A stretch of DNA of 64,000 bases, taken from positions 137,261 through 201,260 of the IMG/VR virus record IMGVR_UViG_3300044645_002359; one strand, written 5' to 3'. The translations under genes and the position numbers were made by a program. Shown in pieces: positions 1-64,000 of this stretch (within the stretch, counting starts at the first letter, position 1; every line of letters starts with the position of its first letter). The notes under the pieces were generated by a model. That model saw only the letters and a list, made by a program, of their open reading frames with translations, was not told the origin of the DNA and did not search any database.

Positions 1-2
1 AA

Positions 3-635
3 CCCTGGGATACAACCCCCGGTTCACAAACTGGCCTTGGTTTTACAACCTGGACCAACTTCAACACCGCTTATGGCACCGCAACCGGCCCCGCCGCATG
101 GTCCGCTCTCTCTGCTAACCCCATTGAGGACATTCTGACCCTGAAGCGTGCTGTTGCCAACCAGATCGGCATCCGTCCGAACTCCGCTGTTCTTGGAACC
201 GCTGTTTTCGACCTCTTGCTGACCAACCAAGCGATCCTTGAGCGTATCAAGTATACCTCACCCGACAGCATCGATACAGATGTCATCGCTCGCTACTTCG
301 GTCTTGAGCGTGGCCTGCGCGTAGCCGAAGGTCGTTATTTGGCCGCAGACGGTACCTTGCAACCGGTATTCCCAAGCAACGGTATCCTTCTGTTCTACAG
401 CCCCAACGGCCCCTCTGATTCAATCATGCCTGCCGGTGGCGCTAATGCTGCGACTCCTGCGTTTAGCTACACATACCAGTTGACTGGCACACCCGCTGTC
501 CGTCCTGAGTACTACATTCGCGAACGCCGCGTTGTACGTGCTGAAATCTCAATCGAACGTGTGGTTAACCTAGTTGGCCTCGGTGCAACTGGTCTTATTG
601 GTTCTGGCGCTATGATCACCGACATCCTGTCCTGA
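3..635 (+). CDS. major capsid protein, C-terminal part (lambda gpE-like), 5'-truncated
   Basis: Frame is open from position 3 (PWDTTPG...NPIEDILTLKRAVANQIGIRPNSAVLG...), upstream of the listed 216 start; resembles the gpE-type capsid C-half; C-ending codon bias typical of a highly expressed gene. Confidence 0.7.
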   Translation, partial: PWDTTPGSQTGLGFTTWTNFNTAYGTATGPAAWSALSANPIEDILTLKRAVANQIGIRPNSAVLGTAVFDLLLTNQAILERIKYTSPDSIDTDVIARYFGLERGLRVAEGRYLAADGTLQPVFPSNGILLFYSPNGPSDSIMPAGGANAATPAFSYTYQLTGTPAVRPEYYIRERRVVRAEISIERVVNLVGLGATGLIGSGAMITDILS

Positions 636-662
636 TTAGGAAGGAAATAAAGAGGTGACACC

Positions 663-1106
663 ATGGCAATTCTCAGACCGATTACAAAGGCCCAGTACGA
701 AGTTTCCTTCGTAGCCCCTGACGGCCCCACCCTAATCGCCACGTTTACAAAATTCAGCGGAATCAAAGATTCCTCCGATAGTAGTGATTATGCCAATGGT
801 ACAGGTAACCGTATTTATCACGTTGTAGGCCCCAGAAAGGCAGACAACATCACTCTAACCGCACCGTACGATCCCACGATCTTCAAGCAGTTGGAAATTT
901 ACTGGTTGCAGTACAATTGTAGAGAAATCACAGTTACTATCACTCCAAAAGATTGTGTTGGAAACGGCTCAGCTGCGGCTGGCGGCCAATACACCTGTTA
1001 CGGATGTCAATTCATGTCTATCAATACTGCTGACGTTGACCGTGAAAGCGGCAACGTTCAAGAGATTGAAGTCCAGTTGACAGTGAACTCTTGGGATAGA
1101 ACCTGA
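663..1106 (+). CDS. tail tube protein (T4 gp19-like)
   Basis: 147 aa; FTKFSGI...DYANG...GPRKADNITLTAPYDP...EVQLTV matches the gp19/CIS tube pattern; GAGG RBS. Confidence 0.7.
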   Translation: MAILRPITKAQYEVSFVAPDGPTLIATFTKFSGIKDSSDSSDYANGTGNRIYHVVGPRKADNITLTAPYDPTIFKQLEIYWLQYNCREITVTITPKDCVGNGSAAAGGQYTCYGCQFMSINTADVDRESGNVQEIEVQLTVNSWDRT

Positions 1107-1116
1107 GTCACAAGTG

Positions 1117-1144
1117 AAAGCCCCCTAACCGGGGCTTTTTTTTT
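1117..1144 (+). terminator. rho-independent terminator
   Basis: AAAGCCCC-ctaacc-GGGGCTTT followed by a T-run after the tube gene. Confidence 0.85.
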
Positions 1145-1157
1145 CGGATACCATAAG

Positions 1158-1168
1158 AGGGTAAAACC
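1158..1168 (+). promoter_or_regulatory. putative late promoter box GGGTAAA
   Basis: AGGGTAAAACC; first G of GGG is 36 nt before ATG 1195; recurrent motif. Confidence 0.6.
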
Positions 1169-1194
1169 TTTGTAAGAATAGACCTTTTGTATAG

Positions 1195-1671
1195 ATGGCC
1201 AAAACCCTGTTTTCAAGTGGCGTCATAGTAACAAGTGAGTGGTTAAATGGCGCTAGAAATATAGTATTTGACGGCCAGGACTTAGACTGGCATTACAATC
1301 CCCTGGGTCTGAACTCCCTTGTAACCGTAGGACCTGATGGCTTAGACAGTCGCTACTTGACCTTGAGCACAAGCCAGCCAGGTTTGTCTAGCTCAGGCGA
1401 ATTTTTGACAGGGCAACCCATCTCGGGAGGGAAAGTTGTATCAGGTTCTTGGTCTTTCGGGTTTAATCCCGTAGAAAATCCAACCTTAACACAGAATTAC
1501 GATAACGCCCCTCAGAGCTACCTTACTAATCTCAAGTACGAAAATGCGAACGGGATAGACCCGGCATCCATTGCACAAAAGTTTGCAGCTTTGTCCGATT
1601 CAGACTTGATAACAAAGAAAGTTTTGGTGGAATACCTCAGTACTCTTGTAGTGGACAACGGCGAATACTAA
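1195..1671 (+). CDS. putative baseplate/tail structural protein
   Basis: 158 aa ORF at the head of the baseplate operon; MAKTLFSSGVIVTSEWLN start resembles fibre/wedge N-termini. Confidence 0.45.
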   Translation: MAKTLFSSGVIVTSEWLNGARNIVFDGQDLDWHYNPLGLNSLVTVGPDGLDSRYLTLSTSQPGLSSSGEFLTGQPISGGKVVSGSWSFGFNPVENPTLTQNYDNAPQSYLTNLKYENANGIDPASIAQKFAALSDSDLITKKVLVEYLSTLVVDNGEY

Positions 1672-1683
1672 TCGGAGATCCAA

Positions 1684-4506
1684 ATGCCACGTTATTCACC
1701 ACTACCGTCCGTTTCGATAGACCCCCGAAGTGAAGCAGATTTGGTTCAAGCTGCTGCCCAAACCGTCTACGAAGCCTCTAACAAAACTTTAAATGATTTC
1801 AGTGCAGGCAACCCTCTGGCAGTTCTTTTAGAGGGGCAGGCTTTCGCACAGGGAGAATTTTTGTATTGGGCCAATCAGCTACCAGACAAGATCCTGATTG
1901 AGTGGATAGGACCCTTTTTGGGGGCGATGAGAAGGCTGGGGACCACTTCCACAGCCGAGCTGGTTGTAACAATTCCCCCAACCGGGAGTTCTACAGTAAT
2001 TCCCTCAGGAACGATTTTTTCCACTAACCCTCAACTTACATCTGGAGAAAGTTACGAATTCATATCAAATTTAGACCTGGTTATACCTTCGGGAGAGGCG
2101 ACTGGAAGAGTTCCAGTGTATTCAAGGTTCGTTGGAAGCATATATAATGTTCCTTCAAATTCAATTACAGGGGTTGCTAATACAGGTGCTCTCAATCTTT
2201 CGGCAACCAACCCTCAGCCGTCTGTTGGAGGTAGCGACGTAGAAACTTTCCAAGAAGTACAGGAAAGATTTTTCACCCTTATCCGTAGAAGAAACCCTGT
2301 CAGTGAGTCCGATTGGCAAGACTTTTTCATTGATTTGTACGGGATTGGAACTTTAACTTCGGTTCAACCGAATCGTTCAAATTTTTACGGCTACAACTAC
2401 ACCCAAGATTACACTCTCCCTAATGGACAAGTCTCTTTCTTCGTGTTGGGTCCCAACGGTCAAGAATTAACCACGCAACAATTGTCCTTGGGTCAAAATG
2501 CGGTGAACTTTTCCGTACCCGTTGAAAACCAAGGACATTTATTCCCAATCACCTTGAGTCAAGTACAATACAACTTGACTGTTGAGGTTAACTCAAATGG
2601 ATCGTTCGGCTCAAACTTCAAAGACAGTTCTCTAAATTTTCGCGATAAACTTTTCTCAGTATTGACACCGGGTCAGACTTTTCCAGCCGACATCACACCG
2701 ACAGTAAGTGATATCGACGCCGCTTTTTACTCTACTTTTGATGCGAATACTAGATTTAGAGACCCCTCAATAACAGAGTCTTTAGCGTATAATACTCCAA
2801 ATTCCCTGAGTAAAGAAGCAGCGGTTTATACGAACGTCTATGATTTCACACCCTCAAGTAGTATCTTGAAGCAGAATGACCTTATTGTTGTAAACACCCC
2901 CAACCCAACTTTTTACCCAGTAGAGGCTGATTTCACACCTTATTCTTCCAATAAGTACGATCAGACCGTTTATGGTAATCTTTCCTTAAAGCAGATAAAA
3001 CCCTTGACGTCAGGATCTTACCTCCTTGGCGACATTGTGTATTACGACGGTGCTGGGGACCCGGCTGAACAAGGACTTCATGTTGTCTTAGAAAACCTCA
3101 ACATAGCTTCTTCTTCGGACGTTTTGTCTTCTATAGCAAGCGGAAAAGTGTCTGGGGTTAAAACTTTTTCACCCTGGGTTGTAGGCAACTCTTATGTTTA
3201 CTCCTCGGGAGGAACCATAGACCCTGAGATAGTAGAGTACAATTACTCTTCGGGAGAATTTGTGCCTCTGACTCCTTCTTCTGTTCCCTTAAACAGTCGC
3301 CCAGGAGGGTTCGCCTGGCTGGTTTCACAGAACTTCACTCTCAACCCTTCCACGAATGATATAACTGGGGCCCAGACCGAGGTTTTAATCGGATCCTATA
3401 TTACCCCTCAACAACTAGAGCCTAATTCGTCCTACACCTCTGGCATATGGGTTTGCACTCCCCAAATAGGCGGTGGACCATCACAAGTTGTAGATCCGTA
3501 CTACAACTATGTAGATCTGACCAAAGGGGCCATAGTGAAATATGCTTATGTTGAAGCTAATTTCACCTACACCCCTAACGAATTGACCGTTAGCGAGTAC
3601 TTCAACCTCCTAGTTGATCAAGGAGTGCTGTCGGAAATTCTAGTATTTGAAGGGGATGGCGGTTTGCCTATCTACAAGTACAAAGCTCGGTTTAAAGCGG
3701 GTCAATACTTGCTGTACAAAGAATCCGCGTCCTCTCTACCCACTTACTACATATCTTCCTTATTTTTCACACCAGATAGCACGAACATACAGGACTTACT
3801 AGGGAATGGCTCAGTCTACAATTTGGCGCCGACCCCTGCTCTTCAAGCGCAACTGAACTCTGATTTGGCGGGCTCTTCTCTGAAAAATTTCGATCGGATG
3901 TTCACTTTTTTCCTTGGAGACCGCACTTTTTTCCGGGAAGGCTCAAATGTACAGTCTTACACTGCAACTTCTGCAGTTACACCCTTATTTGACTTTAACA
4001 TTTATTTGAACAATGGAATTTTCGTTGAGTCCGAATCTTTAGGGCAAGCTCTACCTTTAGCTAATGGCTATATCCCGTTTTTTAATCCCGTTTACCTTAA
4101 CACCACTGAAGACACAATTTTAAGCGAGGACGGAAGAAATTACTACAGAGTCATGAAAGCTTTCACACCTTCTACAACGGTGACAAACTGGACTGGAATG
4201 GTGACAAACAACACGTCTAGGTACGAAGAATTCGCGGGCAATTTACTACGTTTTGTAGTCTCCTACCGGTGCGAAGAACCTGTTCTTTCCCAGTACGGAT
4301 TGGAGACTTCTTCAATTAAACTTGGATCTTGTCAGATAACCATCATACCCAGAAACACTGGCAGGAACTTTAGTTCCTCACCGAACTTAGTCTACGTCTG
4401 GGAGAATGCCTCAACCTTGAGCGAAGTACCCGATCTTTCCTGGTATACAGGAACCACTTTTGAATATAGCCCACCCAACTACGGTGAAGGAACGTTGGCC
4501 CTATGA
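1684..4506 (+). CDS. baseplate wedge protein (baseplate J / gp6-like) with long C-terminal extension
   Basis: N-terminal DFSAGNPLAVLLE...IPSGTIFST...ATNPQPSVGGSDVET...RFFTLIRRR is a Baseplate_J pattern; 940 aa. Confidence 0.75.
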   Translation: MPRYSPLPSVSIDPRSEADLVQAAAQTVYEASNKTLNDFSAGNPLAVLLEGQAFAQGEFLYWANQLPDKILIEWIGPFLGAMRRLGTTSTAELVVTIPPTGSSTVIPSGTIFSTNPQLTSGESYEFISNLDLVIPSGEATGRVPVYSRFVGSIYNVPSNSITGVANTGALNLSATNPQPSVGGSDVETFQEVQERFFTLIRRRNPVSESDWQDFFIDLYGIGTLTSVQPNRSNFYGYNYTQDYTLPNGQVSFFVLGPNGQELTTQQLSLGQNAVNFSVPVENQGHLFPITLSQVQYNLTVEVNSNGSFGSNFKDSSLNFRDKLFSVLTPGQTFPADITPTVSDIDAAFYSTFDANTRFRDPSITESLAYNTPNSLSKEAAVYTNVYDFTPSSSILKQNDLIVVNTPNPTFYPVEADFTPYSSNKYDQTVYGNLSLKQIKPLTSGSYLLGDIVYYDGAGDPAEQGLHVVLENLNIASSSDVLSSIASGKVSGVKTFSPWVVGNSYVYSSGGTIDPEIVEYNYSSGEFVPLTPSSVPLNSRPGGFAWLVSQNFTLNPSTNDITGAQTEVLIGSYITPQQLEPNSSYTSGIWVCTPQIGGGPSQVVDPYYNYVDLTKGAIVKYAYVEANFTYTPNELTVSEYFNLLVDQGVLSEILVFEGDGGLPIYKYKARFKAGQYLLYKESASSLPTYYISSLFFTPDSTNIQDLLGNGSVYNLAPTPALQAQLNSDLAGSSLKNFDRMFTFFLGDRTFFREGSNVQSYTATSAVTPLFDFNIYLNNGIFVESESLGQALPLANGYIPFFNPVYLNTTEDTILSEDGRNYYRVMKAFTPSTTVTNWTGMVTNNTSRYEEFAGNLLRFVVSYRCEEPVLSQYGLETSSIKLGSCQITIIPRNTGRNFSSSPNLVYVWENASTLSEVPDLSWYTGTTFEYSPPNYGEGTLAL

Positions 4507-5777
4507 GTCAAAACTTAGTTGCATTAAATGGTGGAAGAAACCAAATTGAAACCTCTTCCACTTTTCAACAAGGTGTAAACCTATCACGACAGTATGTTGA
4601 CACCCTAGGGTTAAACCCTCAGCCCACTGAGTGGGTTCTGGGGGGCAGACCTATCTATGGACGATTACCTTCTGCCTCACAAGTCTATAAACTAGACTTT
4701 GGGCTTGACGATGACTCCGCTTACGCTTACGTTCCCGTGGGAAGCAGCTCCTTCGGAAAAGGTTCTCTCCAGGTTCAGTCTTCTGGAGACAATAAATTCT
4801 TAACCATACAGTCCGGTGAAATTGTTTGGAAGTACGGAAATTTAGCAGCAAACCCGGTTATCATATCTCTAGAAGAAATGGGAATGATAAGCACGAAGTA
4901 CCTTTTAGCTTATCAACTCTACTATGACGATTCCCCCTTTGTCGCTGAATATTCAGTTGAAAACTTTTCCTTATCCGGGTATGAATTGAGTGTGAGTAGC
5001 AGTACAGATGTGGTAGAAGGTTGGAGGTACACCCCTGTCTTCGCATTCACGGATCTTGAGTCTCAAACTTGGAGAAATTACGACGGTCTCTTCCCTTCTT
5101 ACTCCAGTGAAGCTTTTCTCTCTTGGCAGAGTCCTTACCCTGCCGCTTATTCCGACCTCACCTTAAGATGCCCTGCGAATTCTTCTGTAACAGGAACAGC
5201 TTCCCTGTACTATATGACTTGTCCCAATCCCGTGGAAGGGGAGACTTACTGTTCGAGCCCCGAATGGATTCTGCAAGGAACTACGAATGTTGAGTCTGAC
5301 ACCGACGGGCAATACTTTAAGTTTTCTTTCCCCCAGCCTTCATACCGCTACGGTTGGAAAGTCGTGTGGTCCGACATTAAAGTTACAATAAATAGAGTAC
5401 TCGTAAGCGGCGTTCTCTCTCTGCTAAGGAAACCTGCAACGGCGACAAGTTTTTTCCGCTTAATCGCCTACCCCGAAAATAGCGTCCCTAAGACTGTGAA
5501 GAATGCCATAGGAATTGAAGTTCCGACCACGTTATGCAAACTCGCTTACGTGGACATAAATGGAGCATATGAAGTTGAGAAGATAACTGACCTTAGAGAA
5601 ATAGTTCACACAGACTATCAACCTGTAGCTGACTGGTTGACTAAGGGATTTGACGAAAATTTGATCAACTTATTTTCACAAGTTAAAGAGTACCCTACCC
5701 TTTGGATGAGCCCCACCGAGTGCATGGTACAAGAATACCTCTCTTTGGAAGAGAAGTTGATTACAGTGGAGAAATGA
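4503..5777 (+). CDS. putative baseplate wedge protein
   Basis: 424 aa, ATGA overlap with the baseplate-J gene, beta-rich composition. Confidence 0.45.
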   Translation: MSQNLVALNGGRNQIETSSTFQQGVNLSRQYVDTLGLNPQPTEWVLGGRPIYGRLPSASQVYKLDFGLDDDSAYAYVPVGSSSFGKGSLQVQSSGDNKFLTIQSGEIVWKYGNLAANPVIISLEEMGMISTKYLLAYQLYYDDSPFVAEYSVENFSLSGYELSVSSSTDVVEGWRYTPVFAFTDLESQTWRNYDGLFPSYSSEAFLSWQSPYPAAYSDLTLRCPANSSVTGTASLYYMTCPNPVEGETYCSSPEWILQGTTNVESDTDGQYFKFSFPQPSYRYGWKVVWSDIKVTINRVLVSGVLSLLRKPATATSFFRLIAYPENSVPKTVKNAIGIEVPTTLCKLAYVDINGAYEVEKITDLREIVHTDYQPVADWLTKGFDENLINLFSQVKEYPTLWMSPTECMVQEYLSLEEKLITVEK

Positions 5778-5778
5778 A

Positions 5779-8616
5779 ATGACAGAGATTAAGCCCACAT
5801 TCAACGTAGAAGAGTTTGAAAATTACGGAAACACAAACTTTTTCCTGACCGCCGACCAATTAAACTCAGTAGCCCTAACAGAGAGTAGAGTAAATGAGCA
5901 ACTTGATTGGCTGGCACAATTGCTCGGGTGGAGCGGTCCTAACTACTGGAACAATCTTGTTTCGTCTGTTTCTCAGAAGAGGGGTCTACAAACCGGCACT
6001 TTCGGTGTGTATGACGGATATCTGTACCCCGAGATAGTTGAGGTCCGAAACTGGGAAAACAAAGTAATTGTGAAGGCAGACACGAGAATTCAGGTTGGTC
6101 AAACTTTCTACTTAGGAGATTACTCATACATCCTGTTGGGAATGAGCCAAGCTGGGGGGAATTACAGCTTGGACTTTGGAACTTTAACTGAGCAATTTTA
6201 CACCGATCTTTCCGGAAATGAGCAGCTCAAAGTAATCGCCCCGAAATCTCTTCCAAGCCCCTTCTACCGCCCAGAGCCAGGAGTATCAGCTAACGCCTCT
6301 TTTATTTGCGAGATTCAAGGTTCCAATCTCGTTTTGTTCCCCGACTATAACACCGAAAGAACACTACCCTACAAGTTTAACACTTTCGTTGCCGGAGGTA
6401 GATACTACTTTAACCTGCCTGTAACTCTCAGCAGTGATACGGTATCGCTTTCGCCTGCATACGACTTTTCCAGAGAACTATGGTACCTTAACATCCCTCT
6501 TAACTTGACAACAGATGAGTTAGGTTTGGAGGGTGCTCTTTCCTATGAAGGTTCAACTTTATTGGTTAGGGTATCTCCTTGGACGAACCCCTCAGATTGG
6601 GGAAATTATGATAAAATAAATAACTTCCGAGGGGTTTGGTCGAACAAGGGAGGTAAGTTGCCTTTTCACTTCGTCTTCGACGCTCTTAGCATACATGGAT
6701 TCAACGAAAGAGTTTCTCTTTGGTTGGGCAACGTTGAAAGATCAATAAAGTTTGATGAGCTCCTTGACTTCGTATACTATCAGACGGTTCCAATATCACC
6801 TGGAGAGCCAGATTTAGGGTACGGTAAAGTATGGTGGAACAGCCAATCCGGAAGTTTTTCGGTCTTTCTAGGGGATCCATTAAATTGCGGTCCGTGGGCT
6901 GAAGTGAACTACCCAGAGTTCCCTGAATTTGGACCCTTTCCTGACTTCGTTTTCCCGGATGTTTCAAGCTTTTCAACCTATACCGGAGATATACCAGAAG
7001 GGTGTCTTGTTACAATTTTAGACTTGTCAGGTTTGGACCCTTCCTTGGGAATTGAGGGTTTAACGCAGACTTTACTTGGTCCAGGACAGATAGAGATGTT
7101 CAGAAAAGAAAGTTCCGAATATTGGACACCTTATTTCATAGCATTCAACTTAGAAAGTGACTTTTCAGTGAACGCTGAGCTCTTGCCTTCTAGAACGCCT
7201 GTGAAACTCTTAGATTCCACGGGTTTGTCTCCCACAGGTGTTAATTATTCTGTTTCCAACCTGAGCCTTGCTGTGTCTGAGTCCTACCCTCTTCTCCTTA
7301 TGAAGGGTACTTCCGAGGGCTCTTGGTACATATCTCCCCCTTCAGACCTCAAATATATCGGAAATACGAGACTATTCGAAAGTTCTCAAGACTACGAAAA
7401 ACCGGTCGACGGGGAGATGAACTGGGACTTTTCAAACCCAGATCCAAAAACAAGACTTGCACGAGTTTTTTACTACAACCGCTGGGAACAAGACCTATTA
7501 ACGAGCGAATGGACATTAGCAGGGGACTGGGTTGGGGTGAATGATGGGACATCTTCTTCGTCGGTTCCAGAGGTTGTAGACTTTGGAGCCATACTAGTTT
7601 ACTGTAACGGGGAACTTCTCTCAGAAGGGGAATCCCTTAGACTACCAAATTTTCAGTTTAGTTTTGAAGTGGACCCCGGTACAGGGATTTTCAATTTCCT
7701 GTATGTGCCCTTGAACTACAACGGCTGCGTAAATCTACCGAAAATAACCGTATCGGACTCACTAACTTCTGCGTTTAAGTTCGATATCTCTAACCTGGTG
7801 TTCAGCGGTTTAACTTACTACATGTCACCAAATGTAGTAGACAGCGAAACTCTACTTAGGTTGTGGAAAAGTGAGCCACTTCACGTTGTTGATTCAATCA
7901 GTGAGCTTGAACTCTTAAGAAACTCTAACCCCTTGAGAGCAGATGTGAACCAAGGTCCTGGTGACATAAACTGGGAGAGATACTTCGTGCGTCTTCCTCC
8001 CGCTTATGGGAGAAATGGAAAAGAATGGCAAAAGGTTAACCTTATATGCCAGGACTTCGGTTACTGGGGTTCTTCTATAAGTCCCGAGAAAATGGCTTGT
8101 CCCTCTGAGCTAGCAGAGCCTAGAATCTACGAACAGGTAGTTCTTTACGGAGAAAGAGTAGACTCTCCTTCTTACTTATATTCTGAGCCTTACTTATACT
8201 CAGACGTTATGTATGACTTTGGAAATTCAGGCGACTACAACAATTCAGATATTGTCCCTGGCTTCGACAGGCCCTATGACGACTTTGACGAAGCAGAGCT
8301 TGTGAATTACAACCCTTTGCATAACCGCCAAGCAAATACTTCCTCCACAGGTACTGGCTACGGGGATTGGGAAGGAATTTACCTGCGCTCTCAAGCTTGC
8401 TCAAGTCTGAGTGGTTTCCTCGTTAACGATCTAAGCGACGGTTCTTTAGAGTCTTTACCGGCACCTGTGTGGGATGCAAGTATTTATAAGTGCCCCCCTC
8501 TCTGTATAGACGGGAAGGCATCGTCTACAGTCGACTCAAATCATTTCAAGATAGGGTACTCTTTCTTCGCCGCCGATCTTTCAGCCGCAGAAGAAGGGTG
8601 TTTTGACTTTGAGTAG
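5779..8616 (+). CDS. large virion structural protein (baseplate-associated)
   Basis: 945 aa; EQLDWLAQLLGW near the N-terminus resembles P2 gpI-like wedge motifs; operon context. Confidence 0.45.
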   Translation: MTEIKPTFNVEEFENYGNTNFFLTADQLNSVALTESRVNEQLDWLAQLLGWSGPNYWNNLVSSVSQKRGLQTGTFGVYDGYLYPEIVEVRNWENKVIVKADTRIQVGQTFYLGDYSYILLGMSQAGGNYSLDFGTLTEQFYTDLSGNEQLKVIAPKSLPSPFYRPEPGVSANASFICEIQGSNLVLFPDYNTERTLPYKFNTFVAGGRYYFNLPVTLSSDTVSLSPAYDFSRELWYLNIPLNLTTDELGLEGALSYEGSTLLVRVSPWTNPSDWGNYDKINNFRGVWSNKGGKLPFHFVFDALSIHGFNERVSLWLGNVERSIKFDELLDFVYYQTVPISPGEPDLGYGKVWWNSQSGSFSVFLGDPLNCGPWAEVNYPEFPEFGPFPDFVFPDVSSFSTYTGDIPEGCLVTILDLSGLDPSLGIEGLTQTLLGPGQIEMFRKESSEYWTPYFIAFNLESDFSVNAELLPSRTPVKLLDSTGLSPTGVNYSVSNLSLAVSESYPLLLMKGTSEGSWYISPPSDLKYIGNTRLFESSQDYEKPVDGEMNWDFSNPDPKTRLARVFYYNRWEQDLLTSEWTLAGDWVGVNDGTSSSSVPEVVDFGAILVYCNGELLSEGESLRLPNFQFSFEVDPGTGIFNFLYVPLNYNGCVNLPKITVSDSLTSAFKFDISNLVFSGLTYYMSPNVVDSETLLRLWKSEPLHVVDSISELELLRNSNPLRADVNQGPGDINWERYFVRLPPAYGRNGKEWQKVNLICQDFGYWGSSISPEKMACPSELAEPRIYEQVVLYGERVDSPSYLYSEPYLYSDVMYDFGNSGDYNNSDIVPGFDRPYDDFDEAELVNYNPLHNRQANTSSTGTGYGDWEGIYLRSQACSSLSGFLVNDLSDGSLESLPAPVWDASIYKCPPLCIDGKASSTVDSNHFKIGYSFFAADLSAAEEGCFDFE

Positions 8617-8617
8617 G

Positions 8618-8628
8618 CGGGTAAAATT
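8618..8628 (+). promoter_or_regulatory. putative late promoter box
   Basis: CGGGTAAAATT; GGG 29 nt before ATG 8648. Confidence 0.55.
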
Positions 8629-8647
8629 CTTTAGCTAAGAAACTAAA

Positions 8648-8950
8648 ATGACAACGAGAAAGAAAAAAGTGTTTTCCGACATTGAGAGTCTAGAACAAGG
8701 CTTAACAGAAGAGATTCTTGAAGAAAGTTTTTCATTACCCTCCTTAGAAGATTTCTCGGAGACCCCTGTAGAAAAGGAAGAGGAGCCAGAACCTATTGAA
8801 AAGGTGAAGGAAGTAACCGAAGAAGTGAAAGCTGAGGTTATTGAACAAGAACCCGAAGGGCAACCTGTTCAAGTGAGACCGAGACCGGCTGCTCCAGCTA
8901 AACGGATCCCTTCCAAAAACACTCCGAAACTTTCTGCTAAACTTAGGTAA
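8648..8950 (+). CDS. hypothetical acidic/Pro-rich protein
   Basis: 100 aa ORF directly after the promoter box; Glu-rich N-half, basic C-end. Confidence 0.55.
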   Translation: MTTRKKKVFSDIESLEQGLTEEILEESFSLPSLEDFSETPVEKEEEPEPIEKVKEVTEEVKAEVIEQEPEGQPVQVRPRPAAPAKRIPSKNTPKLSAKLR

Positions 8951-8953
8951 ACT

Positions 8954-10150
8954 ATGAGCCACAGCCTTAGGAACCAACCCTGGATCCGCCAACAGGCGGA
9001 GATGATGAAGGCACACGAAGCGAATGCAAGATATGCTGGTTCACCACGAGGTACAGTCCGAGGTACGATCGTAAGTGTCGACGATCCAGAGGATCTAGGA
9101 AGGGTCAAAGTTTTGTTTGATGCTATGAATCCGAAAGATCTTCCGCCCGTAGAAGGTGCTGGCGAATTCTCTCTGCCCCGTCCTGGAGAATCAAACAACT
9201 TCTCTCATTGGCTAGACGTATCTCCTGCATTCAAGGGAAAGCAGCCGAAATCCCTTGAGGGGAAAAGGGTTAATATAGCTTTGAGTAACGGTGAATATCA
9301 TTACGCTGTACTCCAAGACGTTCTTTACGACCCCCAGAATCTGACTGAAAGTTCGCAAAGAAACTACGAAATTCCTAGCAACAGTACAATGACACGCTTA
9401 CCTGTGTATGAGGCAGGATCACTGCCCCTTGCTTGTAAGGAAAACCATGGGTGTTCAGTCATAGAAGAAGGCGGTCCGATGAACTCAGACTGGGTTTGCG
9501 TTTGTCTTAAGAGGGACGGTAAATACATTTGGGTTCGCCACGCCGACTTGGCGCATGGGCATGCCGGAGGCAACGATGTAACCTCCCAAGTGGATTCTTC
9601 GGGAAATCGGGCAAGTCCTGGGCAAATGGCAGCGACTTACGATCACGTTTTCGTAACTAGCCACCAGGAGATGAAAAAAGAAGGAAGAACAGGGTATTCA
9701 ACTGCTCCGGCAGGCAACCCTTGGGGTGTAGATTGCCGCTGGACCCCTGCCCCAGGAAGCGAAGCTAAGGCTCTTGACTTCGTGGAAGGCCCACTGTTCA
9801 GCCAAGACACTGCTCTGACGTATGCGAGAAATTCAGGGTTCATAGACAATATAACAGGGTCATTCATAACTACCTACGCGCCGGAAATATCGGCAGTGGT
9901 GGAAAGCGTTCCTGGTTCTACTTTCGTTCAAAGGGCGGTAAAGGAAGCTCAAAAGGTTCTGAAAATAGCAGAGAATTTAAGAAAGATAATAGCAAATCCT
10001 ACTTCTTTTGTTATCAGCGCGGCGGAAAGTTCTCTCTCTTCTTACGCCCCTGGTGCAACGAAGTTCGTTCTTTCAACGCTTCAGAACCCTGCTGCGACAA
10101 TAAAAACTGTTTTCTCGAAACTACCTTCATTACCCAATCCATTCAAATGA
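8954..10150 (+). CDS. baseplate central spike protein (gp5/gpV OB-fold N-terminus)
   Basis: VRGTIVSVDDPEDLGRVKVLFD...SHWLDV is the typical gp5/VgrG OB-fold start. Confidence 0.7.
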   Translation: MSHSLRNQPWIRQQAEMMKAHEANARYAGSPRGTVRGTIVSVDDPEDLGRVKVLFDAMNPKDLPPVEGAGEFSLPRPGESNNFSHWLDVSPAFKGKQPKSLEGKRVNIALSNGEYHYAVLQDVLYDPQNLTESSQRNYEIPSNSTMTRLPVYEAGSLPLACKENHGCSVIEEGGPMNSDWVCVCLKRDGKYIWVRHADLAHGHAGGNDVTSQVDSSGNRASPGQMAATYDHVFVTSHQEMKKEGRTGYSTAPAGNPWGVDCRWTPAPGSEAKALDFVEGPLFSQDTALTYARNSGFIDNITGSFITTYAPEISAVVESVPGSTFVQRAVKEAQKVLKIAENLRKIIANPTSFVISAAESSLSSYAPGATKFVLSTLQNPAATIKTVFSKLPSLPNPFK

Positions 10151-10518
10151 CTTTTACAGAAGATTACGACCCTGGTTTCATAAATTCACCTGGTTTTGGT
10201 CAAAGTGCTACAAATCCTTTGGCTCCCGTTTTCTACCAATCTTTGGGAGTTGTTGAGAGCTTGTCTGTTTATGACTCCATCTACGCAGCAAACTCTATAA
10301 AAGCCAACGTTTCCTTTTCCATCGGGAATAGTTTGTTGTCCCAAAGGGGTTTCACGGTTGCGGTTCCTACAACTTTCCTGGATACCGTGACTTGCGACAA
10401 AGATGTAAGAGTTAATGCAATAACCAACACAGACAGGTTAATAGTTGATGGGAAGGAGTATAGAGAAGGAGTTATTGTTGGAAGGAACGGAACTTTTCGT
10501 GTTTTGGTGCAAATCTAA
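10147..10518 (+). CDS. hypothetical structural protein
   Basis: 123 aa, ATGA-coupled to the spike gene, beta-strand-rich C-half. Confidence 0.5.
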   Translation: MTFTEDYDPGFINSPGFGQSATNPLAPVFYQSLGVVESLSVYDSIYAANSIKANVSFSIGNSLLSQRGFTVAVPTTFLDTVTCDKDVRVNAITNTDRLIVDGKEYREGVIVGRNGTFRVLVQI

Positions 10519-10928
10519 TGGCAATTCGTCGACCTTCAGTTTATCGTCAGCGAGAATTCGTTTTTCAAGACTTTTTCTTCTTTCAAGACGGGGAGTCTCA
10601 ACTTCGCTATATTCTCGGTAAGTATGACGGGGAGCCTTACGAGGTTGTTCCGCAAACTTTTGACTACCCTACCCCTGAGTTTAAGGGAGGGGATATAGTT
10701 TCCCGTATTGACTACACGATAACGGGTAAGTTAATAACAATAGACAATTGGGAAGTGAATTGGAGGGATGAATGGCCTCTTCGGCTGGCTCTTCAGTTTT
10801 TGCTCAATTGCCTCTATCCTTCAGCTCTAGGGTACTCCGTAAGAGTTCAAAAAGATACCTACCCCTTCTGGGTGTCGGAAACTTTGTTCCCGTTGACGAA
10901 CGACCCTAACGACTACCTCTTGCACTAA
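10518..10928 (+). CDS. hypothetical protein
   Basis: 136 aa, TAATG-coupled in operon. Confidence 0.5.
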   Translation: MAIRRPSVYRQREFVFQDFFFFQDGESQLRYILGKYDGEPYEVVPQTFDYPTPEFKGGDIVSRIDYTITGKLITIDNWEVNWRDEWPLRLALQFLLNCLYPSALGYSVRVQKDTYPFWVSETLFPLTNDPNDYLLH

Positions 10929-10934
10929 TTTTTC

Positions 10935-12014
10935 ATGGCCATCCCTAAGATAAAAGAAGCCATCTTGTCAACGCCGAAGACAGTAGTTCTGTACTTTGAC
11001 AGCCCCATTGACACCCGAATTAGTGTTCCAGTGAACAGTTTCACTGTGAACTATGGTCAGTTCGGGGTTGTAACCATTGTATACTCTTCGGACACGATGG
11101 TTTCTCTAGGGTTGGATAGTAGCCTCTCTCCTTGGGACGAAGTTTTCGTTTCCTATGAACCGCCGTTGGATCTGAACGCCTGTATGAGGGGACCCATACC
11201 TCCTTCCGCTAACGATGTTGTTAAGAAAAGAAACGCCGTTAGAGCTTTTTATCGAGTAGCAGTTAGAAACTCTTTAGCGCCCGACGAGCGAACGGACGGT
11301 TCCCGTGAAGGGTCGAACCTTGGGCAAACAATCGGGGGTTACGGCTTCCCCTATCAGAATCGGTCTGGGGTTCTAACCGAACATAAATCCGACCCACGGA
11401 GTGCCTCTCCGGACGACTTCATAATTGCTTACGGGCTTAAAGAAGCAATTCAGCTCACAAACATAGACGACGCAAGCGCAAACTCGGTGAATGTCGCTAA
11501 AATGAGGATGGCGCTTGAGGATGCAAATTCTCTAATTGACTCATACATCGAGCAATCAGGTAAAGCGGGAAGGGTTCTAATAACAAGCAACCGCCGCCGA
11601 ACTGCTTTAATTATAGCAAGATATTACCTAGACAATGTTCGAAGAAGAGAAGATGTATACAAAGATTATGTAGAATCTCTAAAACAGCTTGACGCTGAAC
11701 GCGAAATGACTGCTATTCGAGCAGGGCATGGAGATTCGGCGATAGACACGAAGAGAGGAATTATGCGTTCCTGGCGCATCCCTCAAAGATATAATGGTGT
11801 GTCCGGTAAAGGTCTCAGCGGTTGGACAACGGATACAGCTGGGGATCAAGCACCAGACTACCGTTTAGGTTACGGTGCGGTAGGGCAAAACAACGATCAA
11901 GAAAATTGGATTTCCGCCCGAAACTACGAAGACTTGGGAGGTACTCCTCAAATCACAGCACCTAGTGATGCGGGTGGTTACTTCATTAACGGCTCCGACC
12001 AAACTTTCCCTTAA
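10935..12014 (+). CDS. head-tail connector (Mu gp36/DUF1320-like) with N-terminal Ig-like domain
   Basis: QLTNIDD...ALEDANSLIDSYI...IARYYLD...YKDYVESLKQL matches DUF1320; N-terminus VVLYFDSPI...SFTV...EVFVSY resembles SwmB-type repeats. Confidence 0.6.
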   Translation: MAIPKIKEAILSTPKTVVLYFDSPIDTRISVPVNSFTVNYGQFGVVTIVYSSDTMVSLGLDSSLSPWDEVFVSYEPPLDLNACMRGPIPPSANDVVKKRNAVRAFYRVAVRNSLAPDERTDGSREGSNLGQTIGGYGFPYQNRSGVLTEHKSDPRSASPDDFIIAYGLKEAIQLTNIDDASANSVNVAKMRMALEDANSLIDSYIEQSGKAGRVLITSNRRRTALIIARYYLDNVRRREDVYKDYVESLKQLDAEREMTAIRAGHGDSAIDTKRGIMRSWRIPQRYNGVSGKGLSGWTTDTAGDQAPDYRLGYGAVGQNNDQENWISARNYEDLGGTPQITAPSDAGGYFINGSDQTFP

Positions 12015-12019
12015 ACTAA

Positions 12020-13243
12020 ATGGAACTAAATTCCTTAACGCGCATCGAGCAATTTCTCTGTGACTCTTTAATAGCTTCTCCTTTAATCCCCCTGGGCGTA
12101 AATGTTTTACGTTTGGCAGACGCAGTTGAAAATGAGGGGGTAGTTACCCAGACAAATAATATTGTTGTTCGCTATGTGAATTCTACGAGCAATGTGAAAA
12201 ATAGAGTACCGTTCATCTATGAGGACTCTCTGAACTTTGAGCTAAACTTTTCGTGCCAGAATTACTTGACAAGTTCCGGTCACGACTTTGCAACTCAACT
12301 TCTCATGGGTGCAAAAATCACTCTGTCTGGGAGTGCACCCTCGGGTGCGTATGTACAAGTCCTGCAACCTTTCAGCTGCTCCTCTTCTCAATTCACCGGA
12401 ATAAGCGAAGAATCCCAGTACACCTACACACAGAACTGGACCGTAACAATTGAGGAAACATTGCCTTACATTGCTCTGGATCCCTGTGTTCAACGAGGTG
12501 ATTGTCGGCAAATATTTCCAAGTCGAAACGTTGCAACAACGCTGCCTTTGGCAGGTGTGCTAGATGAGGCGTCGGGTAGCATATACATTCCGTGGTGGCC
12601 TGGCACGAATGAGCTTGAAGCTGCCTTCACCGAAGCCCTCGGAGTTCGTTGGAGTGAAGAACTTACACAGTCCGGAGATTGGGTTTACGTTTGCGCCCCT
12701 GATGAAGTTTTTATTGAGGACCCTCTTAATCAACCTATCTATTTACTGAGCAATAACAACTATACGGAGGACGGTCGCTTAGTTGTTACAGTTTGGGATG
12801 CTATTACGAAAGAGCCAATTAAAGAAGTCTTTTACGTTGACTCTGGCAAAAAACTTGCTCGTTATGCTGTTGAACTTTGGAGGAACACGGTTCTAGGGTC
12901 TCTTGGAGGTGTAATCGATCCGATGAGTGTGAAGGACGCTTCATGGACTTCGGGTATTACTATTGGAGAATTTGCGGTGGTAAGAGGTGCAAATCAGACA
13001 CTTTTCACAGATCCTCTTGACCCGAACGGAAAAATGCAAACGTTGATGGGAGGAACCTTAATCGGCGTGAAACCCGACACCTTCATTCAAACCCCGAAAG
13101 GCAGATTCTACTTTGTCGGACAGTCTCCACAGGGTAAAGGTTGGTTGATACAAGACTCCTTTGAGCTTGCTTCGATTAATTCCCTTTGGAAACTCGGCTG
13201 CAATCCTTGCGAGGGCGGACCGAATCCCCCTAGCCTTTGTTAA
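12020..13243 (+). CDS. putative tail terminator/head completion protein (Mu gp37-like N-domain) with extension
   Basis: Follows the gp36-like gene as in Mu; LTRIEQFLCDSL...IVVRY...LNFELNF N-domain. Confidence 0.45.
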   Translation: MELNSLTRIEQFLCDSLIASPLIPLGVNVLRLADAVENEGVVTQTNNIVVRYVNSTSNVKNRVPFIYEDSLNFELNFSCQNYLTSSGHDFATQLLMGAKITLSGSAPSGAYVQVLQPFSCSSSQFTGISEESQYTYTQNWTVTIEETLPYIALDPCVQRGDCRQIFPSRNVATTLPLAGVLDEASGSIYIPWWPGTNELEAAFTEALGVRWSEELTQSGDWVYVCAPDEVFIEDPLNQPIYLLSNNNYTEDGRLVVTVWDAITKEPIKEVFYVDSGKKLARYAVELWRNTVLGSLGGVIDPMSVKDASWTSGITIGEFAVVRGANQTLFTDPLDPNGKMQTLMGGTLIGVKPDTFIQTPKGRFYFVGQSPQGKGWLIQDSFELASINSLWKLGCNPCEGGPNPPSLC

Positions 13244-13245
13244 CC

Positions 13246-13398
13246 ATGGCGACTCCAGCACAATTATGGGCCCAGTACGACGTTGCTGTTAAGTCCAATA
13301 ACATGCCTCTAGCACAAGCAATCTTGAAACAATTACAAAACTTTAAGAGCTACCCTGCTGTAAAAACAGGGTGCTCACGATGCAGAAAAACACTATGA
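13246..13398 (+). CDS. small hypothetical protein (50 aa, CxxC), absent from the ORF track
   Basis: MATPAQLWAQYDVAVKSNNMPLAQAILKQLQNFKSYPAVKTGCSRCRKTL*; fills the gap exactly; stop overlaps the next ATG (ATGA at 13395-13398). Confidence 0.6.
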   Translation: MATPAQLWAQYDVAVKSNNMPLAQAILKQLQNFKSYPAVKTGCSRCRKTL

Positions 13399-13667
13399 CA
13401 AGCCCCAACGAAAAAATTCTAAAACAGAAAGAATCACTTGCAGCAGCAGCTTTACAGGTTGCAGAAGATGCTCTTGAACTCCTGCAAGGTCAACTGGAGG
13501 AGTGCAGCACTCGCGACCTTGTTACCGTTTTTAACTCGGCTGTGAAAGCCCACCGCGAAATCGTTTCCGACATTGTAAGTCTAACTGATTCTGAAAGCAA
13601 GCAGGAAAAGGTCTTAGCTAAAGAGTACAATACGACACTAGAAAAGTTATTGAAAAATCTAGAGTGA
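13395..13667 (+). CDS. terS: putative terminase small subunit
   Basis: Helical 90 aa protein immediately upstream of terL; start placed at the coupled ATG 13395. Confidence 0.45.
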   Translation: MTSPNEKILKQKESLAAAALQVAEDALELLQGQLEECSTRDLVTVFNSAVKAHREIVSDIVSLTDSESKQEKVLAKEYNTTLEKLLKNLE

Positions 13668-13687
13668 AACAACGAGTTTTAAATTAA

Positions 13688-15451
13688 ATGACCTTTCAAC
13701 ACCCCTCTATAACACATGCTTCTCAACTTGACGAAAAGTCACGGTGGAGAAAGTATAAAAGAGGGATTCGAGAACTTGAGCTTCTTGAGGCCCCTAAATC
13801 CGTAATTCAAGAATTTAAGTACAAAGCAGCGAGAGATTGTTTCCTAGCCTTCTGCGACATCATGAAAAACGGGGACTTAAAAGTTGCCCCATTTCATGAA
13901 ATCATAGCCAGCGCTTTTGAAGATCTTTTTGAACGAAGGTACAGACGTCTCATTATATCGTGCCCTCCGCGTTCGGGGAAATCTATGCTTTCTACGATGT
14001 TTTTAGCGTGGCTGTTGGGTAAGGACGAAAGGACTCAGCATATCTTGGCTTCTTACGGTGCCACGCTGTCTCAAAAATTCCACAGAGAAGCTGTGGTAAT
14101 GATGAAAACCCCTTCCTATAAAAAGATCTTTCCTGAATTTTCTGGATTCAACCGGGATTCTAAATATGACTTAATAGGAGGTGGCTACATACTTGCGACT
14201 TCTGTGGGGGGTATTCTCACAGGTTTCACTTCTGGGACAATTGATATGGACTCAGTAGGTATTGGAGCGGCTTTGATCGACGATCCACTAAAGTCTTCGG
14301 ATTCGAAAGCAGCCCTAGACAACTTAGAAAGTTGGTGGGCAGAGCAAATGTCTACTAGAAGAACAAACCACTACGCTCAAGTTATCATTGCAACTCGCTT
14401 CCATGAGAAAGACCTTCACGGGGTGTTACTTGATGGGGATGGACTCTATGACCCTGGGGAGAACCCGTTCGGATGGAGATGGATCAACATCGCAGGACTT
14501 TGTGAGGACCCTGAAAACGACCCTCTAGGTAGACAACTTGGAGAGAGCCATTGGCCGGAAAATTCTGCCTTCTCTGTGCCTATGCTTGAGTCCCAGAAAA
14601 AGATCATGGGCAGCTTTAAGTTTGCCGCTCTATACCAAGGAGTCCCTGTAGCTTCCGAAGGGCAGATCGTAAAAAGCAGCTGGGTTGAGATCATTGAAGA
14701 GGAAGAATGCCCCGACCTGGATGTTGTATGGTTCGGAGTTGACTGTGCCTTTTCAGAAAGGGAGATGGCTGACGAAAGTGCGATCTGCGTGGCTGGGATA
14801 AGTACTCGGACACCGGACATTGTTTACATTCGAGACATTGTGAAAGGTAAATGGGGCTTTCCGGACTTAATTGAGTCAGTGAAGCAACAGTACGCCTATT
14901 ACAAAGCGAAAGTTCTTTGCATTGAAAAAGCAGCGTCGGGGCACTCTCTCATTCAAATGCTAAAGAGGGAAGCCAGGATCCCAATCGAAGAAATGCGTCC
15001 CTTAAAGTCGAAAACCACTCGCCTTCAGGCAGTCTGCCCTTTACTTGAGAACAGCCGCGTTAAACTAGTAAGGGGTCTATGGACCGATGCGTTCGTAAAA
15101 GAGTTGACCTCTTTCCCCTACGTAAGGCACGAAGACAGTCTCGACGCGATGGTCTGGGCGCTGACCTACTACTCTCTCAAACTTGATACCATCGACAGAG
15201 GGATTCAAGAGTCAATCGTTCAAAACCGAAAGTGGAGTGGCGATCTTCGCAGAGCCGCTTTTAGTGACGGCGCTTCTTACGGAAACCTGTTTGAGGATAA
15301 GGGCAGTGCCCTTGGCGGGCGTAGAATGCCTGGCGACGGTAGTTTAAACGACCCTGACTTTCAGTCTGCTAACACTCCGGATCAAGGTCTCTTCAGGGGC
15401 GGCAGGAGCAGAAACCTTCGCAGTGGGTCTGGATACAACCTTTGGAATTGA
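13688..15451 (+). CDS. terL: terminase large subunit
   Basis: Walker A CPPRSGKS, Walker B LIDDP, IATRFHEKDL, nuclease FGVDCAF and HEDSLDA. Confidence 0.92.
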   Translation: MTFQHPSITHASQLDEKSRWRKYKRGIRELELLEAPKSVIQEFKYKAARDCFLAFCDIMKNGDLKVAPFHEIIASAFEDLFERRYRRLIISCPPRSGKSMLSTMFLAWLLGKDERTQHILASYGATLSQKFHREAVVMMKTPSYKKIFPEFSGFNRDSKYDLIGGGYILATSVGGILTGFTSGTIDMDSVGIGAALIDDPLKSSDSKAALDNLESWWAEQMSTRRTNHYAQVIIATRFHEKDLHGVLLDGDGLYDPGENPFGWRWINIAGLCEDPENDPLGRQLGESHWPENSAFSVPMLESQKKIMGSFKFAALYQGVPVASEGQIVKSSWVEIIEEEECPDLDVVWFGVDCAFSEREMADESAICVAGISTRTPDIVYIRDIVKGKWGFPDLIESVKQQYAYYKAKVLCIEKAASGHSLIQMLKREARIPIEEMRPLKSKTTRLQAVCPLLENSRVKLVRGLWTDAFVKELTSFPYVRHEDSLDAMVWALTYYSLKLDTIDRGIQESIVQNRKWSGDLRRAAFSDGASYGNLFEDKGSALGGRRMPGDGSLNDPDFQSANTPDQGLFRGGRSRNLRSGSGYNLWN

Positions 15452-15469
15452 CAAATTTACTTTACTAAA

Positions 15470-16867
15470 ATGACACCGAAACATCCAAAAATAACACACG
15501 TTTCCCAGCTATCGGAGCACTCAAGCTGGAGAAAGTACAAGAGAGAACTTCTTGAACTTGAAATGAATGGCGGCCACTGGGCAAAAACGACTGACTTAAC
15601 TAAAGAGTCTGTCAAAAATAGTTTCGCTGCCTATTTATCTCTCTCCACATCCGCACCCCTTCTAAACTGGGAAACTTATGAAGTCTTGGGGTCCGCCTTT
15701 GAAGACATTGCTGAAGGCAGGTACCCAATCCTCTTAGTATCAATGCCCCCCCGCACAGGAAAGTCAACATTGGGCTCTCTCTTTCTGTCATGGCTCCTGG
15801 GTAAAGACCCTGATACTAACCATTTCGTAACTTCTTACAATGAGGGTATCACCGACTTAGCAGTAAGTAGAGTTAAGCAGTTGGTTAGTGCCTTTCCTTT
15901 TGAGGAATTGTTTTCAAAACTTGATTTGCGGGCTGATAGCGTAACATCGGCTAACATCCCCTGGCGTAGGCACGGGTATCGTTCACCTTGGGGTGGACCC
16001 AACGGGGTACCAGGGGTTTGGTTAATCGATGACTATCACAAGTCCTCAAATATAACAGTAAATAAAGACTGGATAGAAGAGGAAATTATGACCCGGCGCC
16101 ACCAAAACAGTGCCATTGTTGTTCTCGGGTCAAGATGGGGTGATGAAGACATTTTTGGCTACTTTTTAGAGAAATTCGGTGTCTTTGACCCCGTATCAAA
16201 CCCGAAAGGAGCCGCCCACATTAATTTGTCAGCAATTATTGAAAGTAAAGAAGAGGCAGAAAATGATATTCTGGGTAGGAATGTAGGGGAAACCCCGAGT
16301 ATAATCAATTCCTTCTGGTCCCCCGAAAATCTGAACCATATTAGAAGGAATATCGGCGATGAAAAGTTCTCCTGGCTCTATAAGGGATGCTCACCGACAC
16401 CAGAAATCCCCCCATTAGATAGAGTTATCATTTCTGTTGATCCTGCTTTCAGTGCCGACAGCATTGATAAAACAGGTATTTGCATCGCAGGGGTTACAAA
16501 GAAAAGGGACTACATGTATGTTCTTGATACTTACGAAGGCAATTGGGACTTGAAAACTGTCGGAGTAATCCTAAGCCTAGCAGTTAAGGCATACGGAGCG
16601 GAAGAAATTGTACTTGAATCCGCCAGGGTAAGTGCAGCTTGGACTGTGTACCTACAGGACTTAGGGTTAAACGTTTGCGTAGGTAGCAAGTTGAAACAAA
16701 CCAAATTAAATGCCTTCACTCAAATGTTAAGCTCAGGGAAAGTAAAATTCTCTAATTCGGATACTCTCAGTGCGTTGGATGCCTGTGATAACTTCCAGAT
16801 TTCATTATCCGACACCATGTATGCAGTCTTAGTTAGCTACAGCCAACTACTGCCTGTCGTTACTTGA
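15470..16867 (+). CDS. terL: diverged terminase large subunit paralogue
   Basis: N-terminus HPKITHVSQLSEHSSWRKYKRE aligns with terL1; MPPRTGKS, LIDDY, ISVDPAF present; C-terminal HxD..DA motif eroded. Confidence 0.8.
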   Translation: MTPKHPKITHVSQLSEHSSWRKYKRELLELEMNGGHWAKTTDLTKESVKNSFAAYLSLSTSAPLLNWETYEVLGSAFEDIAEGRYPILLVSMPPRTGKSTLGSLFLSWLLGKDPDTNHFVTSYNEGITDLAVSRVKQLVSAFPFEELFSKLDLRADSVTSANIPWRRHGYRSPWGGPNGVPGVWLIDDYHKSSNITVNKDWIEEEIMTRRHQNSAIVVLGSRWGDEDIFGYFLEKFGVFDPVSNPKGAAHINLSAIIESKEEAENDILGRNVGETPSIINSFWSPENLNHIRRNIGDEKFSWLYKGCSPTPEIPPLDRVIISVDPAFSADSIDKTGICIAGVTKKRDYMYVLDTYEGNWDLKTVGVILSLAVKAYGAEEIVLESARVSAAWTVYLQDLGLNVCVGSKLKQTKLNAFTQMLSSGKVKFSNSDTLSALDACDNFQISLSDTMYAVLVSYSQLLPVVT

Positions 16868-16925
16868 CGGCAAATTGCGATTCGCAACCGCATAAAAAGT
16901 TGCTGTTGTTACCAACAGTTTCAAA

Positions 16926-17129
16926 ATGGCTATTTCACCAACAGATAAAAACCCTGCTATCATGCAGGAGCTACACGGCACTCGTTGCCTTATCACAGAC
17001 CCTGCCTCAGATAAGTACCTCAGTCAAGCCAAGAAAAGACCCCAATATGTCATTCCCGAAGACTCCTACTCCCGATGGTGTGGAGGAGCTAACGGGTTCG
17101 ACTTGTTTGTCGAAAGGGTTCATGAATGA
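16926..17129 (+). CDS. hypothetical protein (67 aa)
   Basis: AAAATG start; preferred over the overlapping 16864 frame. Confidence 0.5.
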   Translation: MAISPTDKNPAIMQELHGTRCLITDPASDKYLSQAKKRPQYVIPEDSYSRWCGGANGFDLFVERVHE

Positions 17130-17181
17130 GTACATAGAGAGTTTGCTTAACCGTGAGGAGTGGTGGTCTCTTTAGAACCTT

Positions 17182-17204
17182 GACCCTCTAACGAGGGTCT
17201 TTTT
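17182..17204 (+). terminator. rho-independent terminator
   Basis: GACCCTC-taac-GAGGGTC-TTTTT. Confidence 0.85.
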
Positions 17205-17206
17205 GC

Positions 17207-17217
17207 AGGGTAAAATA
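17207..17217 (+). promoter_or_regulatory. putative late promoter box
   Basis: AGGGTAAAATA; GGG 35 nt before phoH ATG. Confidence 0.6.
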
Positions 17218-17242
17218 AGATCGTAGAGTTTCCCTTTCACAA

Positions 17243-18067
17243 ATGACTCTGCCTATTCGTTTCGAAGGGGGTGAGGATCATGTAGTCCTAATTATCAACG
17301 AAGCATACACGTTATCCACTGTTGTCACTAACCCTCTTTATCAAATGTTGAAAAGTAAAGAAAAGCGCAAAACACGCCGCGCTGAATCCGCTCAAATGGT
17401 TGAACGCTCCTACAACCGAGGCATGGATGTTGCCTCTCCGAAATTCCTCACCTGGCGGCAGGAAGAGTTTTGGAATCTACTTAAGAGAAATACCGTTACT
17501 ATTGCCGCAGGTTCGGCCGGAACAGGTAAGACTCTTATTGCTCTGCATTTCGGACTCGTTGGAGTAGCAAACGGGGACTTTGACAAAGTCTACTATGTTC
17601 GCAGCGATGTTGGAGTTGAACTGCAAAGGGGGAGAGGAGCCCTACCGGGCGAGATGTCAGACAAGATTGCCCCACTCGTAGCTCCAATATACGACAACCT
17701 TCCCTGCATCATGCGGTCTCAAGGGGCTGCCGAATACCTGCTATCCAAGAAAATTATTGAGCCGATTCTACTCGAGGACATTCGGGGCCGCTCACTAAAT
17801 AATGCTTTCATCATTGTAGATGAGGCCCAGAACTTCCTATCAGGACACTGCAAAACGGCGCTCTCTCGCGTTGGCAAAGACTCAAAAATTTGCCTCATAG
17901 GAGATACAAAACAAACAGACTTGGAAGCTTTCCGCAGAGACAACGGCTTGCTTGACGCCATTCATAGATTGAAAAATCTTGAGCAGGTTGGAATCGTGCA
18001 GTTTCAGAGAGAGGACATCGTTCGCAACTCTGTAATTGCTCACATTCTAGACAGATACGAGGATTGA
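17243..18067 (+). CDS. phoH: PhoH family ATPase
   Basis: GSAGTGKT Walker A, RG..PG...DK..P, RGRSLNNAFIIVDEAQN, GDTKQTDL, IVRNSVI. Confidence 0.92.
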   Translation: MTLPIRFEGGEDHVVLIINEAYTLSTVVTNPLYQMLKSKEKRKTRRAESAQMVERSYNRGMDVASPKFLTWRQEEFWNLLKRNTVTIAAGSAGTGKTLIALHFGLVGVANGDFDKVYYVRSDVGVELQRGRGALPGEMSDKIAPLVAPIYDNLPCIMRSQGAAEYLLSKKIIEPILLEDIRGRSLNNAFIIVDEAQNFLSGHCKTALSRVGKDSKICLIGDTKQTDLEAFRRDNGLLDAIHRLKNLEQVGIVQFQREDIVRNSVIAHILDRYED

Positions 18068-18084
18068 AATTGTCTAGAGTTTCT

Positions 18085-18107
18085 GAGGGGCTTCGGCCCC
18101 TCTTTTT
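18085..18107 (+). terminator. rho-independent terminator
   Basis: GAGGGGC-TTCG-GCCCCTC-TTTTT. Confidence 0.9.
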
Positions 18108-18109
18108 GA

Positions 18110-18120
18110 AGGGTAAAGTC
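18110..18120 (+). promoter_or_regulatory. putative late promoter box
   Basis: AGGGTAAAGTC; GGG 31 nt before ATG 18142. Confidence 0.6.
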
Positions 18121-18141
18121 TAATACACCTTTTTTTTAAAC

Positions 18142-18778
18142 ATGCAAGGTTCATTCTCTGAAGACTCCCTTAAAGTTTTCAACAAGCTTGCTTCAGCAAC
18201 TCAGGAGTTAAATTACAGCGAATCTGGAACAGATTCGTATGACTTCACCCGTTGTGTAAGGCCGAATGGCACTGCCTATGGTACCAAGGGTAAATGTAGA
18301 AAAGGTTCGGAGGAAGAAAGACAAACTTCAGAACTGCAAAAAAAATTCCCCCGAAGTAGAGGCATTGGCTAAAAAACTCATAAAGTTTCAAAAGAAAGAA
18401 AATTTCTTTAAAAGGCTGCAGGACCTTAGACCCGGTGTTTTGAGTGAACATTTTATGACTGCAAAAAATTTAGATTTAGTAATGTATTTTCTTGAAAAAG
18501 AGAAAGCTGCTCTAGAAGCTGAGAAAACAAGGATAAGGAAAGGCGAGATTGAAACTCCAAAACCAAAAGGTACTAAATCCTCTGAAGCAGAAATTGTAGC
18601 CAAAAAGTTAAATACAAGGTTGAAACGAGAATCTAGTTATACAGATTTCTTAGCAAAAGGCCGTGGATCTCTTGATAAAGAGCACGGTGACGAAGTAGCC
18701 CTATATTGGCTTACGAAGTTTAAGGAGGAAAGAGAAGTCCTGGAAGCCAGGAAAGCAAAATCAGAGGCTGAAAAATAA
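18142..18778 (+). CDS. putative internal head protein split by a +1 frameshift at an A8 run
   Basis: ORFs 18142-18372 and 18266-18778 join at CAAAAAAAAT (A8 at 18338-18345); GSFSEDSL N-terminus and YDFTRCVRPNGTAYGTKGKCRKG module. Confidence 0.55.
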
Positions 18779-18894
18779 GAATACTTACTTGGACTTTACG
18801 CGAGTTTGATGAGAAAATTGGGGTCCAATAACAAAAGACTACTCATAGTAACTTTCTCAGTACTAGGCATTCAGAGCCAATCAGCAAATCACCA

Positions 18895-18919
18895 GGGGCT
18901 TCGGCCCCCCTTTTTTTTT
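18895..18919 (+). terminator. rho-independent terminator
   Basis: GGGGC-TTCG-GCCCC, CC, T9. Confidence 0.85.
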
Positions 18920-18924
18920 CTCTC

Positions 18925-18935
18925 AGGGTAAAATA
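18925..18935 (+). promoter_or_regulatory. putative late promoter box
   Basis: AGGGTAAAATA; GGG 36 nt before GTG 18962. Confidence 0.55.
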
Positions 18936-18961
18936 CTACATAACGTGTCTTATGTTTAAAA

Positions 18962-20587
18962 GTGAGTAGTAAATTCCTGTGGCAAAGTTTCTCCTCAAGA
19001 CTTGAAAAGGCAGGTGAGGAAGCCCTAAGAGCTCTCCAGGAAGAAGCAAGAATAGAAAAGCAAACTAAAAGTGCTTCTTCCCCTGAGGGAGACCACACAA
19101 GTCTAGAGATACAAAGGGCGAAGGAAAAAGCTTCTCAGTCTTCAGGGAAAGTTAAAAAATGTTCCACAGGCAAACCTTGTTCTGCGACGTGTATTCACAA
19201 AAATGATGATTGTATATCGACTTTGCCTGCTCCCCTTGGAATTGCCTTAACAAGGCTTTCTAAAGTCCTCTCCGAGCAAGTGGGCGAAAATAGAATTTCA
19301 GAAGAACAGGCAGAAGAGGTTGTATCAAAGATAAAAAGTACAGAAGATTCTCAACTAAAGGCGTTTGACCTCTTTAAGAAACTAGTTGATTCTGGTAAAG
19401 CGTCCGAGACAGAAATGGACTCGGTCGCCAAGCTCCTTATTAGCACCACTTTGACCCCTGGCCAAGACAGAAATGCCCCTCGTGTAATGAGCTTCGACGA
19501 TATCGAGGCGGTCTTGAAGCCAGGGAAATTAGAACAGCTAGAACAAGCTTATCAAAATTCTTTCAGCTCGAAAGGGAAATTCGACCCCTCTCAGAAAGGG
19601 GGAATGGGGGATCTAATAAGTTCGAAGTACCTGGTAAATAAGGTCTCAGATGAGGTTGCAACCGCTGCTTACTATATGCTCCCCTCAAAAGTGCGGTCTG
19701 CCATAGACAAGGCGGGTGCTGTTAAAGGAGAGTCTGTAATGTTCGCCGGCAATGATAAAGACGGTAACCCTACTTTTTCTGACAAACCTTCACGAGAGAG
19801 AGGAATTTTCTTGGTTAAACGCTGGATGGAACAAGGGGAACTGGACCCTTACACAGGAAAACCCATTGACATAAGAAATGCAGAGCCGGAGCACATGGTT
19901 GCATTCGCCCATGCACTCGCAAAGGGTGGTGGTGGTGACCAACCTCGCAACCTGCTTTGGTCGGCATCTCAACCAAACAACCAAAAAGCTGGGTCAGACG
20001 ATAATTTCATGGAGTGGAAAAAACGTCTTCAAGAGTTTAAGAAAATGGGTAGAGAGGCTTACGAACGTGAAGTATATAACCCCGCTGCAAACAAAGCCGA
20101 AGAAGCCAGAGGTAAGAAGGGTTCTGCCTCCGCAGATATAGCCAAAGCTTTATCGTCTCAAACACCAGAAGAAAGAATTGCAGGAGTGAAAGGACTGATA
20201 CAGGCTTACGGGGATAAAGTTCGATATCTGGTAAGAGCGGCTGAGGTAGGCTGGCAACATCAGGATAGAGACTTAGATCACAGAATGGGTGGCAAACCCG
20301 CGTTCATGAACAACGGGGTTCCAAAACTACCCGGAACCAATGTGAAGCCGAGCACAGCGGTTTTGGTAGCATTGGCTGCTGTGGACCCTTCGAAAAAAGA
20401 AGCTCTCAAGGAAGGGTTAGAGGATTTAAGAAAAGCTCGTATTTTGACCGACGGTGAAGCGCAGTCTGTGAGGGGGGATAATAGCGCACGACTTAAACTT
20501 CAGACGCAAAAGAGTTCAGACTACGGCGAAAAATTAGCGGAATTACTGAACAACTTTGTGCCCAATATAAATGTGATATTAGAGTAA
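18962..20587 (+). CDS. HNH nuclease-domain protein with N-terminal 4-Cys module
   Basis: DPYTGKPI...EPEHMVAF...DQPRNLLW...NNQK is an HNH pattern; CSTGKPCSATCIHKNDDC module. Confidence 0.65.
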   Translation: MSSKFLWQSFSSRLEKAGEEALRALQEEARIEKQTKSASSPEGDHTSLEIQRAKEKASQSSGKVKKCSTGKPCSATCIHKNDDCISTLPAPLGIALTRLSKVLSEQVGENRISEEQAEEVVSKIKSTEDSQLKAFDLFKKLVDSGKASETEMDSVAKLLISTTLTPGQDRNAPRVMSFDDIEAVLKPGKLEQLEQAYQNSFSSKGKFDPSQKGGMGDLISSKYLVNKVSDEVATAAYYMLPSKVRSAIDKAGAVKGESVMFAGNDKDGNPTFSDKPSRERGIFLVKRWMEQGELDPYTGKPIDIRNAEPEHMVAFAHALAKGGGGDQPRNLLWSASQPNNQKAGSDDNFMEWKKRLQEFKKMGREAYEREVYNPAANKAEEARGKKGSASADIAKALSSQTPEERIAGVKGLIQAYGDKVRYLVRAAEVGWQHQDRDLDHRMGGKPAFMNNGVPKLPGTNVKPSTAVLVALAAVDPSKKEALKEGLEDLRKARILTDGEAQSVRGDNSARLKLQTQKSSDYGEKLAELLNNFVPNINVILE

Positions 20588-20591
20588 AACC

Positions 20592-20927
20592 ATGAGGAGA
20601 GACAACCGCTTCCCCCGTCCCGACCGCTTCACCTTGGAGCAAGGTCTACCACCCGGCACACTGAGCCACCCTCAAGCCTATGGGGTGTGGTCGATTTTCT
20701 TGCAGTGCGACGATCCTCACGACGTTGCACACAAGTTCCGTTCCTACCGTGACAGCAACTTTTGTTCAATACCCCGTGAGCAACTCCGGGCAATGAGAGA
20801 CACCTTAATTCTTGGTATGAGGGAGTCAAATAAATCCTCGGCAAAACCGCTTAAGGAAAAGCAAAAAGGTCGGCACTATGCCGACTATGAGAATGAATGG
20901 GCGGAAAAGCCCCGCACTGGTGCCTAA
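20592..20927 (+). CDS. hypothetical protein
   Basis: 111 aa, tight spacing in operon. Confidence 0.55.
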   Translation: MRRDNRFPRPDRFTLEQGLPPGTLSHPQAYGVWSIFLQCDDPHDVAHKFRSYRDSNFCSIPREQLRAMRDTLILGMRESNKSSAKPLKEKQKGRHYADYENEWAEKPRTGA

Positions 20928-20929
20928 TT

Positions 20930-21295
20930 ATGACAAGTACGAAAGATAAAATTGAGGGGCAATACCGCATACCCTGTGGCCCGATGGACATCGCCGCCGA
21001 TGCAATTTGCCGCCGCTCATTGCGCGACCGTTTCGACAAGTTGCTCGATAGGCTGACTCTCGAAGTTAACCCTCACCTTCCCACCCCCGGAAAACTACCA
21101 AAAGACCTCGAAGTTTCTGATGACGGAAAAATCGTTGCGAAAAAAGAAGAGTCAGAGGAGGATCGCAGGAGAAAGCTCATTGACGAAGGAAAGTTTCGCG
21201 CAGAGGTTCACGCGGAAATCAAAAAGTACCGTGAGGACCTCCAAGGAAATGGGAAGATGCTACAGGATATCTCTGGTAAGTATGAGTCGATCTGA
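20930..21295 (+). CDS. hypothetical protein
   Basis: Start placed at ATG 20930, just after the previous stop; charged helical C-half. Confidence 0.55.
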   Translation: MTSTKDKIEGQYRIPCGPMDIAADAICRRSLRDRFDKLLDRLTLEVNPHLPTPGKLPKDLEVSDDGKIVAKKEESEEDRRRKLIDEGKFRAEVHAEIKKYREDLQGNGKMLQDISGKYESI

Positions 21296-21304
21296 GTCTT
21301 TCTA

Positions 21305-21315
21305 AGGGTAAAGTT
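21305..21315 (+). promoter_or_regulatory. putative late promoter box
   Basis: AGGGTAAAGTT; GGG 31 nt before ATG 21337. Confidence 0.6.
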
Positions 21316-21336
21316 ACTCAGTCTACAAACTATACA

Positions 21337-21924
21337 ATGTCCAACAGAATCAACGGTGACTTTGACTCTGACTCGATTGAAGCCTTCAGAGCAGCGTACG
21401 CAGCACAAATCCTAGAACCGGAAGACCAAGAGACAGACCAATACACTGGTCTACCCACAAACTTGGTCCTAAATACTTCCCCTTGGCTACAACACACAGG
21501 ACTGTGGAAAGCGAACGACGGCACGAACAAGGACTTCCAACCGAACCAAGTTCTGGTACCCGGCTTAGAAAATTCTGAGGAAGAAGGCGAGTACGACGAA
21601 CTTGACGATCTCTCTGAAGAAGAACTCGAAGAACTTATCGACCAGCTTCTAGCCGACGAAGGCGACGACGACGACGACGAGGAGGAAGACCTGACCTATT
21701 ATGAAGAAGATGGGGATGAGGACGAGCTTTCCGATGAAGAAGTTGAAAGGTTGATTGAGGAGCTTTTGAGTGAAGATGATGAAGAAATTTTCTTGTCAGA
21801 TGAAAATGAATACGAGGGAGAAGAAATAGAAGAACAGGAAATTACTGACGAAGAGATAGATGCCCTGATTGCAGAGATTGAAGCTGAATCCGAAGAGCTT
21901 AATTACGATCCTGAAGAAGATTGA
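21337..21924 (+). CDS. highly acidic protein, putative internal head/scaffold-like
   Basis: GDFDSDSIEAF N-motif; D/E-rich C-half with three EE..LI..L helices. Confidence 0.6.
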   Translation: MSNRINGDFDSDSIEAFRAAYAAQILEPEDQETDQYTGLPTNLVLNTSPWLQHTGLWKANDGTNKDFQPNQVLVPGLENSEEEGEYDELDDLSEEELEELIDQLLADEGDDDDDEEEDLTYYEEDGDEDELSDEEVERLIEELLSEDDEEIFLSDENEYEGEEIEEQEITDEEIDALIAEIEAESEELNYDPEED

Positions 21925-21931
21925 GGTAACA

Positions 21932-22243
21932 ATGGCAACGTTCAATGAAAGAGCTTTTCTCATACGTGCATTAGCTGGAATTTTCGTAGTTCAATTTATT
22001 ACGGTAGGTTACCAAACTTGGTCCTGCCAGTCTTCTGCCACCCAGAATAAAGACTCAACTCAGGTCACTCTTATTTGCAACAATGCCACAAATTCTTTTA
22101 ACGAGACCGGAAAACTTGCTCTAACAACGATTCTTGCTCTCCTGGTTCCTTCCTCGGGTCAAAACGTTTCTGAAATTCTTGATTCGGTGAGAGGAAACCG
22201 CAAACGTAAAGGTGAGGACGAAAATCAAGAGGGTAAAGTTTAG
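21932..22243 (+). CDS. putative membrane protein (two hydrophobic segments)
   Basis: GAGG RBS before ATG 21932; FLIRALAGIFVVQFITVGY and LALTTILALLVP. Confidence 0.55.
   Translation: MATFNERAFLIRALAGIFVVQFITVGYQTWSCQSSATQNKDSTQVTLICNNATNSFNETGKLALTTILALLVPSSGQNVSEILDSVRGNRKRKGEDENQEGKV
22230..22240 (+). promoter_or_regulatory. putative late promoter box inside the 3' end of the upstream gene
   Basis: AGGGTAAAGTT; GGG 31 nt before ATG 22262; encodes the final EGKV of the upstream ORF. Confidence 0.55.
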
Positions 22244-22261
22244 GATCACTGTAGTGTCTTT

Positions 22262-23236
22262 ATGTACGGAGCTAATTTAGATTTTTCTTCTGTGTCTTTG
22301 CCAGGGGTCGGGGGTTCTCTCAATGCAGCTACCGCCATATCCTCCGACAAACTTCAGGAAATGAATCGCACTGGCAAAAAATGGCGCACCGATAAAGACG
22401 GTAACATGTCTTTCCATAACGAAGCCATTTTGGACGCCAATAAAGCAAGTCGCGAACGAAGGGAAAACTTGGTAAATCGTGACCGAGACGCCCATGCAGA
22501 CGGTCAAGCGGCGATGAAAGAAATTTTCGGCCGAAAGAAAGCCCGGATGGAAGCCTTTCGAGAAATAAAAAGAAACGAATACAACTTTGCCGACGACACG
22601 GAACTAATGTCAATGCCACAACCTTTCGGTGAGGGTTGTTCTACAAGTTGCAAAAGCCCTGGAAAGTGTTCTTGCTCTTCCTGTAAAGCAAAAGCGAAAG
22701 CTGACTCAGAATTTCGTGAATGGACCACAGAAAAGCGCAAGAAACTTCAAACCGGTGAGGCGAAAGGGGAATTCGCCGGCCCGGGAATGTCGTTCCCGAT
22801 CGCAAGTCCAGAGGACGTTTCAGCCGCTTGGTCCTCTGTAGGACGGGCAGCGAACCCCCGTAAAATCATGGCAGAAATCATTCGCATTGCTAAGAAGTAT
22901 GGCTGGGAATCTGGCCTACCTCAGACGGTTAAAGATCGCATGGAAGAGGGTGAGTCCGGTCTACCGTCCCCTGACTTTCGTGAATGGCCTTCAACAAAGA
23001 GGGAAGCTATGAAAAAAGGCGACATTGTCGGACAATTCGCTGGCCCAGGAATGTCCTTTCCCATCGCAAGTCCACAAGATGTTTCGGCAGCTTGGTCTTC
23101 CGTTGGCCGAGCTTCAAATCCTCGCGAAACAATGGCTAAAATTATTGCAATCGCTAAGAAAAACGGCTGGGAGTCTGGACTCCCTCAGACAGTTAAAGAC
23201 CGCCTGAACGCAGGTCAGTCAGGATTACCGAGGTAA
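22262..23236 (+). CDS. putative internal head protein with tandem duplicated domain (DUF6582-like)
   Basis: Two ~77 aa copies FREW...FAGPGMSFPIASP.DVSAAWSSVGRA.NPR...GWESGLPQTVKDR; Cys-rich linker. Confidence 0.6.
   Translation: MYGANLDFSSVSLPGVGGSLNAATAISSDKLQEMNRTGKKWRTDKDGNMSFHNEAILDANKASRERRENLVNRDRDAHADGQAAMKEIFGRKKARMEAFREIKRNEYNFADDTELMSMPQPFGEGCSTSCKSPGKCSCSSCKAKAKADSEFREWTTEKRKKLQTGEAKGEFAGPGMSFPIASPEDVSAAWSSVGRAANPRKIMAEIIRIAKKYGWESGLPQTVKDRMEEGESGLPSPDFREWPSTKREAMKKGDIVGQFAGPGMSFPIASPQDVSAAWSSVGRASNPRETMAKIIAIAKKNGWESGLPQTVKDRLNAGQSGLPR
22712..23206 (+). repeat. intragenic tandem domain duplication, period 264 bp
   Basis: TTTCGTGAATGG at 22712 and 22976; near-identical translation. 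Confidence 0.85.
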
Positions 23237-23240
23237 GAAA

Positions 23241-23612
23241 ATGGGTTTAGTTGAAATTCCTCTAATCATTGCCGGTTGGTTTCTCACAGCAGGAATAGCA
23301 GGAGTAGGCGGAACTTTTGCCATTCAGGGTCGGAACAATAAGAGATTAGACACACTAAGGAGTAACTCTGATAAGAAAATTGAAAGACTTATCGAGGAAA
23401 ATGACAAGAGAATTAACACTTTGATTGCTGCCAATACCCTCCAAAATGAGAACGTATTAAATCATATTAAGAACGTAGAAAAGGCTCTTAATGACATGAG
23501 AGCCGAATTACCGGAAAAGTACACTCTCAAGTCCGACCACTTAAGATTGGTAGACAAAGTAGAAGAGTTGTCGATACAGTTCTACAGACATAGAGAGAAA
23601 GAAGGTGAGTGA
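23241..23612 (+). CDS. membrane-anchored coiled-coil protein
   Basis: N-terminal hydrophobic LVEIPLIIAGWFLTAGIAGVGG, then a heptad-rich segment. Confidence 0.55.
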   Translation: MGLVEIPLIIAGWFLTAGIAGVGGTFAIQGRNNKRLDTLRSNSDKKIERLIEENDKRINTLIAANTLQNENVLNHIKNVEKALNDMRAELPEKYTLKSDHLRLVDKVEELSIQFYRHREKEGE

Positions 23613-24117
23613 GAGCTACGACTGGCACCGGCTGGAAGGTTTGGGTTTTGACCTGAACTACATTGAAAAGGCACTTCCTGCCTCATACAAAAAAGGTCTA
23701 ACTGCACGAGAGCAAGGTGTCGCTAAGCGTGAAGCGAAAGATACTATGGAGAAGGCCAGCAGCAAGAAAACCTCGGCGAAAGAATTGTATAAAGACTGGG
23801 AGTCGGATAAGAGTTTCCGGAATAGGGAAAAAGAGATACCGAAGTCCCCAGCCACAGAAGCATTTGAGCGCGACTTTGCTGAGTCTTCCCCTTCCGACAC
23901 AGCCCTTAAGAACAAGTCAAAAAAGTCCGGCATCCCTATGCCTATACTGAGACAAGTGTTTAAGAGAGGAATGGCAGCTTGGAGGTCTGGTCACCGTCCT
24001 GGTGTTGCACCGCAGCAATGGGCTCAGGCAAGAGTGTCAAGTTTCATCACGGGAGTGGGAGGAGCACGGAAGGCTGATGCCGACCTTTGGAAAAAAGCTA
24101 AGGGTAAAAAACATTAG
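23605..24117 (+). CDS. DUF5824-like domain protein (putative internal head protein)
   Basis: ALKNKSKKSGIP..ILRQVFKRGMAAWRSGHRPG..PQQWAQARVSSF. Confidence 0.65.
   Translation: MSESYDWHRLEGLGFDLNYIEKALPASYKKGLTAREQGVAKREAKDTMEKASSKKTSAKELYKDWESDKSFRNREKEIPKSPATEAFERDFAESSPSDTALKNKSKKSGIPMPILRQVFKRGMAAWRSGHRPGVAPQQWAQARVSSFITGVGGARKADADLWKKAKGKKH
24101..24111 (+). promoter_or_regulatory. putative late promoter box inside the 3' end of the upstream gene
   Basis: AGGGTAAAAAA; GGG 32 nt before ATG 24134; encodes KGKK. Confidence 0.45.
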
Positions 24118-24133
24118 TTTAGAACTTAGAGAA

Positions 24134-24502
24134 ATGAGTAACTTGGGATCTTTTTCTCCGGAAGCTTACAGAGCTTACAAATATGGGGTTGAAAACCCGA
24201 GTAATTTCATGGGAATTGCTCCTGCATTCGAGGCAGAACCAGGGAGAAACCCTGATTCTTTTTCCATGGGCGAAGATGACGAGACTGACGAAGACGATTA
24301 CGATCCAGATTACGGGAACGAGGACTTTGAGCCGAACGGGGGCATGGCTATGACCCAACTTCGCTCTATGCAAGATAACATCGAGACTATTCTTGAAATG
24401 ATCGGTCCCTACTCAAACTTAGACCCCTGGATGGCTGCAAAGTTGGCCGAGGCTGAGCATGGTATGACAGCGATCGCCGACGCTTTACAATACAGAGATT
24501 GA
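24134..24502 (+). CDS. putative internal head protein
   Basis: Start moved to ATG 24134 (MSNLGSFSPEAYRAY); C-domain MAMTQL...LDPWMAAKL resembles small domains of cyanophage head proteins. Confidence 0.55.
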   Translation: MSNLGSFSPEAYRAYKYGVENPSNFMGIAPAFEAEPGRNPDSFSMGEDDETDEDDYDPDYGNEDFEPNGGMAMTQLRSMQDNIETILEMIGPYSNLDPWMAAKLAEAEHGMTAIADALQYRD

Positions 24503-24507
24503 TCAAA

Positions 24508-24867
24508 ATGTGGGGATCTTTCTTACAATCTGCTTATGATTCTTTCCTGGAAGCGGCTATAGAAAAGTACGTTGAGAAAGTTGACAAAAATTCACTAGAT
24601 TGCAATGACCCCCACGCCACTCCGAGTCACCCTACGAAATCTCACATAGTTAAAGCGTGCTATCCTGGAGCCCCGAAAGGTGGCAAGCTGATTCGATTCG
24701 GTCAACAAGGTGTGAAAGGGTCGCCAAAGAAAGAAGGGGAATCGGAGGCTTATAAAGCCAGACGAGAGGCTTTCAAGGCAAGACATGCTGCTAATATTGC
24801 GAAGGGTAAGTCTTCAGCTGCCTACTGGAGTAATCTGGAAGAATGGGCGGAAGACATTAAGTGGTAG
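24508..24867 (+). CDS. DUF6321-like protein (putative internal head protein)
   Basis: MWGSFLQSAY start; HPTKSHIVKAC...IRFGQQGV...RREAFKARHA.NIAKGK.SAAYW. Confidence 0.65.
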   Translation: MWGSFLQSAYDSFLEAAIEKYVEKVDKNSLDCNDPHATPSHPTKSHIVKACYPGAPKGGKLIRFGQQGVKGSPKKEGESEAYKARREAFKARHAANIAKGKSSAAYWSNLEEWAEDIKW

Positions 24868-24876
24868 GGTATAATT
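24866..24876 (+). promoter_or_regulatory. putative late promoter box (GGGTATA variant)
   Basis: AGGGTATAATT overlapping the upstream stop; GGG 33 nt before ATG 24900. Confidence 0.5.
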
Positions 24877-24899
24877 CAGGTTGTAATCAACCTTAAACA

Positions 24900-25598
24900 A
24901 TGAAACACAACCACAGAATACTGCCCGGCCACATGGGAGGCGAGTACGTAGAAGGCAATGTTATACCTGTACAAGTAACTCAGTGTGACACTAACACTGC
25001 CAACCATGTAATGTGGCACTTTGCCAACTGGTGCCTTTATGGTAAAGAAGAAGATCGAGCAGCCTATAAAGGTTTATCAGGTTGTTATAGTAAAGAAAAA
25101 ATTATCGAGGAGAGGTTGAGACTAGCTGGTCAAATGCATGTCGATTCCGGCCACATTCAAGAAATAGGCAGGATTAACGGTAAGAGAGCCATGTCTCCGG
25201 GTGGATGGTTATACATGAACAGAATAGAATATGGGCGTTTAGGCTACAAATCAGGGATAGGAAAGTCGGAAAACAGGTTAACAGGGGAACAACTATCTGA
25301 GTTGGCTAAAAAGACTTGGAGAGAAGGGAAAGGTTTGGCAGCTTTAACTCCTGAGCAAAGAAGCGAAATAGGAAAAAGAGCTGGCAAAATTAGTGGACAA
25401 GTGAACAGAGAAAATAAAACAGGGGTTTGCGGAATTCCTCCAGAAGAACACTCCAAAAGAATGTCCGAAACGAACCGTCAAAAATGGCAATGTCCCGTGT
25501 GTGGTTTAATTGGTAATGCCAAGCAAATAAACGCGCATATGGCAGCTGAACATAATCTCGATAAAAAAGCCAAAATTAAGTGTAACTCTAACCACTAG
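24900..25598 (+). mobile_element. free-standing HNH-type homing endonuclease gene
   Basis: HNHRILPGHMGG...GNVI...NHVMWH...EDRAAYKGLSG N-domain, basic helical repeats, C-terminal WQCPVCG...HMAAEH zinc finger. Confidence 0.65.
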
Positions 25599-25599
25599 G

Positions 25600-25610
25600 A
25601 GGGTAAAGTT
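25600..25610 (+). promoter_or_regulatory. putative late promoter box
   Basis: AGGGTAAAGTT; GGG 31 nt before ATG 25632. Confidence 0.6.
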
Positions 25611-25631
25611 CACTGACAGCAATCTCTAAAC

Positions 25632-26255
25632 ATGCAAGGAAATTTCGGTATCCCAAATATAGACCACCTGGTAGAAGGAGTTCACTACCACATTGTAGAT
25701 TGGGACTTTGCAGACCCTGCTCCTGCAGCCCCGACACCTACCCCTCCTCACAATCCGGGTGAATCGTGCCCACCAAATCAAAAAATGGTCTTCGGGGTAT
25801 GCCGCCGCGTGAATGCTAGCGGAGAACAACAAGTAGGAGACGACACTGACCAGGAAAGATCCCTAAAAGACCAAGCTAAGAAAGAAGGCTCGGCTTTTGA
25901 GAATAACAAGGCAATGAGTGCCGGTGGTAAGAAGTACGGTTGGGCTATGAAAGGTGGAAAACCGGTAATGGTGGCTTGGGGATCTGTAGCAGGTGAGAAA
26001 AAAGTTGGGCTCAAGAAGCCTGCTTCTGCGGCTCCACCTACCGCGCTCACCGGTTCCCCCGCTCCACGCGCTGGAGCATCCCCTGCACCCGCTAGAGCTG
26101 GTTCCCCAGCTCCAACTACAGCTCCAACAGCCCCAATATCAGCTACTGATAGAGCTGCTTATAACGCAGGAGGGGGCAATGCCGCAGCGCAAAGAGGCAC
26201 GGGGCGAACTACTGAGCAAGTTATAGCTCAAGGTAAGAAAATTTGGATAGACTAG
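25632..26255 (+). CDS. putative internal head protein, Ala/Pro-rich
   Basis: MQGNF start, WDFAD junction, CPPNQKMVFGVC and KKYGWAMKGGKPVMVAWG modules. Confidence 0.55.
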   Translation: MQGNFGIPNIDHLVEGVHYHIVDWDFADPAPAAPTPTPPHNPGESCPPNQKMVFGVCRRVNASGEQQVGDDTDQERSLKDQAKKEGSAFENNKAMSAGGKKYGWAMKGGKPVMVAWGSVAGEKKVGLKKPASAAPPTALTGSPAPRAGASPAPARAGSPAPTTAPTAPISATDRAAYNAGGGNAAAQRGTGRTTEQVIAQGKKIWID

Positions 26256-26287
26256 ATCAGGGTAAGGGTAGGCGCTGATACGAATAA

Positions 26288-26298
26288 AGGGTAAGTTA
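26288..26298 (+). promoter_or_regulatory. putative late promoter box (variant)
   Basis: AGGGTAAGTTA; GGG 42 nt before ATG 26331. Confidence 0.45.
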
Positions 26299-26330
26299 CA
26301 ATTAACAGACATACTCTCCCCACTTGGCAA

Positions 26331-26852
26331 ATGTATAACCCAAGACCCTTAGACTTAGATACATTCTCAGAACAAGAGTTGCAAATCGAAGGGTACACTC
26401 ATATGCCCACGGATTATTACAGGAACACCGTCATGGAGCCTGAAACCGTCTCCACATTAAGACCGAGTTTCGGAGAGTATGAAGCCATGGGAGAGAGGCA
26501 CGAGGAAATCTCTTCTAAGATTGACTTACTCAATCAAGCAATGAAACTTTCCCGTCAGAGGGGGGCTTTTCAAGAGTTGCAGAATCAAATGGCTGCCGTC
26601 AAGAAACTTGTAAAAGAGCGTGAAGAAATTGATGCAAAAATGGCCACTGTTGACCTTGCCCGAAAGAAAACAGATGACCACAACATTGCTGCCGGTATGG
26701 AAACTTCTTACACAGAGCAACTGGATTCGGTAAACTCTCGCATCAACCGTTTACAAAAGCTTCTTCAGGACTTCAGTGAGTCCATGGGAGAAGGTGAGTT
26801 TGACTTTACTCGTAACGGTCGTAAAGGCAAAGCCTGTGAGGAGACACAATGA
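26331..26852 (+). CDS. coiled-coil putative internal head protein
   Basis: 173 aa; DTFSEQEL, DFSES and FDFTR motifs. Confidence 0.55.
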   Translation: MYNPRPLDLDTFSEQELQIEGYTHMPTDYYRNTVMEPETVSTLRPSFGEYEAMGERHEEISSKIDLLNQAMKLSRQRGAFQELQNQMAAVKKLVKEREEIDAKMATVDLARKKTDDHNIAAGMETSYTEQLDSVNSRINRLQKLLQDFSESMGEGEFDFTRNGRKGKACEETQ

Positions 26853-28129
26853 GGCGCTGCTCGAAAGGAAAAAGCTGCGGAGGAACTTGCATCAACCGCA
26901 ACGTTAAATGCAGAGCCACTTTGTCTCCGAAAGTATCAAAGCAGGTTGAGGAAGCGGGCGACATCTTCCTCCGTTTGGTTAACGAGGATAAAAAACCGAG
27001 TTTGATTGTACAAAGGCTGATTGACGCCTTAGGGTTGGGCCCACTAACTCAAAGAGAAGTTGGCAATGACTTTCCCGTCTTAAAGAGGGAGGCAGAACGC
27101 CAACTCGCTGAGTTGCGCAGCCAACCCTCTATGACAGATGAGGAGATTGATCGGGCCAAACGACTTGAAATGGCTCTTATGGATGCTTGGGAAAAGCATA
27201 CTAAGGCCGACCGCATGGTACTCTACGATCGACAGGACGCTCGAGAGTTTGACCATGATTTCATTCCTACCGACAAATTCGGCAAAGATTATGACTGGTC
27301 TCAGTCTTACGAATCTGGTGCCAAAGGTTTGGGCTCAGGAAGCTACGGAAACGTTATGCTCTCTAAACCACCACCGGCTCTTGTAGTGAAGAGAGGAGAA
27401 GTGAGTGAAAGTGAGGTTAAAATTCTAGAAAAGTTAAACGGTAAAGACATTTCTCCGAAGTTCGTTTCAGCGGAGGTCAACAAATACACCGTTATGGCGC
27501 GAGAAGGGGATATAGAATTCTACGAAGGAAGAATTGCAATGACACGGGTTCCGGGTAAAGCCGTAGAAGATTTTGATGACAATGATCCCGCATACGGGAC
27601 GAAGGTCGGAAGTACAACTCTTGGAGACGCTTATTTTCTTCTTCGTAGGAGACTTCACGAAAGCGGAGTTGCCCATAATGACTCTCACATAGAAAATGTC
27701 ATTGTAGATAATAAGGGGAAAGCACGCTTCATTGATTTCGGGCTTTCTCAGGACGACCCTAGAGCAGCTCTATCAGAGGCCATTGGCATACTTGCAGATC
27801 GAAAATTGCTTCCTCAAGGTGTTGTACTAAAACGAGTTTTAGATGATTTTTCCGGGGACCGAAAAGGAAGGAAATATAAAGCTTACACCCAACCCATAAA
27901 AGACCTTCTTAAGGGTGGCACCAATACCAACCTCGAAAAGGTTGTTCGTAATCGCACTAAAGTATACGCAGAGCTTGCAAAGCTAGGTTTATCCAAGGAT
28001 GAGATAGCTGAGCTTGTGGTTCATGAGTTAAACCAGCCCATCAGCTCCTACAACAAAGGTGCCTGGTCCAAAGTAAGCAAAAAAGATGCAATGCGGATTA
28101 TCCCCCTACTCTACGAAGGCGTAAATTAA
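26849..28129 (+). CDS. protein kinase-like enzyme with N-terminal 4-Cys module
   Basis: GLGSGSYG Gly-loop, VVK, E in SEVKIL, catalytic HNDSHIEN, IDFG; GAGGAG RBS. Confidence 0.8.
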   Translation: MRRCSKGKSCGGTCINRNVKCRATLSPKVSKQVEEAGDIFLRLVNEDKKPSLIVQRLIDALGLGPLTQREVGNDFPVLKREAERQLAELRSQPSMTDEEIDRAKRLEMALMDAWEKHTKADRMVLYDRQDAREFDHDFIPTDKFGKDYDWSQSYESGAKGLGSGSYGNVMLSKPPPALVVKRGEVSESEVKILEKLNGKDISPKFVSAEVNKYTVMAREGDIEFYEGRIAMTRVPGKAVEDFDDNDPAYGTKVGSTTLGDAYFLLRRRLHESGVAHNDSHIENVIVDNKGKARFIDFGLSQDDPRAALSEAIGILADRKLLPQGVVLKRVLDDFSGDRKGRKYKAYTQPIKDLLKGGTNTNLEKVVRNRTKVYAELAKLGLSKDEIAELVVHELNQPISSYNKGAWSKVSKKDAMRIIPLLYEGVN

Positions 28130-28290
28130 TGAAAAATGATCAAAAGTATTTGGAGCTAATGGCTCTCTACAAAAAAGTTCGAGGTAACCCGGATAAAATT
28201 AAACAAGCAGACAAAGTGTTGGATGCGGCTCTGAAACTTGGTAAGAGTGGTGTGAGTCCAGACGCAAAAGAAGCAGCGAGATACCTCTGA
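28129..28290 (+). CDS. small hypothetical protein (53 aa), absent from the ORF track
   Basis: MKNDQKYLELMALYKKVRGNPDK...AARYL*, TAATG-coupled to the kinase. Confidence 0.6.
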   Translation: MKNDQKYLELMALYKKVRGNPDKIKQADKVLDAALKLGKSGVSPDAKEAARYL

Positions 28291-28293
28291 GTC

Positions 28294-28304
28294 GGGGTAA
28301 AGAT
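28294..28304 (+). promoter_or_regulatory. putative late promoter box
   Basis: GGGGTAAAGAT; GGG 48 nt before ATG 28343. Confidence 0.5.
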
Positions 28305-28342
28305 TAGGGTGCCCTTGCACACAGTCTTAAGCTCTTTAGCAA

Positions 28343-31300
28343 ATGTCAGCAAAACGAATAATCCTGAAGCGTTCTTCAATCGCAGGAAAGCGTCCAACTT
28401 CAGAAAACCTCTCTCCCGGCGAACTCGGACTAAATACGAATAGCGTAGAACCGGGCATTTTCTTCGAAGCAACCGACGGTCAGATAGTCAAAGCGGGTCC
28501 TCCTGCTGTACTGCCTTACTCTCCAACCAACTTTCCTGAAAAGGGGGAATTGTGGTACGACCTGGAAGACGGAACCCTAAATGTAGGCGACGCTGAGAAA
28601 CACTGGCGCACCGTAGCCGCTCCTTTCTTAGGGGGCGGAGGAAGCGTAGTATTTGTCGCGCCCGAGTTTGAGTACTCAACGGACTCTCTAAGGAATGACG
28701 GGCAAGCTCTGCCCTTCCAAACTCTAACCCGTGCAATACTTGAATTATCCAAAATATATATAAGCCGCGTTTTAACTGGCTTTTCAACTTCGGATGAGAG
28801 CAACCGCTACACAATTTTCCTATCGTCCTCAGTAATTACAGCGAACAACGGCCCAGGAGTCAGCCTTAACGACTTCACCGTAAATTTTTCCTCTTCAACA
28901 GAAACAGCGGTCACAATTCCACAACTCCAGCAGTTTAACCCTGTTGAAGGGGGTATTATGGTACCTTTCGGTATTTCCATCCGGGGCTTGGATCTGAAAA
29001 AGTGTATAATTTCTCCCTCTTACGTTCCAACTTACTTAAACCCTTCCTTCCCTCCAGCTTCTCAGGGTGTAGACCAACCCCTGAGTTCAATCCTTAAGTG
29101 TGGAGGAAATGTTCTAGCCAACGACTTTTCTGTTATTGATAAGTTGAGATCGAGAGTAGTAATTTCAGTATCGGATAAAAATGGCCTAGCCGTCTTTGAC
29201 TCAGAAAGACCCCATTGCCTCGGCTTCAACGATCTTGTATCCGTTAATTTTGAGCCCACCGTAGATCAGAGCACTGGAACTTTCACTGCTGGAAATTACT
29301 ACGCGATACCACTAAACACTTATAGTTTCTACCTTTCCTACGGCTCTCAAACTGAAAATCCTGCAGCGGAATACGTTCCATTCGCAGCTTTGCCACTTTC
29401 AGGTTCTGGTAAAACTCCTAAACTTTTAGTGACAAACACACTCAAGTCGTCTCACAGGTTGAAAGTTTTTGAAAATGCTACTCTGGCAGACATTGGCGAT
29501 TACTTCACAAAAGTACAAAGAGCTTTTCCAGACTTCTTTGGTGGCAGAGTTACAGAGGGTTCTAGTATAGTAAACAGCGGAGACTACGTAATTGTGGGTC
29601 CGGTTGATACTTATCCAAATAACGAAGGGTCCAACACAACTAAAAACTCGTCTTTCTACGCAAATCAAGTTAACTTGAGATCTGAATACGGAATGAATTG
29701 GGGAGACTTTGATGGCTCCATAGTTTCCGGATTCAAGTCAGTGATCGCGAATGCTTGCACAGCGATTTCTCTTCAAAATGATCCTTGTGTGTACGAAATT
29801 TACACAACGTTGGTGAACCCTGCTACCGGACTCCCTGAGCAAAAGTGGTGGAATTTAACCGAAGCAAAGTTCTTGTCCACTCCTGTCGAACTTCGCCCCT
29901 CTTCAATAGCCGATGTTCCTGTTCCTGAACAGCTCTCTCTACTCAACTCAACACCCATAAACAACATACGCTACTATTACAAGAACCTGACTGAACCTGG
30001 AGGGGCAAGCATAGGAATTGTTGACATTGAAAGAGATTTCCGGCACTTCGGGTTCAGAGTAAGGAACGGTGCCTACGGCCAATTCCAATCGGTTTACAGC
30101 ATTGGACCCGCAATCGGTGTTTGGGCCTTGAATGGTGGTATTTGTAGCTTAACAAATAGTACGACAAACTTCGGATCAGTTGCCTTTAAGACCGAAGGTT
30201 TCCTTGGAATTAACACCATTGGAGGGGCAAAGCCCAACGGAAAGGGTTTCGTTTTAGAGGGTGTTCAAAGACCTTTGGCGCTTCTGAAGTCACAAGTAGA
30301 GAGCCAAGATAATAAGAAAATTCTTTCTCTCGGTGGCAAAATCTCCTCTATCTACATCGACCCTGAGGACCCGAACATACAAATTTTAGGGTTAAACTCG
30401 GACTTCTTACCTTGCTATTTGTTGCCTTATTCATTGGCACCTGGCACTGCACTATGGGTAGAAACTGAGTCTTGTACCTACAGGGGTTTTCTAGCCACAG
30501 ATGGCGGTCCCACAATTATAACAGGTTTGGGAGACCCCATCAATTTCGCTAAGATTAGACTCAGATCTTCAGACAGCACTATTCCGAATGACGAAGGTCT
30601 TCTTCCAGTCTTGGGGGTTCCTTACATTAGAAGATTTATAGACCCGCGACTTGACTTTGAGAGGTCTTACAGTCTTTTTATTCGTAACACCCTTCCAAAC
30701 GCAATCGCGCCCCAAGTCGGTTCAGTTCTGCGCCTAAACCAAACTAGCCAGCAACTGGGGTCTGTTTCATTGAGGCCCAACGTACAATTTGACCCTGGAA
30801 TCTTGGGGGGATGGGGAAGAATTTTTACAGTCGACGCAACCGAGACCGGTGGGCAAGGCTCTTCCCCCCAATTCAACTACGTTATAGGAGACAGCAACCA
30901 AGACCTTACCTATTACGTTGCTATTACGACCACGGATTACAGTCGTCCCTGGGGGCAAGGTCCGAACTTTGATCTTCCCGCCGGTTCTTACACAACGTAC
31001 AGGAATAGAAATTGGTACTCAGCCGAAAACAACCTATGGGGTTGTGTTTATTACGGAGATGCTTCTAGTTTCACTGATAGCTTCGGACCTTTCTCAGTCG
31101 CTCCTGTCGAATCTTGCTCACCCTTCGTAGATACGAGTGTTTTAGAGAGGCAAGACAGAGTCTCAGAGACTTTTCAAGGTTCTTATGCTGCGGATTCCTA
31201 CCTAGCCTTGGAAGGTTATCTGGAACAAACATATTTTAGGGGGGCAACAGAGCCTTACCCAACTTACTCCTCTCAGAATGTATACGATGGAGACGATAGC

Positions 31301-33112
31301 ACCGAAGGGTTAGGATTATGTTTGAAAGACTTGGCGGACGGCGAAGTAACTTACACCGTTTCAGAATTGGTAGAGATACAGTCAGAGCAACAGGCGACTT
31401 TGACTCCAGTTCCGCAAAGATACCGTCCCGCAATAGTAGAGTTCTCCGTTCTATCCTCGGTAAACATTGAAAACCCTCGTCAAACAGCTTCCGTCCTGAG
31501 ACTCAGCTCTGTGTCAGGAGTTGAATACATTCGAGTGATAAATCTGAATGGAACCGTTGTTCGAGGTATTCGTTTAACCTATGAAAATGGCTACTACCCC
31601 ACAACTTTACCAGGGAACGATTGGCCTCAACAAACCACAGTAACAGTTTGCAGTACAAATCCAATCCCTCAGACCGAACTTTACGATCCTGACTGGATAA
31701 ACACGAAGAGGGCCGTATACCGATTCTTCGAAGTTATGGGATACTCTCAAAGCGTCATGAAGCCTTATCTTACCCCGAAGTACTGGGGTGAACGTTTACT
31801 ATCGGTACTCTCTTTAACCGGAAATCTTCCGATTAACGGGTATGCATTGACGACAGATAAGTGGCCCCTTGAGTTTAACCAGCCCTCGATTGTAATTGCA
31901 AACACTCACACTTGGGCTTACGCAGGGTACTACAATTATTCTCGTGGTCTCCCTGAGTTCCAGAGTAACGATTTCACGAGAAAGTTAGCCACGGACTACC
32001 AAGCTACAACTACATGGAGCGGAAGACTTACGGTAACAGGGGTGAACGACAAGGGAGAAATTGTACAGTTTGGTCCTCAGCGTCAGGCTCTCACTGCGAA
32101 CTATTACGAATCTACTGCTCCAATTGTAAACCCGAGCAATCAGCAAATCTATGAAGAACAACCTTATGTTGAATTCCCCTCACAAGTTGTTGTTTACTCT
32201 GCCGACGACTTCTCGTCAAGTTTCGATGGCTCTCAATCAACTTTCGATTTAACTCGCAGTGGTTTAGCAATTCCTCCGGATCAGCTGCTTGCAGAGTCAA
32301 TGTTAGTGACACTCGGTGCTTCCGTTCAAAAACCTTACCAAGACTACATACTTATTGGGAACAGAATTCAATTCACAACTCCCCCCGTAGCCGGTTTGTC
32401 GAGCAACGTTCGAATCATAACTAGCGTTGACTCAAGCCGAACTCTAACGGTCGCTACATTAGCTTTCGTTGAAACCTTCGATGGGGCAAGAACTACTTTC
32501 ACTGCTAATATTCCGTCTGATCCGGCTTCTCTGATCCCTTTGGAGATCACTGCTAACAACACTTTCGTTTTCTTGGGTGGCGTTGAGCAAATTCCTCTCT
32601 CAAATGTGAACCCTTCTCTACCGTTCTCGTACTCGGTAGAAAGAACTTCTCCAACGACAGTTCAATTCTCTTTCACAGGTGTACCTCCTACGGGCACTAC
32701 TCTCGACGTGAGAGCTATTTGTTCTGGCTCCTACTGGTCTCTACGTTCAACTTTCCCTGTGGAAGTTTATTCCCTCGATGACATCAGCAGTGAATTTAAT
32801 GGGGCTCAGACCTCTTTCACTCTGAAGTATGGGGGGAAAGTTGTAAACGCAGCGACTGTAACTGCTGATAACCTTCTGCTAAGCTTAGGGGGCGCCGTTC
32901 AGATTCCGGGAGTTTCTTACACAGTTGAAAACTCAGTTCTAACCTTCTTGGATTCCACGGATGCCCCTCAGCCCGATACTCTTGTGAACTTGAGGGTAAT
33001 TACAAACGCCGAATTCATTTTCTGCCCAAACCAGGGTAAGTATGGAAGCAGCTTTTTGCGTTGGGGTCCTGGCATAGTCCTGACGTTGGCTAACGAAGCA
33101 GGCCTGCTGTGA
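28343..33112 (+). CDS. long tail fibre/virion structural protein (1589 aa)
   Basis: RIILKRSSIAGKRPT...GELGLN anchor domain; beta-helix-like core paralogous to the next gene; C-terminal DD.SS.F[DN]G...F Ig-like repeats. Confidence 0.7.
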   Translation: MSAKRIILKRSSIAGKRPTSENLSPGELGLNTNSVEPGIFFEATDGQIVKAGPPAVLPYSPTNFPEKGELWYDLEDGTLNVGDAEKHWRTVAAPFLGGGGSVVFVAPEFEYSTDSLRNDGQALPFQTLTRAILELSKIYISRVLTGFSTSDESNRYTIFLSSSVITANNGPGVSLNDFTVNFSSSTETAVTIPQLQQFNPVEGGIMVPFGISIRGLDLKKCIISPSYVPTYLNPSFPPASQGVDQPLSSILKCGGNVLANDFSVIDKLRSRVVISVSDKNGLAVFDSERPHCLGFNDLVSVNFEPTVDQSTGTFTAGNYYAIPLNTYSFYLSYGSQTENPAAEYVPFAALPLSGSGKTPKLLVTNTLKSSHRLKVFENATLADIGDYFTKVQRAFPDFFGGRVTEGSSIVNSGDYVIVGPVDTYPNNEGSNTTKNSSFYANQVNLRSEYGMNWGDFDGSIVSGFKSVIANACTAISLQNDPCVYEIYTTLVNPATGLPEQKWWNLTEAKFLSTPVELRPSSIADVPVPEQLSLLNSTPINNIRYYYKNLTEPGGASIGIVDIERDFRHFGFRVRNGAYGQFQSVYSIGPAIGVWALNGGICSLTNSTTNFGSVAFKTEGFLGINTIGGAKPNGKGFVLEGVQRPLALLKSQVESQDNKKILSLGGKISSIYIDPEDPNIQILGLNSDFLPCYLLPYSLAPGTALWVETESCTYRGFLATDGGPTIITGLGDPINFAKIRLRSSDSTIPNDEGLLPVLGVPYIRRFIDPRLDFERSYSLFIRNTLPNAIAPQVGSVLRLNQTSQQLGSVSLRPNVQFDPGILGGWGRIFTVDATETGGQGSSPQFNYVIGDSNQDLTYYVAITTTDYSRPWGQGPNFDLPAGSYTTYRNRNWYSAENNLWGCVYYGDASSFTDSFGPFSVAPVESCSPFVDTSVLERQDRVSETFQGSYAADSYLALEGYLEQTYFRGATEPYPTYSSQNVYDGDDSTEGLGLCLKDLADGEVTYTVSELVEIQSEQQATLTPVPQRYRPAIVEFSVLSSVNIENPRQTASVLRLSSVSGVEYIRVINLNGTVVRGIRLTYENGYYPTTLPGNDWPQQTTVTVCSTNPIPQTELYDPDWINTKRAVYRFFEVMGYSQSVMKPYLTPKYWGERLLSVLSLTGNLPINGYALTTDKWPLEFNQPSIVIANTHTWAYAGYYNYSRGLPEFQSNDFTRKLATDYQATTTWSGRLTVTGVNDKGEIVQFGPQRQALTANYYESTAPIVNPSNQQIYEEQPYVEFPSQVVVYSADDFSSSFDGSQSTFDLTRSGLAIPPDQLLAESMLVTLGASVQKPYQDYILIGNRIQFTTPPVAGLSSNVRIITSVDSSRTLTVATLAFVETFDGARTTFTANIPSDPASLIPLEITANNTFVFLGGVEQIPLSNVNPSLPFSYSVERTSPTTVQFSFTGVPPTGTTLDVRAICSGSYWSLRSTFPVEVYSLDDISSEFNGAQTSFTLKYGGKVVNAATVTADNLLLSLGGAVQIPGVSYTVENSVLTFLDSTDAPQPDTLVNLRVITNAEFIFCPNQGKYGSSFLRWGPGIVLTLANEAGLL

Positions 33113-33116
33113 TTAA

Positions 33117-33127
33117 AGGGTAAAGTT
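33117..33127 (+). promoter_or_regulatory. putative late promoter box
   Basis: AGGGTAAAGTT; GGG 36 nt before GTG 33154. Confidence 0.6.
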
Positions 33128-33153
33128 CACTATATACGTTAGTTCTGAAAACA

Positions 33154-36100
33154 GTGTCATTAACTAGAGCTCAACTACTAATGGGAGACAGCGGCCAAGG
33201 CCCTGTTTTACCCGGACAAGTCCAAGGGGTTAAAGCAGGAGCCGGTGTCAATATTGCCTTAGACGGCACCATCACCTTCAACTCCTCTTCGGCGACCGGA
33301 GTTGTAAGGACAAATAACCCTGCTGCATATAACTCCTACGTTTGGCCTGCTGCACCTATAAATGGTGGTCAGCTCTTCGTTAATTCCACCGGAATTCTAT
33401 CTTGGGGCAGGGTTCCCGGCTTCGGCTTGATGGAGGAAGGCATAGGCGCAGTTCACTTGAAGGCTGCCCTACCCGTTTCTGCGACTCCACCTACAATCGG
33501 GGCAGGGCTAGAGGATGCACCGGAAGGGGGTCTTTATTGGAATAGCGAGAGCAATCTCTTATTCATAAATTACGGGGGAATTTGGACTCAGGCGAGTTAC
33601 GGCCCTGCGGATTTAAATAAGGACCTTTTAACAGGAACGTACACTCTATACGTGAATCCCCAGATTGGAAGTGATATTTATGTGACCGGGATTTATGACC
33701 CTCTTGCAAATCCAGTAGTCACCAACCAAATGGCTACAGCGGGCTATACTGCTCAAAAACCTTTCAAAACCATTCAAAGGGCCGCACTAGAAGTAGCCAG
33801 GATTCAAAGTGGCTTAGGTCAGGATGCTCAGTCATTCGACCGTTTTGTGATTAAGTGTGCCGCAGGAGGGTTCGCAGTAGATAACGCTCTCGGTAGTTCG
33901 TCTGTTTCGGCCTGGGCGAACGACACCGTTCCTTCTGATGCCCAATTAAGGGCCATGAATAGCACTGGTTACCCTGGTATCATTCTGCCCAGAGGTGTAT
34001 CGGTAATTGGAGAGGATCTAAGGAAGACCATTATTAGGCCCTTGTATGTTCCCCCAAAAACGGGTAATATCGACACAGACCGTGGTTCCATCCTAAGGAT
34101 CACTGGTGGAGGGTTCTTCTTCAACTTCACTTTCAAGGACAAAGAAGGTTTGTCATCTAGTCACCACCTTCTTGATTGTTTTTCGTTCGTCTCTGAAGCA
34201 GACTTGGACGATTACTATGCAAAAGTTCAAACAATTTTTTCTCAGTCTTACCCGGACGTTCCTGTTAACCCTGGCGAAACAGAGATTGTTGCCCCTCAAC
34301 CACCAGGCACCCCTGAACAAGATACAGACGGAATCTTAGGAGCTTCCCCGTACATCTTCAACTGTTCTGTGCGTTCGGTTTACGGCCTTTGCGGAATAAA
34401 CGCAGATGGTGACGATGTAACTGGATTCAAATCCATGGTGACAGCCCAGTTTACTGGGGTTAGCTTGCAGAAAGACTTAAGCTGTTGGCAGAAATATAAT
34501 TCGGGTCCGAAAACTTGGACCAATACCATCGCCAATTATGATACATACATTGCGTTGGATCCGAATAATGTTAGGATGGATCCTACGAAAAGAAACTTTC
34601 ACATTAGGTCCATCAATGGAGCGTTCATACAGGAAGTTTCTGTATTTGCCATCGGACAAGGAATTCACCACTGGGTGAAATCTGGTGGTGAAGTTTCTAT
34701 CACAAACTCTAACAGTTCTTTCGGAGGCTGTGCTGCTTTAGCTGAGGGTTACAAAACAGAAGCATTTCCACAAGACTCGAACTGGAACGTTGCCACGATA
34801 AACTTGGCAACAAACATGACGGATCAAACTGCCGTCGTAAATAATATTTCTTTAGGTGTTGTAGATGCCGGAGTAGCAGATAATGCTATCACTATCACTC
34901 TGACCCAACCGCTAATAGACTCAGAGGTGTACCCCGGTGTTCCCCAAGTTCTTGCGTCAAAAAATTACACTTTCACTGATGGAAGCTACCTGTGGATTGA
35001 AAACCCGAACGGACCGGATTGGAGGGCGCCTTTATCCTCAGCAGCTTGGAGTTCCTCCAGCCCAACGGACATTGAAATTACTGTCCAAATGGAAAACCAA
35101 GATGGTGATTTCCCGGGAGTTGGAGGCAACCCTAGTTTAGAAGGTAGTAAGGTTTACATCCGCCGCCTTGTAGACAACCGCTCTTTGACTCAAAGACGAT
35201 ATAGCATTAATGTCACCAACACCGATAGCAACACTCGCACTCCTTTAAGGGACTATGTAATTCAAACTACCCTGGGCACTGGTGGTGGAGTCGTAGACTT
35301 GCTTCCTGAGTCGGACATGGTAATTGTAAACAAGTCGGGTCCCATCCCAATTGGAACAGACCCGGTTGTTAGGAAGGCTCAAATTATTCTGGAAAGAGCT
35401 AATCCTTCTAATGTTTGGACCGCAGGAAATTACTACAGATCAGGTGAAACGGTTAAGTATCAAAATAAACACTTCACCTGCGTAGTTAAGAACTCAGATG
35501 TTGTTTTTGACCTCGAAAAGTGGAGCCAATCGTATGTCCATATGCAATCGGACTACAACGCTTACGACTTTTTCGTCAATGTTGCTCCTGTAATTTATTT
35601 CGACAATGATACGGATGGTGACCAACCAACGACAAATTGCGGCTATGACTTGACTACATGTTGGTTCACTGACCCGAAGATTATTTCTCAGTACACAACA
35701 GCAACGGACTATAGAGGTGTTTATCAATTCCTGATTGGTATCGGTTTCACTGGCCCTGAAGCTACAGACCTTCTGCTACCCGTAGCAACTGCTGATAGGG
35801 AATTAAATCCTGCTTCTAATGTAGACATGAAGGGATATATCCCCGATGGAGCAGCAGACTTACTGTCAAACTGGCCCATTGAGTTCAGGCGCCCATCTGT
35901 TATACGAATGTTCGGTCATGCTTGGGAATGGGCGGGCTTCCTCAACTATACGAAAGCACTTCCCCGTTACCAAGGCGACTTGTCCCCGCAGAACCAGTTT
36001 ACTTATTACTTCACCAACGAACTTGGTGGTAGAGTTTACGCTACTGGCTTCAACCAAGAGGGGTACTTTGTAACTGCCGCTGGTTTGACTGATTTGAGTA

Positions 36101-36804
36101 CCAATGCGACACTAGGTGTGCAGGATCTTGGTAACCCATTCGCCGGGATTGATATTCCTACCTATTTCCCAGAACTTTCCGTAGGAAATTTGACAGTAAA
36201 TTCTGAGATATCTGGATCTCCGCTATTCTCACCAGGGTGGTATACGAACTTCCGTGTTGCTAGCCAGACTCAAACTGGAATAACCCGTTATGCTACCAAT
36301 GCTGAGACAGCCGCAGGTACTGCCACTGACTTAGCCATTTCTCCGGCAACATTGGCATCAGCTTCGCTATTAGAACCGGGCTTAGTCGTACAAGCAGCAT
36401 TCTCGTCCGCCCCGACTGGGAGGTTCCTGTATTGCAATGGGGCTCCAGCATCCAGAACAACTTATTCGGCCCTTTTCGCCAAAATCGGAACAACTTATGG
36501 CATTGGGGATGGGTCAACAACCTTTAATTTGCCTGACGGGAGGGGTTTGACTATTCGTGGTTGGGATGACGGCAGGGGGTTCGACCCTGGGAGGGTGTTC
36601 GGTTCCTATCAGGCAGACGGCATTCAGGCCCATACCCATTCTATATACAATAGTGATACTTCAACATTCCCTTATACTCCAGGGTACATATCCGCACTTT
36701 TAGGTACTCAAACGGGTTCTTTTGGAGAGGTAATCTCTTCATCATTCGGTGGAACTGAAACCAGAGTTAAGAGTATTGCATGGAAGTTTTTCATCTCCTA
36801 TTAA
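33154..36804 (+). CDS. long tail fibre with C-terminal tail-collar domain (1216 aa)
   Basis: APTGRFLYCNG...SRTTYSALFAKIGTTYG.GDGSTTFNLPD.RG..IRGWDDGRG.D..R.FGS.Q.D....HTH...ETR. Confidence 0.85.
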   Translation: MSLTRAQLLMGDSGQGPVLPGQVQGVKAGAGVNIALDGTITFNSSSATGVVRTNNPAAYNSYVWPAAPINGGQLFVNSTGILSWGRVPGFGLMEEGIGAVHLKAALPVSATPPTIGAGLEDAPEGGLYWNSESNLLFINYGGIWTQASYGPADLNKDLLTGTYTLYVNPQIGSDIYVTGIYDPLANPVVTNQMATAGYTAQKPFKTIQRAALEVARIQSGLGQDAQSFDRFVIKCAAGGFAVDNALGSSSVSAWANDTVPSDAQLRAMNSTGYPGIILPRGVSVIGEDLRKTIIRPLYVPPKTGNIDTDRGSILRITGGGFFFNFTFKDKEGLSSSHHLLDCFSFVSEADLDDYYAKVQTIFSQSYPDVPVNPGETEIVAPQPPGTPEQDTDGILGASPYIFNCSVRSVYGLCGINADGDDVTGFKSMVTAQFTGVSLQKDLSCWQKYNSGPKTWTNTIANYDTYIALDPNNVRMDPTKRNFHIRSINGAFIQEVSVFAIGQGIHHWVKSGGEVSITNSNSSFGGCAALAEGYKTEAFPQDSNWNVATINLATNMTDQTAVVNNISLGVVDAGVADNAITITLTQPLIDSEVYPGVPQVLASKNYTFTDGSYLWIENPNGPDWRAPLSSAAWSSSSPTDIEITVQMENQDGDFPGVGGNPSLEGSKVYIRRLVDNRSLTQRRYSINVTNTDSNTRTPLRDYVIQTTLGTGGGVVDLLPESDMVIVNKSGPIPIGTDPVVRKAQIILERANPSNVWTAGNYYRSGETVKYQNKHFTCVVKNSDVVFDLEKWSQSYVHMQSDYNAYDFFVNVAPVIYFDNDTDGDQPTTNCGYDLTTCWFTDPKIISQYTTATDYRGVYQFLIGIGFTGPEATDLLLPVATADRELNPASNVDMKGYIPDGAADLLSNWPIEFRRPSVIRMFGHAWEWAGFLNYTKALPRYQGDLSPQNQFTYYFTNELGGRVYATGFNQEGYFVTAAGLTDLSTNATLGVQDLGNPFAGIDIPTYFPELSVGNLTVNSEISGSPLFSPGWYTNFRVASQTQTGITRYATNAETAAGTATDLAISPATLASASLLEPGLVVQAAFSSAPTGRFLYCNGAPASRTTYSALFAKIGTTYGIGDGSTTFNLPDGRGLTIRGWDDGRGFDPGRVFGSYQADGIQAHTHSIYNSDTSTFPYTPGYISALLGTQTGSFGEVISSSFGGTETRVKSIAWKFFISY

Positions 36805-36808
36805 ACAA

Positions 36809-37156
36809 ATGCTCGTATACAACTACCACCCAACCCACGGGTATTATATCGATTCAGAAGACGCACCCCCATCCCCTGAGGAACCGGGTATTTGGCTTAT
36901 ACCACCGAATTCCACGACTGAGGAACCCCCTGAAACTAAAGACAATGAGGTAGCTTTTTGGTTGGGAAATGGATGGGTAATCAAGGAGGTGCCACCACAA
37001 AAAATTGAAAAAATTTGCCCCCTCCTACGACAACCTTGCATAAAAGAACTTTGCGAATGGTTTGTGCCGACTTATGACGAGCCAACTGTTAAATCGACTG
37101 CTAAATCAAGTGAAAGTACTGGGAAGTGTTCCGTTCTACTTTTATTGCCAACTTAA
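36809..37156 (+). CDS. tail fibre assembly chaperone-like protein
   Basis: VYNYHPTHGYYI......SPEEPG.WLIPPNSTTEEPP...W is a Tfa-like start; start moved to ATG 36809. Confidence 0.65.
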   Translation: MLVYNYHPTHGYYIDSEDAPPSPEEPGIWLIPPNSTTEEPPETKDNEVAFWLGNGWVIKEVPPQKIEKICPLLRQPCIKELCEWFVPTYDEPTVKSTAKSSESTGKCSVLLLLPT

Positions 37157-37208
37157 GCCCCTCTTTCTAATTATACTTAAGGCGTTATCGAAGGCCATTA
37201 AACTGGGG

Positions 37209-37219
37209 CGGGTATAACT
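37209..37219 (+). promoter_or_regulatory. putative late promoter box (GGGTATA variant)
   Basis: CGGGTATAACT; GGG 44 nt before ATG 37254. Confidence 0.5.
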
Positions 37220-37253
37220 CACTATAAGGACTGAAAACGAACTCTAAGTCACC

Positions 37254-40200
37254 ATGCCCCAAACAATCCAAATCCTAAGGAGTCTAGAGGCAAAGAAGCG
37301 CCCTAACCCCGCAACTCTTTTACCGGGGCAACTGGCTGCTAACATTGATCCAACAGAACCTGGCTTATACTTCTCTGACACAAGCGGCAACCTCAGGAAA
37401 GTTGGCCCTTGTCACATTGGCAGTGAACCACCCAACTCCGACGTAGTACCACCTGCATTCGCAGGAAATTGCATTGGAGAGATGTGGTATGATACTGTTG
37501 GGGAGGTCCTGAAAATTTGGGATGGAACTATTTGGGTATCTACCCAAAGTGGGGGTGGTGGTGGAACCGGCGATTTAGGAGACCTTGCTCTTACCAATAC
37601 TGCTAGCAACCCGTTCCTTATTTTCACAGATTCCAGCGGAAATCCTCAAAAATTTAATCTTAACGCATCTCTTACTCAAAAGGGACAAGTACAACTTTCC
37701 TCCTCTTTGACAGATGTTTCCGAGACGTTAGCAGCCACACCGAGGGCAATCAGTCTCTTAAATACCAACATTGGAACCGTAAGTTCAGGTTTAACTACTG
37801 CGAACGCAAACATTGCCACCCTACAACAGCAACTTTTAAAGTTCAGAGATGGCAATAGGATATATGTTTCTAAAAGCATCTATGCCAGTGATAGCAACAA
37901 CGGGACTTCTCCTGGCGAACCTTTATTAACACTTGGCGCAGCGGCAGCGGCTGCCCAACCGGGCGATCTAGTTGAAGTTGGTCCTGGCCTTTATACCGAG
38001 CCAAGCCTTCCCATTCGTTGGAAGCGTGATGTTGGCATTTTGGGTAAGGGTCTTCGTAACGCACGGGTACAACCTGCAGCCGGTCAAGAATACAATGACA
38101 TTTTTAAAGTAGATAGTGGATTCTGGTGCTGGGGACTAGAATTCGCTGGCCACCAAGCTGATAGTTCTACCGGACAGCAAGCCTGGGCTATTAGTTTTAA
38201 TGAGACTGCCGATAATACTTCTTTAGGGGCTGTTGGCCTTGGGGCGTATATTTTCAAATCACCATACATCCAGAACTGTACCTCCCTAACAGCAGAGGAC
38301 GATAACGGCAATGCCGGATCCCAGTCAACGGGTGATACTGGGGGTGGAATCATTGTTGATGGTGCATCTTGTGCTAAAAATAGCCCCATCCGATCAATGG
38401 TAGTGGATAGCTTTACACAGGTTAACCTTGGTGGTCCAGGGTGCCTTGTGAAGAATGATGGTTATGCTCAGTTGGTTTCCTTCTTCGGAACTTTTTGTAA
38501 CTACCATGTCCGCACTGAGAGTGGGGGTCAAGTAAACCTCTCGGGTGGTGGTACCAGTGACTTTGGTACATACGGATTAATGGCCGACGGTTACTCTCCA
38601 TCCCCTTTATATACTGCGAAAGCACGTGTTTCTGCATTCGGAGCCACAAGAATTGAAAAGGGAGTTACATTTGACATTCCCTCTAACCTGATAACTTGCA
38701 CTGACTTGTTGGGCCATGGTCTCTCAATTGACGACCAAGTAATTTTCAATTGTTCACAGGGTACGTTCCCGGACAACATAGTAACAGGGACGGAATACTA
38801 TGTGATTTCCAGCGGATTTACAACAGTAGATTTCAAAGTTTCCCTAACTCAGGGGGGATCCCCTGTTGACATTTCCGGAACTGCCACAGGGGCTTACACA
38901 GTTATTCGCCAGGGTAATACCGAAGTAGATGTTATAGACTTGGGTGCCAATAGATTAGGCAGGCAACTCAAATACCCGACTGCAGGGAGCGCAGGAAGTC
39001 CCGGAAATGCCGTTACGATCACGGCAAGAGGTGGTTCGACCGCAGGATCTAGCTTCACCGTAACCTTAGACACCAGCACTATCAGGCACGAGTACATTGG
39101 TGGCGGAACCGTCACCATCGGGGCTAACTCTTACCCCGTCTCAAGTTGCACCTATGACAACCTAACCGGCTCCACGGTTTTAGCGGCCACAGGTTATGCT
39201 CCCACCTTGGGCGCACAAGTGACGATGCAGGATCTGTTCTTCACTTGTAGTTCCTCCAGCCGCCCTAGCTCTGGTATTTTACTATTCCCCCAACTTCCTT
39301 TCCCAAGTGGCGGTGCTACACCATTCACCTACACTAAGACAGGCGCCAATACATTCACTTATTTAACCACTGCAACTCCTTCTGGTCCAGAACACGAATA
39401 TGTTTCAGGAGGTACTGCCGTCATTGGATCGACTAACTACGGTGTTGCAGATTGCTCCTACGTTAAAAATACTGGCCTCGTAACGATCACAACGGTTACC
39501 CCATTGCCTGGGGCTTCATCCGGAACCGTAACCGTTGAAGGTCTAAATTTCATTTGCCCAACTTCGGGTTATATTGTTACTGGTAGTGTTCCAATTGACA
39601 TTAACGGAAACCCTGTGGCATTTGGCGCACCCACTCAAGCTGGTTACCGAATTAACTTCTATTCAGGTGTTAATGGGGGTCTGAAAAATACGATTGATGC
39701 CGACCAAGTCATTGACTTCCGTAATAGAAGCCAGGTTAGTGCCCCTAGCCACACTTTTGAATATGTAGGGTCCGGTACAAATTACGATGCTTTGCCCTAT
39801 AATGGAGGGGTTCCCGTACCTGCTAACAAGATAGTTGAAACCAACAATGGTAGAGTTTTTAGTAGCAATACCGATGAATTGGGGAACTTTGCTGTTGGGA
39901 CTCAATTTTATGTCGATGGGACCAACGGGTCAGTAACTATTAATACTGATCAGTTTAACCTGAGTGGCCTCAACTTTATCGGTCCATTCAGCCGAAACGG
40001 AGGTATAAGCACCGTTGGTGAGCAGCTTCGTGAGATTAGCAACAACACTAGTTTAATCGCGAGTACTGGAGTTGCAGATGGAAATACTGCACCAACTCAG
40101 TTTGCTGTTAAAGAGTACACAGGTAGCCGTTACGTTACGAATGTAGCTACCGAACTTGGTGGGCCTTTAAGTGTTACCGGAAATGCCGGTGCCAGCGGTG

Positions 40201-41795
40201 AGGGTATTTGGAGTTATGTGAAGACTTTATCTATTGCAGCAGCAACGACTTCCGCTCGTGGAACCATGAGTGCAGCCGATAAGTTGAAACTTAACAGCAT
40301 TGCCGATGGGGCAACTGCAAACCAGACTGATGCGTTTTTGCTGAGTCGTACCAATCATACTGGGACGCAGACGGCGTCAACTATTACCGGGCTAGCTGCA
40401 GTGGCCATCAGCGGCAGCGCCACTGACTTGGGCACCGGCACGCTCCCGGCTGCCAGGCTTCCAGACACAACAGTAACCGTCGGCAGCTACGGCACAGCCT
40501 CTGCAGTGCCTCAGTTCACGGTTGACGCAGCGGGGCGGCTTACGGCAGCGGCATCCATCGACATTGCCATCGCCTCCACTGCGGTATCTGGCCTTGGCAG
40601 CCTAGCCACGCAGTCAGGCACATTTTCTGGCACTAGCAGCGGTACAAATACAGGCGATAATGCTGTAAATACCCTTTACTCTGGCCTGGTTTCTAATGCT
40701 AATCATAGCGGAGACGCTAGTGGCTCCACTGTTTTAACCCTTGCAACCGTCAACTCAAACGTCGGATCGTTTGGCTCTGCAACTGTTACCCCAATTTTCA
40801 CCGTTAACGGTAAGGGGCTGATCACTGCTGCTAGCACTTCCACTATTACACCTGCCGTCGGCAGTATCACCGGCCTAGGAACCGGAATTGCACAAGCCCT
40901 AGCCGTCAACACTGGCGCTGAAGGAGCCCCGGTGATCCTAGGCGGAGCGGGAGGAATTCCTTCAAGCCTCACGCTCACCAACGCCACCGGGTTGCCGTTT
41001 GGAACAGGCATAAGTGATAAACCTACAACCCTATCAGGCTACGGTATAACAGACGGCTTCACCGAAGCCAACGTCCGATCAACGACTCTCACAGGGTATA
41101 CCAGTGGCGCCGGGACGATCACGGCTGCAGACACTGTGCTCACAGCAATCCAAAAGCTTAACGGTAATGCAGCGACGTTCGGTACTGGTAGCGTTACTAG
41201 CGTCGGTCTTAGCCTCCCAAATTTGTTCAACGTTACTACTACGACGGTCACCACCAGCGGCACCCTGACGGCCAGTCTGAACACGCAGGACGCCAATCTT
41301 GTCTGGGCTGGTCCGACCAGCGGTAGTGCAGCGGCCCCGACCTTCCGAACCCTGGTGGCGGCCGATTTGCCTTCGACCCCGCAATTCACGAACTTAGGTT
41401 TGGGAACCGCCGCTGTGAGCGGCTGGGAGTTGACCGTCGTAGGCGGAATGGTACAGAGGCGAGAATTGATAAGCCCAGTCAGTGGCGTTTATACGATCGA
41501 TGTCACATCGGGCAATGAATTTTATCTTGACAACCCTATCAACGGGGCCACCACAATTAACCTGAGCAACCTAAGCAACATTCCAAATAGTTATCGCTGG
41601 ACGGGTGTGTTAGAATTTACCTACACTAGCGGCGCGATCTCGTGGTTTACCGGCAATTCTGGGTGGACCGTGAGTTGGAAAACGCCTACAAAAACAGCAA
41701 AAGTTCCAACCTCTGGAAACGTTGAAGAATTCGTAATCCGTGTGATTGGTTCCTCATTTCGGATTGTTGTGGCACCAACTACGGAGACTAACTGA
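37254..41795 (+). CDS. long tail fibre (1513 aa)
   Basis: IQILRS..AKKRPNP..L.PGQLAAN anchor shared with 28343; pectate-lyase-like beta-helix (SPYIQNCTS); Thr/Gly/Ala-rich trimeric shaft. Confidence 0.75.
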   Translation: MPQTIQILRSLEAKKRPNPATLLPGQLAANIDPTEPGLYFSDTSGNLRKVGPCHIGSEPPNSDVVPPAFAGNCIGEMWYDTVGEVLKIWDGTIWVSTQSGGGGGTGDLGDLALTNTASNPFLIFTDSSGNPQKFNLNASLTQKGQVQLSSSLTDVSETLAATPRAISLLNTNIGTVSSGLTTANANIATLQQQLLKFRDGNRIYVSKSIYASDSNNGTSPGEPLLTLGAAAAAAQPGDLVEVGPGLYTEPSLPIRWKRDVGILGKGLRNARVQPAAGQEYNDIFKVDSGFWCWGLEFAGHQADSSTGQQAWAISFNETADNTSLGAVGLGAYIFKSPYIQNCTSLTAEDDNGNAGSQSTGDTGGGIIVDGASCAKNSPIRSMVVDSFTQVNLGGPGCLVKNDGYAQLVSFFGTFCNYHVRTESGGQVNLSGGGTSDFGTYGLMADGYSPSPLYTAKARVSAFGATRIEKGVTFDIPSNLITCTDLLGHGLSIDDQVIFNCSQGTFPDNIVTGTEYYVISSGFTTVDFKVSLTQGGSPVDISGTATGAYTVIRQGNTEVDVIDLGANRLGRQLKYPTAGSAGSPGNAVTITARGGSTAGSSFTVTLDTSTIRHEYIGGGTVTIGANSYPVSSCTYDNLTGSTVLAATGYAPTLGAQVTMQDLFFTCSSSSRPSSGILLFPQLPFPSGGATPFTYTKTGANTFTYLTTATPSGPEHEYVSGGTAVIGSTNYGVADCSYVKNTGLVTITTVTPLPGASSGTVTVEGLNFICPTSGYIVTGSVPIDINGNPVAFGAPTQAGYRINFYSGVNGGLKNTIDADQVIDFRNRSQVSAPSHTFEYVGSGTNYDALPYNGGVPVPANKIVETNNGRVFSSNTDELGNFAVGTQFYVDGTNGSVTINTDQFNLSGLNFIGPFSRNGGISTVGEQLREISNNTSLIASTGVADGNTAPTQFAVKEYTGSRYVTNVATELGGPLSVTGNAGASGEGIWSYVKTLSIAAATTSARGTMSAADKLKLNSIADGATANQTDAFLLSRTNHTGTQTASTITGLAAVAISGSATDLGTGTLPAARLPDTTVTVGSYGTASAVPQFTVDAAGRLTAAASIDIAIASTAVSGLGSLATQSGTFSGTSSGTNTGDNAVNTLYSGLVSNANHSGDASGSTVLTLATVNSNVGSFGSATVTPIFTVNGKGLITAASTSTITPAVGSITGLGTGIAQALAVNTGAEGAPVILGGAGGIPSSLTLTNATGLPFGTGISDKPTTLSGYGITDGFTEANVRSTTLTGYTSGAGTITAADTVLTAIQKLNGNAATFGTGSVTSVGLSLPNLFNVTTTTVTTSGTLTASLNTQDANLVWAGPTSGSAAAPTFRTLVAADLPSTPQFTNLGLGTAAVSGWELTVVGGMVQRRELISPVSGVYTIDVTSGNEFYLDNPINGATTINLSNLSNIPNSYRWTGVLEFTYTSGAISWFTGNSGWTVSWKTPTKTAKVPTSGNVEEFVIRVIGSSFRIVVAPTTETN

Positions 41796-41797
41796 TC

Positions 41798-42838
41798 ATG
41801 CTAGGGCGTAACGCATTACTAATGGCAAACGGTGGGACGGGTACGCCAGGCTTTGGGGTCAGGTTTAGCAACCCAGCAACTTTGCCGCCCGGAACAGGTT
41901 ACGGAGTTGCTTTTAGTCCTGATGGGTCCGCTATTGCGGTTGCTTCTAGTGCTACCGCATACCCTTGGTCGTCATCAGGATTCGGCACTAAATATGCCAA
42001 CCCTGCAACGCTTCCCGCAAGTTTTGCGTATTGCGTTGCCTTTAGTCCTTCCGGTGGATCCATCGCTTTTGGCCATTTTTCAAACCCTTTTATCACTGCA
42101 TACCCCTGGTCATCATCAGGATTTGGCACTAAATATGCGAACCCTGCGACGCTGCCAGGAGGCTATGTCCTGGGCGTAGCATTTAGCCCTTCTGGTGATT
42201 CTATTGCAGTAGCCGGAAACGGCTCTCCATGGCTTATTGTTTATGCCTGGTCATCATCAGGATTTGGCACTAAATATGCTAATCCTGCAACATTGCCTAC
42301 AGGGGTTGGCAATGCGGCTGCCTTTAGCCCTGACGGTGCTGCAATTGCGGTCTCCCACGTATCGTCTCCCCGTATTACCGCATACCCCTGGTCATCATCA
42401 GGATTTGGCACTAAATATGCGAACCCTGCGACGCTGCCCACAGGCGACGGCAAAGGTGTTGCTTTTAGTCCTGATGGTAGTGCCTTGGCGACTATCCATT
42501 TTTCAAGCCCTTTTATCACCGCATACCCTTGGTCATCATCAGGGTTTGGGGTTAAATATAATAATCCGGCAACATTGCCGGTTATGTCAATAGCCACCAC
42601 GCCCGCCATGGGGGTTGCGTTCAGTCCGGACGGGAGAGCCCTTGCGGTTGCGCACAATAACTCCCCACATATCACCGCATACCCTTGGTCGTCATCAGGC
42701 TTTGGTGCTAAATACAACGACCCGATCACTTTGCCGCCGAATGATGGCCTTGGCGTTGCCTTTAGTCCTGATAATAGCGCTTTGGCGGTTGCTCACGCAG
42801 ACAGCCCGTTCCTCTCTGTTTACACTTTCACCACATGA
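41798..42838 (+). CDS. 7-blade beta-propeller (WD40-like) protein, putative receptor-binding tip
   Basis: Seven ~47 aa repeats VAFSP.G..IAV....P.ITAYPWSSSGFG.KY.NPATLP. Confidence 0.75.
   Translation: MLGRNALLMANGGTGTPGFGVRFSNPATLPPGTGYGVAFSPDGSAIAVASSATAYPWSSSGFGTKYANPATLPASFAYCVAFSPSGGSIAFGHFSNPFITAYPWSSSGFGTKYANPATLPGGYVLGVAFSPSGDSIAVAGNGSPWLIVYAWSSSGFGTKYANPATLPTGVGNAAAFSPDGAAIAVSHVSSPRITAYPWSSSGFGTKYANPATLPTGDGKGVAFSPDGSALATIHFSSPFITAYPWSSSGFGVKYNNPATLPVMSIATTPAMGVAFSPDGRALAVAHNNSPHITAYPWSSSGFGAKYNDPITLPPNDGLGVAFSPDNSALAVAHADSPFLSVYTFTT
41860..42830 (+). repeat. coding tandem repeat, period ~141 bp
   Basis: A 59 bp stretch is identical at 42098 and 42380 (282 bp apart, two periods). 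Confidence 0.85.
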
Positions 42839-43095
42839 ACAGCAAGCTCCCCATCCTCGCCCCCGCCCTTGAAGGCCGCGATGCCGAACTTCTCGGCTAC
42901 CAGGTCAATATCGATAACTATGTCTTAGCGATTGCTAAGATTGAACAAGACTACGCTGACAATGACGATCTCATTGCATTCCGTGACGACCTCCAAACCC
43001 GACTAGACGAGGAGCGCCGCCAGCAACTGCGCTGCCAGGTCATCCGCGATGTAATCGCCGAGCAGGTCGCTCAACTCACCATTGAAGCCGAATGA
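42835..43095 (+). CDS. small coiled-coil hypothetical protein (tail tip module)
   Basis: 86 aa, ATGA-coupled on both sides, GC-rich. Confidence 0.6.
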   Translation: MNSKLPILAPALEGRDAELLGYQVNIDNYVLAIAKIEQDYADNDDLIAFRDDLQTRLDEERRQQLRCQVIRDVIAEQVAQLTIEAE

Positions 43096-44006
43096 ACCTA
43101 ATCAACCTCCTCACCAACGCCTACCCCGTCAGCCTCTACGAGGTGCGCCAGGCCAACCCCAACGTTTCCTTTCCCGTCAACCCCACCGACGAGGATCTAG
43201 CACCGTTCGGCTATGCCAATGTCTATCCTACCTTACAACCCACTGAGTACGATCCACGCACACAGCGCATCGAAGAGGCAACTCCAGAGCCCGATCCCGA
43301 GGGTATCTATCAGCAGCAGTGGACAATCCGCGAAGCTACCGAACAAGAAATTGCGGCCTATGATGAAGCTAACCGCCCTGCCCCTAATTACTCAGGATTC
43401 TATAACGACCTGATCGCCAATCCGATCTACACAGCAATCAGCATGAGGGCAGCATTATTTCAACCCCTACTTGCTGCATCGACAGAATTTATTGCGGCAT
43501 TTGCCGATGCCAAGGCTGGCAACCCGAATCCTGACGCCATCCGTATGACAGTCTGGAGGTTGTTTTATTGGTTAAAACCATCTGTCGATGAAGTGGCGGC
43601 AATTCAGACAATGCTTGAAGACAATAACCTAGCCGATTTATATTCATTGGAAATACCAGTCCCGGTCTTAGAGGCATTCAATTCACTACCTAATCCATTC
43701 CTTTTCTATCAAGGTGTGTTGGGTAGTAACTTATATCAGAGGAAGTTGGTTCAGCTTATTCTTTCCGGTGCAAGTTCAGTTCCCGGCGATGCGACAACGA
43801 TAATGGGGTTTGCCATTAAGGACGCCCAGGCTGGATTAGTTCCTCCGCCAGTTGTTGGCGCCCCCCCAAATAGTCTCCAATCCGCAATCTGGCTATTTAT
43901 GGCTGCTGTGGGGTCATTGATTGATGAGGATGATGTGGCTGAACTTCAGACTTTACTGGATGCTGCTAATCTATCGGGGATGTATTCGCTGTTGCCACCA
44001 ACATGA
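43092..44006 (+). CDS. tail fibre assembly/chaperone-like protein
   Basis: YP.SLYEVRQANPNVSFP...DLAPFG...QRIEE.TP....G.Y.QQW N-domain typical of fibre-associated chaperones; duplicated C-domain. Confidence 0.5.
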   Translation: MNLINLLTNAYPVSLYEVRQANPNVSFPVNPTDEDLAPFGYANVYPTLQPTEYDPRTQRIEEATPEPDPEGIYQQQWTIREATEQEIAAYDEANRPAPNYSGFYNDLIANPIYTAISMRAALFQPLLAASTEFIAAFADAKAGNPNPDAIRMTVWRLFYWLKPSVDEVAAIQTMLEDNNLADLYSLEIPVPVLEAFNSLPNPFLFYQGVLGSNLYQRKLVQLILSGASSVPGDATTIMGFAIKDAQAGLVPPPVVGAPPNSLQSAIWLFMAAVGSLIDEDDVAELQTLLDAANLSGMYSLLPPT

Positions 44007-44077
44007 TTATGTAGGGAAGGTGTTAAACTCTCGGCAAAGCTTCTCCTTTCACCCACCGTACCCTTAGTCAAAGATAT

Positions 44078-44836
44078 TTAAAAGTCTAGAGCTAGATCTT
44101 CTGGACCCTGCTTTGAGAAAGAACCAAAAAGTTCAGAAGGTGTTTCATAACCTTCGCTCCCTTTTGACCTATTAGCTGAAGCACAGACGAGGGAAAATCT
44201 GGCTTTAGCCTCGTGATACAACTTCCAATCTTTCCACAGAATCTCATCTTTGAATTTCTTGGCAGTAGGTGGCCCAGTTAGAGAAACATCCGTATAGGTT
44301 AAAGAATTTAACTTTATAAAAGAATCGGCAATTTCCGCGAAAGAAAGCCCTACATGGTCAACGTCGGTTCTCATGCCTCTTCGAATGCTCTTTCCTGTCA
44401 AGTAACAAGTTATTGGAAGGTTCAAAGACTCTCTAAAGTCCTTCAACTGAGATGAAACTCCATTCCTCATGGCAGCTTTCACGGCATTGTAATGCTTTTC
44501 TTCTAAACTCGCGCTTGTTGCTATCTTCTTAGCGGGGTACAAAAAGTCTATCAACTTAGCCTTTGGGACGGGTTGCTTCGAGCCCCCTCGCTCAAGGCTT
44601 ATCATTTTAACTTTTCTACCCCCTGCAATTTCTACATTCCTCAAGTAAACATTAACGTCTAGGTCGTTCGACAGTTTCGCCCACGTTGGAGAAAGACGGC
44701 AAGATCTCAGAACGAAGTCTCTGGGCTCACCGACCAACCTTGAATTTGCTCGATGGTTTTCAATTATTCTACTTAGTTTTTCCGTGTAGTCCTTCTTAGT
44801 TAGCCCAAGGGTGTCTTTTCCTATCGTGTTGCTCAT
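44078..44836 (-). CDS. DUF3223/DCL-like, HNH-related protein
   Basis: C.LTG...TDVDH...SF..IA..F...W..YH...A...LVCA.AN.SKG; only clear minus-strand gene in the window. Confidence 0.55.
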   Translation of the reverse strand: MSNTIGKDTLGLTKKDYTEKLSRIIENHRANSRLVGEPRDFVLRSCRLSPTWAKLSNDLDVNVYLRNVEIAGGRKVKMISLERGGSKQPVPKAKLIDFLYPAKKIATSASLEEKHYNAVKAAMRNGVSSQLKDFRESLNLPITCYLTGKSIRRGMRTDVDHVGLSFAEIADSFIKLNSLTYTDVSLTGPPTAKKFKDEILWKDWKLYHEAKARFSLVCASANRSKGSEGYETPSELFGSFSKQGPEDLALDF

Positions 44837-44857
44837 TTCAGTGGGTTGAATCTAATA

Positions 44858-44868
44858 AACTTTACCCG
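44858..44868 (-). promoter_or_regulatory. putative late promoter box on the minus strand
   Basis: Reverse complement CGGGTAAAGTT; GGG 31 nt before ATG 44836. Confidence 0.6.
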
Positions 44869-44911
44869 ACTACAAGGAAGCTAGGATAAGGTCAACGGTA
44901 ATTGACTCAAT

Positions 44912-45286
44912 GTGCTAGAAAAAACTTCGGTTATTCGTCAACGGGGTGACCTGAAATACCTCCTTGGAACTGAAGTTGAGTGCTCGGGGAGGGTAAAAGA
45001 GCTTCGCCCCCACGAAAAGAGAAAAGATCTAGACTCAATTTGTTTAGTGAATGTCATTGTAACACCTTTACCATTCGGTGAATCCATATACGTAGACCAC
45101 TTATGGATTTTGAGGCGCCAATTCAAAAAAGTCGGCAAAGTGCCTGAACAAAATGAAAGAGTGTATTTCACTGGCAAAGTTTACTCCTACAAAAGACTAG
45201 GAGGGAAATCAATCGACCGTGGATTATACGGAATAGAAGATTACGGAGTTCTTCCTTTAATGTTGGGGAAAGTTCATGAAAATTGA
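44912..45286 (+). CDS. hypothetical protein (OB-fold-like)
   Basis: 124 aa; beta-rich, ERVYFTGKVYSY. Confidence 0.5.
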   Translation: MLEKTSVIRQRGDLKYLLGTEVECSGRVKELRPHEKRKDLDSICLVNVIVTPLPFGESIYVDHLWILRRQFKKVGKVPEQNERVYFTGKVYSYKRLGGKSIDRGLYGIEDYGVLPLMLGKVHEN

Positions 45287-45512
45287 GATCAAGAGTCAAA
45301 TTTTCGAGGGAAGAGAATACCTTGAGTTTCTCTTGCACGATGGGCCAAATGAAAGAGAGAAGATAAGGGGTTACGCCACTGACCTTATCGTAGCGTTCAC
45401 GAAAATCATTGAGTGGCACGAAAGGATAGAGTCGGAGTACGGTAGTGGTGAGGGTATACCCTCTATGCCCGAGGGCTATAGTAAGATCGAAGCGGAACCA
45501 CCGCCTTTGTAA
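45276..45512 (+). CDS. hypothetical protein
   Basis: 78 aa, overlaps the previous stop. Confidence 0.5.
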   Translation: MKIEIKSQIFEGREYLEFLLHDGPNEREKIRGYATDLIVAFTKIIEWHERIESEYGSGEGIPSMPEGYSKIEAEPPPL

Positions 45513-45525
45513 TCTTCATTAAACA

Positions 45526-46146
45526 GTGAAACCAACAGAGTTAGAGTTTAAAGAACTCAAGCAAAAGTCCTCAGAGTGGGCTGAACAACGACTGTCTGAC
45601 CCTAAAACAGTAGTTATTGACTGTGAAACTACTGGGATCTTAAGAAACGATCCAAATACCGAAATCGTTCAACTTACAGTTACGAACGTTGCAGCCAGGC
45701 CTCTATTTTCAATGTTGATTAAGCCCGCTCAGCCAATGAGAGACGAGCTGGTAAATATCCATGGCATTTCCAACGAGATGGTGATGGATAGTCCCATTTT
45801 CCCTCAGGTAGCGAAGCTAATCTCGTTCATTCTCGAAGGTAAGCACGTTGTCGCATATAACGCTGACTTCGACGTTGCCCTCTTGGTTCATCTATATAAA
45901 AAGTACGACATACCCGCTCCGAAGTTCTCCGGGGCCAGTTGCTGCATGGACAGGTATTCCGAGTGGAAGGGTGAATGGAACGAAGGTAAGGAAGGAATCC
46001 GTTGGCAAAAACTTCCAAACTTGTCAGGTATGCCTGCTCACGACGCACTGTCTGACTGCGTTTCCACTATTCGCGTAATGGAATTAATGGCCAGGGGAAT
46101 TGACTTGGCTACCCTTGATTCTGAAGAAATTTCTCTAAACTTTTGA
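45526..46146 (+). CDS. DEDDh 3'-5' exonuclease (DNA polymerase III epsilon-like)
   Basis: VIDCETTG, IHGI, AYNADFD, HDALSDC. Confidence 0.9.
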   Translation: MKPTELEFKELKQKSSEWAEQRLSDPKTVVIDCETTGILRNDPNTEIVQLTVTNVAARPLFSMLIKPAQPMRDELVNIHGISNEMVMDSPIFPQVAKLISFILEGKHVVAYNADFDVALLVHLYKKYDIPAPKFSGASCCMDRYSEWKGEWNEGKEGIRWQKLPNLSGMPAHDALSDCVSTIRVMELMARGIDLATLDSEEISLNF

Positions 46147-46151
46147 TAACC

Positions 46152-46451
46152 ATGTTCGGTAAAATTACGATCACCTACGAGCCCCCCAACAATGACCCAG
46201 ATGAGAGTAGGGTCTCTATGCAATTTTCTTCAGAGGCAGACCTGAACGAAATTGTAAGGAACTTCGAGCGTTTCCTTCGAGTAATGGAGTACCCTCTAGA
46301 TCAAGGTGATTCTCTCGAGGTTGTTTACGCAAAAGACTGCCCTGACACACCTGCGCACTTCACGGCTTTCCCTAGTCTCGGAAAAAACTGTTACCTCACT
46401 TTGACCGATGGTAGTCTGTATAACCTAACATCAAGAGATTCGGAGAGCTGA
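46152..46451 (+). CDS. hypothetical protein
   Basis: ~99 aa; FS.EADL.EIV..FERFLR.M.Y resembles common small phage proteins. Confidence 0.5.
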   Translation: MFGKITITYEPPNNDPDESRVSMQFSSEADLNEIVRNFERFLRVMEYPLDQGDSLEVVYAKDCPDTPAHFTAFPSLGKNCYLTLTDGSLYNLTSRDSES

Positions 46452-46452
46452 G

Positions 46453-47295
46453 GTGGAAAACAATAATCCCTGGTTCATTGAAGGATCAAGTAAATCTCGT
46501 CTAGTTACCGTTACACCTCACGCAGAAGAGCATATTGCTTATATCGCCAGAGTAACAAGCAAGAACCAAAGCAACCCTAAAATCTCAGGTTTGCTAAAGT
46601 ACTGTGCAAAAGACGGACATTGGAGCGTTTTCGAGCAAGCTACCATGTCAGTAGAAGTTGTCACACCTTTGGCAATCTCAATTCAGGCACTGAGGCACCG
46701 GTCCTTTTGCTTTCAGCAATTTTCAGGAAGGTATGAAGATCAGGGTTTCATGAGAAACTATACAGAAGATCTTTCCACCTACCAAGATCTGTTCTACATG
46801 CCCGAAGAAGCAAGGCTCCAAGACACCAAGAACCGTCAGAATAGCTTCGTGGCAGATGACGCAAGTCTCACAGACTTTATGTGGTCTGAATTCGAGTTCG
46901 CCTACAAAGCTTCTATCACTGCCTACAATAATCTCCTTGGGCGCGGTATCGCTAAGGAACTAGCACGTTTTGTTCTTCCCGAGGGTGTGTATACTCGTCT
47001 CTACATTACCGGAAATGTGAGATCGTTCATTCACTACATTAACGTGAGAGACGATCATGGGGTGGCTCAGTGGGAACACGTAGAACTTGCAAGGGCTGTG
47101 CGTTCCGTGTTTGCAACCCAATTCCCCACTATTTACAGCTCTTTGTTCGACCCGCAAACGGGTAGTCTTTTATACAAAGACAAAGAGCACGAAGAGCAGA
47201 TTGCCCAACTTCAAGGAGAAATTTCGGTCCTCCAAGACGAGATCACAGGCTTGAAAACTACTATTACCCTTCTTCAAAATCGACTGTCTAACTGA
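46453..47295 (+). CDS. thyX: flavin-dependent thymidylate synthase
   Basis: GHWSVFEQ, RHRSFCFQQFSGRY, KELARFVLP, RSFIHYINVR. Confidence 0.93.
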   Translation: MENNNPWFIEGSSKSRLVTVTPHAEEHIAYIARVTSKNQSNPKISGLLKYCAKDGHWSVFEQATMSVEVVTPLAISIQALRHRSFCFQQFSGRYEDQGFMRNYTEDLSTYQDLFYMPEEARLQDTKNRQNSFVADDASLTDFMWSEFEFAYKASITAYNNLLGRGIAKELARFVLPEGVYTRLYITGNVRSFIHYINVRDDHGVAQWEHVELARAVRSVFATQFPTIYSSLFDPQTGSLLYKDKEHEEQIAQLQGEISVLQDEITGLKTTITLLQNRLSN

Positions 47296-47528
47296 TGAAC
47301 AACCAAATTGCAAAAGGATTCTGGAAAATCGTTGAGGATTCTCCCCCTGTAGATAAAGAGTATTTGGTTGCGTTCCCTGATAGAGCAGGGAGCTACAATC
47401 TCATAGACTGCGACATTTGGCAGTTTAAATCTGGAGAATGGCGTAGCTTGTCAGACTCTAGGTTTCTAGAGGAAGAAGTTGGCCTACCGGCTTACTACAT
47501 TGACATTCCTATGCCGAAAGCTGAGTAG
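47295..47528 (+). CDS. hypothetical protein (DUF551-like)
   Basis: W.....SPP....YLV...W......Y.....P.PK pattern. Confidence 0.5.
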   Translation: MNNQIAKGFWKIVEDSPPVDKEYLVAFPDRAGSYNLIDCDIWQFKSGEWRSLSDSRFLEEEVGLPAYYIDIPMPKAE

Positions 47529-47538
47529 TTTACGAAAG

Positions 47539-47569
47539 ACGGTAACTCCAATAATAAAAGGGTTACCGT
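47539..47569. promoter_or_regulatory. inverted repeat (operator or hairpin)
   Basis: ACGGTAAC-N15-GTTACCGT directly before ATG 47580. Confidence 0.45.
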
Positions 47570-47579
47570 TACAACCCTC

Positions 47580-48563
47580 ATGAGTGAAAGTCAACCCGCC
47601 CGCCCCAAACTCGAGTCTTACTTCAAACTTGACAGTGATCCTGCTCCTTTGGTGGTAGTTGACTTTCACGTATACTTACACGATGTGAAAAAGTGGTTCG
47701 AAGAAAAAGTTGAGGGGTCCGTCAGTAAAGAAGTAGAAGACAAATTGATAAAAGGATGTTGGGCCTTGAAGATAAATCGAGGGCCGGATATGCTGCCTAG
47801 GCACGATTACCGTATTGTTGTTGTTGCAGATAGCAGATTTTCGGATACAGGTAATTACTGGCGCGACACTTTCATGAAACGATCTGCAGACGTGCAGTCG
47901 GCTTGGTTAGCTTTTGCGGAAAAAGAGGGGAAAGATCTATCGGAAATCCCAACCCATTACAAGGGCACTCGTGGAGAGAAAACCGAGACGTTTTGGCGCA
48001 TATTCAACATAGGTTGGGACTACGTCAACAAATACTATCCGGTTTTTTCTCAAGAAGGGTTTGAAGCGGACGATGTAGCAGGGGCTATATATCGCCTGTC
48101 TCGCAATAGCCCCCCAGGTTCTGTGGTACGAGAGAGGCAGATTTTGCTTTCAACTTTAGACCGAGATTGGTCTCAATTGGTTGATGAAGACATGAATGTT
48201 TATTTCGCAAACACCCGTGTTCCCTTCCCTAACGAAAAGATTCAGGAAAGATTAGTAGGCAATATAGGGGTTATTGAACATACGAAACATAGGATGGGTT
48301 ACGACCTTGACCACCCGAAGAATTTGGCCGACTGGAAAGTTAAACATGGTGATTCATCTGACAATTTGCCACCAGGCTCTCCAAAATGTCTTTTCGACCT
48401 ATGCGAACCCCATACAGAATACACTATAGAAAGAACTGCTTCCTGGTACCCTCAGCTTGAGGAGTGTTTGAATGACCCCTCTGCCAATATAAAAACTTTT
48501 CACTTTGATCAGGCTTACAAAGAATTCGCTAAAATTAGTATTGACATACCGGTGAGGTTGTAA
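47580..48563 (+). CDS. 5'-3' exonuclease/flap endonuclease (T4 RNase H/T5 FEN-like)
   Basis: VVVDF, YKG.R, GFEADDVAG, STLDRDWSQL, GDSSDNLP. Confidence 0.85.
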   Translation: MSESQPARPKLESYFKLDSDPAPLVVVDFHVYLHDVKKWFEEKVEGSVSKEVEDKLIKGCWALKINRGPDMLPRHDYRIVVVADSRFSDTGNYWRDTFMKRSADVQSAWLAFAEKEGKDLSEIPTHYKGTRGEKTETFWRIFNIGWDYVNKYYPVFSQEGFEADDVAGAIYRLSRNSPPGSVVRERQILLSTLDRDWSQLVDEDMNVYFANTRVPFPNEKIQERLVGNIGVIEHTKHRMGYDLDHPKNLADWKVKHGDSSDNLPPGSPKCLFDLCEPHTEYTIERTASWYPQLEECLNDPSANIKTFHFDQAYKEFAKISIDIPVRL

Positions 48564-48565
48564 AG

Positions 48566-48576
48566 CGGGTAAAACT
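48566..48576 (+). promoter_or_regulatory. putative late promoter box
   Basis: CGGGTAAAACT; GGG 31 nt before ATG 48598. Confidence 0.6.
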
Positions 48577-48597
48577 AGGTAGAATGAATATGTACGG

Positions 48598-49269
48598 ATG
48601 CAATCCGACTCTGCCTACTTTGCTCAATGTAATCCGATGGCTCACCTTCTTATTGAAGTGTGTGGCGGAAATGCTGCGGCTATTCCTCAGCATTACCTTG
48701 ATAATTTCCACCATGACTTTGCTGACGGGGATATCTCTCTGGTTCCAGCACTCTCTAAGCTTGATGACGAGGTAGACTTGAGCCCAGAAGAGCTTGATGA
48801 GACCCTGGAAGCATTGCAAAAAGTCAACCCGAACCACTGGCCCGCCGTTGACGTTATAGAAAACATAGACCCACACAGGCTTCTAAATTTATCTGGGGAA
48901 TTTGAAAATCTCTCTGAAAACTTTGTTGAAGACAACCTCGGCACTGCGGAAAAAGTTGAAAGAGTTTTGAAGGGAGTGATTGAAAGTGTTTTCGGAGGTA
49001 CTGTAAACAGTATTCGAGATCCCAAGGGCGAATATCCGTCAAGTTCAAACGACTTTTTACAGGAGGATGACGGTACCTTTTCAGGAACCTTTCAACATGA
49101 AGGCCATCACTTTCGCTTTGAGATAGCTCCCACCGAGCAAGGGTGGATCTGCACTTATCGCATGGAAGAATCCTCTCTCGACAAGATTCCTCAGATTGTG
49201 AAAGATGCGAAGAGGGACAATAAAGAATCTACGAAAGTTAAAAGTGTTCGCAGTCAGGGGTGGAAGTAA
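48598..49269 (+). CDS. acidic hypothetical late protein
   Basis: 223 aa after the late box; contains an HDFAD junction like the 18-28 kb proteins. Confidence 0.55.
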   Translation: MQSDSAYFAQCNPMAHLLIEVCGGNAAAIPQHYLDNFHHDFADGDISLVPALSKLDDEVDLSPEELDETLEALQKVNPNHWPAVDVIENIDPHRLLNLSGEFENLSENFVEDNLGTAEKVERVLKGVIESVFGGTVNSIRDPKGEYPSSSNDFLQEDDGTFSGTFQHEGHHFRFEIAPTEQGWICTYRMEESSLDKIPQIVKDAKRDNKESTKVKSVRSQGWK

Positions 49270-50798
49270 TGGCTTTTTCAGGTTCAATACCTCTTGTTTC
49301 CCTGGGGTCTGGCTCTTTAAGTGGCATAGCCGGGGGGCTAATCAACAACCTAACTTCCTCGGCAATCAGTGTAGCTTTAAGCCCCAGGTTATCTGACCAG
49401 TGGGCGAATTCCTTAGGGCTAAACCCTCAGGCTCTAACAAACTTTGTAGGAACCATTGCGACTCCGGGGCTAATCTCAGCAGGTGGTCAGGCCATCTCTC
49501 AGGCGCTGACCTCTTCGATTGTAAACTCGAAAGCTCTTGGGCCTGCAGGACCCTTGGTCCAAAACTTTGTGACCGGAGCGGCTAACAATTTAACCCAGGG
49601 TTTGCTCGGAAACATTTTTCCGCCAACAACGAGTAGCCCTACGAAATTCTTCCCTGGCGCGGGGAATGAGCCTGAAGCTGATTACCAGGGGTTCACTTAT
49701 AACCTCGGAACCAACGGCCCTGACGTTGTTTTCTCTCTTAAACCCGCTACGACTGGTGCTCAAGCCGAAGTGAAAGACCAAGTCTCTGGAAACGGTCCCG
49801 GCGGTGTTTCAACGTCTATACCAGCTGGTCAGAGTGTTCCGTCATCTAGTGGCGCTCCTGCCTCTTCTATCGGGGACTATTCAAAAGCCTTTCAAAACAC
49901 TTCCAACACATTCCTGACTGACTTAAATCTTCAAGCTATCTCGGCAGGGTCAAGTAGCGGTATTCCGTTCGGTAGTCCGGACGCATTTAAGACTTTGTCT
50001 GCAGTCCCCTTGAACTTAACTTTTTCTGCAGTGGGACAACCTTTCTCTTTAGACACATCTCAAAGTTCAGTTTGGAATTTTATCTGTGCCCCAGAAGAAA
50101 TTTCGTGGTCCACTGCTGCTCAGGTTGATCGGGTTCCAATTTTCGGTACCAACTACCCACCTGTAGTGTCTGGTAGCAGGGGAATGAGAGAGCTGAGCAT
50201 GTCAAATGCCCTGGTTGAGGGGTTCACAAGAGGCAAGACCATCGAAGGGAAAATATCCGACTTAGAAAATCTACTGAACTTCTCTCTTGATACGAAAAAC
50301 GGGTATGTGAAAGTACCCGTGTACTGGATTTACGCGAACAACAAGAGATACGGGGATGTTGACGGCGGTTGTTTCATTATCAAGGAGATGAAAGTTAAAG
50401 AGGAAATGAGAGACTTGACTGGTTTGTCGACTCGTGCCAAAGTAGATATATCTTTTTCTCAGGTTCCTCCATACCAAGTCGACGACGGTAGAGACATAGC
50501 GAGCAAGACAGTGTCGGGAACGACTTCGAGTCTGGGTGCAGTTGCTAACGTTCAGAGAGAAAGACCCATAAACATAGCCCCAACCACTGGAGCTAGTGGC
50601 AGAAGGGGGAGGCAAGGTAGCAGTGTGACGGGTAGTGCTAATCAAGGTGTTTCTCCAACTGTGAAAATACTGGGGGTTCCCACAGGAGCGACTAATGTGA
50701 AAATTGATACGAATAAAAAGGGTGAATCTACGGTTAGATACATATTTAATGGGGTTGAACGTTCGAAGTTGTTACCTAGAGGCACACCACTATTTTAA
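49269..50798 (+). CDS. tail tube initiator / CIS-tube-domain protein
   Basis: FICAPEEISWST.....RVPI.GTN.P.V.SGS.G.RELS...DIS...VP.YQV resembles baseplate-proximal tube initiators. Confidence 0.55.
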   Translation: MAFSGSIPLVSLGSGSLSGIAGGLINNLTSSAISVALSPRLSDQWANSLGLNPQALTNFVGTIATPGLISAGGQAISQALTSSIVNSKALGPAGPLVQNFVTGAANNLTQGLLGNIFPPTTSSPTKFFPGAGNEPEADYQGFTYNLGTNGPDVVFSLKPATTGAQAEVKDQVSGNGPGGVSTSIPAGQSVPSSSGAPASSIGDYSKAFQNTSNTFLTDLNLQAISAGSSSGIPFGSPDAFKTLSAVPLNLTFSAVGQPFSLDTSQSSVWNFICAPEEISWSTAAQVDRVPIFGTNYPPVVSGSRGMRELSMSNALVEGFTRGKTIEGKISDLENLLNFSLDTKNGYVKVPVYWIYANNKRYGDVDGGCFIIKEMKVKEEMRDLTGLSTRAKVDISFSQVPPYQVDDGRDIASKTVSGTTSSLGAVANVQRERPINIAPTTGASGRRGRQGSSVTGSANQGVSPTVKILGVPTGATNVKIDTNKKGESTVRYIFNGVERSKLLPRGTPLF

Positions 50799-50804
50799 CC
50801 CCAC

Positions 50805-50815
50805 GGGGTAAAGTC
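50805..50815 (+). promoter_or_regulatory. putative late promoter box
   Basis: GGGGTAAAGTC; GGG 47 nt before ATG 50853. Confidence 0.55.
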
Positions 50816-50852
50816 TAATTAACACTAGGCTAGTACCGCACGAGAAACGCGA

Positions 50853-53800
50853 ATGGCGGACAATAAAACTTTTACTCTGATCGGTAAATTTGACGATCAG
50901 ATTACCAAAAAGTTAAAAAACCTGAACAAGGAGCTTGAAAAGCTAGGCAAGCCCCTTAAGAATAACAACGCCGCCGCTTCCCTTCGAGATGGGTTTAAGG
51001 CTGCTAACACAGAGCTGAAGAATTTAAGCAAGACTTTTGAAGACCTGAACTCCAGAGTAGGGTTAATTTCAAAACCTATAAATGGAGTCACAAGAAGTTT
51101 GAATGACGCAGCGTCGGCTGCAGGTAAAGTTAGAGACACAGTGTCTCAAATTGGAGAGGGGGTGAAGGGGTTAGACGGGATAACTGAGTCTCTAAGTGAA
51201 GCTGCTCGAATGGCTGGGAGAACGCAGGAGGAGGTAGCCGGGATCGGAGAAGCTGCTGGAAGAGCTACGCGGCAAGCCGAAGATTTGATGACCACTCTCC
51301 TAAAGGCTGACGCCCTAAGCAAGTTCGGGGATGCGATGGCCAGTGGATTTGAGAGAGGGATGAGAACTATGTTAGGAACCGCTCAAAAGGGGGCGGGTCT
51401 GATCTCAAAACTTTTCAAAGAGTCAATGGAGGATGAGCTAGCCGACGTGAAAGCTGCCTCCGGTATTGAAGGATCCTTTAGGCTCAAAGGCTATGAGGGG
51501 TCTTTCAAAGATTCTCAGAAGATGTATAAAAAGTACGATCAAGTTGTGTCGGAAATGATCCGGCAGTCTTCGGCACCTACAGCTAAAGTTGTTGAACTTC
51601 AGAGATATACTTTGGATACGATGGGACCCCTCATGTTGGCTGCAGAGGGGGTGGCCAAGGGTACCAAAATGAAGGACATTGACCCGAAAAAATTAGAGGC
51701 TTCTGCTAAAAACTACGGTGCCTTTCTAGAGAAAGCGGCTCTTTTCTCTCAGGGAACAGGTTCTGCGGGTTTCCGTGTAGCTGCTGGAATTGAGGGTCTA
51801 GTTACCCGAGGGAAGATCGACACAACTATTGACTTCTTCACAGACAACATCATGTTGATGAAGAACCTTGAGGAAGCAGGTTTCATGGGCCGACAAGGTG
51901 GAGGTGGAAGTGGAAAAATGATGAATGCCACTGACGCAGTTAGAATGAAGGCCATGATGGATGCCTTCAATAAATCCATGTCAAGTGAGTCTACCAAAGC
52001 AATGGCTCAGAGTTTAACGGGCTCTCTGCAAGGTCTTCAGGACACTCTCTTCAACCCTTCCGTAGGGATTCTTGGGATGGCTGTAACTTTCACCAAGGAA
52101 GAACAGAAGAAGGCGAATGATTCAATCATTAAGATACAAAATGCACGTATAGACAGATACCGTTGGGATCTGAAAAACGAGGCAGCGGATTCCCGAAGAG
52201 CTAAGCAACTTAGGGCTAATATTGAGCAAGCTCAGCTTACAAGAGACCAGCTGACGAAAGATGGAGCAGATGAGATTAGTACCCCCTTCAAGGCATTCAG
52301 CTACGCATTTTCTAACTTAGTGAGAAGTCTAACTGACGCCTTAAACTCCATAGGACCAGTTTGGACGAATTTCGCATTGGCCGCAATAGAAGTCACAAAC
52401 ACGGTGTTTGGGCCGCTATCGGGAACATTGAGTGCTGTGGCTTCTAACATGAGGTCAAAAGACCCTTCAAATAAAATGACTCAAGCTGAAGGATTTGGCA
52501 GAATTGTGGGGGAAATTTTCAAGACTGTAGGGCAAATCATGGGTGATCTTGCAAATATGATAAAAGACCCCAATAGCGCATTGGGGAAGGCTCAAAGTGA
52601 ATTTATGAAGGGTTTCATGTCTGCATTCACAGGACCTGGCTCCTTAGACGCGGCTAAGAAAGGCATAGAAAGTGGAATATCTGCCTTTGTAGGGAAACTC
52701 TTTGAGTTTATTTTCAAAGTGATAACTTATGAGCCAATCAGACCCTTAGTTTTAACCTTCATTGGTGCCATATTCGGTCCCCCCCTTATAAGTGCCGTGA
52801 TATCCTCTGCAACTCCCTTAATAGCGAGTGCCATTTTTAAGGCAGTTTCAGGTTCCTTAGTGGCCTCAACTTCAGGGTCTGTTGCGGGTGCTGGAGCAGG
52901 TGCAGCTGGCGCGGCGGCGGCGGCAGGTGCCGGGGGATTACTGGCGTCAGTCTTAGGTGTCACTGCAATAATTGCTTTATTAGTAGCAGCATTTGTTATC
53001 TTTGAAGGACCCCTGAGAGCATTAGCAGACTGGTTAACAGACACTGGCATTAAACTAACCGAAAGTAGTAACTGGGCTGCATCTGCCGCAGGGTATTTCT
53101 TAAAAGGTCTAGCTAATGTTTTAAGAGGGCTCACAGACTTTTTTACTGGAATTTGGGACATTTTAGTAGGGATGTTCACAGCTGACCAAGAGAAGATAGT
53201 CCAAGGCGTTCGGAAAATTTTCTGGGGTATTGGAGAAGTTTTAAGGGGGGTTGTACAAAGCATATTGGGAATGGGAGGAATTATCGTTGGTGCAATCGGT
53301 AATTTGTTTAACGCTATAGGTCGTATCATCGAAAGTATGATACCTGGAAATAGCGCAGCTGCTTCAGGCCAGGGCAGGAAAACTTCCGACTGGGGTTCCA
53401 GTGGAACCCCGCAGAGAAGATCAACTGCGGCGGCTCCTAAGACATCTTTAAATCTTTACGGTGGCGCAGGCCCCCAAATGACTTCTTCTTTGGGATCTTC
53501 CGTAGAAGAGTCAAGTAAAAAACTTCAGTCTTATAGCCAAGTTGTGGGCATGACTGTAAAAGAGTCTCAAAACAACTTGTCGGTTTCAAGAAGTCTCTCT
53601 CAACAACAAGCAGTAGTGACCCAAAAAATGACTGCAGCGTGGGAAAAAACGAATACAACCTCTCAAGGAAATTTATTGTCCTCTGCTACAGACTTATCAA
53701 AGTCTATCACCTCTGCATCATTCAAAATAAATCAAGCAAGTTCCTCAGTGAAGGCTAATTCTAGCCCCCTGGCTGCTCCTGCAGTTCGTGGCTTCCTGCC

Positions 53801-54602
53801 AGGGTCTTCCAACAATAAAATGTCTTTAGACGAAGCTCTCTCTTCTGAGATGCGGAATAAACCGTCCGGCTCTCATCTTGTTATTGCAAATTCAACTGAA
53901 ACAGTTATACCTGCTGCCCAAGGGTACACTCCTGCGTCTGGGGGACCTCTCCCGATGCTTGGTGCGGCACTTTCTAAGTATGTCGGACCCCTGAACAAGC
54001 TTGGTGAGATGGCCGATGGGCTCAGGAAACTTAGAGAAAGCTCCATGCTCTTCGGAGGTGGCTCCGGAAGTCTATTGGGGGCCAAGTCTCTAGCAGCAAT
54101 GTTCGGTCTCAGTTTAACTTCATTCATTCGACCCCATTCTGTTGGATCCTATCACCAAACAGGAAGGGCTATGGACTTTTCAAATAGCAGTGGTCCCACT
54201 CCTCAAATGATGGCATTTGCGAGAGAGATGATTAAGCGGTATGGCAGTTCTTTAACAGAACTTATTTACACACCGTTAGGCTTCAGTGTTAAAAATGGAA
54301 GAAAAGTAGCCCCTCTGGCAGCGGCTGGCCACTATAACCACGTTCACGTGGCTTACGCCTTAGGGCAAGGTAGCCCTGCGTTTTTCTCTAATCAAAATGA
54401 AGCTATGGCTTGGGAGCGAAAGATGATGCCTCCCTCCGCAAAAGTGGCGTCATTCACAGCGAACACCTCAGAAGGGTTCGGCCACTCAACTATTAACGCC
54501 CCAATCACGATTTATCAACAACCGAACCAAGACCCGGAAGAACTTGCTTCTATGGTAGCAATGAGAATTGGTATGGTCGTAGACGAACTCAGGAACCACT
54601 AA
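50853..54602 (+). CDS. tape measure protein with C-terminal M15-like peptidase domain
   Basis: 1249 aa helical, Ala/Gly/Leu-rich with hydrophobic repeats; YHQTGRAMD (H-x6-D) and HYNHVH. Confidence 0.75.
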   Translation: MADNKTFTLIGKFDDQITKKLKNLNKELEKLGKPLKNNNAAASLRDGFKAANTELKNLSKTFEDLNSRVGLISKPINGVTRSLNDAASAAGKVRDTVSQIGEGVKGLDGITESLSEAARMAGRTQEEVAGIGEAAGRATRQAEDLMTTLLKADALSKFGDAMASGFERGMRTMLGTAQKGAGLISKLFKESMEDELADVKAASGIEGSFRLKGYEGSFKDSQKMYKKYDQVVSEMIRQSSAPTAKVVELQRYTLDTMGPLMLAAEGVAKGTKMKDIDPKKLEASAKNYGAFLEKAALFSQGTGSAGFRVAAGIEGLVTRGKIDTTIDFFTDNIMLMKNLEEAGFMGRQGGGGSGKMMNATDAVRMKAMMDAFNKSMSSESTKAMAQSLTGSLQGLQDTLFNPSVGILGMAVTFTKEEQKKANDSIIKIQNARIDRYRWDLKNEAADSRRAKQLRANIEQAQLTRDQLTKDGADEISTPFKAFSYAFSNLVRSLTDALNSIGPVWTNFALAAIEVTNTVFGPLSGTLSAVASNMRSKDPSNKMTQAEGFGRIVGEIFKTVGQIMGDLANMIKDPNSALGKAQSEFMKGFMSAFTGPGSLDAAKKGIESGISAFVGKLFEFIFKVITYEPIRPLVLTFIGAIFGPPLISAVISSATPLIASAIFKAVSGSLVASTSGSVAGAGAGAAGAAAAAGAGGLLASVLGVTAIIALLVAAFVIFEGPLRALADWLTDTGIKLTESSNWAASAAGYFLKGLANVLRGLTDFFTGIWDILVGMFTADQEKIVQGVRKIFWGIGEVLRGVVQSILGMGGIIVGAIGNLFNAIGRIIESMIPGNSAAASGQGRKTSDWGSSGTPQRRSTAAAPKTSLNLYGGAGPQMTSSLGSSVEESSKKLQSYSQVVGMTVKESQNNLSVSRSLSQQQAVVTQKMTAAWEKTNTTSQGNLLSSATDLSKSITSASFKINQASSSVKANSSPLAAPAVRGFLPGSSNNKMSLDEALSSEMRNKPSGSHLVIANSTETVIPAAQGYTPASGGPLPMLGAALSKYVGPLNKLGEMADGLRKLRESSMLFGGGSGSLLGAKSLAAMFGLSLTSFIRPHSVGSYHQTGRAMDFSNSSGPTPQMMAFAREMIKRYGSSLTELIYTPLGFSVKNGRKVAPLAAAGHYNHVHVAYALGQGSPAFFSNQNEAMAWERKMMPPSAKVASFTANTSEGFGHSTINAPITIYQQPNQDPEELASMVAMRIGMVVDELRNH

Positions 54603-54603
54603 T

Positions 54604-56211
54604 ATGGCAAACAGCTTAATAATCCCACGCTGCGAAGTTGTCTGGGGAGACGTGAACCTCATGAATTACAACTTCGACGGTAGTACACCAGGGTTGACAA
54701 ACCAACCCCTAGTCTACGATGTAAGAGTATCTTTGCAAGATTCCGGCCAAACACCCACAGGTTCCATGCGTTGGAACCCAACCGGTGTGGCTTTCAGAGT
54801 TTATGAGAAATTGATAGAAACTGCAATCAACAAGACCATCACTGTTAGGTATTACTACCTAAACGGTCGTTCTATTACTTTCTCGTTCGTGTGGTCTGGG
54901 CAAACAGAGGTTTACGGAAAAGAGATGTCTCTTGAAGTGAAACTTGCCTCTGAACTCGACGGTCTTGTGAATGCGAACATAAAGAGCACAGCACAAGCCA
55001 GTGACCAAGGCTCTTCACCTTTAACCAACCTATCGCAGTTGAACTACACGTTCGGTGTTGATAAGTATGACCTGGTGAAAATAACGCCCCAGACACAGGA
55101 AAACTTGAAAACAACCAAAGTTCTTTCAAATTACTCAGAAGGAACCAACTATCTTGACAGTGTGAAAAACTTATTTGAGCAGACAGGCAGTATAGTTATG
55201 GCGTCTAATATTGTTTCTCCGGGGGGAACACAAAAATTGTCAGCAAACTGCGTTGTATTGGGACCCTACCTATCGGATAGTAAAACAGTAGAGGAACTTC
55301 CCGCACAGAGTCAATTCCCCGACCCATCAGTAAGGTACGGATACTTTCTCGGCCCAGGCATCATAAATACAATTACAAAAACGTCTGAATGGCAGCCACC
55401 CCAAAAAACACAAACTAGCTTAGACAGCATTCAAGCTAAGGTTCAGGCTACCGACCCTGGAACGCAGGGGCAACCTACGCCGACTACACCACAAAGCCAA
55501 CAAGCTGCCGCTGCGGCTCAGTCTCAAAACAGAAGCGGGGCTGGGAACACTGCTAATTCCCGTGCGAGGCCCGGAGTTCGATTGAAGGATAACCAAGATG
55601 GGGAAAAAAGAAAGCTAGAATTGCAGCAAGAGCGAGGGTCTAAACTAAGTGCTTCCTTATTTATGTGCCCTTCCCTCACAGGTATTAAACCAAGCGATGT
55701 TGTTTTCATTCCAAACTTCAGCGGAACTTACATAGAAGACTGGATTGTCAACGGAATTGAATACGCGCAGACTGACGGCGGTGTTGAAGTTTCCCTTCAG
55801 GCTAGCAGACAGTACGGACTGGGCAATTTGATGAACAAAAGACTCGGCGATGAATGGTTAGGAAAAGCTAAAGCCAAGAATTTGGTTGGATCTACTGGAA
55901 CTCTTGAGGGATGGCACGAATACGCTTGGGGATCACTGGGCTTCAATAAGCCGGTTGAATCCTCGCAAACGGCCGCTACAACAGGCGGTTCTCAAACGGC
56001 AGTTACAGCGGGAAATTCCCCAACAGTTTCGGATTCTTTTTCACAGTTGGCAAAACCTTTTGGAACTTCCCAAACTTTGATAACAGATAAAGCCCTTTAT
56101 GATTACTTGACTAAATACTTGAATGTGAAAGCTGTGAATGGAAGCGGAGTTATAGACCTCCCTATCGACAAAGTAAGGCAGTTAAACCAACTTCGTTTAG
56201 AGGATCGCTAA
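54604..56211 (+). CDS. baseplate hub protein (gp27/gp44/gpD-like)
   Basis: Follows the tape measure; P.L.GIKPSDVVFI....G.YI..WIV..IEY.Q..GG...SL.A C-terminal hub pattern. Confidence 0.6.
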   Translation: MANSLIIPRCEVVWGDVNLMNYNFDGSTPGLTNQPLVYDVRVSLQDSGQTPTGSMRWNPTGVAFRVYEKLIETAINKTITVRYYYLNGRSITFSFVWSGQTEVYGKEMSLEVKLASELDGLVNANIKSTAQASDQGSSPLTNLSQLNYTFGVDKYDLVKITPQTQENLKTTKVLSNYSEGTNYLDSVKNLFEQTGSIVMASNIVSPGGTQKLSANCVVLGPYLSDSKTVEELPAQSQFPDPSVRYGYFLGPGIINTITKTSEWQPPQKTQTSLDSIQAKVQATDPGTQGQPTPTTPQSQQAAAAAQSQNRSGAGNTANSRARPGVRLKDNQDGEKRKLELQQERGSKLSASLFMCPSLTGIKPSDVVFIPNFSGTYIEDWIVNGIEYAQTDGGVEVSLQASRQYGLGNLMNKRLGDEWLGKAKAKNLVGSTGTLEGWHEYAWGSLGFNKPVESSQTAATTGGSQTAVTAGNSPTVSDSFSQLAKPFGTSQTLITDKALYDYLTKYLNVKAVNGSGVIDLPIDKVRQLNQLRLEDR

Positions 56212-56212
56212 G

Positions 56213-56240
56213 TTTACCTCTCCTGGACAGAACCTATACT
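56213..56240 (+). promoter_or_regulatory. host sigma70-type promoter
   Basis: TTTACC-N16-TATACT upstream of 56300; a CTGAGC/GCTCAG hairpin (56254-56271) follows. Confidence 0.5.
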
Positions 56241-56299
56241 TGTTTTGAACGTGCTGAGCAATAGGGCTCAGAATATCGCGTTCTTAACCAGTAACAAAA

Positions 56300-57271
56300 A
56301 TGGCTGTAATTACATTCAAAATCCTGCCCCAACTTGATGACAAGAACCGCGCTCGGCTTGAGTCGAAGAGTTATACAAGGGCATACACGGACATTCCGAA
56401 CAAAGCACTCCCTGAGACTTATCGCAACGGTTTGTCCACAGTCTTCAAGGTCCTAACCGGCGAAGACTTCGACCCTGAAGGGTCTACCTTCACCGTAAAG
56501 GCAGACGCCAACGGAACTTTCCAACGTTTGTATTCTCCTACAATCTTCTCAACTGAAGAAGGCGGTTTGGTGATCCGTTGGGGCGACCGCGACATCCCCC
56601 TCCTTGTAGCTCCCGGTAAAATCGGCGTAGCGAATGCACCGAAGGGCACCAAGTTCGCGTTCAAAGATGAGCAAATCGGTAAGTATACTGAGCCCGTTCT
56701 TTCTGTGTCTGCACAGGGAGAGGGAACTCTTTACACCCTGCCTATCACAATTCGCAAGAAGGAAATCAAGGAAGAACTTCCCGCCGACCTTCTTGAACTT
56801 CTGCTCGACGAAAACCCTGAAGCAATCGCTGAAAAGGTTTACGCCGCACCAGACATTACGAAGCGCGGTGAAAGCTCCGGTGGAGAGCGTCTGATCGGTC
56901 CTTTCCTAAAGGTCGCTAGCTTGCCCCTAGGTGAGTACACAATCACCAGCTACAGGGTCAAAGAAGGCGGAGCCTATGGAACCGACTACTTTCTCCAAGC
57001 GAAAGTGACTGAGCCTTTCGTGGCTCCAGTTCGCACTCAAGTTGACGGAGAATGGATTGACCAAGAAACCGAAATCTCTGACTGGGTTATCGTCAAGCCG
57101 AACGGGGCAATGAAAAAAATTCTCGCCGCCGAACCCTTGATTACTCCTGATGCCCCAGCAACTTTGAAAGTTAACGAGCACTATGAGTACAACGGCAACC
57201 CTGCGGCGAAAGTTACCTTGAAGTGTCCGAACTTCGTTCAAAATCCCGAGAGCTTCGACCTGGACTTTTGA
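56300..57271 (+). CDS. highly expressed replication-region protein, possibly ssDNA-binding
   Basis: C-ending codon bias like the capsid gene, beta-rich, acidic-aromatic tail ESFDLDF, adjacent to the helicase; function inferred. Confidence 0.45.
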   Translation: MAVITFKILPQLDDKNRARLESKSYTRAYTDIPNKALPETYRNGLSTVFKVLTGEDFDPEGSTFTVKADANGTFQRLYSPTIFSTEEGGLVIRWGDRDIPLLVAPGKIGVANAPKGTKFAFKDEQIGKYTEPVLSVSAQGEGTLYTLPITIRKKEIKEELPADLLELLLDENPEAIAEKVYAAPDITKRGESSGGERLIGPFLKVASLPLGEYTITSYRVKEGGAYGTDYFLQAKVTEPFVAPVRTQVDGEWIDQETEISDWVIVKPNGAMKKILAAEPLITPDAPATLKVNEHYEYNGNPAAKVTLKCPNFVQNPESFDLDF

Positions 57272-57305
57272 TAAGTCCCCTTAAGGTGAACTCTTAGACT
57301 TACAC

Positions 57306-57340
57306 GACCCTGGCATACCGCTGGGGTCTTTTGCTATACT
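57306..57340 (+). terminator. terminator overlapped by an extended -10 promoter
   Basis: GACCCTGG/CTGGGGTC stem (two G-U pairs) plus TTTT, then TGcTATACT (57332-57340). Confidence 0.6.
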
Positions 57341-57372
57341 ACATCGTCAAACCCTAAACAACAAGAGGCTAT

Positions 57373-59397
57373 ATGGCAGATCCCTTTTCTGGGGGACTCG
57401 GAAGTACGAAACAGGAAATTGGTATCCTAAACGAAGCCCGAGAAAGAAACAAAGCAACTTCCTTTCGCTCGAAGAAAGACGGAGAGGAAAAACAAGAAAA
57501 GAAGAAAAAAGCGCCAACGAGAGTATCAGAGCTTTACAATGCGGGTATTACCCTTCTGAAGGCGAAAGGTTTTACCGTAGAAATTGACGAAAATGGTGAC
57601 CACTGTTTACACAGAATATTGAAGCCCTCGCCTCCGCAAATGGTTCGAGGCATTCGTTATCCTGCAGACTTTAACCCCTTACAAGACATCTCTGTCTACG
57701 ATGACTTTGAGCGTGTAGAAACATGCTTTCATCCTGACTTGTGTCCAGACGAAGTGAGAACATTCTGGGAACCTTTATACAGCCCTAAGGCGGGAGATTC
57801 ACCTCTTCTTTCTTTCAGCGAAAGGTTATTGAAGATGAGAAAAGTTAACCAGAGTAAAAACCTTAGTGAAACTTTAGATTACGGTCATACTTTTGATCCT
57901 GCGGGTAGGTTCGGTGGGGAGCCAGTAATGAACCCTCGTGTGTGGGTGCCAGATAGAGAATGGTTTGACCCCGCTTTGCATAAAGTATCAATTAGAGACG
58001 TATTTACTATCTTCCCTGAAGCCGAGTGTGAGATGCTTAAGCTTATCATGGGCCGCATAGGGGTTGGTAGAACAGATCATCTTCCGCCAGGTAGAAAAGA
58101 CAAAGTAGATCACACTGCTCGTATGGCGGGAGTGATCGTGGGTAAAGATCCAGGATTAGGGAAGAGCACCATCTTCAATGGCATGACTGCTGCTTTCTCT
58201 AAGTGCGGTTTCATCACCCATTCTTTCAAGTCAACAGAAGACCGGTTCGGTCTAAAGAAAGTCGCGTTGAGCGACATCGCTTACAAAGATGATACGGCAC
58301 TCCCTTCCTTGAAAAAATTCTTGGCCGCAGAAGAAACAAAGATCCTGATCACCGGGGGTATCTTCACAGTTGAGGACAAGTTTCGAAACTCAGAGGAAGT
58401 TTGGCCAAAAACTGTACTTCTTCTAAATGCCAATGACTGGAATAGCAAATTCGCCTATGATTTGGATCCCGGAATCATTGATAGGATCAAGCTAATTAGT
58501 ACTTACAGAGAATATGAAGTTGCTAAAAATAGGGAAAACTTAGAAGGAACAGTTTGTGAGGGTACCCCTGACCTAAGACCCCGTGCCCACATTCCCTACT
58601 TGGCCAATAAACTTGGCGTTAGCAAAGATGCTTTATACTTGTGGTGCCTTCGTCTAGCAACGGATCGCTTCTGGGAAGTTATCCAAGACACCTCAGACCC
58701 AAGCATAAACAGACTTCAGGTGGAAGTTCGCTACTGGACCACACGTCAACGGATTCGCTTCAAGGCAGACGTTACTCAGGCTCTCGTGAACGCGATGGCG
58801 TTCGCTCACTCTGTGAGGACGCAATCAGAGTGGGATTTCATGCCTGAAATGACACCGGACGTTCTTTATGATTATCTACAATCTCTTTACTTCGTAGGAG
58901 TAGACCCCTCTTGCCAACACCTGACAGCTCGAATGAAGAGGGAGTGGGAGCTTGCAGGAAGAACTTCAACCCACTACTATCAAGGTTTCCGAGAGTTGAG
59001 ATGGGAGTCTGTTAAAAAGGCAATTTCTCTTGCTAAGGAAAGCCTGTTCGACGATACAACCGGGCTTCGAAAAGAAACCAAAGATAAAACCGCTCTTACA
59101 CTCATCCGAGAAATCATGGAGAAATTGGTGATGAGAGACGGCTTCAAGATTGGGGGCGAAGCGAACTACGTCATCGAGAATTGGAACAACTGCCGCCACG
59201 CGCAAGAAGAGCTTGTGGTTGAGGGCAGAAAGTTGGTCGGATTCATGGAAGATATCGACAAGGAAAGATTGCTCAACCCGAAAGCAGTATGTTTTGATGA
59301 TTGGCTTCTCGATAAGCACTATTCTCCTGACCGTGCAGAGAAGTTCCGAGACTCCGCTCGTAAAAAACTCTATGAAAGTAAGGGGGTAAAAGTATGA
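57373..59397 (+). CDS. SF3 (D5/NrS-1-like) DNA helicase
   Basis: IVGKDPGLGKS Walker A, IAYKDD Walker B, LLLNAN motif C, DRIKLI. Confidence 0.75.
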   Translation: MADPFSGGLGSTKQEIGILNEARERNKATSFRSKKDGEEKQEKKKKAPTRVSELYNAGITLLKAKGFTVEIDENGDHCLHRILKPSPPQMVRGIRYPADFNPLQDISVYDDFERVETCFHPDLCPDEVRTFWEPLYSPKAGDSPLLSFSERLLKMRKVNQSKNLSETLDYGHTFDPAGRFGGEPVMNPRVWVPDREWFDPALHKVSIRDVFTIFPEAECEMLKLIMGRIGVGRTDHLPPGRKDKVDHTARMAGVIVGKDPGLGKSTIFNGMTAAFSKCGFITHSFKSTEDRFGLKKVALSDIAYKDDTALPSLKKFLAAEETKILITGGIFTVEDKFRNSEEVWPKTVLLLNANDWNSKFAYDLDPGIIDRIKLISTYREYEVAKNRENLEGTVCEGTPDLRPRAHIPYLANKLGVSKDALYLWCLRLATDRFWEVIQDTSDPSINRLQVEVRYWTTRQRIRFKADVTQALVNAMAFAHSVRTQSEWDFMPEMTPDVLYDYLQSLYFVGVDPSCQHLTARMKREWELAGRTSTHYYQGFRELRWESVKKAISLAKESLFDDTTGLRKETKDKTALTLIREIMEKLVMRDGFKIGGEANYVIENWNNCRHAQEELVVEGRKLVGFMEDIDKERLLNPKAVCFDDWLLDKHYSPDRAEKFRDSARKKLYESKGVKV

Positions 59398-59774
59398 ACA
59401 TACAAACCCCAGAACAAATTCTCGTGGATTCATTTACTTACGAATGTCAAAAACAACTGCGACTCAAGGAACAACTTGAATCCGAAGGGTTTATTCTGGC
59501 AGATGATCCCGCTGGGTTATACGATATGATTGGAACAGTTCAAGAACTGAATTGTTTCTGTGAGTTATACACTCCTCGACTTCTTGTGAAAACTTTCGTG
59601 GAAGGAACCGAGCACATCGATTACGCTTTCCACTTAGTTTCTTTGTGGCAAATTGTAAAATTCGGCTACTTGATCCCGGAACCCGGACAATACTTTGCAA
59701 CAAGGTATATTATCGGTGTTCGCAAAGTTAGCGAAAATTCTTTCGTCCCCTCACTGCGTTTGCCCCTCAACTGA
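59394..59774 (+). CDS. hypothetical protein
   Basis: 126 aa, ATGA-coupled. Confidence 0.55.
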   Translation: MNIQTPEQILVDSFTYECQKQLRLKEQLESEGFILADDPAGLYDMIGTVQELNCFCELYTPRLLVKTFVEGTEHIDYAFHLVSLWQIVKFGYLIPEPGQYFATRYIIGVRKVSENSFVPSLRLPLN

Positions 59775-60229
59775 TGAACGGACTTTTCCAAAATCCGGAA
59801 GATTCACAGCCCGACCTGCCCACCCCGATTAATTCTCAGGGTGGGTATGGTAACGGGTCGGGTTCCTTTAGCTTGAAACGTTCTCTCAAGCGCAAAGTGA
59901 AATCTAGAGAAGACCTTTCTCAACCGAAAGAAAAAACCTTCGCGGAAGCTAACCCCCTTAGAACAACTTCCGGATCGGAAAATAACGCTGTCGACCGGTA
60001 CTTCGGTGCCTTCAGCATTGAGTCTAAGAGGCACGTTTGGGACCTTCTTAGCAAGCACCCTCAGTTCGGAGACGAAGGGGGTTTACGAAAAAACCGCATC
60101 CGCAATAATACAACGGAAGTGCTCCCCAACGATCCTTTCCGAAATGTCACGAACGGTGGCTATGTAGTTTACGAACATCCTGAACCAAATGGCACAAACT
60201 TACAAAGACCCTCACAGCTACCTGAATGA
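59774..60229 (+). CDS. hypothetical protein
   Basis: 151 aa, TGATG-coupled. Confidence 0.5.
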   Translation: MNGLFQNPEDSQPDLPTPINSQGGYGNGSGSFSLKRSLKRKVKSREDLSQPKEKTFAEANPLRTTSGSENNAVDRYFGAFSIESKRHVWDLLSKHPQFGDEGGLRKNRIRNNTTEVLPNDPFRNVTNGGYVVYEHPEPNGTNLQRPSQLPE

Positions 60230-60689
60230 AAGCCTTGTAAAAAGAGGGAAGTCCGGTCACCAAGAAGTTTATTTAACCCACGTTACGGTAGTTGCTGAAG
60301 CTGAAGCTGACTACGGTTATCGAGTTTCACCTCAAAAGTTCGACTTTTTCGCCCCTTTAGGTAATTATTACAATAGTCCAGAATGGTTGATTCTACTTGT
60401 ATCTCTGCGGTCACAGGGCACCGATACCCAAAGAACGATCACTTTTGATCAAACAACTTTTCAGTTCCTGCCAGAGGGCAGTCATCTGAGCCTAAACATT
60501 TTCTTTCCTGAAAGGAACGTAGAAACGTTTGACTACGACGTCCTTGCAGCTCAAGACATGCTAAGAGAAGTTGCAAAATTTGCTGGGAAAATCCCCACAA
60601 CCATCCGTTTCAACTTGGGGCTTGTAAAAAAGTCTTATGAAACCATGGTTGAAGATGGAGAGGTTGAAGAAGTAGAATTCAGCTTTTAA
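60189..60689 (+). CDS. hypothetical protein
   Basis: 166 aa ending EEVEFSF. Confidence 0.55.
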   Translation: MAQTYKDPHSYLNESLVKRGKSGHQEVYLTHVTVVAEAEADYGYRVSPQKFDFFAPLGNYYNSPEWLILLVSLRSQGTDTQRTITFDQTTFQFLPEGSHLSLNIFFPERNVETFDYDVLAAQDMLREVAKFAGKIPTTIRFNLGLVKKSYETMVEDGEVEEVEFSF

Positions 60690-60692
60690 CTC

Positions 60693-60927
60693 ATGCATAC
60701 ATACATGGCAATAAATACCGTGAGGGGGTAAGTTCTACATAGGTAGCACTCACAACTTCGAGAAGAAAACTGAAGATTGCAGTAGGGGAGGAGCTGCAGG
60801 ACTCAGGTCCCTTAATAGTCAAAGATGGAAGTGCACAGAAACAGGGCACGTCTCTAACCCTGGAAACTTAACCCGCTATCAGAGATCTAGGGGTATAGAT
60901 ACCTCAAATCGAATTAAAATTAACTAA
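60693..60927 (+). pseudogene. decayed GIY-YIG homing endonuclease
   Basis: MHTYMAINTV in one frame, then GKFYIGSTHNFEKK...SQRWKCTETGHVSNPGNLTRYQRSRGIDTSNRIKI* in the +1 frame; frameshift near G5 (60724-60728) and a large internal deletion. Confidence 0.7.
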
Positions 60928-60946
60928 AACTAACTACACAAGTAAA

Positions 60947-61276
60947 ATGAACGCAAACGACTATCAATCTAGTGCATTAAAAACAGCAATTTACCCTAAC
61001 CAAGGAAACAATTTTATTTACCCAATACTTGGATTAAGTGGTGAAGTAGGGGAAGTAGCTGAAAAACTGAAAAAAGTAATTAGAGACGAGGGGGGAGTTC
61101 TCACTGACTCGAGCCGAGATAAGATAGCTCTTGAGTTGTCCGATGTTTGCTGGTATTTAGCAGTTCTGGCTTACGAGTTAGACTACAGCTTAGAGGACAT
61201 TTTTCAAATGAACTTGGACAAACTTGCATCCCGTAAAGAGCGAGGCGTTATTCAAGGAAGCGGTGACAATCGCTAA
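60947..61276 (+). CDS. mazG: MazG-like nucleoside triphosphate pyrophosphohydrolase
   Basis: LGLSGEVGEVAEKLKKVIRD...ELSDVCWY...NLDKLASR..RG...GSGDNR. Confidence 0.88.
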   Translation: MNANDYQSSALKTAIYPNQGNNFIYPILGLSGEVGEVAEKLKKVIRDEGGVLTDSSRDKIALELSDVCWYLAVLAYELDYSLEDIFQMNLDKLASRKERGVIQGSGDNR

Positions 61277-61763
61277 TTTCTCCCTAACAAACGCACCCTT
61301 TCTTTCCGAATGGGACTTTAGATTCATTCGCCGAGCCCAAGAAATTTCCTCTTGGAGCAAAGACCCCAAAAGAAAGGTTGGATGCGTCTTGGTAAGAGGA
61401 AAGAGAGAAGTTTGCGAAGGGTTTAATGGGTTTCCTGAAGGGTTGTCCGACGAGCTGAAACGTTTGACAGACCCGGATTATAAGGGTAAAGTCATTATCC
61501 ACGCAGAAGCGAACGCGATAATAGATGCAACTCGAAGGGGAGTTACACTAGAAGGAACCACTGCTTATATTACTCGTCACCCTTGTTCACTCTGTGCAAG
61601 TATGCTCATACAAGCAGGAGTTGAAAAGATTATTTGCCCACCTCCTGCCTTACAAGGCTCGAAGTGGTCGGACAATTTCAGAACCTCTAGTGATCTTTTA
61701 CTAGAAGTAGGAGTTCCTGTTTATTACTTTAACGAAACCGATGAATCCCGACATCCCAACTGA
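61263..61763 (+). CDS. dCMP deaminase family protein
   Basis: SKDP..KVGCVLV, GFNGFP, HAEANAI, PCSLCA; GTG start at 61263. Confidence 0.9.
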   Translation: MTIANFSLTNAPFLSEWDFRFIRRAQEISSWSKDPKRKVGCVLVRGKREVCEGFNGFPEGLSDELKRLTDPDYKGKVIIHAEANAIIDATRRGVTLEGTTAYITRHPCSLCASMLIQAGVEKIICPPPALQGSKWSDNFRTSSDLLLEVGVPVYYFNETDESRHPN

Positions 61764-61995
61764 GTCCAACCAACCGGATGCAATCGCTTTGACTCTGACT
61801 CAAACTTTCGAGTTAGAAAAAATGCAAAGAGCTATTGACTCCTGCGATAATGCTTCTGAATTGAAAGCACTCGCTAAGCAGTTACTCTCCGCGTGGATGA
61901 CTCAGAAAGCAGCTTGTTTGTGGGTCATGCGTCAAAACAACGAAAGATTACCTTCCATGGCTCTACTGGAAGAATATCGAAATTTAGAAAAGTAG
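61741..61995 (+). CDS. nblA: NblA-like phycobilisome degradation protein
   Basis: LTLTQTFELEKMQRAID...KQLLSAWMTQKAA..W.MRQ resembles the NblA helix-loop-helix (L[ST]LEQ.F start). Confidence 0.5.
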   Translation: MNPDIPTESNQPDAIALTLTQTFELEKMQRAIDSCDNASELKALAKQLLSAWMTQKAACLWVMRQNNERLPSMALLEEYRNLEK

Positions 61996-62001
61996 GGGGA
62001 T

Positions 62002-62037
62002 GGGCGGTAAACCGCCCTGTATAGCCGGTAAACCGGC
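62002..62037. repeat. two adjacent palindromes with TAAA loops
   Basis: GGGCGG-TAAA-CCGCCC and GCCGG-TAAA-CCGGC. Confidence 0.85.
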
Positions 62038-62038
62038 C

Positions 62039-62067
62039 TTGTCTTTCGCCCTTAGAGACAGTATACT
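62039..62067 (+). promoter_or_regulatory. host sigma70-type promoter for the sigma factor gene
   Basis: TTGTCT-N17-TATACT, then AGGAG and ATG 62088. Confidence 0.7.
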
Positions 62068-62087
62068 TATAGGAGTTGACAAACACC

Positions 62088-62693
62088 ATGTACACCGACG
62101 AAACCTTTTACAACGCTGTGCGGGGCGATTCTCGCGCTGTAACAGAGACTCTGAGAAAGTTCACACCCCTTGTTCACAAGTTCGCCCATAAGTACAAATT
62201 TATGGTGCCCGACTACATGTATAATGACCTCGTACAGGTAGGTCTTGTGGACGGGGTTCTTAAGGCAATCAAAACTTTCGACTTAGACTACAGAGTCAAT
62301 GGTAAACCGATTCGTCCAATGACTTGGATTTACCCTAATGTTCGTGGCGCAGTCCAAGGGGCAGCTCGAAAAGAGAAGAAGAACCCGAAGTATGCTCTCT
62401 CTCTGGAACAATCTGATTGGTCTAACAACCTTGAAGATCCGAATGCTTACGAACTGAAAGAAGATTTTTCTAGCATTGACATTGCCGAACTTGTAAGGAA
62501 GGGTTGCGGGTCTCTGGACAGTAAGCGGGCACAAATCGTCTGTGACCGCTTCGGACTACTGGGCAGAAAGCCCATGCGCCAAGGCGAGGTGGCCCTGAAG
62601 TACGGTCTCACCAAGCAAGCAACCAACGGGCACATCGCACGTTTCACTAAGAAAGTGAGAGAGGCAGTTCCCGAACTACAAGACTTTATTTGA
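62088..62693 (+). CDS. phage RNA polymerase sigma factor (sigma70 family, regions 2 and 4)
   Basis: PLVHKFAHKY...DLVQVGL..G.LKAIKTFD...TWIYP.VR; DRFGL...PM.Q.EVA..YGLTKQ HTH. Confidence 0.88.
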   Translation: MYTDETFYNAVRGDSRAVTETLRKFTPLVHKFAHKYKFMVPDYMYNDLVQVGLVDGVLKAIKTFDLDYRVNGKPIRPMTWIYPNVRGAVQGAARKEKKNPKYALSLEQSDWSNNLEDPNAYELKEDFSSIDIAELVRKGCGSLDSKRAQIVCDRFGLLGRKPMRQGEVALKYGLTKQATNGHIARFTKKVREAVPELQDFI

Positions 62694-62700
62694 GGGACAT

Positions 62701-63048
62701 GTGGAACAAGAGAACAAAGTCATTGTAACCAAAGTCTTCGACCACGGCTGTTCAGTCTGTGACACGATGTCGCGGTTTGACAAGTCCGTGTTCGAGGGTT
62801 TCCCAGAGATTTCTTACCAGGAAATTTCTTTCGACAATCTAAGAGACTATGAGGGGAATCTAACGAAAACGAGAATCTATCAGTGTCTTGAACGGTACGC
62901 AGTTTCTCCAACGTATGAGATTGACTTTCCGACTTACCTGTTTCTAGGGAAAACTGGAAAATACCTTGGTTTCTTGCAAGGTGCTCTCACCTTGAAGGAG
63001 TTGAGAGACGGGGTAAAACAAATTTTAGAACAACGTTCTTCTGAATAA
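62701..63048 (+). CDS. thioredoxin-fold protein
   Basis: CSVC motif and FPTYLF cis-Pro loop. Confidence 0.7.
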   Translation: MEQENKVIVTKVFDHGCSVCDTMSRFDKSVFEGFPEISYQEISFDNLRDYEGNLTKTRIYQCLERYAVSPTYEIDFPTYLFLGKTGKYLGFLQGALTLKELRDGVKQILEQRSSE

Positions 63049-63064
63049 TCGAGGTCTGTATGCA

Positions 63065-63403
63065 TTGGAAAGTCTTGGTACTCACGCGCTAGTTCGCGTT
63101 TTCAATTCTGATTTTGATAAGTTGAATTGCATCAACCGACTTCGGGAAGCATTTGAATTCACGGTTCTAGAGCATGGGTTGGTTGCTCTTAGCGACCCTA
63201 TCCTTCACCAGTTTGACCCTCAAGGTTTGACTGGTATTATATTGCTCGCAGAAAGTCATCTTTCAATTCACACGTGGCCTGAAAAAGGTGAAGCCGCAAT
63301 TGATGTGTTCACCTGTGGAGGGCGTCCCTCGTCTGAGATTGCATCAACTTTTTGCAAGCACCTTGGGTGCCCCACTTACACCATTAAAGAGGTAGAGAGA
63401 TGA
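63065..63403 (+). CDS. speD: S-adenosylmethionine decarboxylase proenzyme
   Basis: G.H...HQF.PQG.TG..LLAESHLSIHTWPE.G.AAIDVFTCG. Confidence 0.92.
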   Translation: MESLGTHALVRVFNSDFDKLNCINRLREAFEFTVLEHGLVALSDPILHQFDPQGLTGIILLAESHLSIHTWPEKGEAAIDVFTCGGRPSSEIASTFCKHLGCPTYTIKEVER

Positions 63404-63576
63404 TTAAAACTGCGAAGCTGGTGAAGAGAGCACTGGAACAACCAGAGTTGTACAGCGAAGGGGAATTAAGATACTTCCGCCTTTGGTTGGACGAGAAGAA
63501 AAAGCAAAAGGAGAAAAAGAGGGCACTGAAACGACTGATGTTGGAGAAACAGTTCTTGGAATCGCCTGGAGGGTGA
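63400..63576 (+). CDS. small basic hypothetical protein (58 aa), absent from the ORF track
   Basis: MIKTAKLVKRALEQPELYSEGELRYFRLWLDEKKK...*, ATGA-coupled to speD. Confidence 0.6.
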   Translation: MIKTAKLVKRALEQPELYSEGELRYFRLWLDEKKKQKEKKRALKRLMLEKQFLESPGG

Positions 63577-63630
63577 ACCAAGTTTACGGCCCAGAAGCCG
63601 AGCTAGAATAAACCGTCAAACAACCGAAAA

Positions 63631-63834
63631 ATGACCGTAACCACCGAAGATAACAATCGCAACAACATCTACGCCAAAGAACCCGAAATGGTTCCCGTTG
63701 ATCCCGATTACAGGCCCATGGTAGCTTGGGACTCCGTCGGAGAGACTCTTAATGGCAGGATGGCCATGCTTGGGGTTATTGCCGCACTCGGCTCTTACGC
63801 CCTTACCGGCCAGATTATTCCTGGAGTTTGGTGA
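63631..63834 (+). CDS. hli: high-light inducible protein
   Basis: ETLNGRMAMLGVIAALGSYALTGQIIPG chlorophyll-binding helix. Confidence 0.93.
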   Translation: MTVTTEDNNRNNIYAKEPEMVPVDPDYRPMVAWDSVGETLNGRMAMLGVIAALGSYALTGQIIPGVW

Positions 63835-63878
63835 TTCCCTTTCAGTTAATTTTTCAATAAACAACAACGCTGTTCAAA

Positions 63879-64000
63879 ATGGCAAAAGCAAAGTCTCCAA
63901 CCGGTCAACGAGAACTCAAAATTGTAGAGAAAAAGACCTACCAAGGCAACTCAAAACGAACCAAGTTCTCTCCAACTTCGGCAAACTCTCCGAAGAAAAA
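63879..64000 (+). CDS. small basic protein, 3'-truncated
   Basis: MAKAKSPTGQRELKIVEKKTYQGNSKRTKFSPTSANSPKK runs off the window. Confidence 0.55.
   Translation, partial: MAKAKSPTGQRELKIVEKKTYQGNSKRTKFSPTSANSPKK

What the first reader, a model, noticed from the sequence alone, without database searches (positions are those of the whole stretch)
13688..16867. Tandem terminase large subunit paralogues, the second with an eroded nuclease end
Two full-size terL-like genes lie 18 bp apart and share a distinctive N-terminus (HP.ITH.SQL.E.S.WRKYKR). Copy 2 keeps Walker A (MPPRTGKS), Walker B (LIDD) and the first nuclease Asp (ISVDPAF). It is shorter just before Walker B, and the HEDSLDA motif of copy 1 is replaced by ISLSDTM. 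The frame is intact despite strong divergence, which suggests selection: a hetero-oligomeric motor subunit, a cleavage-dead regulator, or a decoy against host sensors that recognise terminase (Avs-type systems are known to do so). No intein or intron split explains the pair.
Basis: partly seen in the sequence, partly recalled or inferred. Interest (0 to 1): 0.7.

Follow-up and report, generated by a model that had tools for sequence, protein, structure and literature searches.

The report
Tail-less second terminase gene beside the first
A large freshwater phage carries, right after its normal DNA-packaging enzyme gene, an old, fast-evolving second copy that keeps the ATP-burning core, lacks the tail thought to dock on the capsid, and is swapped between related phages; what it does is unknown.

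Summary
TerL1 (13688-15451, 587 aa) and TerL2 (15470-16867, 465 aa) lie 18 bp apart on the + strand and are 31% identical (E 5e-61). TerL1 is a canonical large terminase, nearest in sequence to the T7/PhiV-1 type. TerL2 belongs to a small family of about 35 protein clusters, found here only directly downstream of a TerL1 gene.

TerL2 is not decaying. Its frame is intact in 15 of 16 distinct loci. Its dN/dS is about 0.3, against about 0.04 for TerL1.

It is an accessory gene. It is present in 26 of 75 informative TerL1-family loci, and absent from the cultured relative S-CBWM1 and from 264-268 kb relatives. It has been exchanged as a roughly 2 kb cassette between lineages whose TerL1 proteins are only 62% identical.

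Selection is tightest on the ATPase core and lid. The "eroded nuclease" claim is only partly right. The correct alignment is HEDSLDA = LSDTMYA. The T4-type triad (D324, E383, D448) is therefore kept, and only the flanking His and second Asp are lost. More divergent family members do lose catalytic acids.

TerL2 also lacks TerL1's 85-residue disordered C-terminal tail.

My best reading, at low-to-moderate confidence, is a co-expressed auxiliary ATPase subunit that does not dock on the portal. A role in phage-host or phage-phage conflict is not excluded. Novelty: a new variant of a known kind.

The parts
13380..13667 (+). 95-aa helical protein directly upstream of TerL1; possible small terminase subunit (inferred from position and size only)
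   Evidence: Conserved upstream of TerL1 in all relatives, including S-CBWM1 gp102 (33% identity). No Pfam, PHROG or PADLOC match.
13688..15451 (+). TerL1: canonical large terminase, nearest in sequence to the T7/PhiV-1 type, 587 aa
   Evidence: PHROG 38, 1.7e-80; Terminase_6C, 6.5e-16. A family profile hits PDB 8dgc_E (PhiV-1 TerL) and 4bij (T7 gp19). dN/dS is 0.02-0.06. All catalytic residues are invariant.
13961..13984 (+). TerL1 Walker A, CPPRSGKS (residues 92-99)
   Evidence: R95, G97, K98 and S99 are invariant or nearly so in the family.
14270..14284 (+). TerL1 Walker B, ALIDD (residues 195-199)
   Evidence: D198 and D199 are invariant.
15128..15148 (+). TerL1 nuclease motif H481-E-D483-S-L-D486-A487, at the start of the last helix
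   Evidence: D483 and D486 are invariant and H481 nearly so. The helix spans 483-499 in the model. T4 gp17 has H540-D-D542 at this place.
15194..15448 (+). TerL1 disordered C-terminal tail (residues 503-587); most relatives have a GY motif near the end. TerL2 has no counterpart.
   Evidence: pLDDT is about 31 over 503-587. C-terminal endings are listed. Its role in portal docking is inferred from T3/T7 gp19 (own knowledge).
15452..15469 (.). 18-bp spacer between TerL1 and TerL2, with no terminator-like site
   Evidence: In relatives the spacer is 18-85 bp.
15470..16867 (+). TerL2: diverged, tail-less paralogue of TerL1, 465 aa
   Evidence: 31% identical to TerL1. PHROG 38, 7.4e-26. AlphaFold model pLDDT 84; best PDB matches are TerLs: 8dgc_E, HK97, T4 gp17. 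The family has about 35 clusters, and every contig examined has it after TerL1.
15482..15559 (+). TerL2 N-terminal motif shared with TerL1 (residues 5-30, HPKITHVSQLSEHSSWRKYKRELLEL)
   Evidence: Nearly invariant in both families. Absent from the PhiV-1 TerL alignment, which starts at profile position 44.
15743..15766 (+). TerL2 Walker A, MPPRTGKS (residues 92-99)
   Evidence: G97 is kept in 38 of 38 family rows and K98 in 37 of 38. The window 69-93 has pN/pS 0.10.
15884..16018 (+). Hypervariable, shortened segment before Walker B (residues 139-183). It lacks TerL1's invariant GG.LTG motif.
   Evidence: pLDDT is below 50 at 164-169. pN/pS is 0.4-0.7. Sequences are compared.
16019..16033 (+). 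TerL2 Walker B, WLIDD (residues 184-188)
   Evidence: D187 is kept in 38 of 38 rows; position 188 is D in 37 and E in 1.
16112..16273 (+). Most constrained block of TerL2 (residues 215-268): motif III (LGSR) and the following lid/linker region
   Evidence: pN/pS is 0.09-0.15. Long runs of invariant columns.
16439..16441 (+). TerL2 D324, first nuclease Asp (= TerL1 D352, T4 D401)
   Evidence: Kept in 36 of the 37 family rows that reach it (S in P0162).
16616..16618 (+). TerL2 E383, second nuclease acid (= TerL1 E413, G20c D347, T4 E458)
   Evidence: K in P0022 and P0032, E in the others.
16805..16825 (+). TerL2 L446-S-D448-T-M-Y451-A452, counterpart of TerL1 H-E-D-S-L-D-A. The central Asp is kept; the His and second Asp are lost.
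16847..16855 (+). Invariant C-terminal LLP motif, specific to TerL2
   Evidence: L460, L461 and P462 are invariant in the main family.
16926..17129 (+). Conserved 67-aa gene (MAISPTDKNPAIMQE...), the real downstream neighbour. It was part of the exchanged cassette.
   Evidence: Homologues follow TerL1 or TerL2 in L065, L083, L117 and L118. The overlapping 103-aa ORF at 16864..17175 is probably spurious.
17182..17199 (+). First intrinsic-terminator-like hairpin with a T run downstream of the TerL1-TerL2-orf67 block
   Evidence: consensus scan only.
17243..18067 (+). PhoH-like ATPase, the conserved downstream anchor of the variable slot
   Evidence: PF02562, 3.5e-51. It follows TerL1 directly in loci that lack TerL2.

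Best explanation
Shown.
- The window is part of a 201 kb viral contig from a lake-water metagenome. Its nearest cultured relative is Synechococcus phage S-CBWM1.
- TerL1 is the phage's ordinary large terminase, nearest in sequence to the T7/PhiV-1 type.
- TerL2 is an old paralogue from the same terminase lineage. It survives as an accessory gene in some lineages only, always directly after TerL1.
- TerL2 is under purifying selection, strongest on the ATPase core and the lid/linker block.
- TerL2 moves between related phages as a cassette of about 2 kb by homologous recombination.
- TerL2 lacks TerL1's 85-residue disordered C-terminal tail and its invariant GG.LTG and interdomain motifs.
- TerL2 keeps a T4-type nuclease triad but has lost the flanking His and second Asp.

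Inferred mechanism.
- TerL2 is co-transcribed with TerL1 late in infection.
- It binds and hydrolyses ATP and oligomerises through the conserved ATPase/lid surfaces, with itself or with TerL1.
- It uses the shared N-terminal motif to reach the same partner as TerL1, possibly the small upstream protein.
- Without the tail it cannot dock on the portal by itself. It would therefore act off the capsid, at the DNA-recognition or maturation step.
- In short, it would be an auxiliary or regulatory terminase subunit with weakened or dispensable cleavage, not a second packaging motor.
For: - Paralogy and fold.
- Always adjacent to TerL1, with no terminator in the 18-bp gap.
- Selection: TerL2 dN/dS is 0.13-0.56 against 0.02-0.06 for TerL1. 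The tightest windows are 69-93 and 215-264, at 0.09-0.15.
- ATPase residues are kept in 37 of 38 family rows. Nuclease acids are lost in P0162, P0032 and P0022.
- The N-terminal motif is nearly invariant in both families.
- TerL1's tail is disordered and has no counterpart in TerL2.
- P0014 fuses an extra TerL2 ATPase domain in frame to a full TerL2. This fits ATPase domains that sit side by side.
- The TerL2 clade and the TerL1 clade group together against the outgroups, with 100/99 support.
Against: - No experiment or interaction evidence exists. The one complex prediction (TerL2 with the 95-aa upstream protein) gave no answer.
- TerL2 is missing from most relatives, so packaging does not need it.
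- TerL1 shows no loss of function that TerL2 could complement.
- TerL2 alleles 85% identical sit beside TerL1 proteins only 62% identical. That argues against a tightly co-evolved heteromer.
- Fast evolution, mosaicism and patchy distribution look more like a conflict gene than a motor part.
- The portal-docking role of the tail rests on T3/T7 knowledge, not on a test here.
Confidence: 0.4

Rival explanations
1. Conflict gene. TerL2 is a terminase-derived accessory protein used against host defences or against co-infecting relatives or satellites. It might soak up factors that target terminase, or interfere with a rival's packaging complex through the shared N-terminal motif.
For: - Patchy presence among close relatives.
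- Cassette-like exchange with sharp boundaries.
- Internal mosaicism and synonymous divergence above that of TerL1 in the same genome pairs.
- dN/dS five to ten times that of TerL1.
- It sits in a slot that holds other cargo in relatives, such as a fatty-acid desaturase-like gene and unknown ORFs.
- Terminase is a known target of the Avs1-3 and Upx sensors.
Against: - No 25-codon window reaches pN/pS above 1.
- There are no PADLOC or anti-defence family matches.
- A binding decoy would be expected to trigger Avs, because target binding is what activates it.
- The most conserved parts are the catalytic ATPase core and lid. A passive decoy would not obviously need these.
Confidence: 0.27
2. Free-standing ATP-dependent nuclease. 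TerL2 works away from the capsid on another DNA substrate: host DNA breakdown, debranching of the concatemer, or the initial cut.
For: - The T4-type triad D324/E383/D448 is complete in the window's copy.
- All four acids, including D451, are present in the L023/L024/L033/L036 subgroup.
- There is no tail for portal docking.
- The ATPase is intact.
Against: - The C-terminal half of the nuclease domain is among the least constrained parts.
- Catalytic acids are lost in three lineages.
- The His and second Asp are lost here. The equivalents SPP1 D403N and H400A impair cleavage (PMC2685612).
Confidence: 0.15
3. Selfish cassette. TerL2 is a terminase-derived homing-type nuclease that promotes its own spread into the TerL1-orf67 junction of TerL2-less relatives during co-infection.
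For: - Sharp recombination tract starting exactly at the TerL2 start codon.
- Presence/absence polymorphism at one fixed site.
- Retention of a nuclease triad.
Against: - Selection is strongest on the ATPase, not on the nuclease.
- Nuclease acids are lost in some lineages that still keep the gene.
- The family is old and deeply diverged at one locus.
- Nothing indicates a target site.
Confidence: 0.06
4. Decaying or merely redundant duplicate with no function of its own.
For: - Constraint is relaxed compared with TerL1.
- Several motifs that are invariant in TerL1 are lost.
- One relative (L027) has a +1 frameshift in a poly-C run.
- Tandem duplication is common in this genome.
Against: - Frames are intact in 15 of 16 distinct loci, and in family members down to 38% identity.
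- dN/dS is well below 1 in almost all informative pairs.
- Blocks with pN/pS of about 0.1 exist.
- The origin predates the split from S-CBWM1 (AU p 0.0008).
- TerL2 is 31% identical to TerL1, so it is not a redundant copy.
Confidence: 0.05

Closest known systems
T7-like large terminase (T7 gp19; PhiV-1 TerL, PDB 8DGC chain E, 4BIJ)
   Same: It is the closest solved relative of the TerL1/TerL2 lineage by profile search and by fold. It shares the Walker A with a preceding Arg, the hhhDD Walker B and the H-D-D-x-x-D-A nuclease motif. Its length of 586 aa matches TerL1.
   Different: TerL2 is 122 aa shorter than TerL1. It has no C-terminal tail, lacks the GxLTG segment before Walker B, and has L-S-D-x-x-Y-A in place of H-D-D-x-x-D-A. 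Both TerL1 and TerL2 carry an extra N-terminal motif of about 30 residues that the PhiV-1 alignment does not cover.
Synechococcus phage S-CBWM1 gp103 (Aokuangvirus), the nearest cultured relative
   Same: Its TerL is 57% identical to TerL1. The gene order is the same: 407-aa gene, small upstream gene, TerL, small gene, PhoH.
   Different: S-CBWM1 has a single TerL and no TerL2 (one search finds one place in the record).
T4 gp17 and its internally initiated shorter products (gp17', gp17'')
   Same: This is a phage making more than one terminase-large-subunit polypeptide. The T4 triad D401/E458/D542 maps onto TerL2 D324/E383/D448.
   Different: The T4 variants are N-terminal truncations of one gene. 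TerL2 is a separate, 31%-identical gene that keeps the N-terminus and lacks the C-terminus.
Catalytically uneven paralogous subunits in ring ATPases (for example F1 alpha/beta, RFC); own knowledge
   Same: A duplicated P-loop ATPase subunit with diverged active-site surroundings that could sit in a mixed ring.
   Different: Those paralogues are obligate and co-evolve. TerL2 is optional and is exchanged between lineages.
'Two terminase large subunit' annotations in the literature (Staphylococcus prophage vB_G30_01, Xanthomonas Xap phages)
   Same: Two TerL-annotated ORFs are reported in one phage or one phage group.
   Different: One case is two adjacent TerL-annotated ORFs with no analysis of their relation. 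The other is alternative TerL alleles in different isolates. Neither describes a conserved, diverged, full-length tandem paralogue.

Membership tests
Large terminase subunit (TerL; PHROG 38, T7/PhiV-1-like lineage) | Significant sequence match to TerL family profiles | tested here: met
   PHROG 38, 7.4e-26, over residues 42-443. hhalign against the TerL1 family gives probability 100 and E 1.7e-65. Pfam Terminase_6C reaches only 19.8 bits, below the 22.6 cut-off.
Large terminase subunit (TerL; PHROG 38, T7/PhiV-1-like lineage) | Two-domain fold: N-terminal ASCE ATPase plus C-terminal RNase H/RuvC-like nuclease | tested here: met
   AlphaFold model pLDDT 84. The top Foldseek PDB hits are all TerLs: 8dgc_E 5e-15, HK97 6z6d, T4 3cpe, D6E, Sf6.
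Large terminase subunit (TerL; PHROG 38, T7/PhiV-1-like lineage) | Walker A Lys, Walker B acids and motif III | tested here: met
   K98, D187-D188 and S221-R222 are present here. They are kept in 37 of 38 family rows.
Large terminase subunit (TerL; PHROG 38, T7/PhiV-1-like lineage) | Full set of nuclease metal-site residues of its own lineage (D, E, H-x-D-x-x-D) | tested here: not met
   D324, E383 and D448 are kept. H481 and D486, nearly invariant and invariant in the TerL1 family, are L446 and Y451 in TerL2. The T4-type triad alone is complete. Activity was not tested.
Large terminase subunit (TerL; PHROG 38, T7/PhiV-1-like lineage) | C-terminal element for docking on the portal or prohead | tested here: not met
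   TerL1 has an 85-residue disordered tail, and most relatives have a GY motif near the C-terminus. TerL2 ends 5 residues after its last helix, at LLPVVT. That the tail is the docking element is inferred from T3/T7, not tested.
Large terminase subunit (TerL; PHROG 38, T7/PhiV-1-like lineage) | Universally present, single-copy, essential gene of the phage group | tested here: not met
   TerL2 is absent from 49 of 75 informative TerL1-family loci, from S-CBWM1 and from 264-268 kb relatives. TerL1 meets this feature.
Large terminase subunit (TerL; PHROG 38, T7/PhiV-1-like lineage) | ATP-driven DNA translocation and concatemer cleavage | not testable with these tools
   Needs biochemistry.
Pseudogene or decaying duplicate | Disrupted frame or dN/dS near 1 | tested here: not met
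   The frame is intact here and in 15 of 16 distinct loci. The exception, L027, has +1 C in a poly-C run. dN/dS is typically about 0.3.
Anti-defence decoy or inhibitor of terminase sensors (Avs1-3, Upx) | Binds the sensor, or protects the phage from it, without activating it | not testable with these tools
   No PADLOC match. The literature search found no terminase-like decoy. The evolutionary pattern is compatible with this reading but not specific to it.
Homing endonuclease-like selfish cassette | The nuclease is the selected activity; defined target at the empty site; biased transmission | tested here: inconclusive
   Presence/absence at a fixed site and a sharp recombination tract fit. 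However, the nuclease half is the less constrained one and is lost in some lineages. Target cleavage is not testable here.

The most novel reading that the evidence does not exclude
TerL2 is a terminase-derived conflict protein of a kind not yet described. It would be an ATPase-active, non-docking mimic of the packaging enzyme. Phages of this group would exchange it and use it either to neutralise host or satellite factors that target terminase, or to sabotage the packaging complexes of co-infecting relatives through the shared N-terminal motif.
Probability: 0.2. Interest if true: 0.85.

Novelty: new variant of a known kind. Interest (0 to 1): 0.55.

Why it matters
The large terminase is treated as a single-copy hallmark gene of tailed phages. 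It is the standard marker for phage phylogeny and a main target of bacterial sensors such as Avs and Upx.

A second full-length copy that is old, selected, tail-less, optional and horizontally exchanged does not fit that picture. It offers a natural experiment on three questions:
- which parts of a terminase are needed off the capsid;
- whether packaging motors or maturation complexes can take in a specialised paralogue;
- whether terminase mimicry is used in phage-host or phage-phage conflict.

There is also a practical point. TerL2 can confound TerL-based trees and marker counts in freshwater viromes, because its history is uncoupled from that of TerL1.

Tried and rejected
1. Genome-size link. 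TerL2+ contigs include 272-282 kb ones, while S-CBWM1 is 139 kb. I therefore asked whether a second TerL goes with jumbo genomes. It does not: the 264 kb (P0118) and 268 kb (P0049) relatives have TerL1 followed directly by PhoH.

2. Subfunctionalisation. TerL1 keeps every invariant residue whether or not TerL2 is present.

3. A compensated frameshift as the cause of the odd WRRHGYRSPWGG segment before Walker B. No alternative frame reproduces the relatives' sequence.

4. MAFFT's alignment of the last motif (D448 = D486, with HEDS deleted). I rejected it in favour of D448 = D483, on the evidence of profile-profile alignment, the helix starts, fewer indels and the subgroup motifs.

5. Complex prediction of TerL2 with the 95-aa upstream protein. 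The tool gave no answer (score 0.00). This counts neither for nor against binding.

6. Direct sequence search of TerL1 against PDB found nothing. Only the family profile reached 8dgc_E and 4bij. A nuclease-only profile reached G20c/P74-26 but stopped before the last motif.

7. Near-identity DNA search of the phage collection found no match.

8. Literature searches for duplicated TerL or terminase decoys found no comparable case.

9. RNA evidence. One metatranscriptome holds two short contigs from a relative: 162 nt in the TerL1 tail, and 388 nt over the TerL2 3' end plus orf67. This is too little to show transcription, and DNA carry-over is not excluded.

10. The 103-aa ORF overlapping the TerL2 stop (16864..17175) was first taken as the neighbouring gene. 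The conserved gene is the 67-aa ORF in another frame.


Full report
**1. What is there**

The window is bases 137261-201260 of a 201,260-bp viral contig. The contig is found in lake-water and freshwater metagenomes.

ORF listing gives two + strand genes: 13688..15451 (587 aa, TerL1) and 15470..16867 (465 aa, TerL2). They are 18 bp apart. BLASTP between them gives 31% identity over 463 columns, E 5e-61.

Both match PHROG 38 'terminase large subunit' (1.7e-80 and 7.4e-26). TerL1 passes Pfam Terminase_6C. TerL2 falls just under its cut-off.

The genome search finds exactly these two TerL places. An independent lake sample holds an identical contig across the junction.

**2. Which terminase lineage**

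A profile of TerL1 relatives reaches the PhiV-1 (T7-like) large terminase, PDB 8dgc chain E, and T7 gp19.

An AlphaFold model of TerL2 (pLDDT 84) has TerLs as its best PDB matches: 8dgc_E, HK97, T4 gp17, D6E and Sf6.

The nearest named phage is Synechococcus phage S-CBWM1. Its single TerL (gp103) is 57% identical to TerL1 and 28.5% identical to TerL2. It lies in the same gene order: 407-aa gene, small gene, TerL, small gene, PhoH.

**3. TerL2 is a family, always next to TerL1**

The 5.8-billion-protein search finds about 34 clusters of TerL2 relatives at 38-100% identity.

An exhaustive profile search of 1.84 billion representatives finds only four 50%-identity clusters of TerL2 type (P0014, P0019, P0032, P0162). 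After those, the scores drop to TerL1-type proteins.

In every contig examined, TerL2 sits directly after a TerL1 gene. It is followed by a conserved gene of 67-84 aa and then PhoH. This holds for the 18 loci, the further loci, and the most divergent members L117, L118 and L119.

**4. It is optional**

Eighty TerL1-family loci were fetched with a family alignment. Of these:
- 26 carry TerL2;
- 49 have TerL1 followed by PhoH with no TerL2;
- 5 are too short to tell.

The TerL2-bearing loci fall in two TerL1 subclades that are not sisters.

S-CBWM1 lacks TerL2. So do two relatives on contigs of 264 and 268 kb. That removes the idea that a second TerL goes with jumbo genome size.

The slot between TerL1 and PhoH holds other cargo in some relatives: a fatty-acid desaturase-like gene in L065, and an unknown 255-aa ORF in L083.

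**5. Selection**

Nei-Gojobori estimates were made on 16 distinct TerL1/TerL2 pairs.
- TerL1 dN/dS is 0.02-0.06 where synonymous sites are unsaturated.
- TerL2 dN/dS is 0.13-0.56, typically about 0.3.

All TerL2 frames are intact except L027, which has one extra C in a poly-C run.

Along TerL2 the constraint is uneven.

| Residues of TerL2 | pN/pS | Region |
|---|---|---|
| 69-93 | 0.10 | up to Walker A |
| 215-264 | 0.09-0.15 | motif III and lid/linker |
| 1-25 | 0.24 | N-terminal motif |
| 286-380 | ~0.25 | nuclease core |
| 119-214 | 0.42-0.69 | around and before Walker B |
| 381-452 | 0.47-0.64 | C-terminal half of the nuclease domain |

No window exceeds 1. In TerL1 the nuclease domain is the most constrained part.

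**6. History**

A maximum-likelihood tree gives these results:
- a TerL2 clade with 100/100 support;
- a TerL1 clade that includes S-CBWM1, also 100/100;
- the two together against more distant TerLs, 100/99;
- a TerL2 stem twice as long as the TerL1 stem.

An AU test rejects a tree in which TerL2 arose after the S-CBWM1 TerL split off (p 0.0008). Long-branch effects cannot be excluded. TerL2 is therefore an old paralogue that was lost many times, transferred, or both.

Transfer is directly visible. Between the window and L004, TerL1 is 62% identical and its synonymous sites are saturated. TerL2 is 85% identical with dS 0.24. Nucleotide identity jumps from about 0.6 to 0.8-0.99 exactly at the TerL2 start and falls back inside the 5' end of PhoH.

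Within TerL2 the identity to other relatives is mosaic.

**7. Active sites**

*ATPase.* K98, D187-D188 and S/T221-R222 are kept in 37 of 38 family rows. P0007 has K98R. These correspond to T4 K166 and D255-E256.

*Nuclease, TerL1 family.* D352, E413, D483 and D486 are invariant, and H481 nearly so. E413 aligns with G20c D347.

*Published mutational data:*
- G20c D294, D347 and D429 are indispensable, and H427 contributes (PMC5389553).
- In SPP1, D266, D321 and D403 are essential. H400 occupies the place of T4 D542 (PMC2685612).

T4 gp17 reads H540-D541-D542-L-V-M545. TerL1's H481-E-D483-S-L-D486 therefore combines the T4/G20c pattern (H-x-D) and the SPP1 pattern ([H/D]-x-x-D).

*Nuclease, TerL2.* MAFFT placed D448 under D486. 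Four lines favour D448 = D483 instead:
- profile-profile alignment of the C-terminal segments;
- the last helix starts at D483 in the TerL1 model and at D448 in the TerL2 model;
- this alignment needs 2 rather than 5 indel positions;
- subgroup motifs match it: SDIMDA reproduces D-x-x-D-A, and P0025 has H-P-D.

So HEDSLDA corresponds to LSDTMYA. The window's TerL2 keeps the T4-type triad D324/E383/D448. It has lost the His (to L) and the second Asp (to Y).

One subgroup (L023, L024, L033, L036) keeps all four acids. Three divergent lineages lose catalytic acids: P0162 has D324S, P0032 has E383K and D448G, and P0022 has E383K.

The nuclease is thus weakened or dispensable at family level. It cannot be called dead in this copy.

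**8. Other differences from TerL1**

- TerL2 lacks TerL1 residues 503-587. That tail is disordered (pLDDT about 31), and most relatives have a GY motif near the C-terminus.
- TerL2 ends with its own invariant LLP motif.
- It lacks the invariant GG.LTG segment before Walker B and the G-Q-I-x-K-x-x-W interdomain motif.
- Both proteins share an N-terminal motif of about 30 residues that is nearly invariant in each family. The PhiV-1 alignment does not cover it.
- TerL1 keeps all its invariant residues whether or not TerL2 is present.
- P0014 (locus L117) is a TerL2 ATPase-only copy fused in frame to a complete TerL2, again after TerL1.

**9. Expression context**

No terminator-like site lies between TerL1 and TerL2. 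The first one follows the 67-aa gene, at 17182-17199 (consensus scan only).

A metatranscriptome holds two short contigs of a relative. One spans the TerL2 3' end and the 67-aa gene. This is too little to claim transcription.

**10. Interpretation**

*Shown:* an ancient, selected, optional, horizontally exchanged, tail-less paralogue with a conserved ATPase core.

*Inferred:*
- co-expression with TerL1;
- ATP hydrolysis;
- oligomerisation through the conserved ATPase/lid block;
- use of the shared N-terminal motif for a partner it has in common with TerL1;
- no independent docking on the portal.

I rank an auxiliary or regulatory terminase subunit acting at the maturation step first (0.4). The points against it are listed under the best explanation.

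A conflict role ranks second (0.27). The decoy form is awkward, because binding of terminase is what activates Avs.

The other rivals rank as follows:
- a free-standing ATP-dependent nuclease, 0.15;
- a selfish homing-type cassette, 0.06;
- a decaying duplicate, 0.05.

The single complex prediction allowed (TerL2 with the 95-aa upstream protein) returned no answer.

**11. Novelty**

Literature searches found no description of a conserved, diverged, full-length tandem TerL paralogue. The hits were two adjacent TerL-annotated ORFs in one prophage and alternative TerL alleles in different isolates.

I class TerL2 as a new variant of a known kind, with interest 0.55.

Noticed in passing
window 16926-17129 (+), against the overlapping ORF 16864-17175: The conserved gene after TerL2 is a 67-aa ORF (MAISPTDKNPAIMQE...RWCGG..GFD.F.ER). 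It is found after TerL1 or TerL2 in distant relatives. The longer 103-aa ORF that overlaps the TerL2 stop is probably spurious. No family match.
   Followed up: partly
window 13380-13667 (+): A 95-aa helical protein lies directly upstream of TerL1 and is conserved down to S-CBWM1 gp102. It is a candidate small terminase by position and size only. No family match, and the complex prediction with TerL2 gave no answer.
   Followed up: partly
L117:1110-3362 (protein P0014): In one relative, a TerL2 ATPase-only copy is fused in frame to a full-length TerL2, giving a 750-aa product after TerL1. This is a further round of duplication within the TerL2 family. It rests on a single 3.5-kb Logan contig, so misassembly is not excluded.
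   Followed up: partly
L027:7760-7790 (277 kb contig IMGVR_UViG_3300044625_001067): TerL2 is frameshifted by one extra C in a CCCCC run. This could be a sequencing error or a real disruption. It is the only broken copy seen.
   Followed up: partly
L065:5991-7140 (- strand); L083:4000-4767; L123:6407-8188: The TerL1-PhoH neighbourhood is a variable slot. L065 has a fatty-acid desaturase-like gene (PF00487, 5e-9) plus a 154-aa ORF on the opposite strand. L083 has an unknown 255-aa ORF. L123 has a 593-aa ORF with a faint HNH_4 hit after PhoH.
   Followed up: partly
window 28343-41795 (+): Three very large tandem genes (1589, 1216 and 1513 aa) are paralogues of one another (26-34% identity in parts). 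The whole genome has about ten tandem paralogue families, so local duplication is a habit of this phage.
   Followed up: no
window 40001-44000: G+C rises to 0.51-0.53, against about 0.45-0.47 elsewhere, with negative GC skew at 42-44 kb. This may be foreign or compositionally distinct DNA.
   Followed up: no
window 15884-16018 (TerL2 residues 139-183): The window's TerL2 subgroup (WIN, L017, L004) has a basic WRRHGYRSPWGG segment where other TerL2 proteins have GGSVCGFAYG. It is not a frameshift product. Its meaning is unknown.
   Followed up: partly
window 10935-12014 (+): A 359-aa protein has a Mu Gp36-like head-tail adaptor domain (PF07030, 1.8e-8). With a baseplate wedge-like protein at 1684-4506, this shows that the terminase genes sit at the end of a structural module.
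   Followed up: no

What the first reader, a model, noticed from the sequence alone, without database searches (positions are those of the whole stretch)
18211..48729. Recurring [DN]-[FY]-[AS]-[ED] junction just before cargo domains: predicted maturation cleavage code
NYSE (18211), NFAD (22583), DFAE (23872, just before the DUF5824-like domain), DFAD (25704), DFSE (26769) and DFAD (48715, a late gene far from the cluster) all occur at leader/domain boundaries. Variants EFRE/DFRE open each repeat in 22262, DFEP (24323) precedes a domain, and [YF]DFTR occurs twice (18238, 26799). This suggests a prohead protease cutting after an aromatic residue, analogous to T4 gp21 cutting after Glu, releasing small domains inside the capsid. 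The protease gene is not in this window.
Basis: inference. Interest (0 to 1): 0.7.

Follow-up and report, generated by a model that had tools for sequence, protein, structure and literature searches.

The report
Predicted phage head-protease cut motif
A short aromatic–small–glutamate motif (F/Y-A/S-E) recurs in the head protease-scaffold protein of this large cyanophage and just upstream of a small two-cysteine tag carried by many of its likely injected enzymes. It is probably where the head protease cuts, after the Glu, but no protein data test this yet.

Summary
All the listed sites exist at the stated coordinates. Counted inside the window alone, however, the four-residue class is not beyond what a motif chosen after seeing the data gives by chance.

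It becomes convincing once refined to [FY]-[AS]-E and tested on independent data:
- **Protease-scaffold.** The gene lies 4.7 kb upstream of the window, in a Mu-like head module. It has 6 sites where 0.8 are expected. Across 78 homologues there are 465 sites where 69 are expected.
- **Tag family.** At least 927 protein clusters carry the tag YDFTRC.R.DG..YG..G.C.KG. In the best 150 proteins the motif sits about 10 residues upstream of it: 242 sites where 7 are expected, including 23 of 31 internal junctions of two-module proteins. Cargo domains include ADP-ribosyltransferases, kinases and a cytidylyltransferase.

DFAE is plausible. The three sites ending in Asp are weak.

The best reading is a cleavage code like that of T4 and phiKZ, cutting after Glu with the aromatic residue at P3, not after the aromatic residue. 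Cleavage and packaging remain inferred. I rate it a new variant of a known kind.

The parts
18142..18372 (+). 76-aa ORF that consists of little more than the family's N-terminal unit: tag MQGSFSE (FSE at 18154-18162), NYSE (18211-18222), YDFTRC...C.KG two-cysteine module (from 18238). It may be truncated or frameshifted, because it overlaps ORF 18266-18778.
   Evidence: 40-77% identical to the N-termini of four paralogues in the same genome. The AF2 model gives a helix at residues 7-21, coil at 22-37 (which holds NYSE) and a small hairpin at 38-51, with mean pLDDT 65.
18962..20587 (+). 541-aa protein with a 65-aa leader followed by a four-cysteine module (C-x5-C-x3-C-x6-C). It is a homologue of a protein annotated 'virion structural protein' in S-CBWM1. 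It has no [FY][AS]E in its leader.
   Evidence: 43% identity to S-CBWM1 YP_009816532. The leader is missing or different in L004 and L005. Sequences compared.
21337..21924 (+). 195-aa very acidic protein whose N-terminus (…NGDFDSDSIEAF) resembles the family's N-terminal tag. A possible further cargo or internal protein, on weak evidence.
22262..23236 (+). 324-aa protein: tag-like N-terminus, NFAD (22583-22594), a Cys-rich stretch, then two repeats of about 88 aa that begin [ED]FREW. The NFAD site ends in Asp, so it is a weak candidate.
   Evidence: Orthologues read NFAD/NFAD/KFAD. The segment is absent from the short S-CBWM1 orthologue. Weak DUF6582 match.
23605..24117 (+). 170-aa DUF5824 protein. 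DFAE (23872-23883, residues 90-93) is conserved as NFTE and KFAE in orthologues. A plausible site.
   Evidence: Pfam DUF5824 scores 69 bits over residues 68-156, so the site lies inside the Pfam envelope. The shorter phrog_28338 core starts at residue 97, just after the site. Alignment.
24134..24502 (+). Protein of about 122 aa. The true start is probably the Met at 24134, giving N-terminus MSNLGSFSPEAY (tag-like). In the L005 orthologue the N-terminus reads GSFSEDSLRSFSEG. DFEP (24323) is not conserved.
24499..24867 (+). 122-aa protein with a tag-like N-terminus (MWGSF…). In L005 (G002) its orthologue is fused behind a two-cysteine module.
   Evidence: (group F).
25632..26255 (+). 207-aa protein with a tag-like N-terminus (MQGNFG…). 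DFAD (25704-25715) is followed by a proline-rich linker. The site ends in Asp and is only partly conserved (NFAD, DFAT), so it is a weak candidate.
26331..26852 (+). 173-aa coiled-coil protein. It has TFSE near the N-terminus (FSE at 26364-26372). Near the C-terminus it has a canonical junction, DFSE (26769-26780), then x7, then FDFTR (26799-26813). The protein then stops 12 codons after FDFTR.
   Evidence: Proteins with the same coiled-coil context before the junction (P0009, P0053, P0088) continue in frame into the two-cysteine module.
26849..28129 (+). 426-aa protein-kinase-like cargo that begins directly with the four-cysteine module (MRRCSKGKSCGGTCI…).
   Evidence: Weak Pkinase, APH and ABC1 matches. 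S-CBWM1 kinases start with the same module.
48598..49269 (+). 223-aa protein of unknown function with DFAD (48715-48726). The site ends in Asp, is only partly conserved (EYSD, SFSS), and the protein has no tag or module. Doubtful.

Best explanation
[FY]-[AS]-E is the recognition motif of this phage lineage's prohead protease, with cleavage most likely after the Glu.

**The protease.** It is the N-terminal domain of a Mu gpI-like protease-scaffold fusion. The gene lies at genome 129970-132546, 4.7 kb upstream of the window.

**Proposed targets.** (1) The protease cuts its own scaffold at several sites. One follows the protease domain and one lies about 65 residues from the C-terminus, analogous to the release and maturation sites of herpesvirus assemblin. 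(2) It cuts a set of proteins brought into the prohead by a shared N-terminal unit. That unit is a tag M-x-G-x-F-S-E-E-A-L, a second [FY][AS][EQ] element, and a proximal [DNS]-F-[SA]-E-G-[ED]-T-Y. Directly after it comes a small module, D-F-T-R-C-x-R-x-D-G-x-x-Y-G-x-x-G-x-C-x-K-G.

**The cargo.** Behind the unit sit interchangeable domains: ADP-ribosyltransferase, kinase or phosphotransferase, cytidylyltransferase, DUF5824 and coiled coils. By analogy with T4 Alt and the T4 internal proteins, these would be trimmed in the head and ejected into the host.

**The window cluster.** The genes between phoH and the tail-fibre genes (18.1-28.1 kb) are such cargo genes. NYSE and DFSE are canonical junctions and DFAE is a probable one.

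**Shown:** the motif, its register, its conservation, its enrichment, the identity of the head module and the cargo domains.

**Inferred:** that the proteins are packaged, that the motif is cut, and that the cut follows Glu.
For: **Head module**
- The portal is Portal_Mu, PF06074, E 4.8e-70.
- The protease matches phrog_976 'head maturation protease', E 6.5e-57. Many homologues carry PF10123, Mu-like prophage I protein.
- H56, S102, S104 and H123 are invariant, in the His-Ser-His order of assemblin.
- The best Foldseek hits are KSHV protease and T4 gp21, but they are weak.

**Scaffold**
- 6 [FY][AS]E where 0.79 are expected.
- The sites are conserved in eight homologues including S-CBWM1, with F/Y and A/S exchanges and an unchanged Glu.
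- 465 sites where 68.8 are expected in 78 homologues. Permutations of the same residues are 0.16-0.58 of expectation.
- G[TS]Lx[FY][AS]EGE lies 63-71 residues from the C-terminus in 50 of 60 roughly distinct proteins. GLExFx[FY][AS]E follows the protease domain in 28 of 60.

**Cargo family**
- 927 representative clusters match at E <= 1e-3.
- In the best 150, the 32 residues upstream of the module hold 242 [FY][AS][ED] where 7.4 are expected. The rest of the proteins hold 37 where 49.4 are expected.
- 106 of 134 N-terminal modules and 23 of 31 internal modules have the site 5-20 residues upstream.
- A two-module protein in G002 has an internal GNFSENDEFQDFTRC junction.
- The heptapeptide F[AS]EGE[ST] occurs at the scaffold's C-terminal site in 50 of 60 proteins. 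It also occurs in 15 of the 150 family proteins, and F[AS]EG in 57.
- The AF2 model puts NYSE in a coil between a helix and the Cys hairpin.
- Cargo domains: ART, PF01129, E 6.6e-13; CTP_transf_like; APH.
- Every related genome or large fragment of 64 kb or more that holds this protease also holds the module: G000 has 5, G002 has 11, G003 has 14, G004 has 6, G006 has 1 and S-CBWM1 has 1.
- A homologue of the window's 541-aa protein is annotated as a virion structural protein in S-CBWM1.

**Precedent**
- SPN3US gp245 cuts after A-x-E. Several motif copies occur in the propeptides of its ejection proteins (PMC10052503).
Against: - There are no protein-level data. No tool here shows cleavage or presence in virions.
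- I could not verify the basis of the S-CBWM1 'virion structural protein' annotation. The protein concerned carries the four-cysteine module and has no [FY][AS]E in its leader.
- S-CBWM1's only member of the two-cysteine family (gp165) is annotated merely as hypothetical.
- The motif is part of a conserved stretch of about 58 residues, so its conservation could be structural or serve docking rather than cleavage.
- Some family members lack the site.
- The major capsid protein and the portal show no candidate site.
- The protease model has low confidence (pLDDT 57), and no Foldseek match reaches E 0.001.
- The complex prediction gave no answer.
- Paralogous and orthologous sequences are not independent, so the Poisson P values overstate significance.
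Confidence: 0.55

Rival explanations
1. The motif is a docking or capsid-targeting peptide that is not cut. The leaders would mimic the C-terminal F[AS]EGE[ST] element of the scaffold and bind the same site, on the capsid's inner surface, the portal, the MuF-like protein or the scaffold. That would carry cargo into the prohead, as encapsulin cargo-loading peptides or the T4 capsid-targeting sequence do.
For: - The same heptapeptide occurs at the scaffold's C-terminal site and in part of the cargo family.
- Scaffold C-termini commonly bind the coat protein (my knowledge of P22 and herpesviruses).
- The extreme N-terminal M-x-G-x-F-S-E tag is highly conserved, with G3 in at least 90% of 93 sequences. 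Removing only seven residues would not seem to require that.
Against: - About six copies spread along the scaffold, including one directly after the protease domain and several in acidic linkers, fit repeated cutting better than docking.
- A strict Glu with free exchange at the neighbouring positions is the pattern of Glu-specific prohead proteases.
- The two functions are not exclusive. The T4 targeting sequence ends in a cleavage site.
Confidence: 0.2
2. The motif is simply a structural part of a conserved N-terminal domain (helix caps plus a Cys hairpin), with a function unrelated to head maturation. Examples would be oligomerisation, metal binding or localisation in the host. The proteins need not be packaged.
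For: - [DNST]-x-x-E is the classical helix capping box, and the N-terminal FSE sits at the start of the predicted helix 7-21.
- D/N-hydrophobic-A/S-E/D classes are mildly enriched genome-wide, 1.4-fold for [DN][LIMV][AS][ED].
- Family genes are scattered through the genome, not only in the late region.
Against: - The proximal site (NYSE) is predicted in coil, with no helix after it.
- A capping box does not explain the near-invariant aromatic and small residues.
- It does not explain the independent seven-fold enrichment in the protease-scaffold protein.
- It does not explain why the site is retained at the internal junctions of two-module proteins.
Confidence: 0.17
3. For the individual sites that end in Asp or lie outside the family (NFAD 22583, DFAD 25704, DFAD 48715, DFEP, [ED]FRE), the match is a chance resemblance in acidic proteins.
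For: - The post hoc control shows that the window count is not exceptional.
- Asp is rare at the last position in the family: 6 of 134.
- Asp is not enriched in scaffolds beyond what one structural YAD per protein would explain (my estimate).
- The first residue or the Asp drifts in orthologues, and DFEP is not conserved.
Against: F-A-D is kept in the 50-70% identical orthologues of ORFs 22262 and 25632. These proteins also have tag-like N-termini.
Confidence: 0.6

Closest known systems
T4 prohead protease gp21 with the capsid-targeting sequences of the internal proteins IPI-III and Alt
   Same: - Several unrelated cargo proteins, including an ADP-ribosyltransferase, share a short N-terminal leader.
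- A three-residue motif ending in Glu with a hydrophobic P3 recurs in the leaders and many times in the scaffold.
- The protease probably has the assemblin-like fold.
   Different: - The protease is not of the gp21 family. PF03420 was not found in the genome (though the control for that search also found nothing). Homologues carry PF10123.
- The protease is fused to the scaffold.
- P3 is aromatic and P2 is restricted to Ala or Ser.
- The leader is longer, with up to three motif copies, and is followed by a conserved two-cysteine module that T4 lacks.
- Nothing is shown experimentally here.
phiKZ gp175 and SPN3US gp245 processing of ejection proteins (A/S/G-x-E)
   Same: - A large phage with many head-internal proteins.
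- Cleavage after Glu.
- Several motif copies within propeptides (PMC10052503).
   Different: - A different motif, in which the small residue is at P2 rather than P3.
- A different protease family and a Mu-like head module.
- The processing here is only predicted.
Herpesvirus assemblin (pUL26-type protease-scaffold fusion with release and maturation sites)
   Same: - An N-terminal protease with His-Ser-His order of invariant residues, fused to a linker and a scaffold.
- One candidate site directly after the protease domain.
- One candidate site at a fixed short distance (63-71 residues) from the C-terminus.
   Different: - Assemblin cuts at V/L-x-A|S.
- The structural similarity here is weak (Foldseek E 0.02, TM about 0.3-0.37, on a model with pLDDT 57).
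Phage Mu gpI/gpZ protease-scaffold with Mu-type portal and MuF-like protein
   Same: - Portal_Mu reaches the Pfam cut-off.
- Protease homologues carry PF10123.
- A MuF-like C-terminal Cys motif protein is encoded next to the protease (my reading of the sequence).
   Different: - The scaffold has a linker of up to about 450 extra, very acidic residues.
- The virion is a large myovirus with T4-like tail genes.
- I know of no published cleavage motif for the Mu protease to compare with.
Polyvalent proteins of phages and conjugative elements (Iyer et al. 2017, PMC5512222)
   Same: - Shuffled effector domains (ART, kinase, nucleotidyltransferase) are thought to be delivered with the DNA and processed by a peptidase.
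- The same domains occur fused in some genomes and as separate genes in others.
   Different: - These are mostly single-cargo genes, each with its own leader and module, not polypeptides of 2-15 domains.
- No zincin-like peptidase domain was seen among the proteins scanned.
- The two-cysteine module is not in Pfam, and I did not find it in that paper using the search terms I tried.

Membership tests
Prohead-protease-processed, capsid-targeted internal proteins (T4 CTS/IP/Alt type) | A common N-terminal leader on otherwise unrelated proteins | tested here: met
   The tag M-x-G-x-F-S-E plus the proximal [DNS]F[SA]E occurs on proteins with ART, kinase, cytidylyltransferase or coiled-coil cargo.
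Prohead-protease-processed, capsid-targeted internal proteins (T4 CTS/IP/Alt type) | The leader ends in the same short motif that recurs in the scaffold or protease | tested here: met
   [FY][AS]E: 465 where 68.8 are expected in 78 protease-scaffolds, and 242 where 7.4 are expected upstream of the module. F[AS]EGE[ST] occurs in both sets.
Prohead-protease-processed, capsid-targeted internal proteins (T4 CTS/IP/Alt type) | The proteins are present in virions and their mature N-termini follow the motif | not testable with these tools
   The only lead is an annotation of unknown basis, 'virion structural protein', on the S-CBWM1 homologue of ORF 18962.
T4 gp21 family protease (Peptidase_S77, PF03420) | Match to the family profile | tested here: not met
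   No PF03420 match in the genome, but that search's control genomes also gave nothing. The protease found matches phrog_976, and its homologues carry PF10123.
Mu gpI-like protease/scaffold (PF10123) | Match to the family profile | tested here: inconclusive
   hmmscan of the S-CBWM1 protein gave no Pfam hit at E <= 0.01. Many 54-61% identical homologues have a precomputed PF10123 hit. The phrog_976 match is strong.
Mu gpI-like protease/scaffold (PF10123) | Mu-type head gene neighbourhood (Mu portal, MuF-like protein) | tested here: met
   Portal_Mu at 237 bits against a cut-off of 23.9. The gene order is portal, protease-scaffold, then a protein with a MuF-like C-terminal Cys motif.
Assemblin-fold serine protease | Fold similarity and a His-Ser-His or His-Ser-acid triad | tested here: inconclusive
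   The top Foldseek hits are KSHV protease and T4 gp21, but with E 0.02-0.06 on a model of pLDDT 57. H56, S102/S104 and H123 are invariant.
Polyvalent proteins (Iyer et al. 2017) | Two to fifteen effector domains in one polypeptide, with a processing peptidase domain | tested here: not met
   Window genes carry one cargo each. Some relatives have two modules. No peptidase domain was seen in the proteins scanned.
DUF5824 (PF19141), for ORF 23605 | Match above Pfam's gathering score | tested here: met
   69.4 bits against a cut-off of 25, over residues 68-156. DFAE at residues 90-93 lies inside the envelope, not strictly before it.
Helix capping box ([STDN]-x-x-E) as a purely structural explanation | The motif sits at the N-terminus of a helix | tested here: not met
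   For the proximal site (NYSE, residues 24-27) the model shows coil from 22 to 37. The N-terminal FSE does precede helix 7-21 (moderate confidence).

The most novel reading that the evidence does not exclude
A jumbo cyanophage lineage, whose near-complete relative is 277 kb, uses a modular 'tag, module and cut' system. A shared leader with F-[AS]-E sites and a two-cysteine module would load dozens of interchangeable effector enzymes into the capsid (ADP-ribosyltransferases, kinases, nucleotidyltransferases and many unknown domains, in at least 927 sequence clusters). A Mu-type protease-scaffold with a previously undescribed aromatic-small-Glu specificity would then trim them for ejection into the host. 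Internal junctions in two-module proteins would be cut to release separate effectors.
Probability: 0.4. Interest if true: 0.75.

Novelty: new variant of a known kind. Interest (0 to 1): 0.62.

Why it matters
If correct, this gives three things:
- a testable cleavage specificity for a widespread but unstudied protease-scaffold family (Mu gpI-like, in large aquatic myoviruses);
- a simple sequence rule for recognising the packaged, probably injected proteins of these phages directly from metagenomes;
- a large, unannotated N-terminal module family, absent from Pfam and present in only one cultured phage, that tags diverse host-directed enzymes.

It would extend the T4 and phiKZ idea of capsid-targeted, protease-trimmed ejection proteins to a Mu-like head module in cyanophages.

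Tried and rejected
- **DNA search of the cluster against 50,697 phage records:** no match.
- **PF03420 search of the genome:** nothing, but the controls were silent too, so it is uninformative.
- **Pfam on the protease, the MuF-like protein and the 541-aa protein:** nothing.
- **PDB sequence search with the protease profile:** only chance-level hits.
- **Complex prediction of protease domain plus the window's 60-residue leader:** 'no answer', not evidence either way.
- **First shuffle script:** timed out. I replaced it with analytic expectations.
- **Literature:** the original S-CBWM1 paper, which may hold virion mass spectrometry, is not in the searchable library. The polyvalent-protein paper has no mention of cysteine motifs under the terms I tried.
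- **Context of a distant family member (L035):** no head genes on that 29-kb contig.
- **Rejected ideas:** cleavage after the aromatic residue; DFEP and [ED]FRE as variant sites; YDFTR as a variant site; the host Prp/L27-type F-A|S cleavage known from Firmicute phages, which I considered from memory (wrong lineage and wrong invariant residue).

Full report
**What the window is**

The window is the last 64 kb of a 201,260-bp IMG/VR virus record, estimated 71% complete. Almost all genes are on the + strand. It encodes baseplate, neck, large terminase, PhoH, very long tail-fibre proteins, a tape-measure-like protein and replication genes.

The closest isolate is Synechococcus phage S-CBWM1 (Aokuangvirus). 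Its large terminase is 58% identical and the gene order is the same from phoH to the tail fibres. A related IMG/VR record, 98% complete, is 277 kb, so this is a jumbo-class cyanomyovirus lineage.

**Checking the observation**

Using expectations from each protein's own composition:
- [DN][FY][AS][ED] occurs 4 times in the 16 cluster proteins where 0.41 is expected.
- It occurs 13 times where 7.7 are expected in the other 302 ORFs of the genome.

The motif was defined after inspection, so I enumerated 234,256 comparable four-position classes in the same proteins. The best reach P about 6e-6 and at least 15 fall below 1e-4. Shuffled versions of the proteins give a minimum P of about 1e-5. Judged on the window alone, the count is therefore not more than chance.

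**Conservation**

Three related loci were found (L003 about 90% identical, L004, and L005 in record G002 at about 50-70%), plus S-CBWM1. In alignments the sites persist, but the first residue drifts:

| ORF | Window | L003 | L005/G002 | S-CBWM1 |
|---|---|---|---|---|
| 22262 | NFAD | NFAD | KFAD | segment absent |
| 23605 | DFAE | NFTE | KFAE | no orthologue aligned |
| 25632 | DFAD | NFAD | DFAT | no orthologue aligned |
| 26331 | DFSE | DFSE | EYAE | no orthologue aligned |
| 48598 | DFAD | not covered | EYSD | SFSS |

DFEP is not conserved. The stable core is therefore [FY][AS][ED]. Across all orthologue pairs of three genomes this triplet is the best conserved of 14 control triplets, but only moderately: 36% against 9-28% in S-CBWM1.

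The head module lies just upstream of the window. In order it holds:
- a Mu-type portal (PF06074, E 4.8e-70);
- an 858-aa protease-scaffold fusion at genome 129970-132546;
- a protein with a MuF-like C-terminal Cys motif;
- a small 157-aa protein;
- the major capsid gene.

The N-terminal 240 residues of the fusion match phrog_976 'head maturation protease' (E 6.5e-57). Many of 78 database homologues carry PF10123, Mu-like prophage I protein. H56, S102, S104 and H123 are invariant. A low-confidence AF2 model (pLDDT 57) finds herpesvirus proteases and T4 gp21 as its best, but non-significant, Foldseek hits.

With the motif now fixed in advance, the results are:
- This protein has 6 [FY][AS]E where 0.79 are expected.
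- In an alignment of eight homologues the sites are conserved, with F/Y and A/S exchanges and an unchanged Glu. They are FSFSE right after the protease domain, QQFSEM, GDFAEV, DDYSETDDFC (NDYAE in S-CBWM1, just before the coiled-coil scaffold part) and TLEFAEGE.
- In all 78 homologues there are 465 sites where 68.8 are expected. Permutations of the same residues are depleted, at 0.16-0.58 of expectation.
- The C-terminal site G[TS]Lx[FY][AS]EGE lies 63-71 residues from the end in 50 of 60 roughly distinct proteins.

The layout is protease, a site, an acidic linker with more sites, the scaffold, then a site at a fixed distance from the C-terminus. This resembles the herpesvirus protease-scaffold with its release and maturation sites (my knowledge).

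**What NYSE, DFSE and YDFTR really are**

The 76-aa ORF at 18142 is one of at least five paralogues in this genome. The others start at genome 10424, 27053, 45736 and 52127. G002 has 10 family genes carrying 11 modules, and S-CBWM1 has one, gp165.

They share an N-terminal unit: M-x-G-S-F-S-E-x-S-L, then a proximal [FY][AS]E, then 4-7 residues, then [DE]-F-T-R-C-x-R-x-[DN]-G-x-x-Y-G-x-x-G-x-C-x-K-G (alignment A1). Behind it sit different cargo domains:
- ADP-ribosyltransferase (PF01129, E 6.6e-13; weak PF03496 in a G000 paralogue);
- cytidylyltransferase-like;
- APH/kinase;
- coiled coils.

A profile of the unit finds 927 representative clusters at E <= 1e-3 among 1.84 billion proteins. Among 50,697 phage records, only S-CBWM1 has it.

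In the best 150 proteins:
- The consensus upstream of the first Cys is [DNS]-F-[SA]-E-G-[ED]-T-Y-D-F-T-R-C.
- The 32 residues upstream of the module contain 242 [FY][AS][ED] where 7.4 are expected. The rest of the proteins contain 37 where 49.4 are expected.
- The site is present 5-20 residues upstream in 106 of 134 N-terminal modules and 23 of 31 internal modules of two-module proteins.
- Glu dominates the last position (82 of 134). Asp is rare (6 of 134).

ORF 26331 ends 12 codons after FDFTR, and the next gene (the kinase at 26849) starts with a different, four-cysteine module. Proteins with the same coiled-coil context before the junction (P0009, P0053, P0088) run on in frame into a two-cysteine module. 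This looks like a split or remodelled junction.

Several other cluster proteins have tag-like N-termini without the module: ORFs 21337, 22262, 24134, 24499 and 25632.

The AF2 model of the 18142 ORF (93-sequence alignment, pLDDT 65) shows a helix at residues 7-21, coil at 22-37 containing NYSE, and a small hairpin carrying the two cysteines.

**Interpretation**

Two independent protein sets of the same phages share a three-residue motif with a strict Glu. One set is the scaffold, which must be removed from the head. The other is a family of proteins with a common leader and host-directed enzymatic cargo. This pattern is known from T4 (L/I-x-E in gp22, the internal proteins and Alt; my knowledge). 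It is also known from SPN3US and phiKZ (A-x-E, with several copies in propeptides of ejection proteins; PMC10052503).

The simplest mechanism is cleavage after Glu, with the aromatic residue at P3 and Ala or Ser at P2. I put this at about 0.55. The alternatives are:
- a non-cleaved docking signal, for which the shared F[AS]EGE[ST] heptapeptide argues (0.2);
- a purely structural role within the conserved N-terminal unit (0.17).

Packaging is inferred only from three things: the analogy, the late-region location of the window cluster, and the 'virion structural protein' annotation of the S-CBWM1 homologue of ORF 18962. That protein carries the four-cysteine module, not the motif. The complex prediction gave no answer.

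**Verdict on each listed site**

| Site | Verdict |
|---|---|
| NYSE 18211 | Canonical junction |
| DFSE 26769 | Canonical junction |
| DFAE 23872 | Plausible. It lies inside the Pfam DUF5824 envelope but before the shorter PHROG core |
| NFAD 22583 | Weak; ends in Asp |
| DFAD 25704 | Weak; ends in Asp |
| DFAD 48715 | Weak; ends in Asp, no tag or module |
| DFEP 24323 | Not supported |
| [ED]FRE in ORF 22262 | Not supported |

**Novelty**

Capsid-targeted, protease-trimmed internal proteins are well known. What appears new is the motif, the protease family to which it is attributed, the two-cysteine module, and the size and modularity of the cargo family. I rate it a new variant of a known kind.

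Noticed in passing
window 1-635 and upstream (genome 134879-137892; L008): The major capsid gene is in three pieces (genome 134879-134953, 136136-136324, 137113-137892). Two insertions separate them, each holding an HNH-like endonuclease ORF. A third such ORF lies just before the first piece. The S-CBWM1 gene is uninterrupted. This looks like group I introns or similar mobile insertions in the capsid gene.
   Followed up: partly
window 15470-16867: A second large-terminase-like gene lies directly after the large terminase gene. It is 31% identical over 463 residues, keeps the Walker A-like GKS, and has a weak Terminase_6C match. S-CBWM1 has only one large terminase gene at this place.
   Followed up: partly
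window 24900-25598: A 232-aa ORF resembles the homing endonuclease in the S-CBWM1 psbA intron (33% over 57 residues). It is absent from the same position in L003 and L005, so it is probably a free-standing mobile endonuclease inside the cargo cluster.
   Followed up: partly
window 18068-18961: About 0.9 kb is absent from the 90%-identical relative L003. It holds the 76-aa leader-plus-module ORF, overlapped by a 170-aa Lys/Glu-rich ORF in another frame (18266-18778). This may be a frameshifted or truncated family gene.
   Followed up: partly
window 18962-19200 and 26849-26920; S-CBWM1 genes at 66779, 70374, 117830, 118742 and 132375: A second N-terminal module, K-x-C-x-K-G-K-S-C-G-x-x-C-I-x5-C (four cysteines), heads several kinases and the virion-protein homologue. 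It may be an alternative tag to the two-cysteine module.
   Followed up: partly
genome 133376-133849 (upstream of the window; L008 9877-10347): A small 157-aa protein between the MuF-like gene and the capsid gene has a conserved [FY][AS]E-T at residues 16-19 in all three genomes (YAET, YSET, FAET). It is a candidate 18-residue propeptide.
   Followed up: no
window 26060-26255: ORF 25632 has a C-terminal extension of about 65 residues, rich in Pro, Ala, Thr and Gly, that L003 and L005 lack.
   Followed up: no
L035 (ENA contig carrying family member P0014): A two-module family protein sits among ADP-ribosyl-glycohydrolase, NAMPT/NAPRTase-like and PRPP-synthase-like genes. NAD turnover genes therefore lie next to a family whose cargo includes ADP-ribosyltransferases.
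   Followed up: no
G002 2124-11535 (L023): Seven genes carrying the two-cysteine module (eight modules) lie in one stretch on one strand, forming an 'effector island'. In the window's genome the family is scattered.
   Followed up: partly

Follow-up and report, generated by a model that had tools for sequence, protein, structure and literature searches.

Kinases have been reported in the particles of several cyanophages. The virion proteomes of S-CRM01, S-TIM5, S-CBWM1 and S-CREM2, as summarised in PMC10665884, include kinases identified by mass spectrometry, and for S-CBWM1 a secondary summary in the same source, together with the GenBank product names, describes three, which are APH-, ChoK- and Rio2-like. 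The virion proteome of S-CREM2 holds the kinase, a small protein and the product of the upstream gene gp15, with 21 peptides recovered for the kinase ORF14 and a single one for ORF13 (PMC10665884). Its authors caution that regulatory proteins, when abundant, may come through CsCl purification together with the virions (PMC10665884). The first-pass annotation of the locus described here had assumed that phage kinases are early enzymes only, a premise made outdated by the virion-associated kinases of that summary (PMC10665884).

Head-packaged enzymes include T4 Alt, the Dar proteins of P1, the N4 virion RNA polymerase and the polyvalent proteins, which are made late, injected with the DNA, and modify the host ahead of phage gene expression (PMC5512222). 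The role proposed below for the kinase P0001 follows the functional logic of the T4 Alt type of system, to which it has no sequence relationship. The kinase clade of the polyvalent proteins is characterised by loss of the C-terminal subdomain (Iyer et al. 2017; PMC5512222); P0001 falls outside this clade, since it keeps its C-lobe, adds a helical C-terminal domain and is a stand-alone protein. T7 gp0.7 is likewise a kinase of phage origin to which the reprogramming of host proteins is attributed, but it is an early product made in the infected cell, with neither a partner nor a tag, whereas the context of P0001 is structural and not that of an early region. No similarity between P0001 and gp0.7 was found in PHROG and Pfam scans.

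Genomic context of the kinase locus

The window analysed here is a stretch of 64,000 nucleotides (positions 137,261 to 201,260) of the metagenomic IMG/VR record IMGVR_UViG_3300044645_002359, which is 201 kb long, about 71% complete and derived from a large S-CBWM1-like phage. The gene psbA, a marker of a cyanobacterial host, was not found on the 201-kb fragment, so that the assignment to a cyanobacterial host is made from kinship with S-CBWM1 only. The kinase and partner ORFs predicted by the first-pass annotation are present exactly where it had placed them, and all the kinase motifs which it quoted were located in the ORF list and the translation (Table 1).

Table 1. Features of the kinase locus, with positions in the window
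Feature	Position	Strand	Remarks
Strong intrinsic-terminator-like hairpin	18895..18908	+	last on the + strand before the cluster
P0061, 541 aa	18962..20587	+	second 4-Cys-module protein of the genome
4-Cys module of P0061, residues 67-84	19160..19213	+	HNH-like motif starts at residue 308
Upstream ORF, 173 aa	26331..26852	+	weak coiled-coil-type family matches, sub-threshold
Kinase gene P0001, 426 aa	26849..28129	+	ORF list, translation, family alignment, AF2 model, fold searches
4-Cys module core of P0001, C-x5-C-x3-C-I-x5-C, residues 4-21, CSKGKSCGGTCINRNVKC	26858..26911	+	basic
Gly-rich ATP loop GLGSGSYG, P0001 residues 160-167	27326..27349	+	
VVK, P0001 residues 179-181	27383..27391	+	K181 is the invariant beta-3 Lys
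Catalytic loop HNDSHIEN, P0001 residues 276-283	27674..27697	+	H276, D278, H280 and N283 invariant
DFG, P0001 residues 296-298	27734..27742	+	AALSEA helix 5 residues on
Partner gene P0002, 53 aa	28129..28290	+	TAATG overlap with the kinase stop
Tail-fibre/baseplate protein, 1589 aa	28343..33112	+	directly 3' of the kinase-partner pair; 45% identity to S-CBWM1 gp116

The start of the kinase gene overlaps the stop of the upstream 173-residue ORF (ATGA), and the overlap between kinase and partner is of one base (AAT TAATG AAA). The kinase gene sits in a block of structural genes, after terminase and PhoH and before the tail-fibre/baseplate protein, whose direct adjacency downstream is the reason for regarding the context as structural. 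Downstream of the strong hairpin which precedes the cluster, the next terminator-like sites on the + strand, at 24240 and 31029, are weak, and no strong + strand terminator was found in 18,908-31,029. The first-pass annotation spoke of a late cluster; its location among structural genes stands, while late expression is something we infer. P0061 is homologous to gp174 of S-CBWM1, annotated as a virion structural protein (43-45% identity).

Relatives of P0001 in cyanophages

A tblastn search with P0001 retrieved cyanophage kinases only, with E values from 2e-12 to 3e-5. The best matches of its predicted structure in BFVD were an 821-residue protein at the top, which has the length of S-CRM01 g130, a protein of S-H34 and three S-CBWM1 kinases; the S-TIM5 kinase matches by predicted structure only, at rank 37. 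Among the phages with virion-reported kinases, those related by sequence, in tblastn and blastp comparisons, are S-CRM01, S-CBWM1 and S-CREM2. These similarities place P0001 in the family of virion-associated protein kinases of cyanophages, and as a kinase it is not novel. The idea of the first-pass annotation that the kinase is delivered with the DNA has a published precedent, because family members have been detected in purified virions.

Three S-CBWM1 kinases, gp113 (RIO-like), gp161 (ChoK-like) and gp162 (APH-like), show 24-31% identity to P0001 and carry, as it does, an N-terminal module of four cysteines. The positional equivalent of P0001 is gp113, since synteny with S-CBWM1 extends gene by gene from gp106 to gp116. 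The common order is PhoH, the module-bearing gp106 of about 520 residues (here the 541-residue HNH-like P0061), small genes, the kinase, the small ORF, for which gp114 is the homolog of the 53-residue partner, and a baseplate/fibre protein of about 1,570-1,590 residues. P0001 is longer, 426 residues against about 290-320 for the S-CBWM1 kinases, and has, unlike them, a helical linker of about 110 residues, together with a well-conserved C-terminal LYEGV domain that has no clear counterpart in the S-CBWM1 proteins. One kinase is encoded here, on a record about 71% complete, against four in S-CBWM1, where gp161 and gp162 have no partner gene.

S-CRM01 g130 and S-CREM2 gp14 are kinases of 755-821 residues from T4-like cluster C cyanophages of the Kyanoviridae, a lineage to which the phage of P0001 does not belong. 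Their core is 26-30% identical to P0001, but they lack the 4-Cys module and have instead a long unrelated N-terminal extension. The small ORFs downstream of them, g129 and gp13, encode 78-residue homologs of the partner with about 30 extra residues at the N-terminus. A conserved three-gene module was considered as well and dropped, the upstream 173-residue ORF having no similarity to S-CREM2 gp15 or S-CRM01 g131.

Catalytic residues, fold and class of the kinase

P0001 carries the residues which define the ePK/ELK superfamily, that is a Gly-rich loop, the beta-3 Lys, the alpha-C Glu, HxD...N and DFG. In an alignment of 31 homologs K181, E189, H276, D278, H280, N283, D296 and G298 are invariant, and the glycines of the G-loop (G162, G164 and G167) are conserved in at least 90%. 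The complete catalytic set noted at first reading is thereby confirmed, and its motifs are not a product of chance, because the catalytic residues do not vary across the 31 homologs.

The AF2 model shows a confident bilobal kinase (mean pLDDT 87.5, pTM 0.79). After the N-terminal module there follow a helical linker (about residues 27-137), the kinase core (about 140-320) and a helical, conserved C-terminal domain (about 338-426) ending in LLYEGVN. This last domain is clear only in metagenomic paralogs and was not significant in the kinases of S-CBWM1, S-CRM01 and S-CREM2. P0001 has essentially no activation loop, because the AALSEA helix begins five residues after DFG.

No Pfam family cut-off was reached by P0001, the scores being 23.3 against 31.7 for Pkinase, 21.9 against 23.2 for APH and 19.9 against 22.9 for ABC1. 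These sub-threshold matches, of which Pkinase is the highest scoring, cover the catalytic loop only. The PHROG scan gave one weak match, phrog_3297 "kinase" (E 3e-4), and many homologs of P0001 have precomputed Pkinase matches. An assignment to RIO or Bud32 does not follow, since there was no significant Pfam match to RIO1 or Kdo and neither the winged helix of Rio2 nor the KEOPS partners are present. Identity to Rio2, Rio1, Bud32, WaaP and APH(2'') is 13-16%. In the fold search Rio2, Bud32 and Rio1 score equally well, WaaP, APH and WbdD are equally close, and the Hanks-type kinases StkP and PknA come just behind WbdD. The subfamily is not separable by fold, because canonical kinases lie no more than about 1.5 Z units away, and the predicted structure does not discriminate between kinases of proteins and kinases of small molecules. 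From its residues, P0001 is a predicted catalytically competent kinase of the protein-kinase-like (ePK/ELK) superfamily, in a minimal Rio/Bud32/APH-like form.

The N-terminal 4-Cys module

The more unusual feature of P0001 is its N-terminal module of four cysteines. The first-pass annotation had placed the kinase behind a 4-Cys module; one such module was found, at the N-terminus of the kinase itself, and it may or may not be the upstream element meant there. The module is portable and basic, spans about the first 37 residues of P0001, and follows the pattern C-x5-C-x3-C-[IV]-x5-C in a basic context. Its four cysteines are invariant in 33 diverse copies. The mean net charge of the module is +4.6. 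In the AF2 model residues 1-25 of P0001 fall below a pLDDT of 50. The module is probably a small knuckle, with putative metal binding.

Pfam and PHROGs gave no model or match for the module. Its profile matches 856 protein clusters at E<=1e-3, and in 105 of the 107 single-copy cases it starts within the first 80 residues. The cargo includes kinases, ADP-ribosyltransferases, an HNH nuclease and giants of the polyvalent type (LPD1, LRAT and hydrolase giants). A module without Pfam model, nearly always at the N-terminus and joined to such varied enzymes, looks new. ADP-ribosyltransferases and an LPD1-containing giant protein are among its bearers, which invites comparison with the T4 Alt and polyvalent systems. 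T4 Alt depends for targeting on a capsid-targeting sequence that is cleaved, whereas a Cys module is proposed for P0001. The genomic context of a module-bearing ADP-ribosyltransferase is limited to a contig of 1.4 kb, a search for related loci gave only module matches of the HNH-type protein, and no ADP-ribosyltransferase gene was found near the kinases in the fetched loci.

S-CBWM1 has five carriers of the module, among them gp174 and all three kinases reported in its virions by the secondary summary, which does not list among the virion proteins the PknB-like gp173, a kinase without module. As a packaging signal the module is not universal, because the virion kinases S-CRM01 g130 and S-CREM2 gp14 do not have it.

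The 53-residue partner

A profile was built from six metagenomic partners and compared with 513 segments of isolate-phage loci. It gave three matches only, each adjoining a virion kinase: S-CRM01 g129 (1e-14), S-CREM2 gp13 (2e-9) and S-CBWM1 gp114 (1e-8). That the small ORF is a genuine gene follows from its profile, which finds homologs at the same position in distant phages. A pattern search of IMG/VR for partner loci yielded 3 loci only, and kinase loci were taken instead. The partner is present in 63 of these 75 loci, and in 54 of the 58 assessable cases it adjoins the kinase gene, 47 times directly after and 7 times directly before it. This adjacency spans two unrelated cyanophage lineages. 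Counted by gene, 39 of the 86 kinase-core ORFs of the IMG/VR loci have no partner gene, and the partner is not obligatory, because S-CBWM1 gp161 and gp162 carry the module without it.

The conserved positions are Y7, L10, Y14, R18, G41-V42-S43 and the penultimate Y52, the last kept in all 57 unique partners and R18 in 81%. P0002 shows the common signature of a protein of 52-80 residues immediately beside a kinase, Y..L...Y...R ... G-V-S ... x-Y-[LIV]-COOH. No match to the partner was found in Pfam or PHROGs, and by sequence no solved structure came below E 0.18. The conserved partner role of this small protein looks new.

Predicted complex of kinase and partner

Modelling of the pair, which the first-pass annotation had proposed as a check, supports binding, with a score of 0.86 against 0.00 for the best of three controls. 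Among solved complexes 58 of 80 come up to the mark set for this score, and among mismatched pairs 2 of 110, counts which hold only roughly for our model because own alignments were used. At least 90% of contacts are shared between runs, and the partner is modelled with a pLDDT of at least 85. In the model the partner is a helical hairpin lying across the inter-lobe cleft. Its C-terminal tail brings Y52 to V179, I295 and D296 in the adenine pocket, and R18, which is conserved, sits on the catalytic D278. The kinase residues in contact are those of the G-loop (159-167), V179 and K181, both predicted contacts of the tail, the hinge (238-241), D278, 280-285 and 295-296. The invariant S43 of the partner lies outside the predicted interface.

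The predicted pose is that of an inhibitor, although an active-site pose of this kind fits a substrate or a cofactor as well. Small proteins which occupy the cleft of a kinase include p27Kip1 on CDK2, with Tyr88 in the ATP pocket, PKI on PKA, and HipS on HipT. They have no homology to the 53-residue partner; the likeness, a small protein over the cleft with an aromatic residue at the adenine site, comes from the model and serves as a lead only. The suggestion that the small ORF encodes a coupled partner is thus borne out: it is conserved, translationally coupled to the kinase and predicted to occupy the active site.

Proposed function of the pair

P0001 probably travels in the virion as an enzyme which is switched off until delivery. 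The kinase would be made together with the structural genes and bound by the 53-residue partner at roughly 1:1 across the cleft, with Y52 in the adenine pocket and R18 paired with D278. From this pose we propose that ATP and substrate would be shut out and that the enzyme would therefore be silent in the producing cell. The basic 4-Cys module would mark the kinase as virion cargo, like other effector-type enzymes bearing the same tag, and the kinase would enter the next host with the DNA, shed its partner and phosphorylate host targets before phage genes are expressed. For the whole of this explanation, a partner-silenced and module-tagged virion kinase acting on the next host, we see an even chance of its being right.

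The kinase may also not be delivered at all, acting instead late in the producing cell on assembly or structural proteins of the phage or on host factors, and being found in virions by co-purification or trapping. The position of the gene among structural and assembly genes is compatible with this, as is the caveat of the S-CREM2 authors (PMC10665884), and the presence in virions of kinases without the module weakens the idea of a dedicated tag. Still, we think it unlikely, given that kinases occur in four independent cyanophage virion proteomes in the summary of PMC10665884, where in addition the three module kinases of S-CBWM1 are listed and the one without module is not. The same tag heads ADP-ribosyltransferases and nucleases, which are classic injected effectors as is T4 Alt (PMC5512222), and a tightly coupled blocker of the active site would be ill-suited to an enzyme that is active when made.

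Roles other than inhibition are similarly improbable for the small protein, which might serve the kinase as a substrate, might activate or scaffold it as Cgi121 does Bud32, or might act as chaperone or adaptor in its folding or capsid loading. Conservation and co-translation of the pair would suit these roles too, the invariant Tyr and Ser could accept phosphate, the single peptide of S-CREM2 ORF13 suggests that the partner may travel with the kinase (PMC10665884), and the structure model does not tell inhibition from substrate docking. In that model, however, the tail occupies the nucleotide pocket (V179, I295, D296, L285 and the hinge 238-241) and not the peptide groove, an Arg rather than a hydroxyl faces the catalytic Asp, and S43 is away from the interface. 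A regulator is also easier than an essential subunit to reconcile with the family kinases that have no partner (gp161, gp162 and the 39 of 86 ORFs).

We consider it less probable again that P0001 phosphorylates small molecules or glycans, as a kinase of the APH, ChoK, WaaP or WbdD type directed to a sugar, a lipid, an antibiotic or an envelope component. The fold is compatible with this, but Pkinase is the top Pfam score and is matched by many homologs, Rio2, Bud32 and Rio1, which are protein kinases or ATPases, score equally, StkP and PknA come close behind WbdD, and the neighbour genes indicate no pathway for such a kinase.

A toxin-antitoxin-like or superinfection-exclusion cassette lying by chance among structural genes is very improbable: the layout, in which a small co-translated protein predicted to block the active site comes after an enzyme that may be toxic, fits and resembles the kinase toxin and small binder HipT/HipS, but the Pfam scan linked P0001 neither to HipA nor to any other toxin kinase, the pair is fixed between head and tail genes in large phages of lytic type from many lineages, and the virion proteome data and the shared N-terminal effector tag would be left unexplained.

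The reading of the pair as a silenced virion kinase may be extended, at present only tentatively and with some doubt, to the module at large. The module would then be a general cargo tag which sends effector enzymes into the virion, perhaps riding on the packaged DNA, with kinases, ADP-ribosyltransferases, HNH nucleases, lipase/NlpC-type hydrolases and units of polyvalent giants as cargo, and the 53-residue protein would be a "safety catch", acting through Y52 until delivery.

Implications for cyanophage biology

The locus offers handles on the role, the entry route and the assembly-time tolerance of kinases which have been seen repeatedly in cyanophage particles. One of them is a partner with a specific predicted mechanism, Y52 in the adenine pocket and an Arg on the catalytic Asp. 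Another is a short tag common to at least 856 clusters with effector-like cargo, whose sequence helps to ask which phage proteins are injected. Experiments are possible because the isolated, culturable phages S-CBWM1, S-CRM01 and S-CREM2 carry the same pair. If the tag marks injected cargo, the effectors which act first in host takeover could be discovered systematically across abundant aquatic phages, and the tag might also be used to load phage particles with foreign proteins. If true, large aquatic phages would possess in tag and safety catch a system of effector delivery that has so far gone unrecognised, and its logic would resemble that of the immunity proteins which accompany the secreted toxins of bacteria.

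The kinase and its relatives

ORF calls and translations place the kinase gene (P0001) and the gene of its 53-aa partner (P0002) at exactly the coordinates of the first-pass annotation, and the kinase motifs quoted there are all present in P0001: GLGSGSYG at residues 160-167, VVK at 179-181, HNDSHIEN at 276-283 and DFG at 296-298. A word-index search gave 59 homologs, nearly all metagenomic, with contigs as long as 280 kb. Across an alignment of 31 of them no substitution occurs at K181, E189, H276, D278, H280, N283, D296 or G298, and each G-loop glycine is at least 90% conserved, which bears out the description of the catalytic set as complete.

Features of the kinase locus and other window ORFs
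Feature	Position	Strand	Length	Remark
Terminase-like ORF	13688-15451	+	587 aa	large-terminase PHROG 38, E 2e-80
Terminase-like ORF	15470-16867	+	465 aa	large-terminase PHROG 38, E 7e-26
Second module carrier (P0061)	18962-20587	+	541 aa	module at residues 67-84; HNH-like motif from residue 308
DUF5824 protein	23605-24117	+		matches C-terminal 100 residues of PHROG 3041 'cytidyltransferase'
232-aa protein	24900-25598	+	232 aa	conserved N-terminus MKHNHRI.PGHMGGEYVEGNV
Kinase gene (P0001)	26849-28129	+	426 aa	
4-Cys module of P0001	residues 4-21			CSKGKSCGGTCINRNVKC; conserved throughout kinase family
Partner gene (P0002)	28129-28290	+	53 aa	
WD40/beta-propeller protein	41798-42838	+	346 aa	

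AlphaFold2, with the homolog alignment as input, gave a confident model (mean pLDDT 87.5, pTM 0.79) in which residues 1-25 alone are unresolved. The model matches protein kinases of the PDB (Foldseek probability 1.0), and the sequence profile matches the solved structures of WbdD, StkP and PknA (E 1e-7 to 1e-5). Since the AALSEA helix begins five residues past DFG, there is essentially no activation loop. Judged from sequence and model, P0001 is a catalytically intact, minimal 'eukaryotic-like' kinase. No Pfam score reaches its cut-off on P0001 (Pkinase 23.3 vs 31.7, APH 21.9 vs 23.2, ABC1 19.9 vs 22.9), the Pfam matches cover the catalytic loop only, and the PHROGs scan gave a single weak 'kinase' match. 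The earlier label of an atypical kinase is justified. Pfam, fold and profile matches do not place P0001 in any subfamily, and the predicted structure does not discriminate between protein and small molecule as substrate class.

The tblastn matches of P0001 are cyanophage kinases only (S-CBWM1, S-CRM01, S-CREM2, S-B68, S-H34, S-N03 and others), and cyanophage kinases are also its top matches among predicted viral structures. According to the S-CREM2 study, the virion proteomes of both S-CRM01 and S-TIM5 contained putative kinases, S-CBWM1 virions contained APH-, ChoK- and Rio2-like kinases, and the S-CREM2 kinase ORF14 was found with 21 unique peptides; its authors caution that CsCl purification might carry abundant proteins along (PMC10665884). 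The contrast with T7 gp0.7 as an early kinase, drawn in the first-pass annotation, passes over these published virion kinases. Because related kinases were detected in cyanophage virions, it can reasonably be inferred by homology that P0001 is delivered with the DNA; the idea is already known for this family, and P0001 is a new member of the cyanophage virion-associated kinases.

Genomic context

The window makes up the final 64 kb of its source record, which has 201,260 bp and an estimated completeness of 71%. At the DNA level its only relative among 50,697 phage records searched is Synechococcus phage S-CBWM1, with 65% identity in the terminase gene; psbA, which would confirm a cyanobacterial host, was not found in the 201-kb fragment. 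Gene-by-gene protein synteny links the window to S-CBWM1 gp106-gp116: the ORFs at 20592, 21337, 21869 and 23241 match gp107, gp108, gp109 and gp112, respectively, the positional counterpart of P0001 is the RIO-like gp113, P0002 is 31% identical to gp114 (E 1e-5) and the first fibre protein 45% identical to gp116.

Upstream of the kinase are the genes of PhoH and of a large terminase subunit, together with another terminase-like ORF, and directly downstream of the gene pair three tail-fibre-type proteins of 1,216-1,589 aa. The kinase start overlaps the stop of a 173-aa ORF (ATGA), and the partner ORF begins on the final base of the kinase's stop codon (TAATG). Strong terminator-like hairpins on the + strand lie at 17182, 18085 and 18895; because the sites beyond, at 24240 and 31029, are weak only, the kinase and tail-fibre gene may be co-transcribed.

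The adjacent terminase-like ORFs could be duplicated or split genes. The DUF5824 gene is also present in the corresponding cluster of four relatives (loci L005, L006, L008 and L009), and cytidylyltransferase/NMNAT-like proteins are another class reported from cyanophage virions (PMC10665884). A local rise in G+C at 40001-44000 (0.51-0.53 vs about 0.46 elsewhere) coincides with the WD40/beta-propeller protein and the tail end of the third fibre gene. Outside the window, the full record (G000:C1) carries two metallophosphatase-family ORFs (71502-72041 and 112320-112877), which may be counterparts to the kinase; S-CBWM1 likewise has two putative Ser/Thr phosphatases (gp40 and gp47).

The kinase partner

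Comparison of loci argues that P0002 is a conserved kinase partner. A homolog of 52-54 aa with the same TAATG overlap follows the kinase in relatives whose kinases are 67%, 44% and 40% identical, and partner homologs are present in 63 of the 75 kinase loci fetched from IMG/VR. The partner lies directly 3' of a kinase-core ORF for 47 of 58 assessable genes, and seven of the eleven exceptions directly precede such an ORF with a gap of 9 nt. A profile of six metagenomic partner sequences, searched against four isolate-phage loci (513 stop-to-stop segments in all), matched three segments only, S-CRM01 g129 (1e-14), S-CREM2 gp13 (2e-9) and S-CBWM1 gp114 (1e-8), each being the ORF immediately 3' of its phage's virion kinase. 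The S-CREM2 homolog (ORF13) is represented by one peptide in the virion proteome (PMC10665884).

In phages with two kinase paralogs the partner sits 3' of one of them, and in L006 it lies 3' of another paralog than the one queried; pairing is also seen with long T4-type kinases devoid of the 4-Cys module. In some relatives (L007 6001-8659, the P0046 contig, L064, L074 and L090) two or three kinase paralogs stand in tandem, several of these paralogs with a partner gene of their own, which suggests lineage-specific expansion of the cassette. Across 57 unique partner sequences the penultimate Tyr is invariant (57/57), Y7 is conserved in 98% and R18 in 81%, and the C-terminus is nearly always x-Y-[LIV].

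Modelling of the pair, as the first-pass annotation had envisaged, supports binding, with a score of 0.86 for the complex and 0.00 for the best of three controls. Of 80 solved complexes 58 reach the score mark, as do 2 of 110 mismatched pairs; these counts are only a rough calibration, the complex model being built on our own alignments. Three runs share at least 90% of contacts, with partner pLDDT of at least 85. The predicted interface occupies the catalytic cleft (G-loop 159-167, V179, K181, hinge 238-241, D278, 280-285 and I295/D296) and takes in residues 393-397 of the C-terminal domain. In the model Y52 of the partner contacts the lining of the adenine pocket (V179, I295 and D296), R51 contacts residues 282-285 and 295-296, and R18 the catalytic D278. 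Such a pose would be expected for an inhibitor occluding the ATP site and agrees with the earlier guess of an inhibitor; the model is also compatible with P0002 as a substrate or cofactor of the kinase.

The 4-Cys module

The N-terminal module of P0001 has the pattern C-x5-C-x3-C-I-x5-C. The module is strongly basic, copies having a mean net charge of +4.6 over 24 residues. Pfam has no model for it, and the word 'cysteine' appears nowhere in a survey of polyvalent proteins (PMC5512222). Searching 1.84 billion representative proteins with a 38-column profile gave 856 clusters at E<=1e-3. The strict motif is found in 143 of the 144 best new hits, 107 of them with a single copy, which begins within the first 80 residues in 105. 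Module cargo includes ADP-ribosyltransferases (10 of 88 proteins; P0137 above the Pfam cut-off), kinases and one HNH nuclease (P0187, above the Pfam cut-off), and multi-copy giants carry LPD1 (a polyvalent-protein domain), LRAT/NlpC-type and alpha/beta-hydrolase domains. The profile match P0134 (527 aa), with nine tandem copies after a hydrophobic, signal-peptide-like N-terminus, may be a secreted, non-phage protein; its tandem repeats hint that the module folds on its own, as a small unit stabilised by metal or disulfides.

The second copy in the source genome is carried by the 541-aa protein P0061 (profile-profile probability 96%), which seems to be another effector bearing the tag, in this case a nuclease. 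Its identity to S-CBWM1 gp174, a 'virion structural protein' encoded a short distance 5' of the major capsid gene, is 43-45%, and S-CREM2 gp12, 'Cas9/Csn1 (virion protein)', is a distant relative. The order terminase, PhoH, module-HNH protein is also found in the relative L096, which has at the equivalent position a homolog of the 232-aa window protein. The latter has a C-terminal zinc-finger-like CPVCG...H....H motif (weak Pfam zinc-finger hits only) and may be what the first-pass annotation meant by '4-Cys module'.

S-CBWM1 has five module carriers (gp106, gp113, gp161, gp162 and gp174). The GenBank starts of gp113 and gp161 seem to have been placed too far 3', because the conserved module lies in frame upstream of them (MSKRCTKGKSCGATCI.. 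at about 5000-5060 of L011 and MGKNCSKGKSCGSACV.. at about 7995-8051 of L001). The fourth kinase of this phage, the PknB-like gp173, is without the module and is absent from the kinases reported in virions (PMC10665884). In Aphanizomenon phage CL131 the module heads a 1,811-aa protein adjoining a tape-measure-like gene.

We infer that the module is a small metal-binding knuckle tagging virion-borne effector proteins, and it possibly acts via DNA binding. T4 Alt offers a precedent: this ADP-ribosyltransferase travels in the phage head and is injected along with the DNA (PMC5512222). Against a universal tag role, T4-like virion kinases lack the module. Homology, synteny and modelling largely bear out the first-pass interpretation as a hypothesis. 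As far as the literature and databases searched show, a partner predicted to plug the active site and a portable 4-Cys tag are undescribed, and this conserved partner and tag make virion-kinase biology directly testable in cultured phages.
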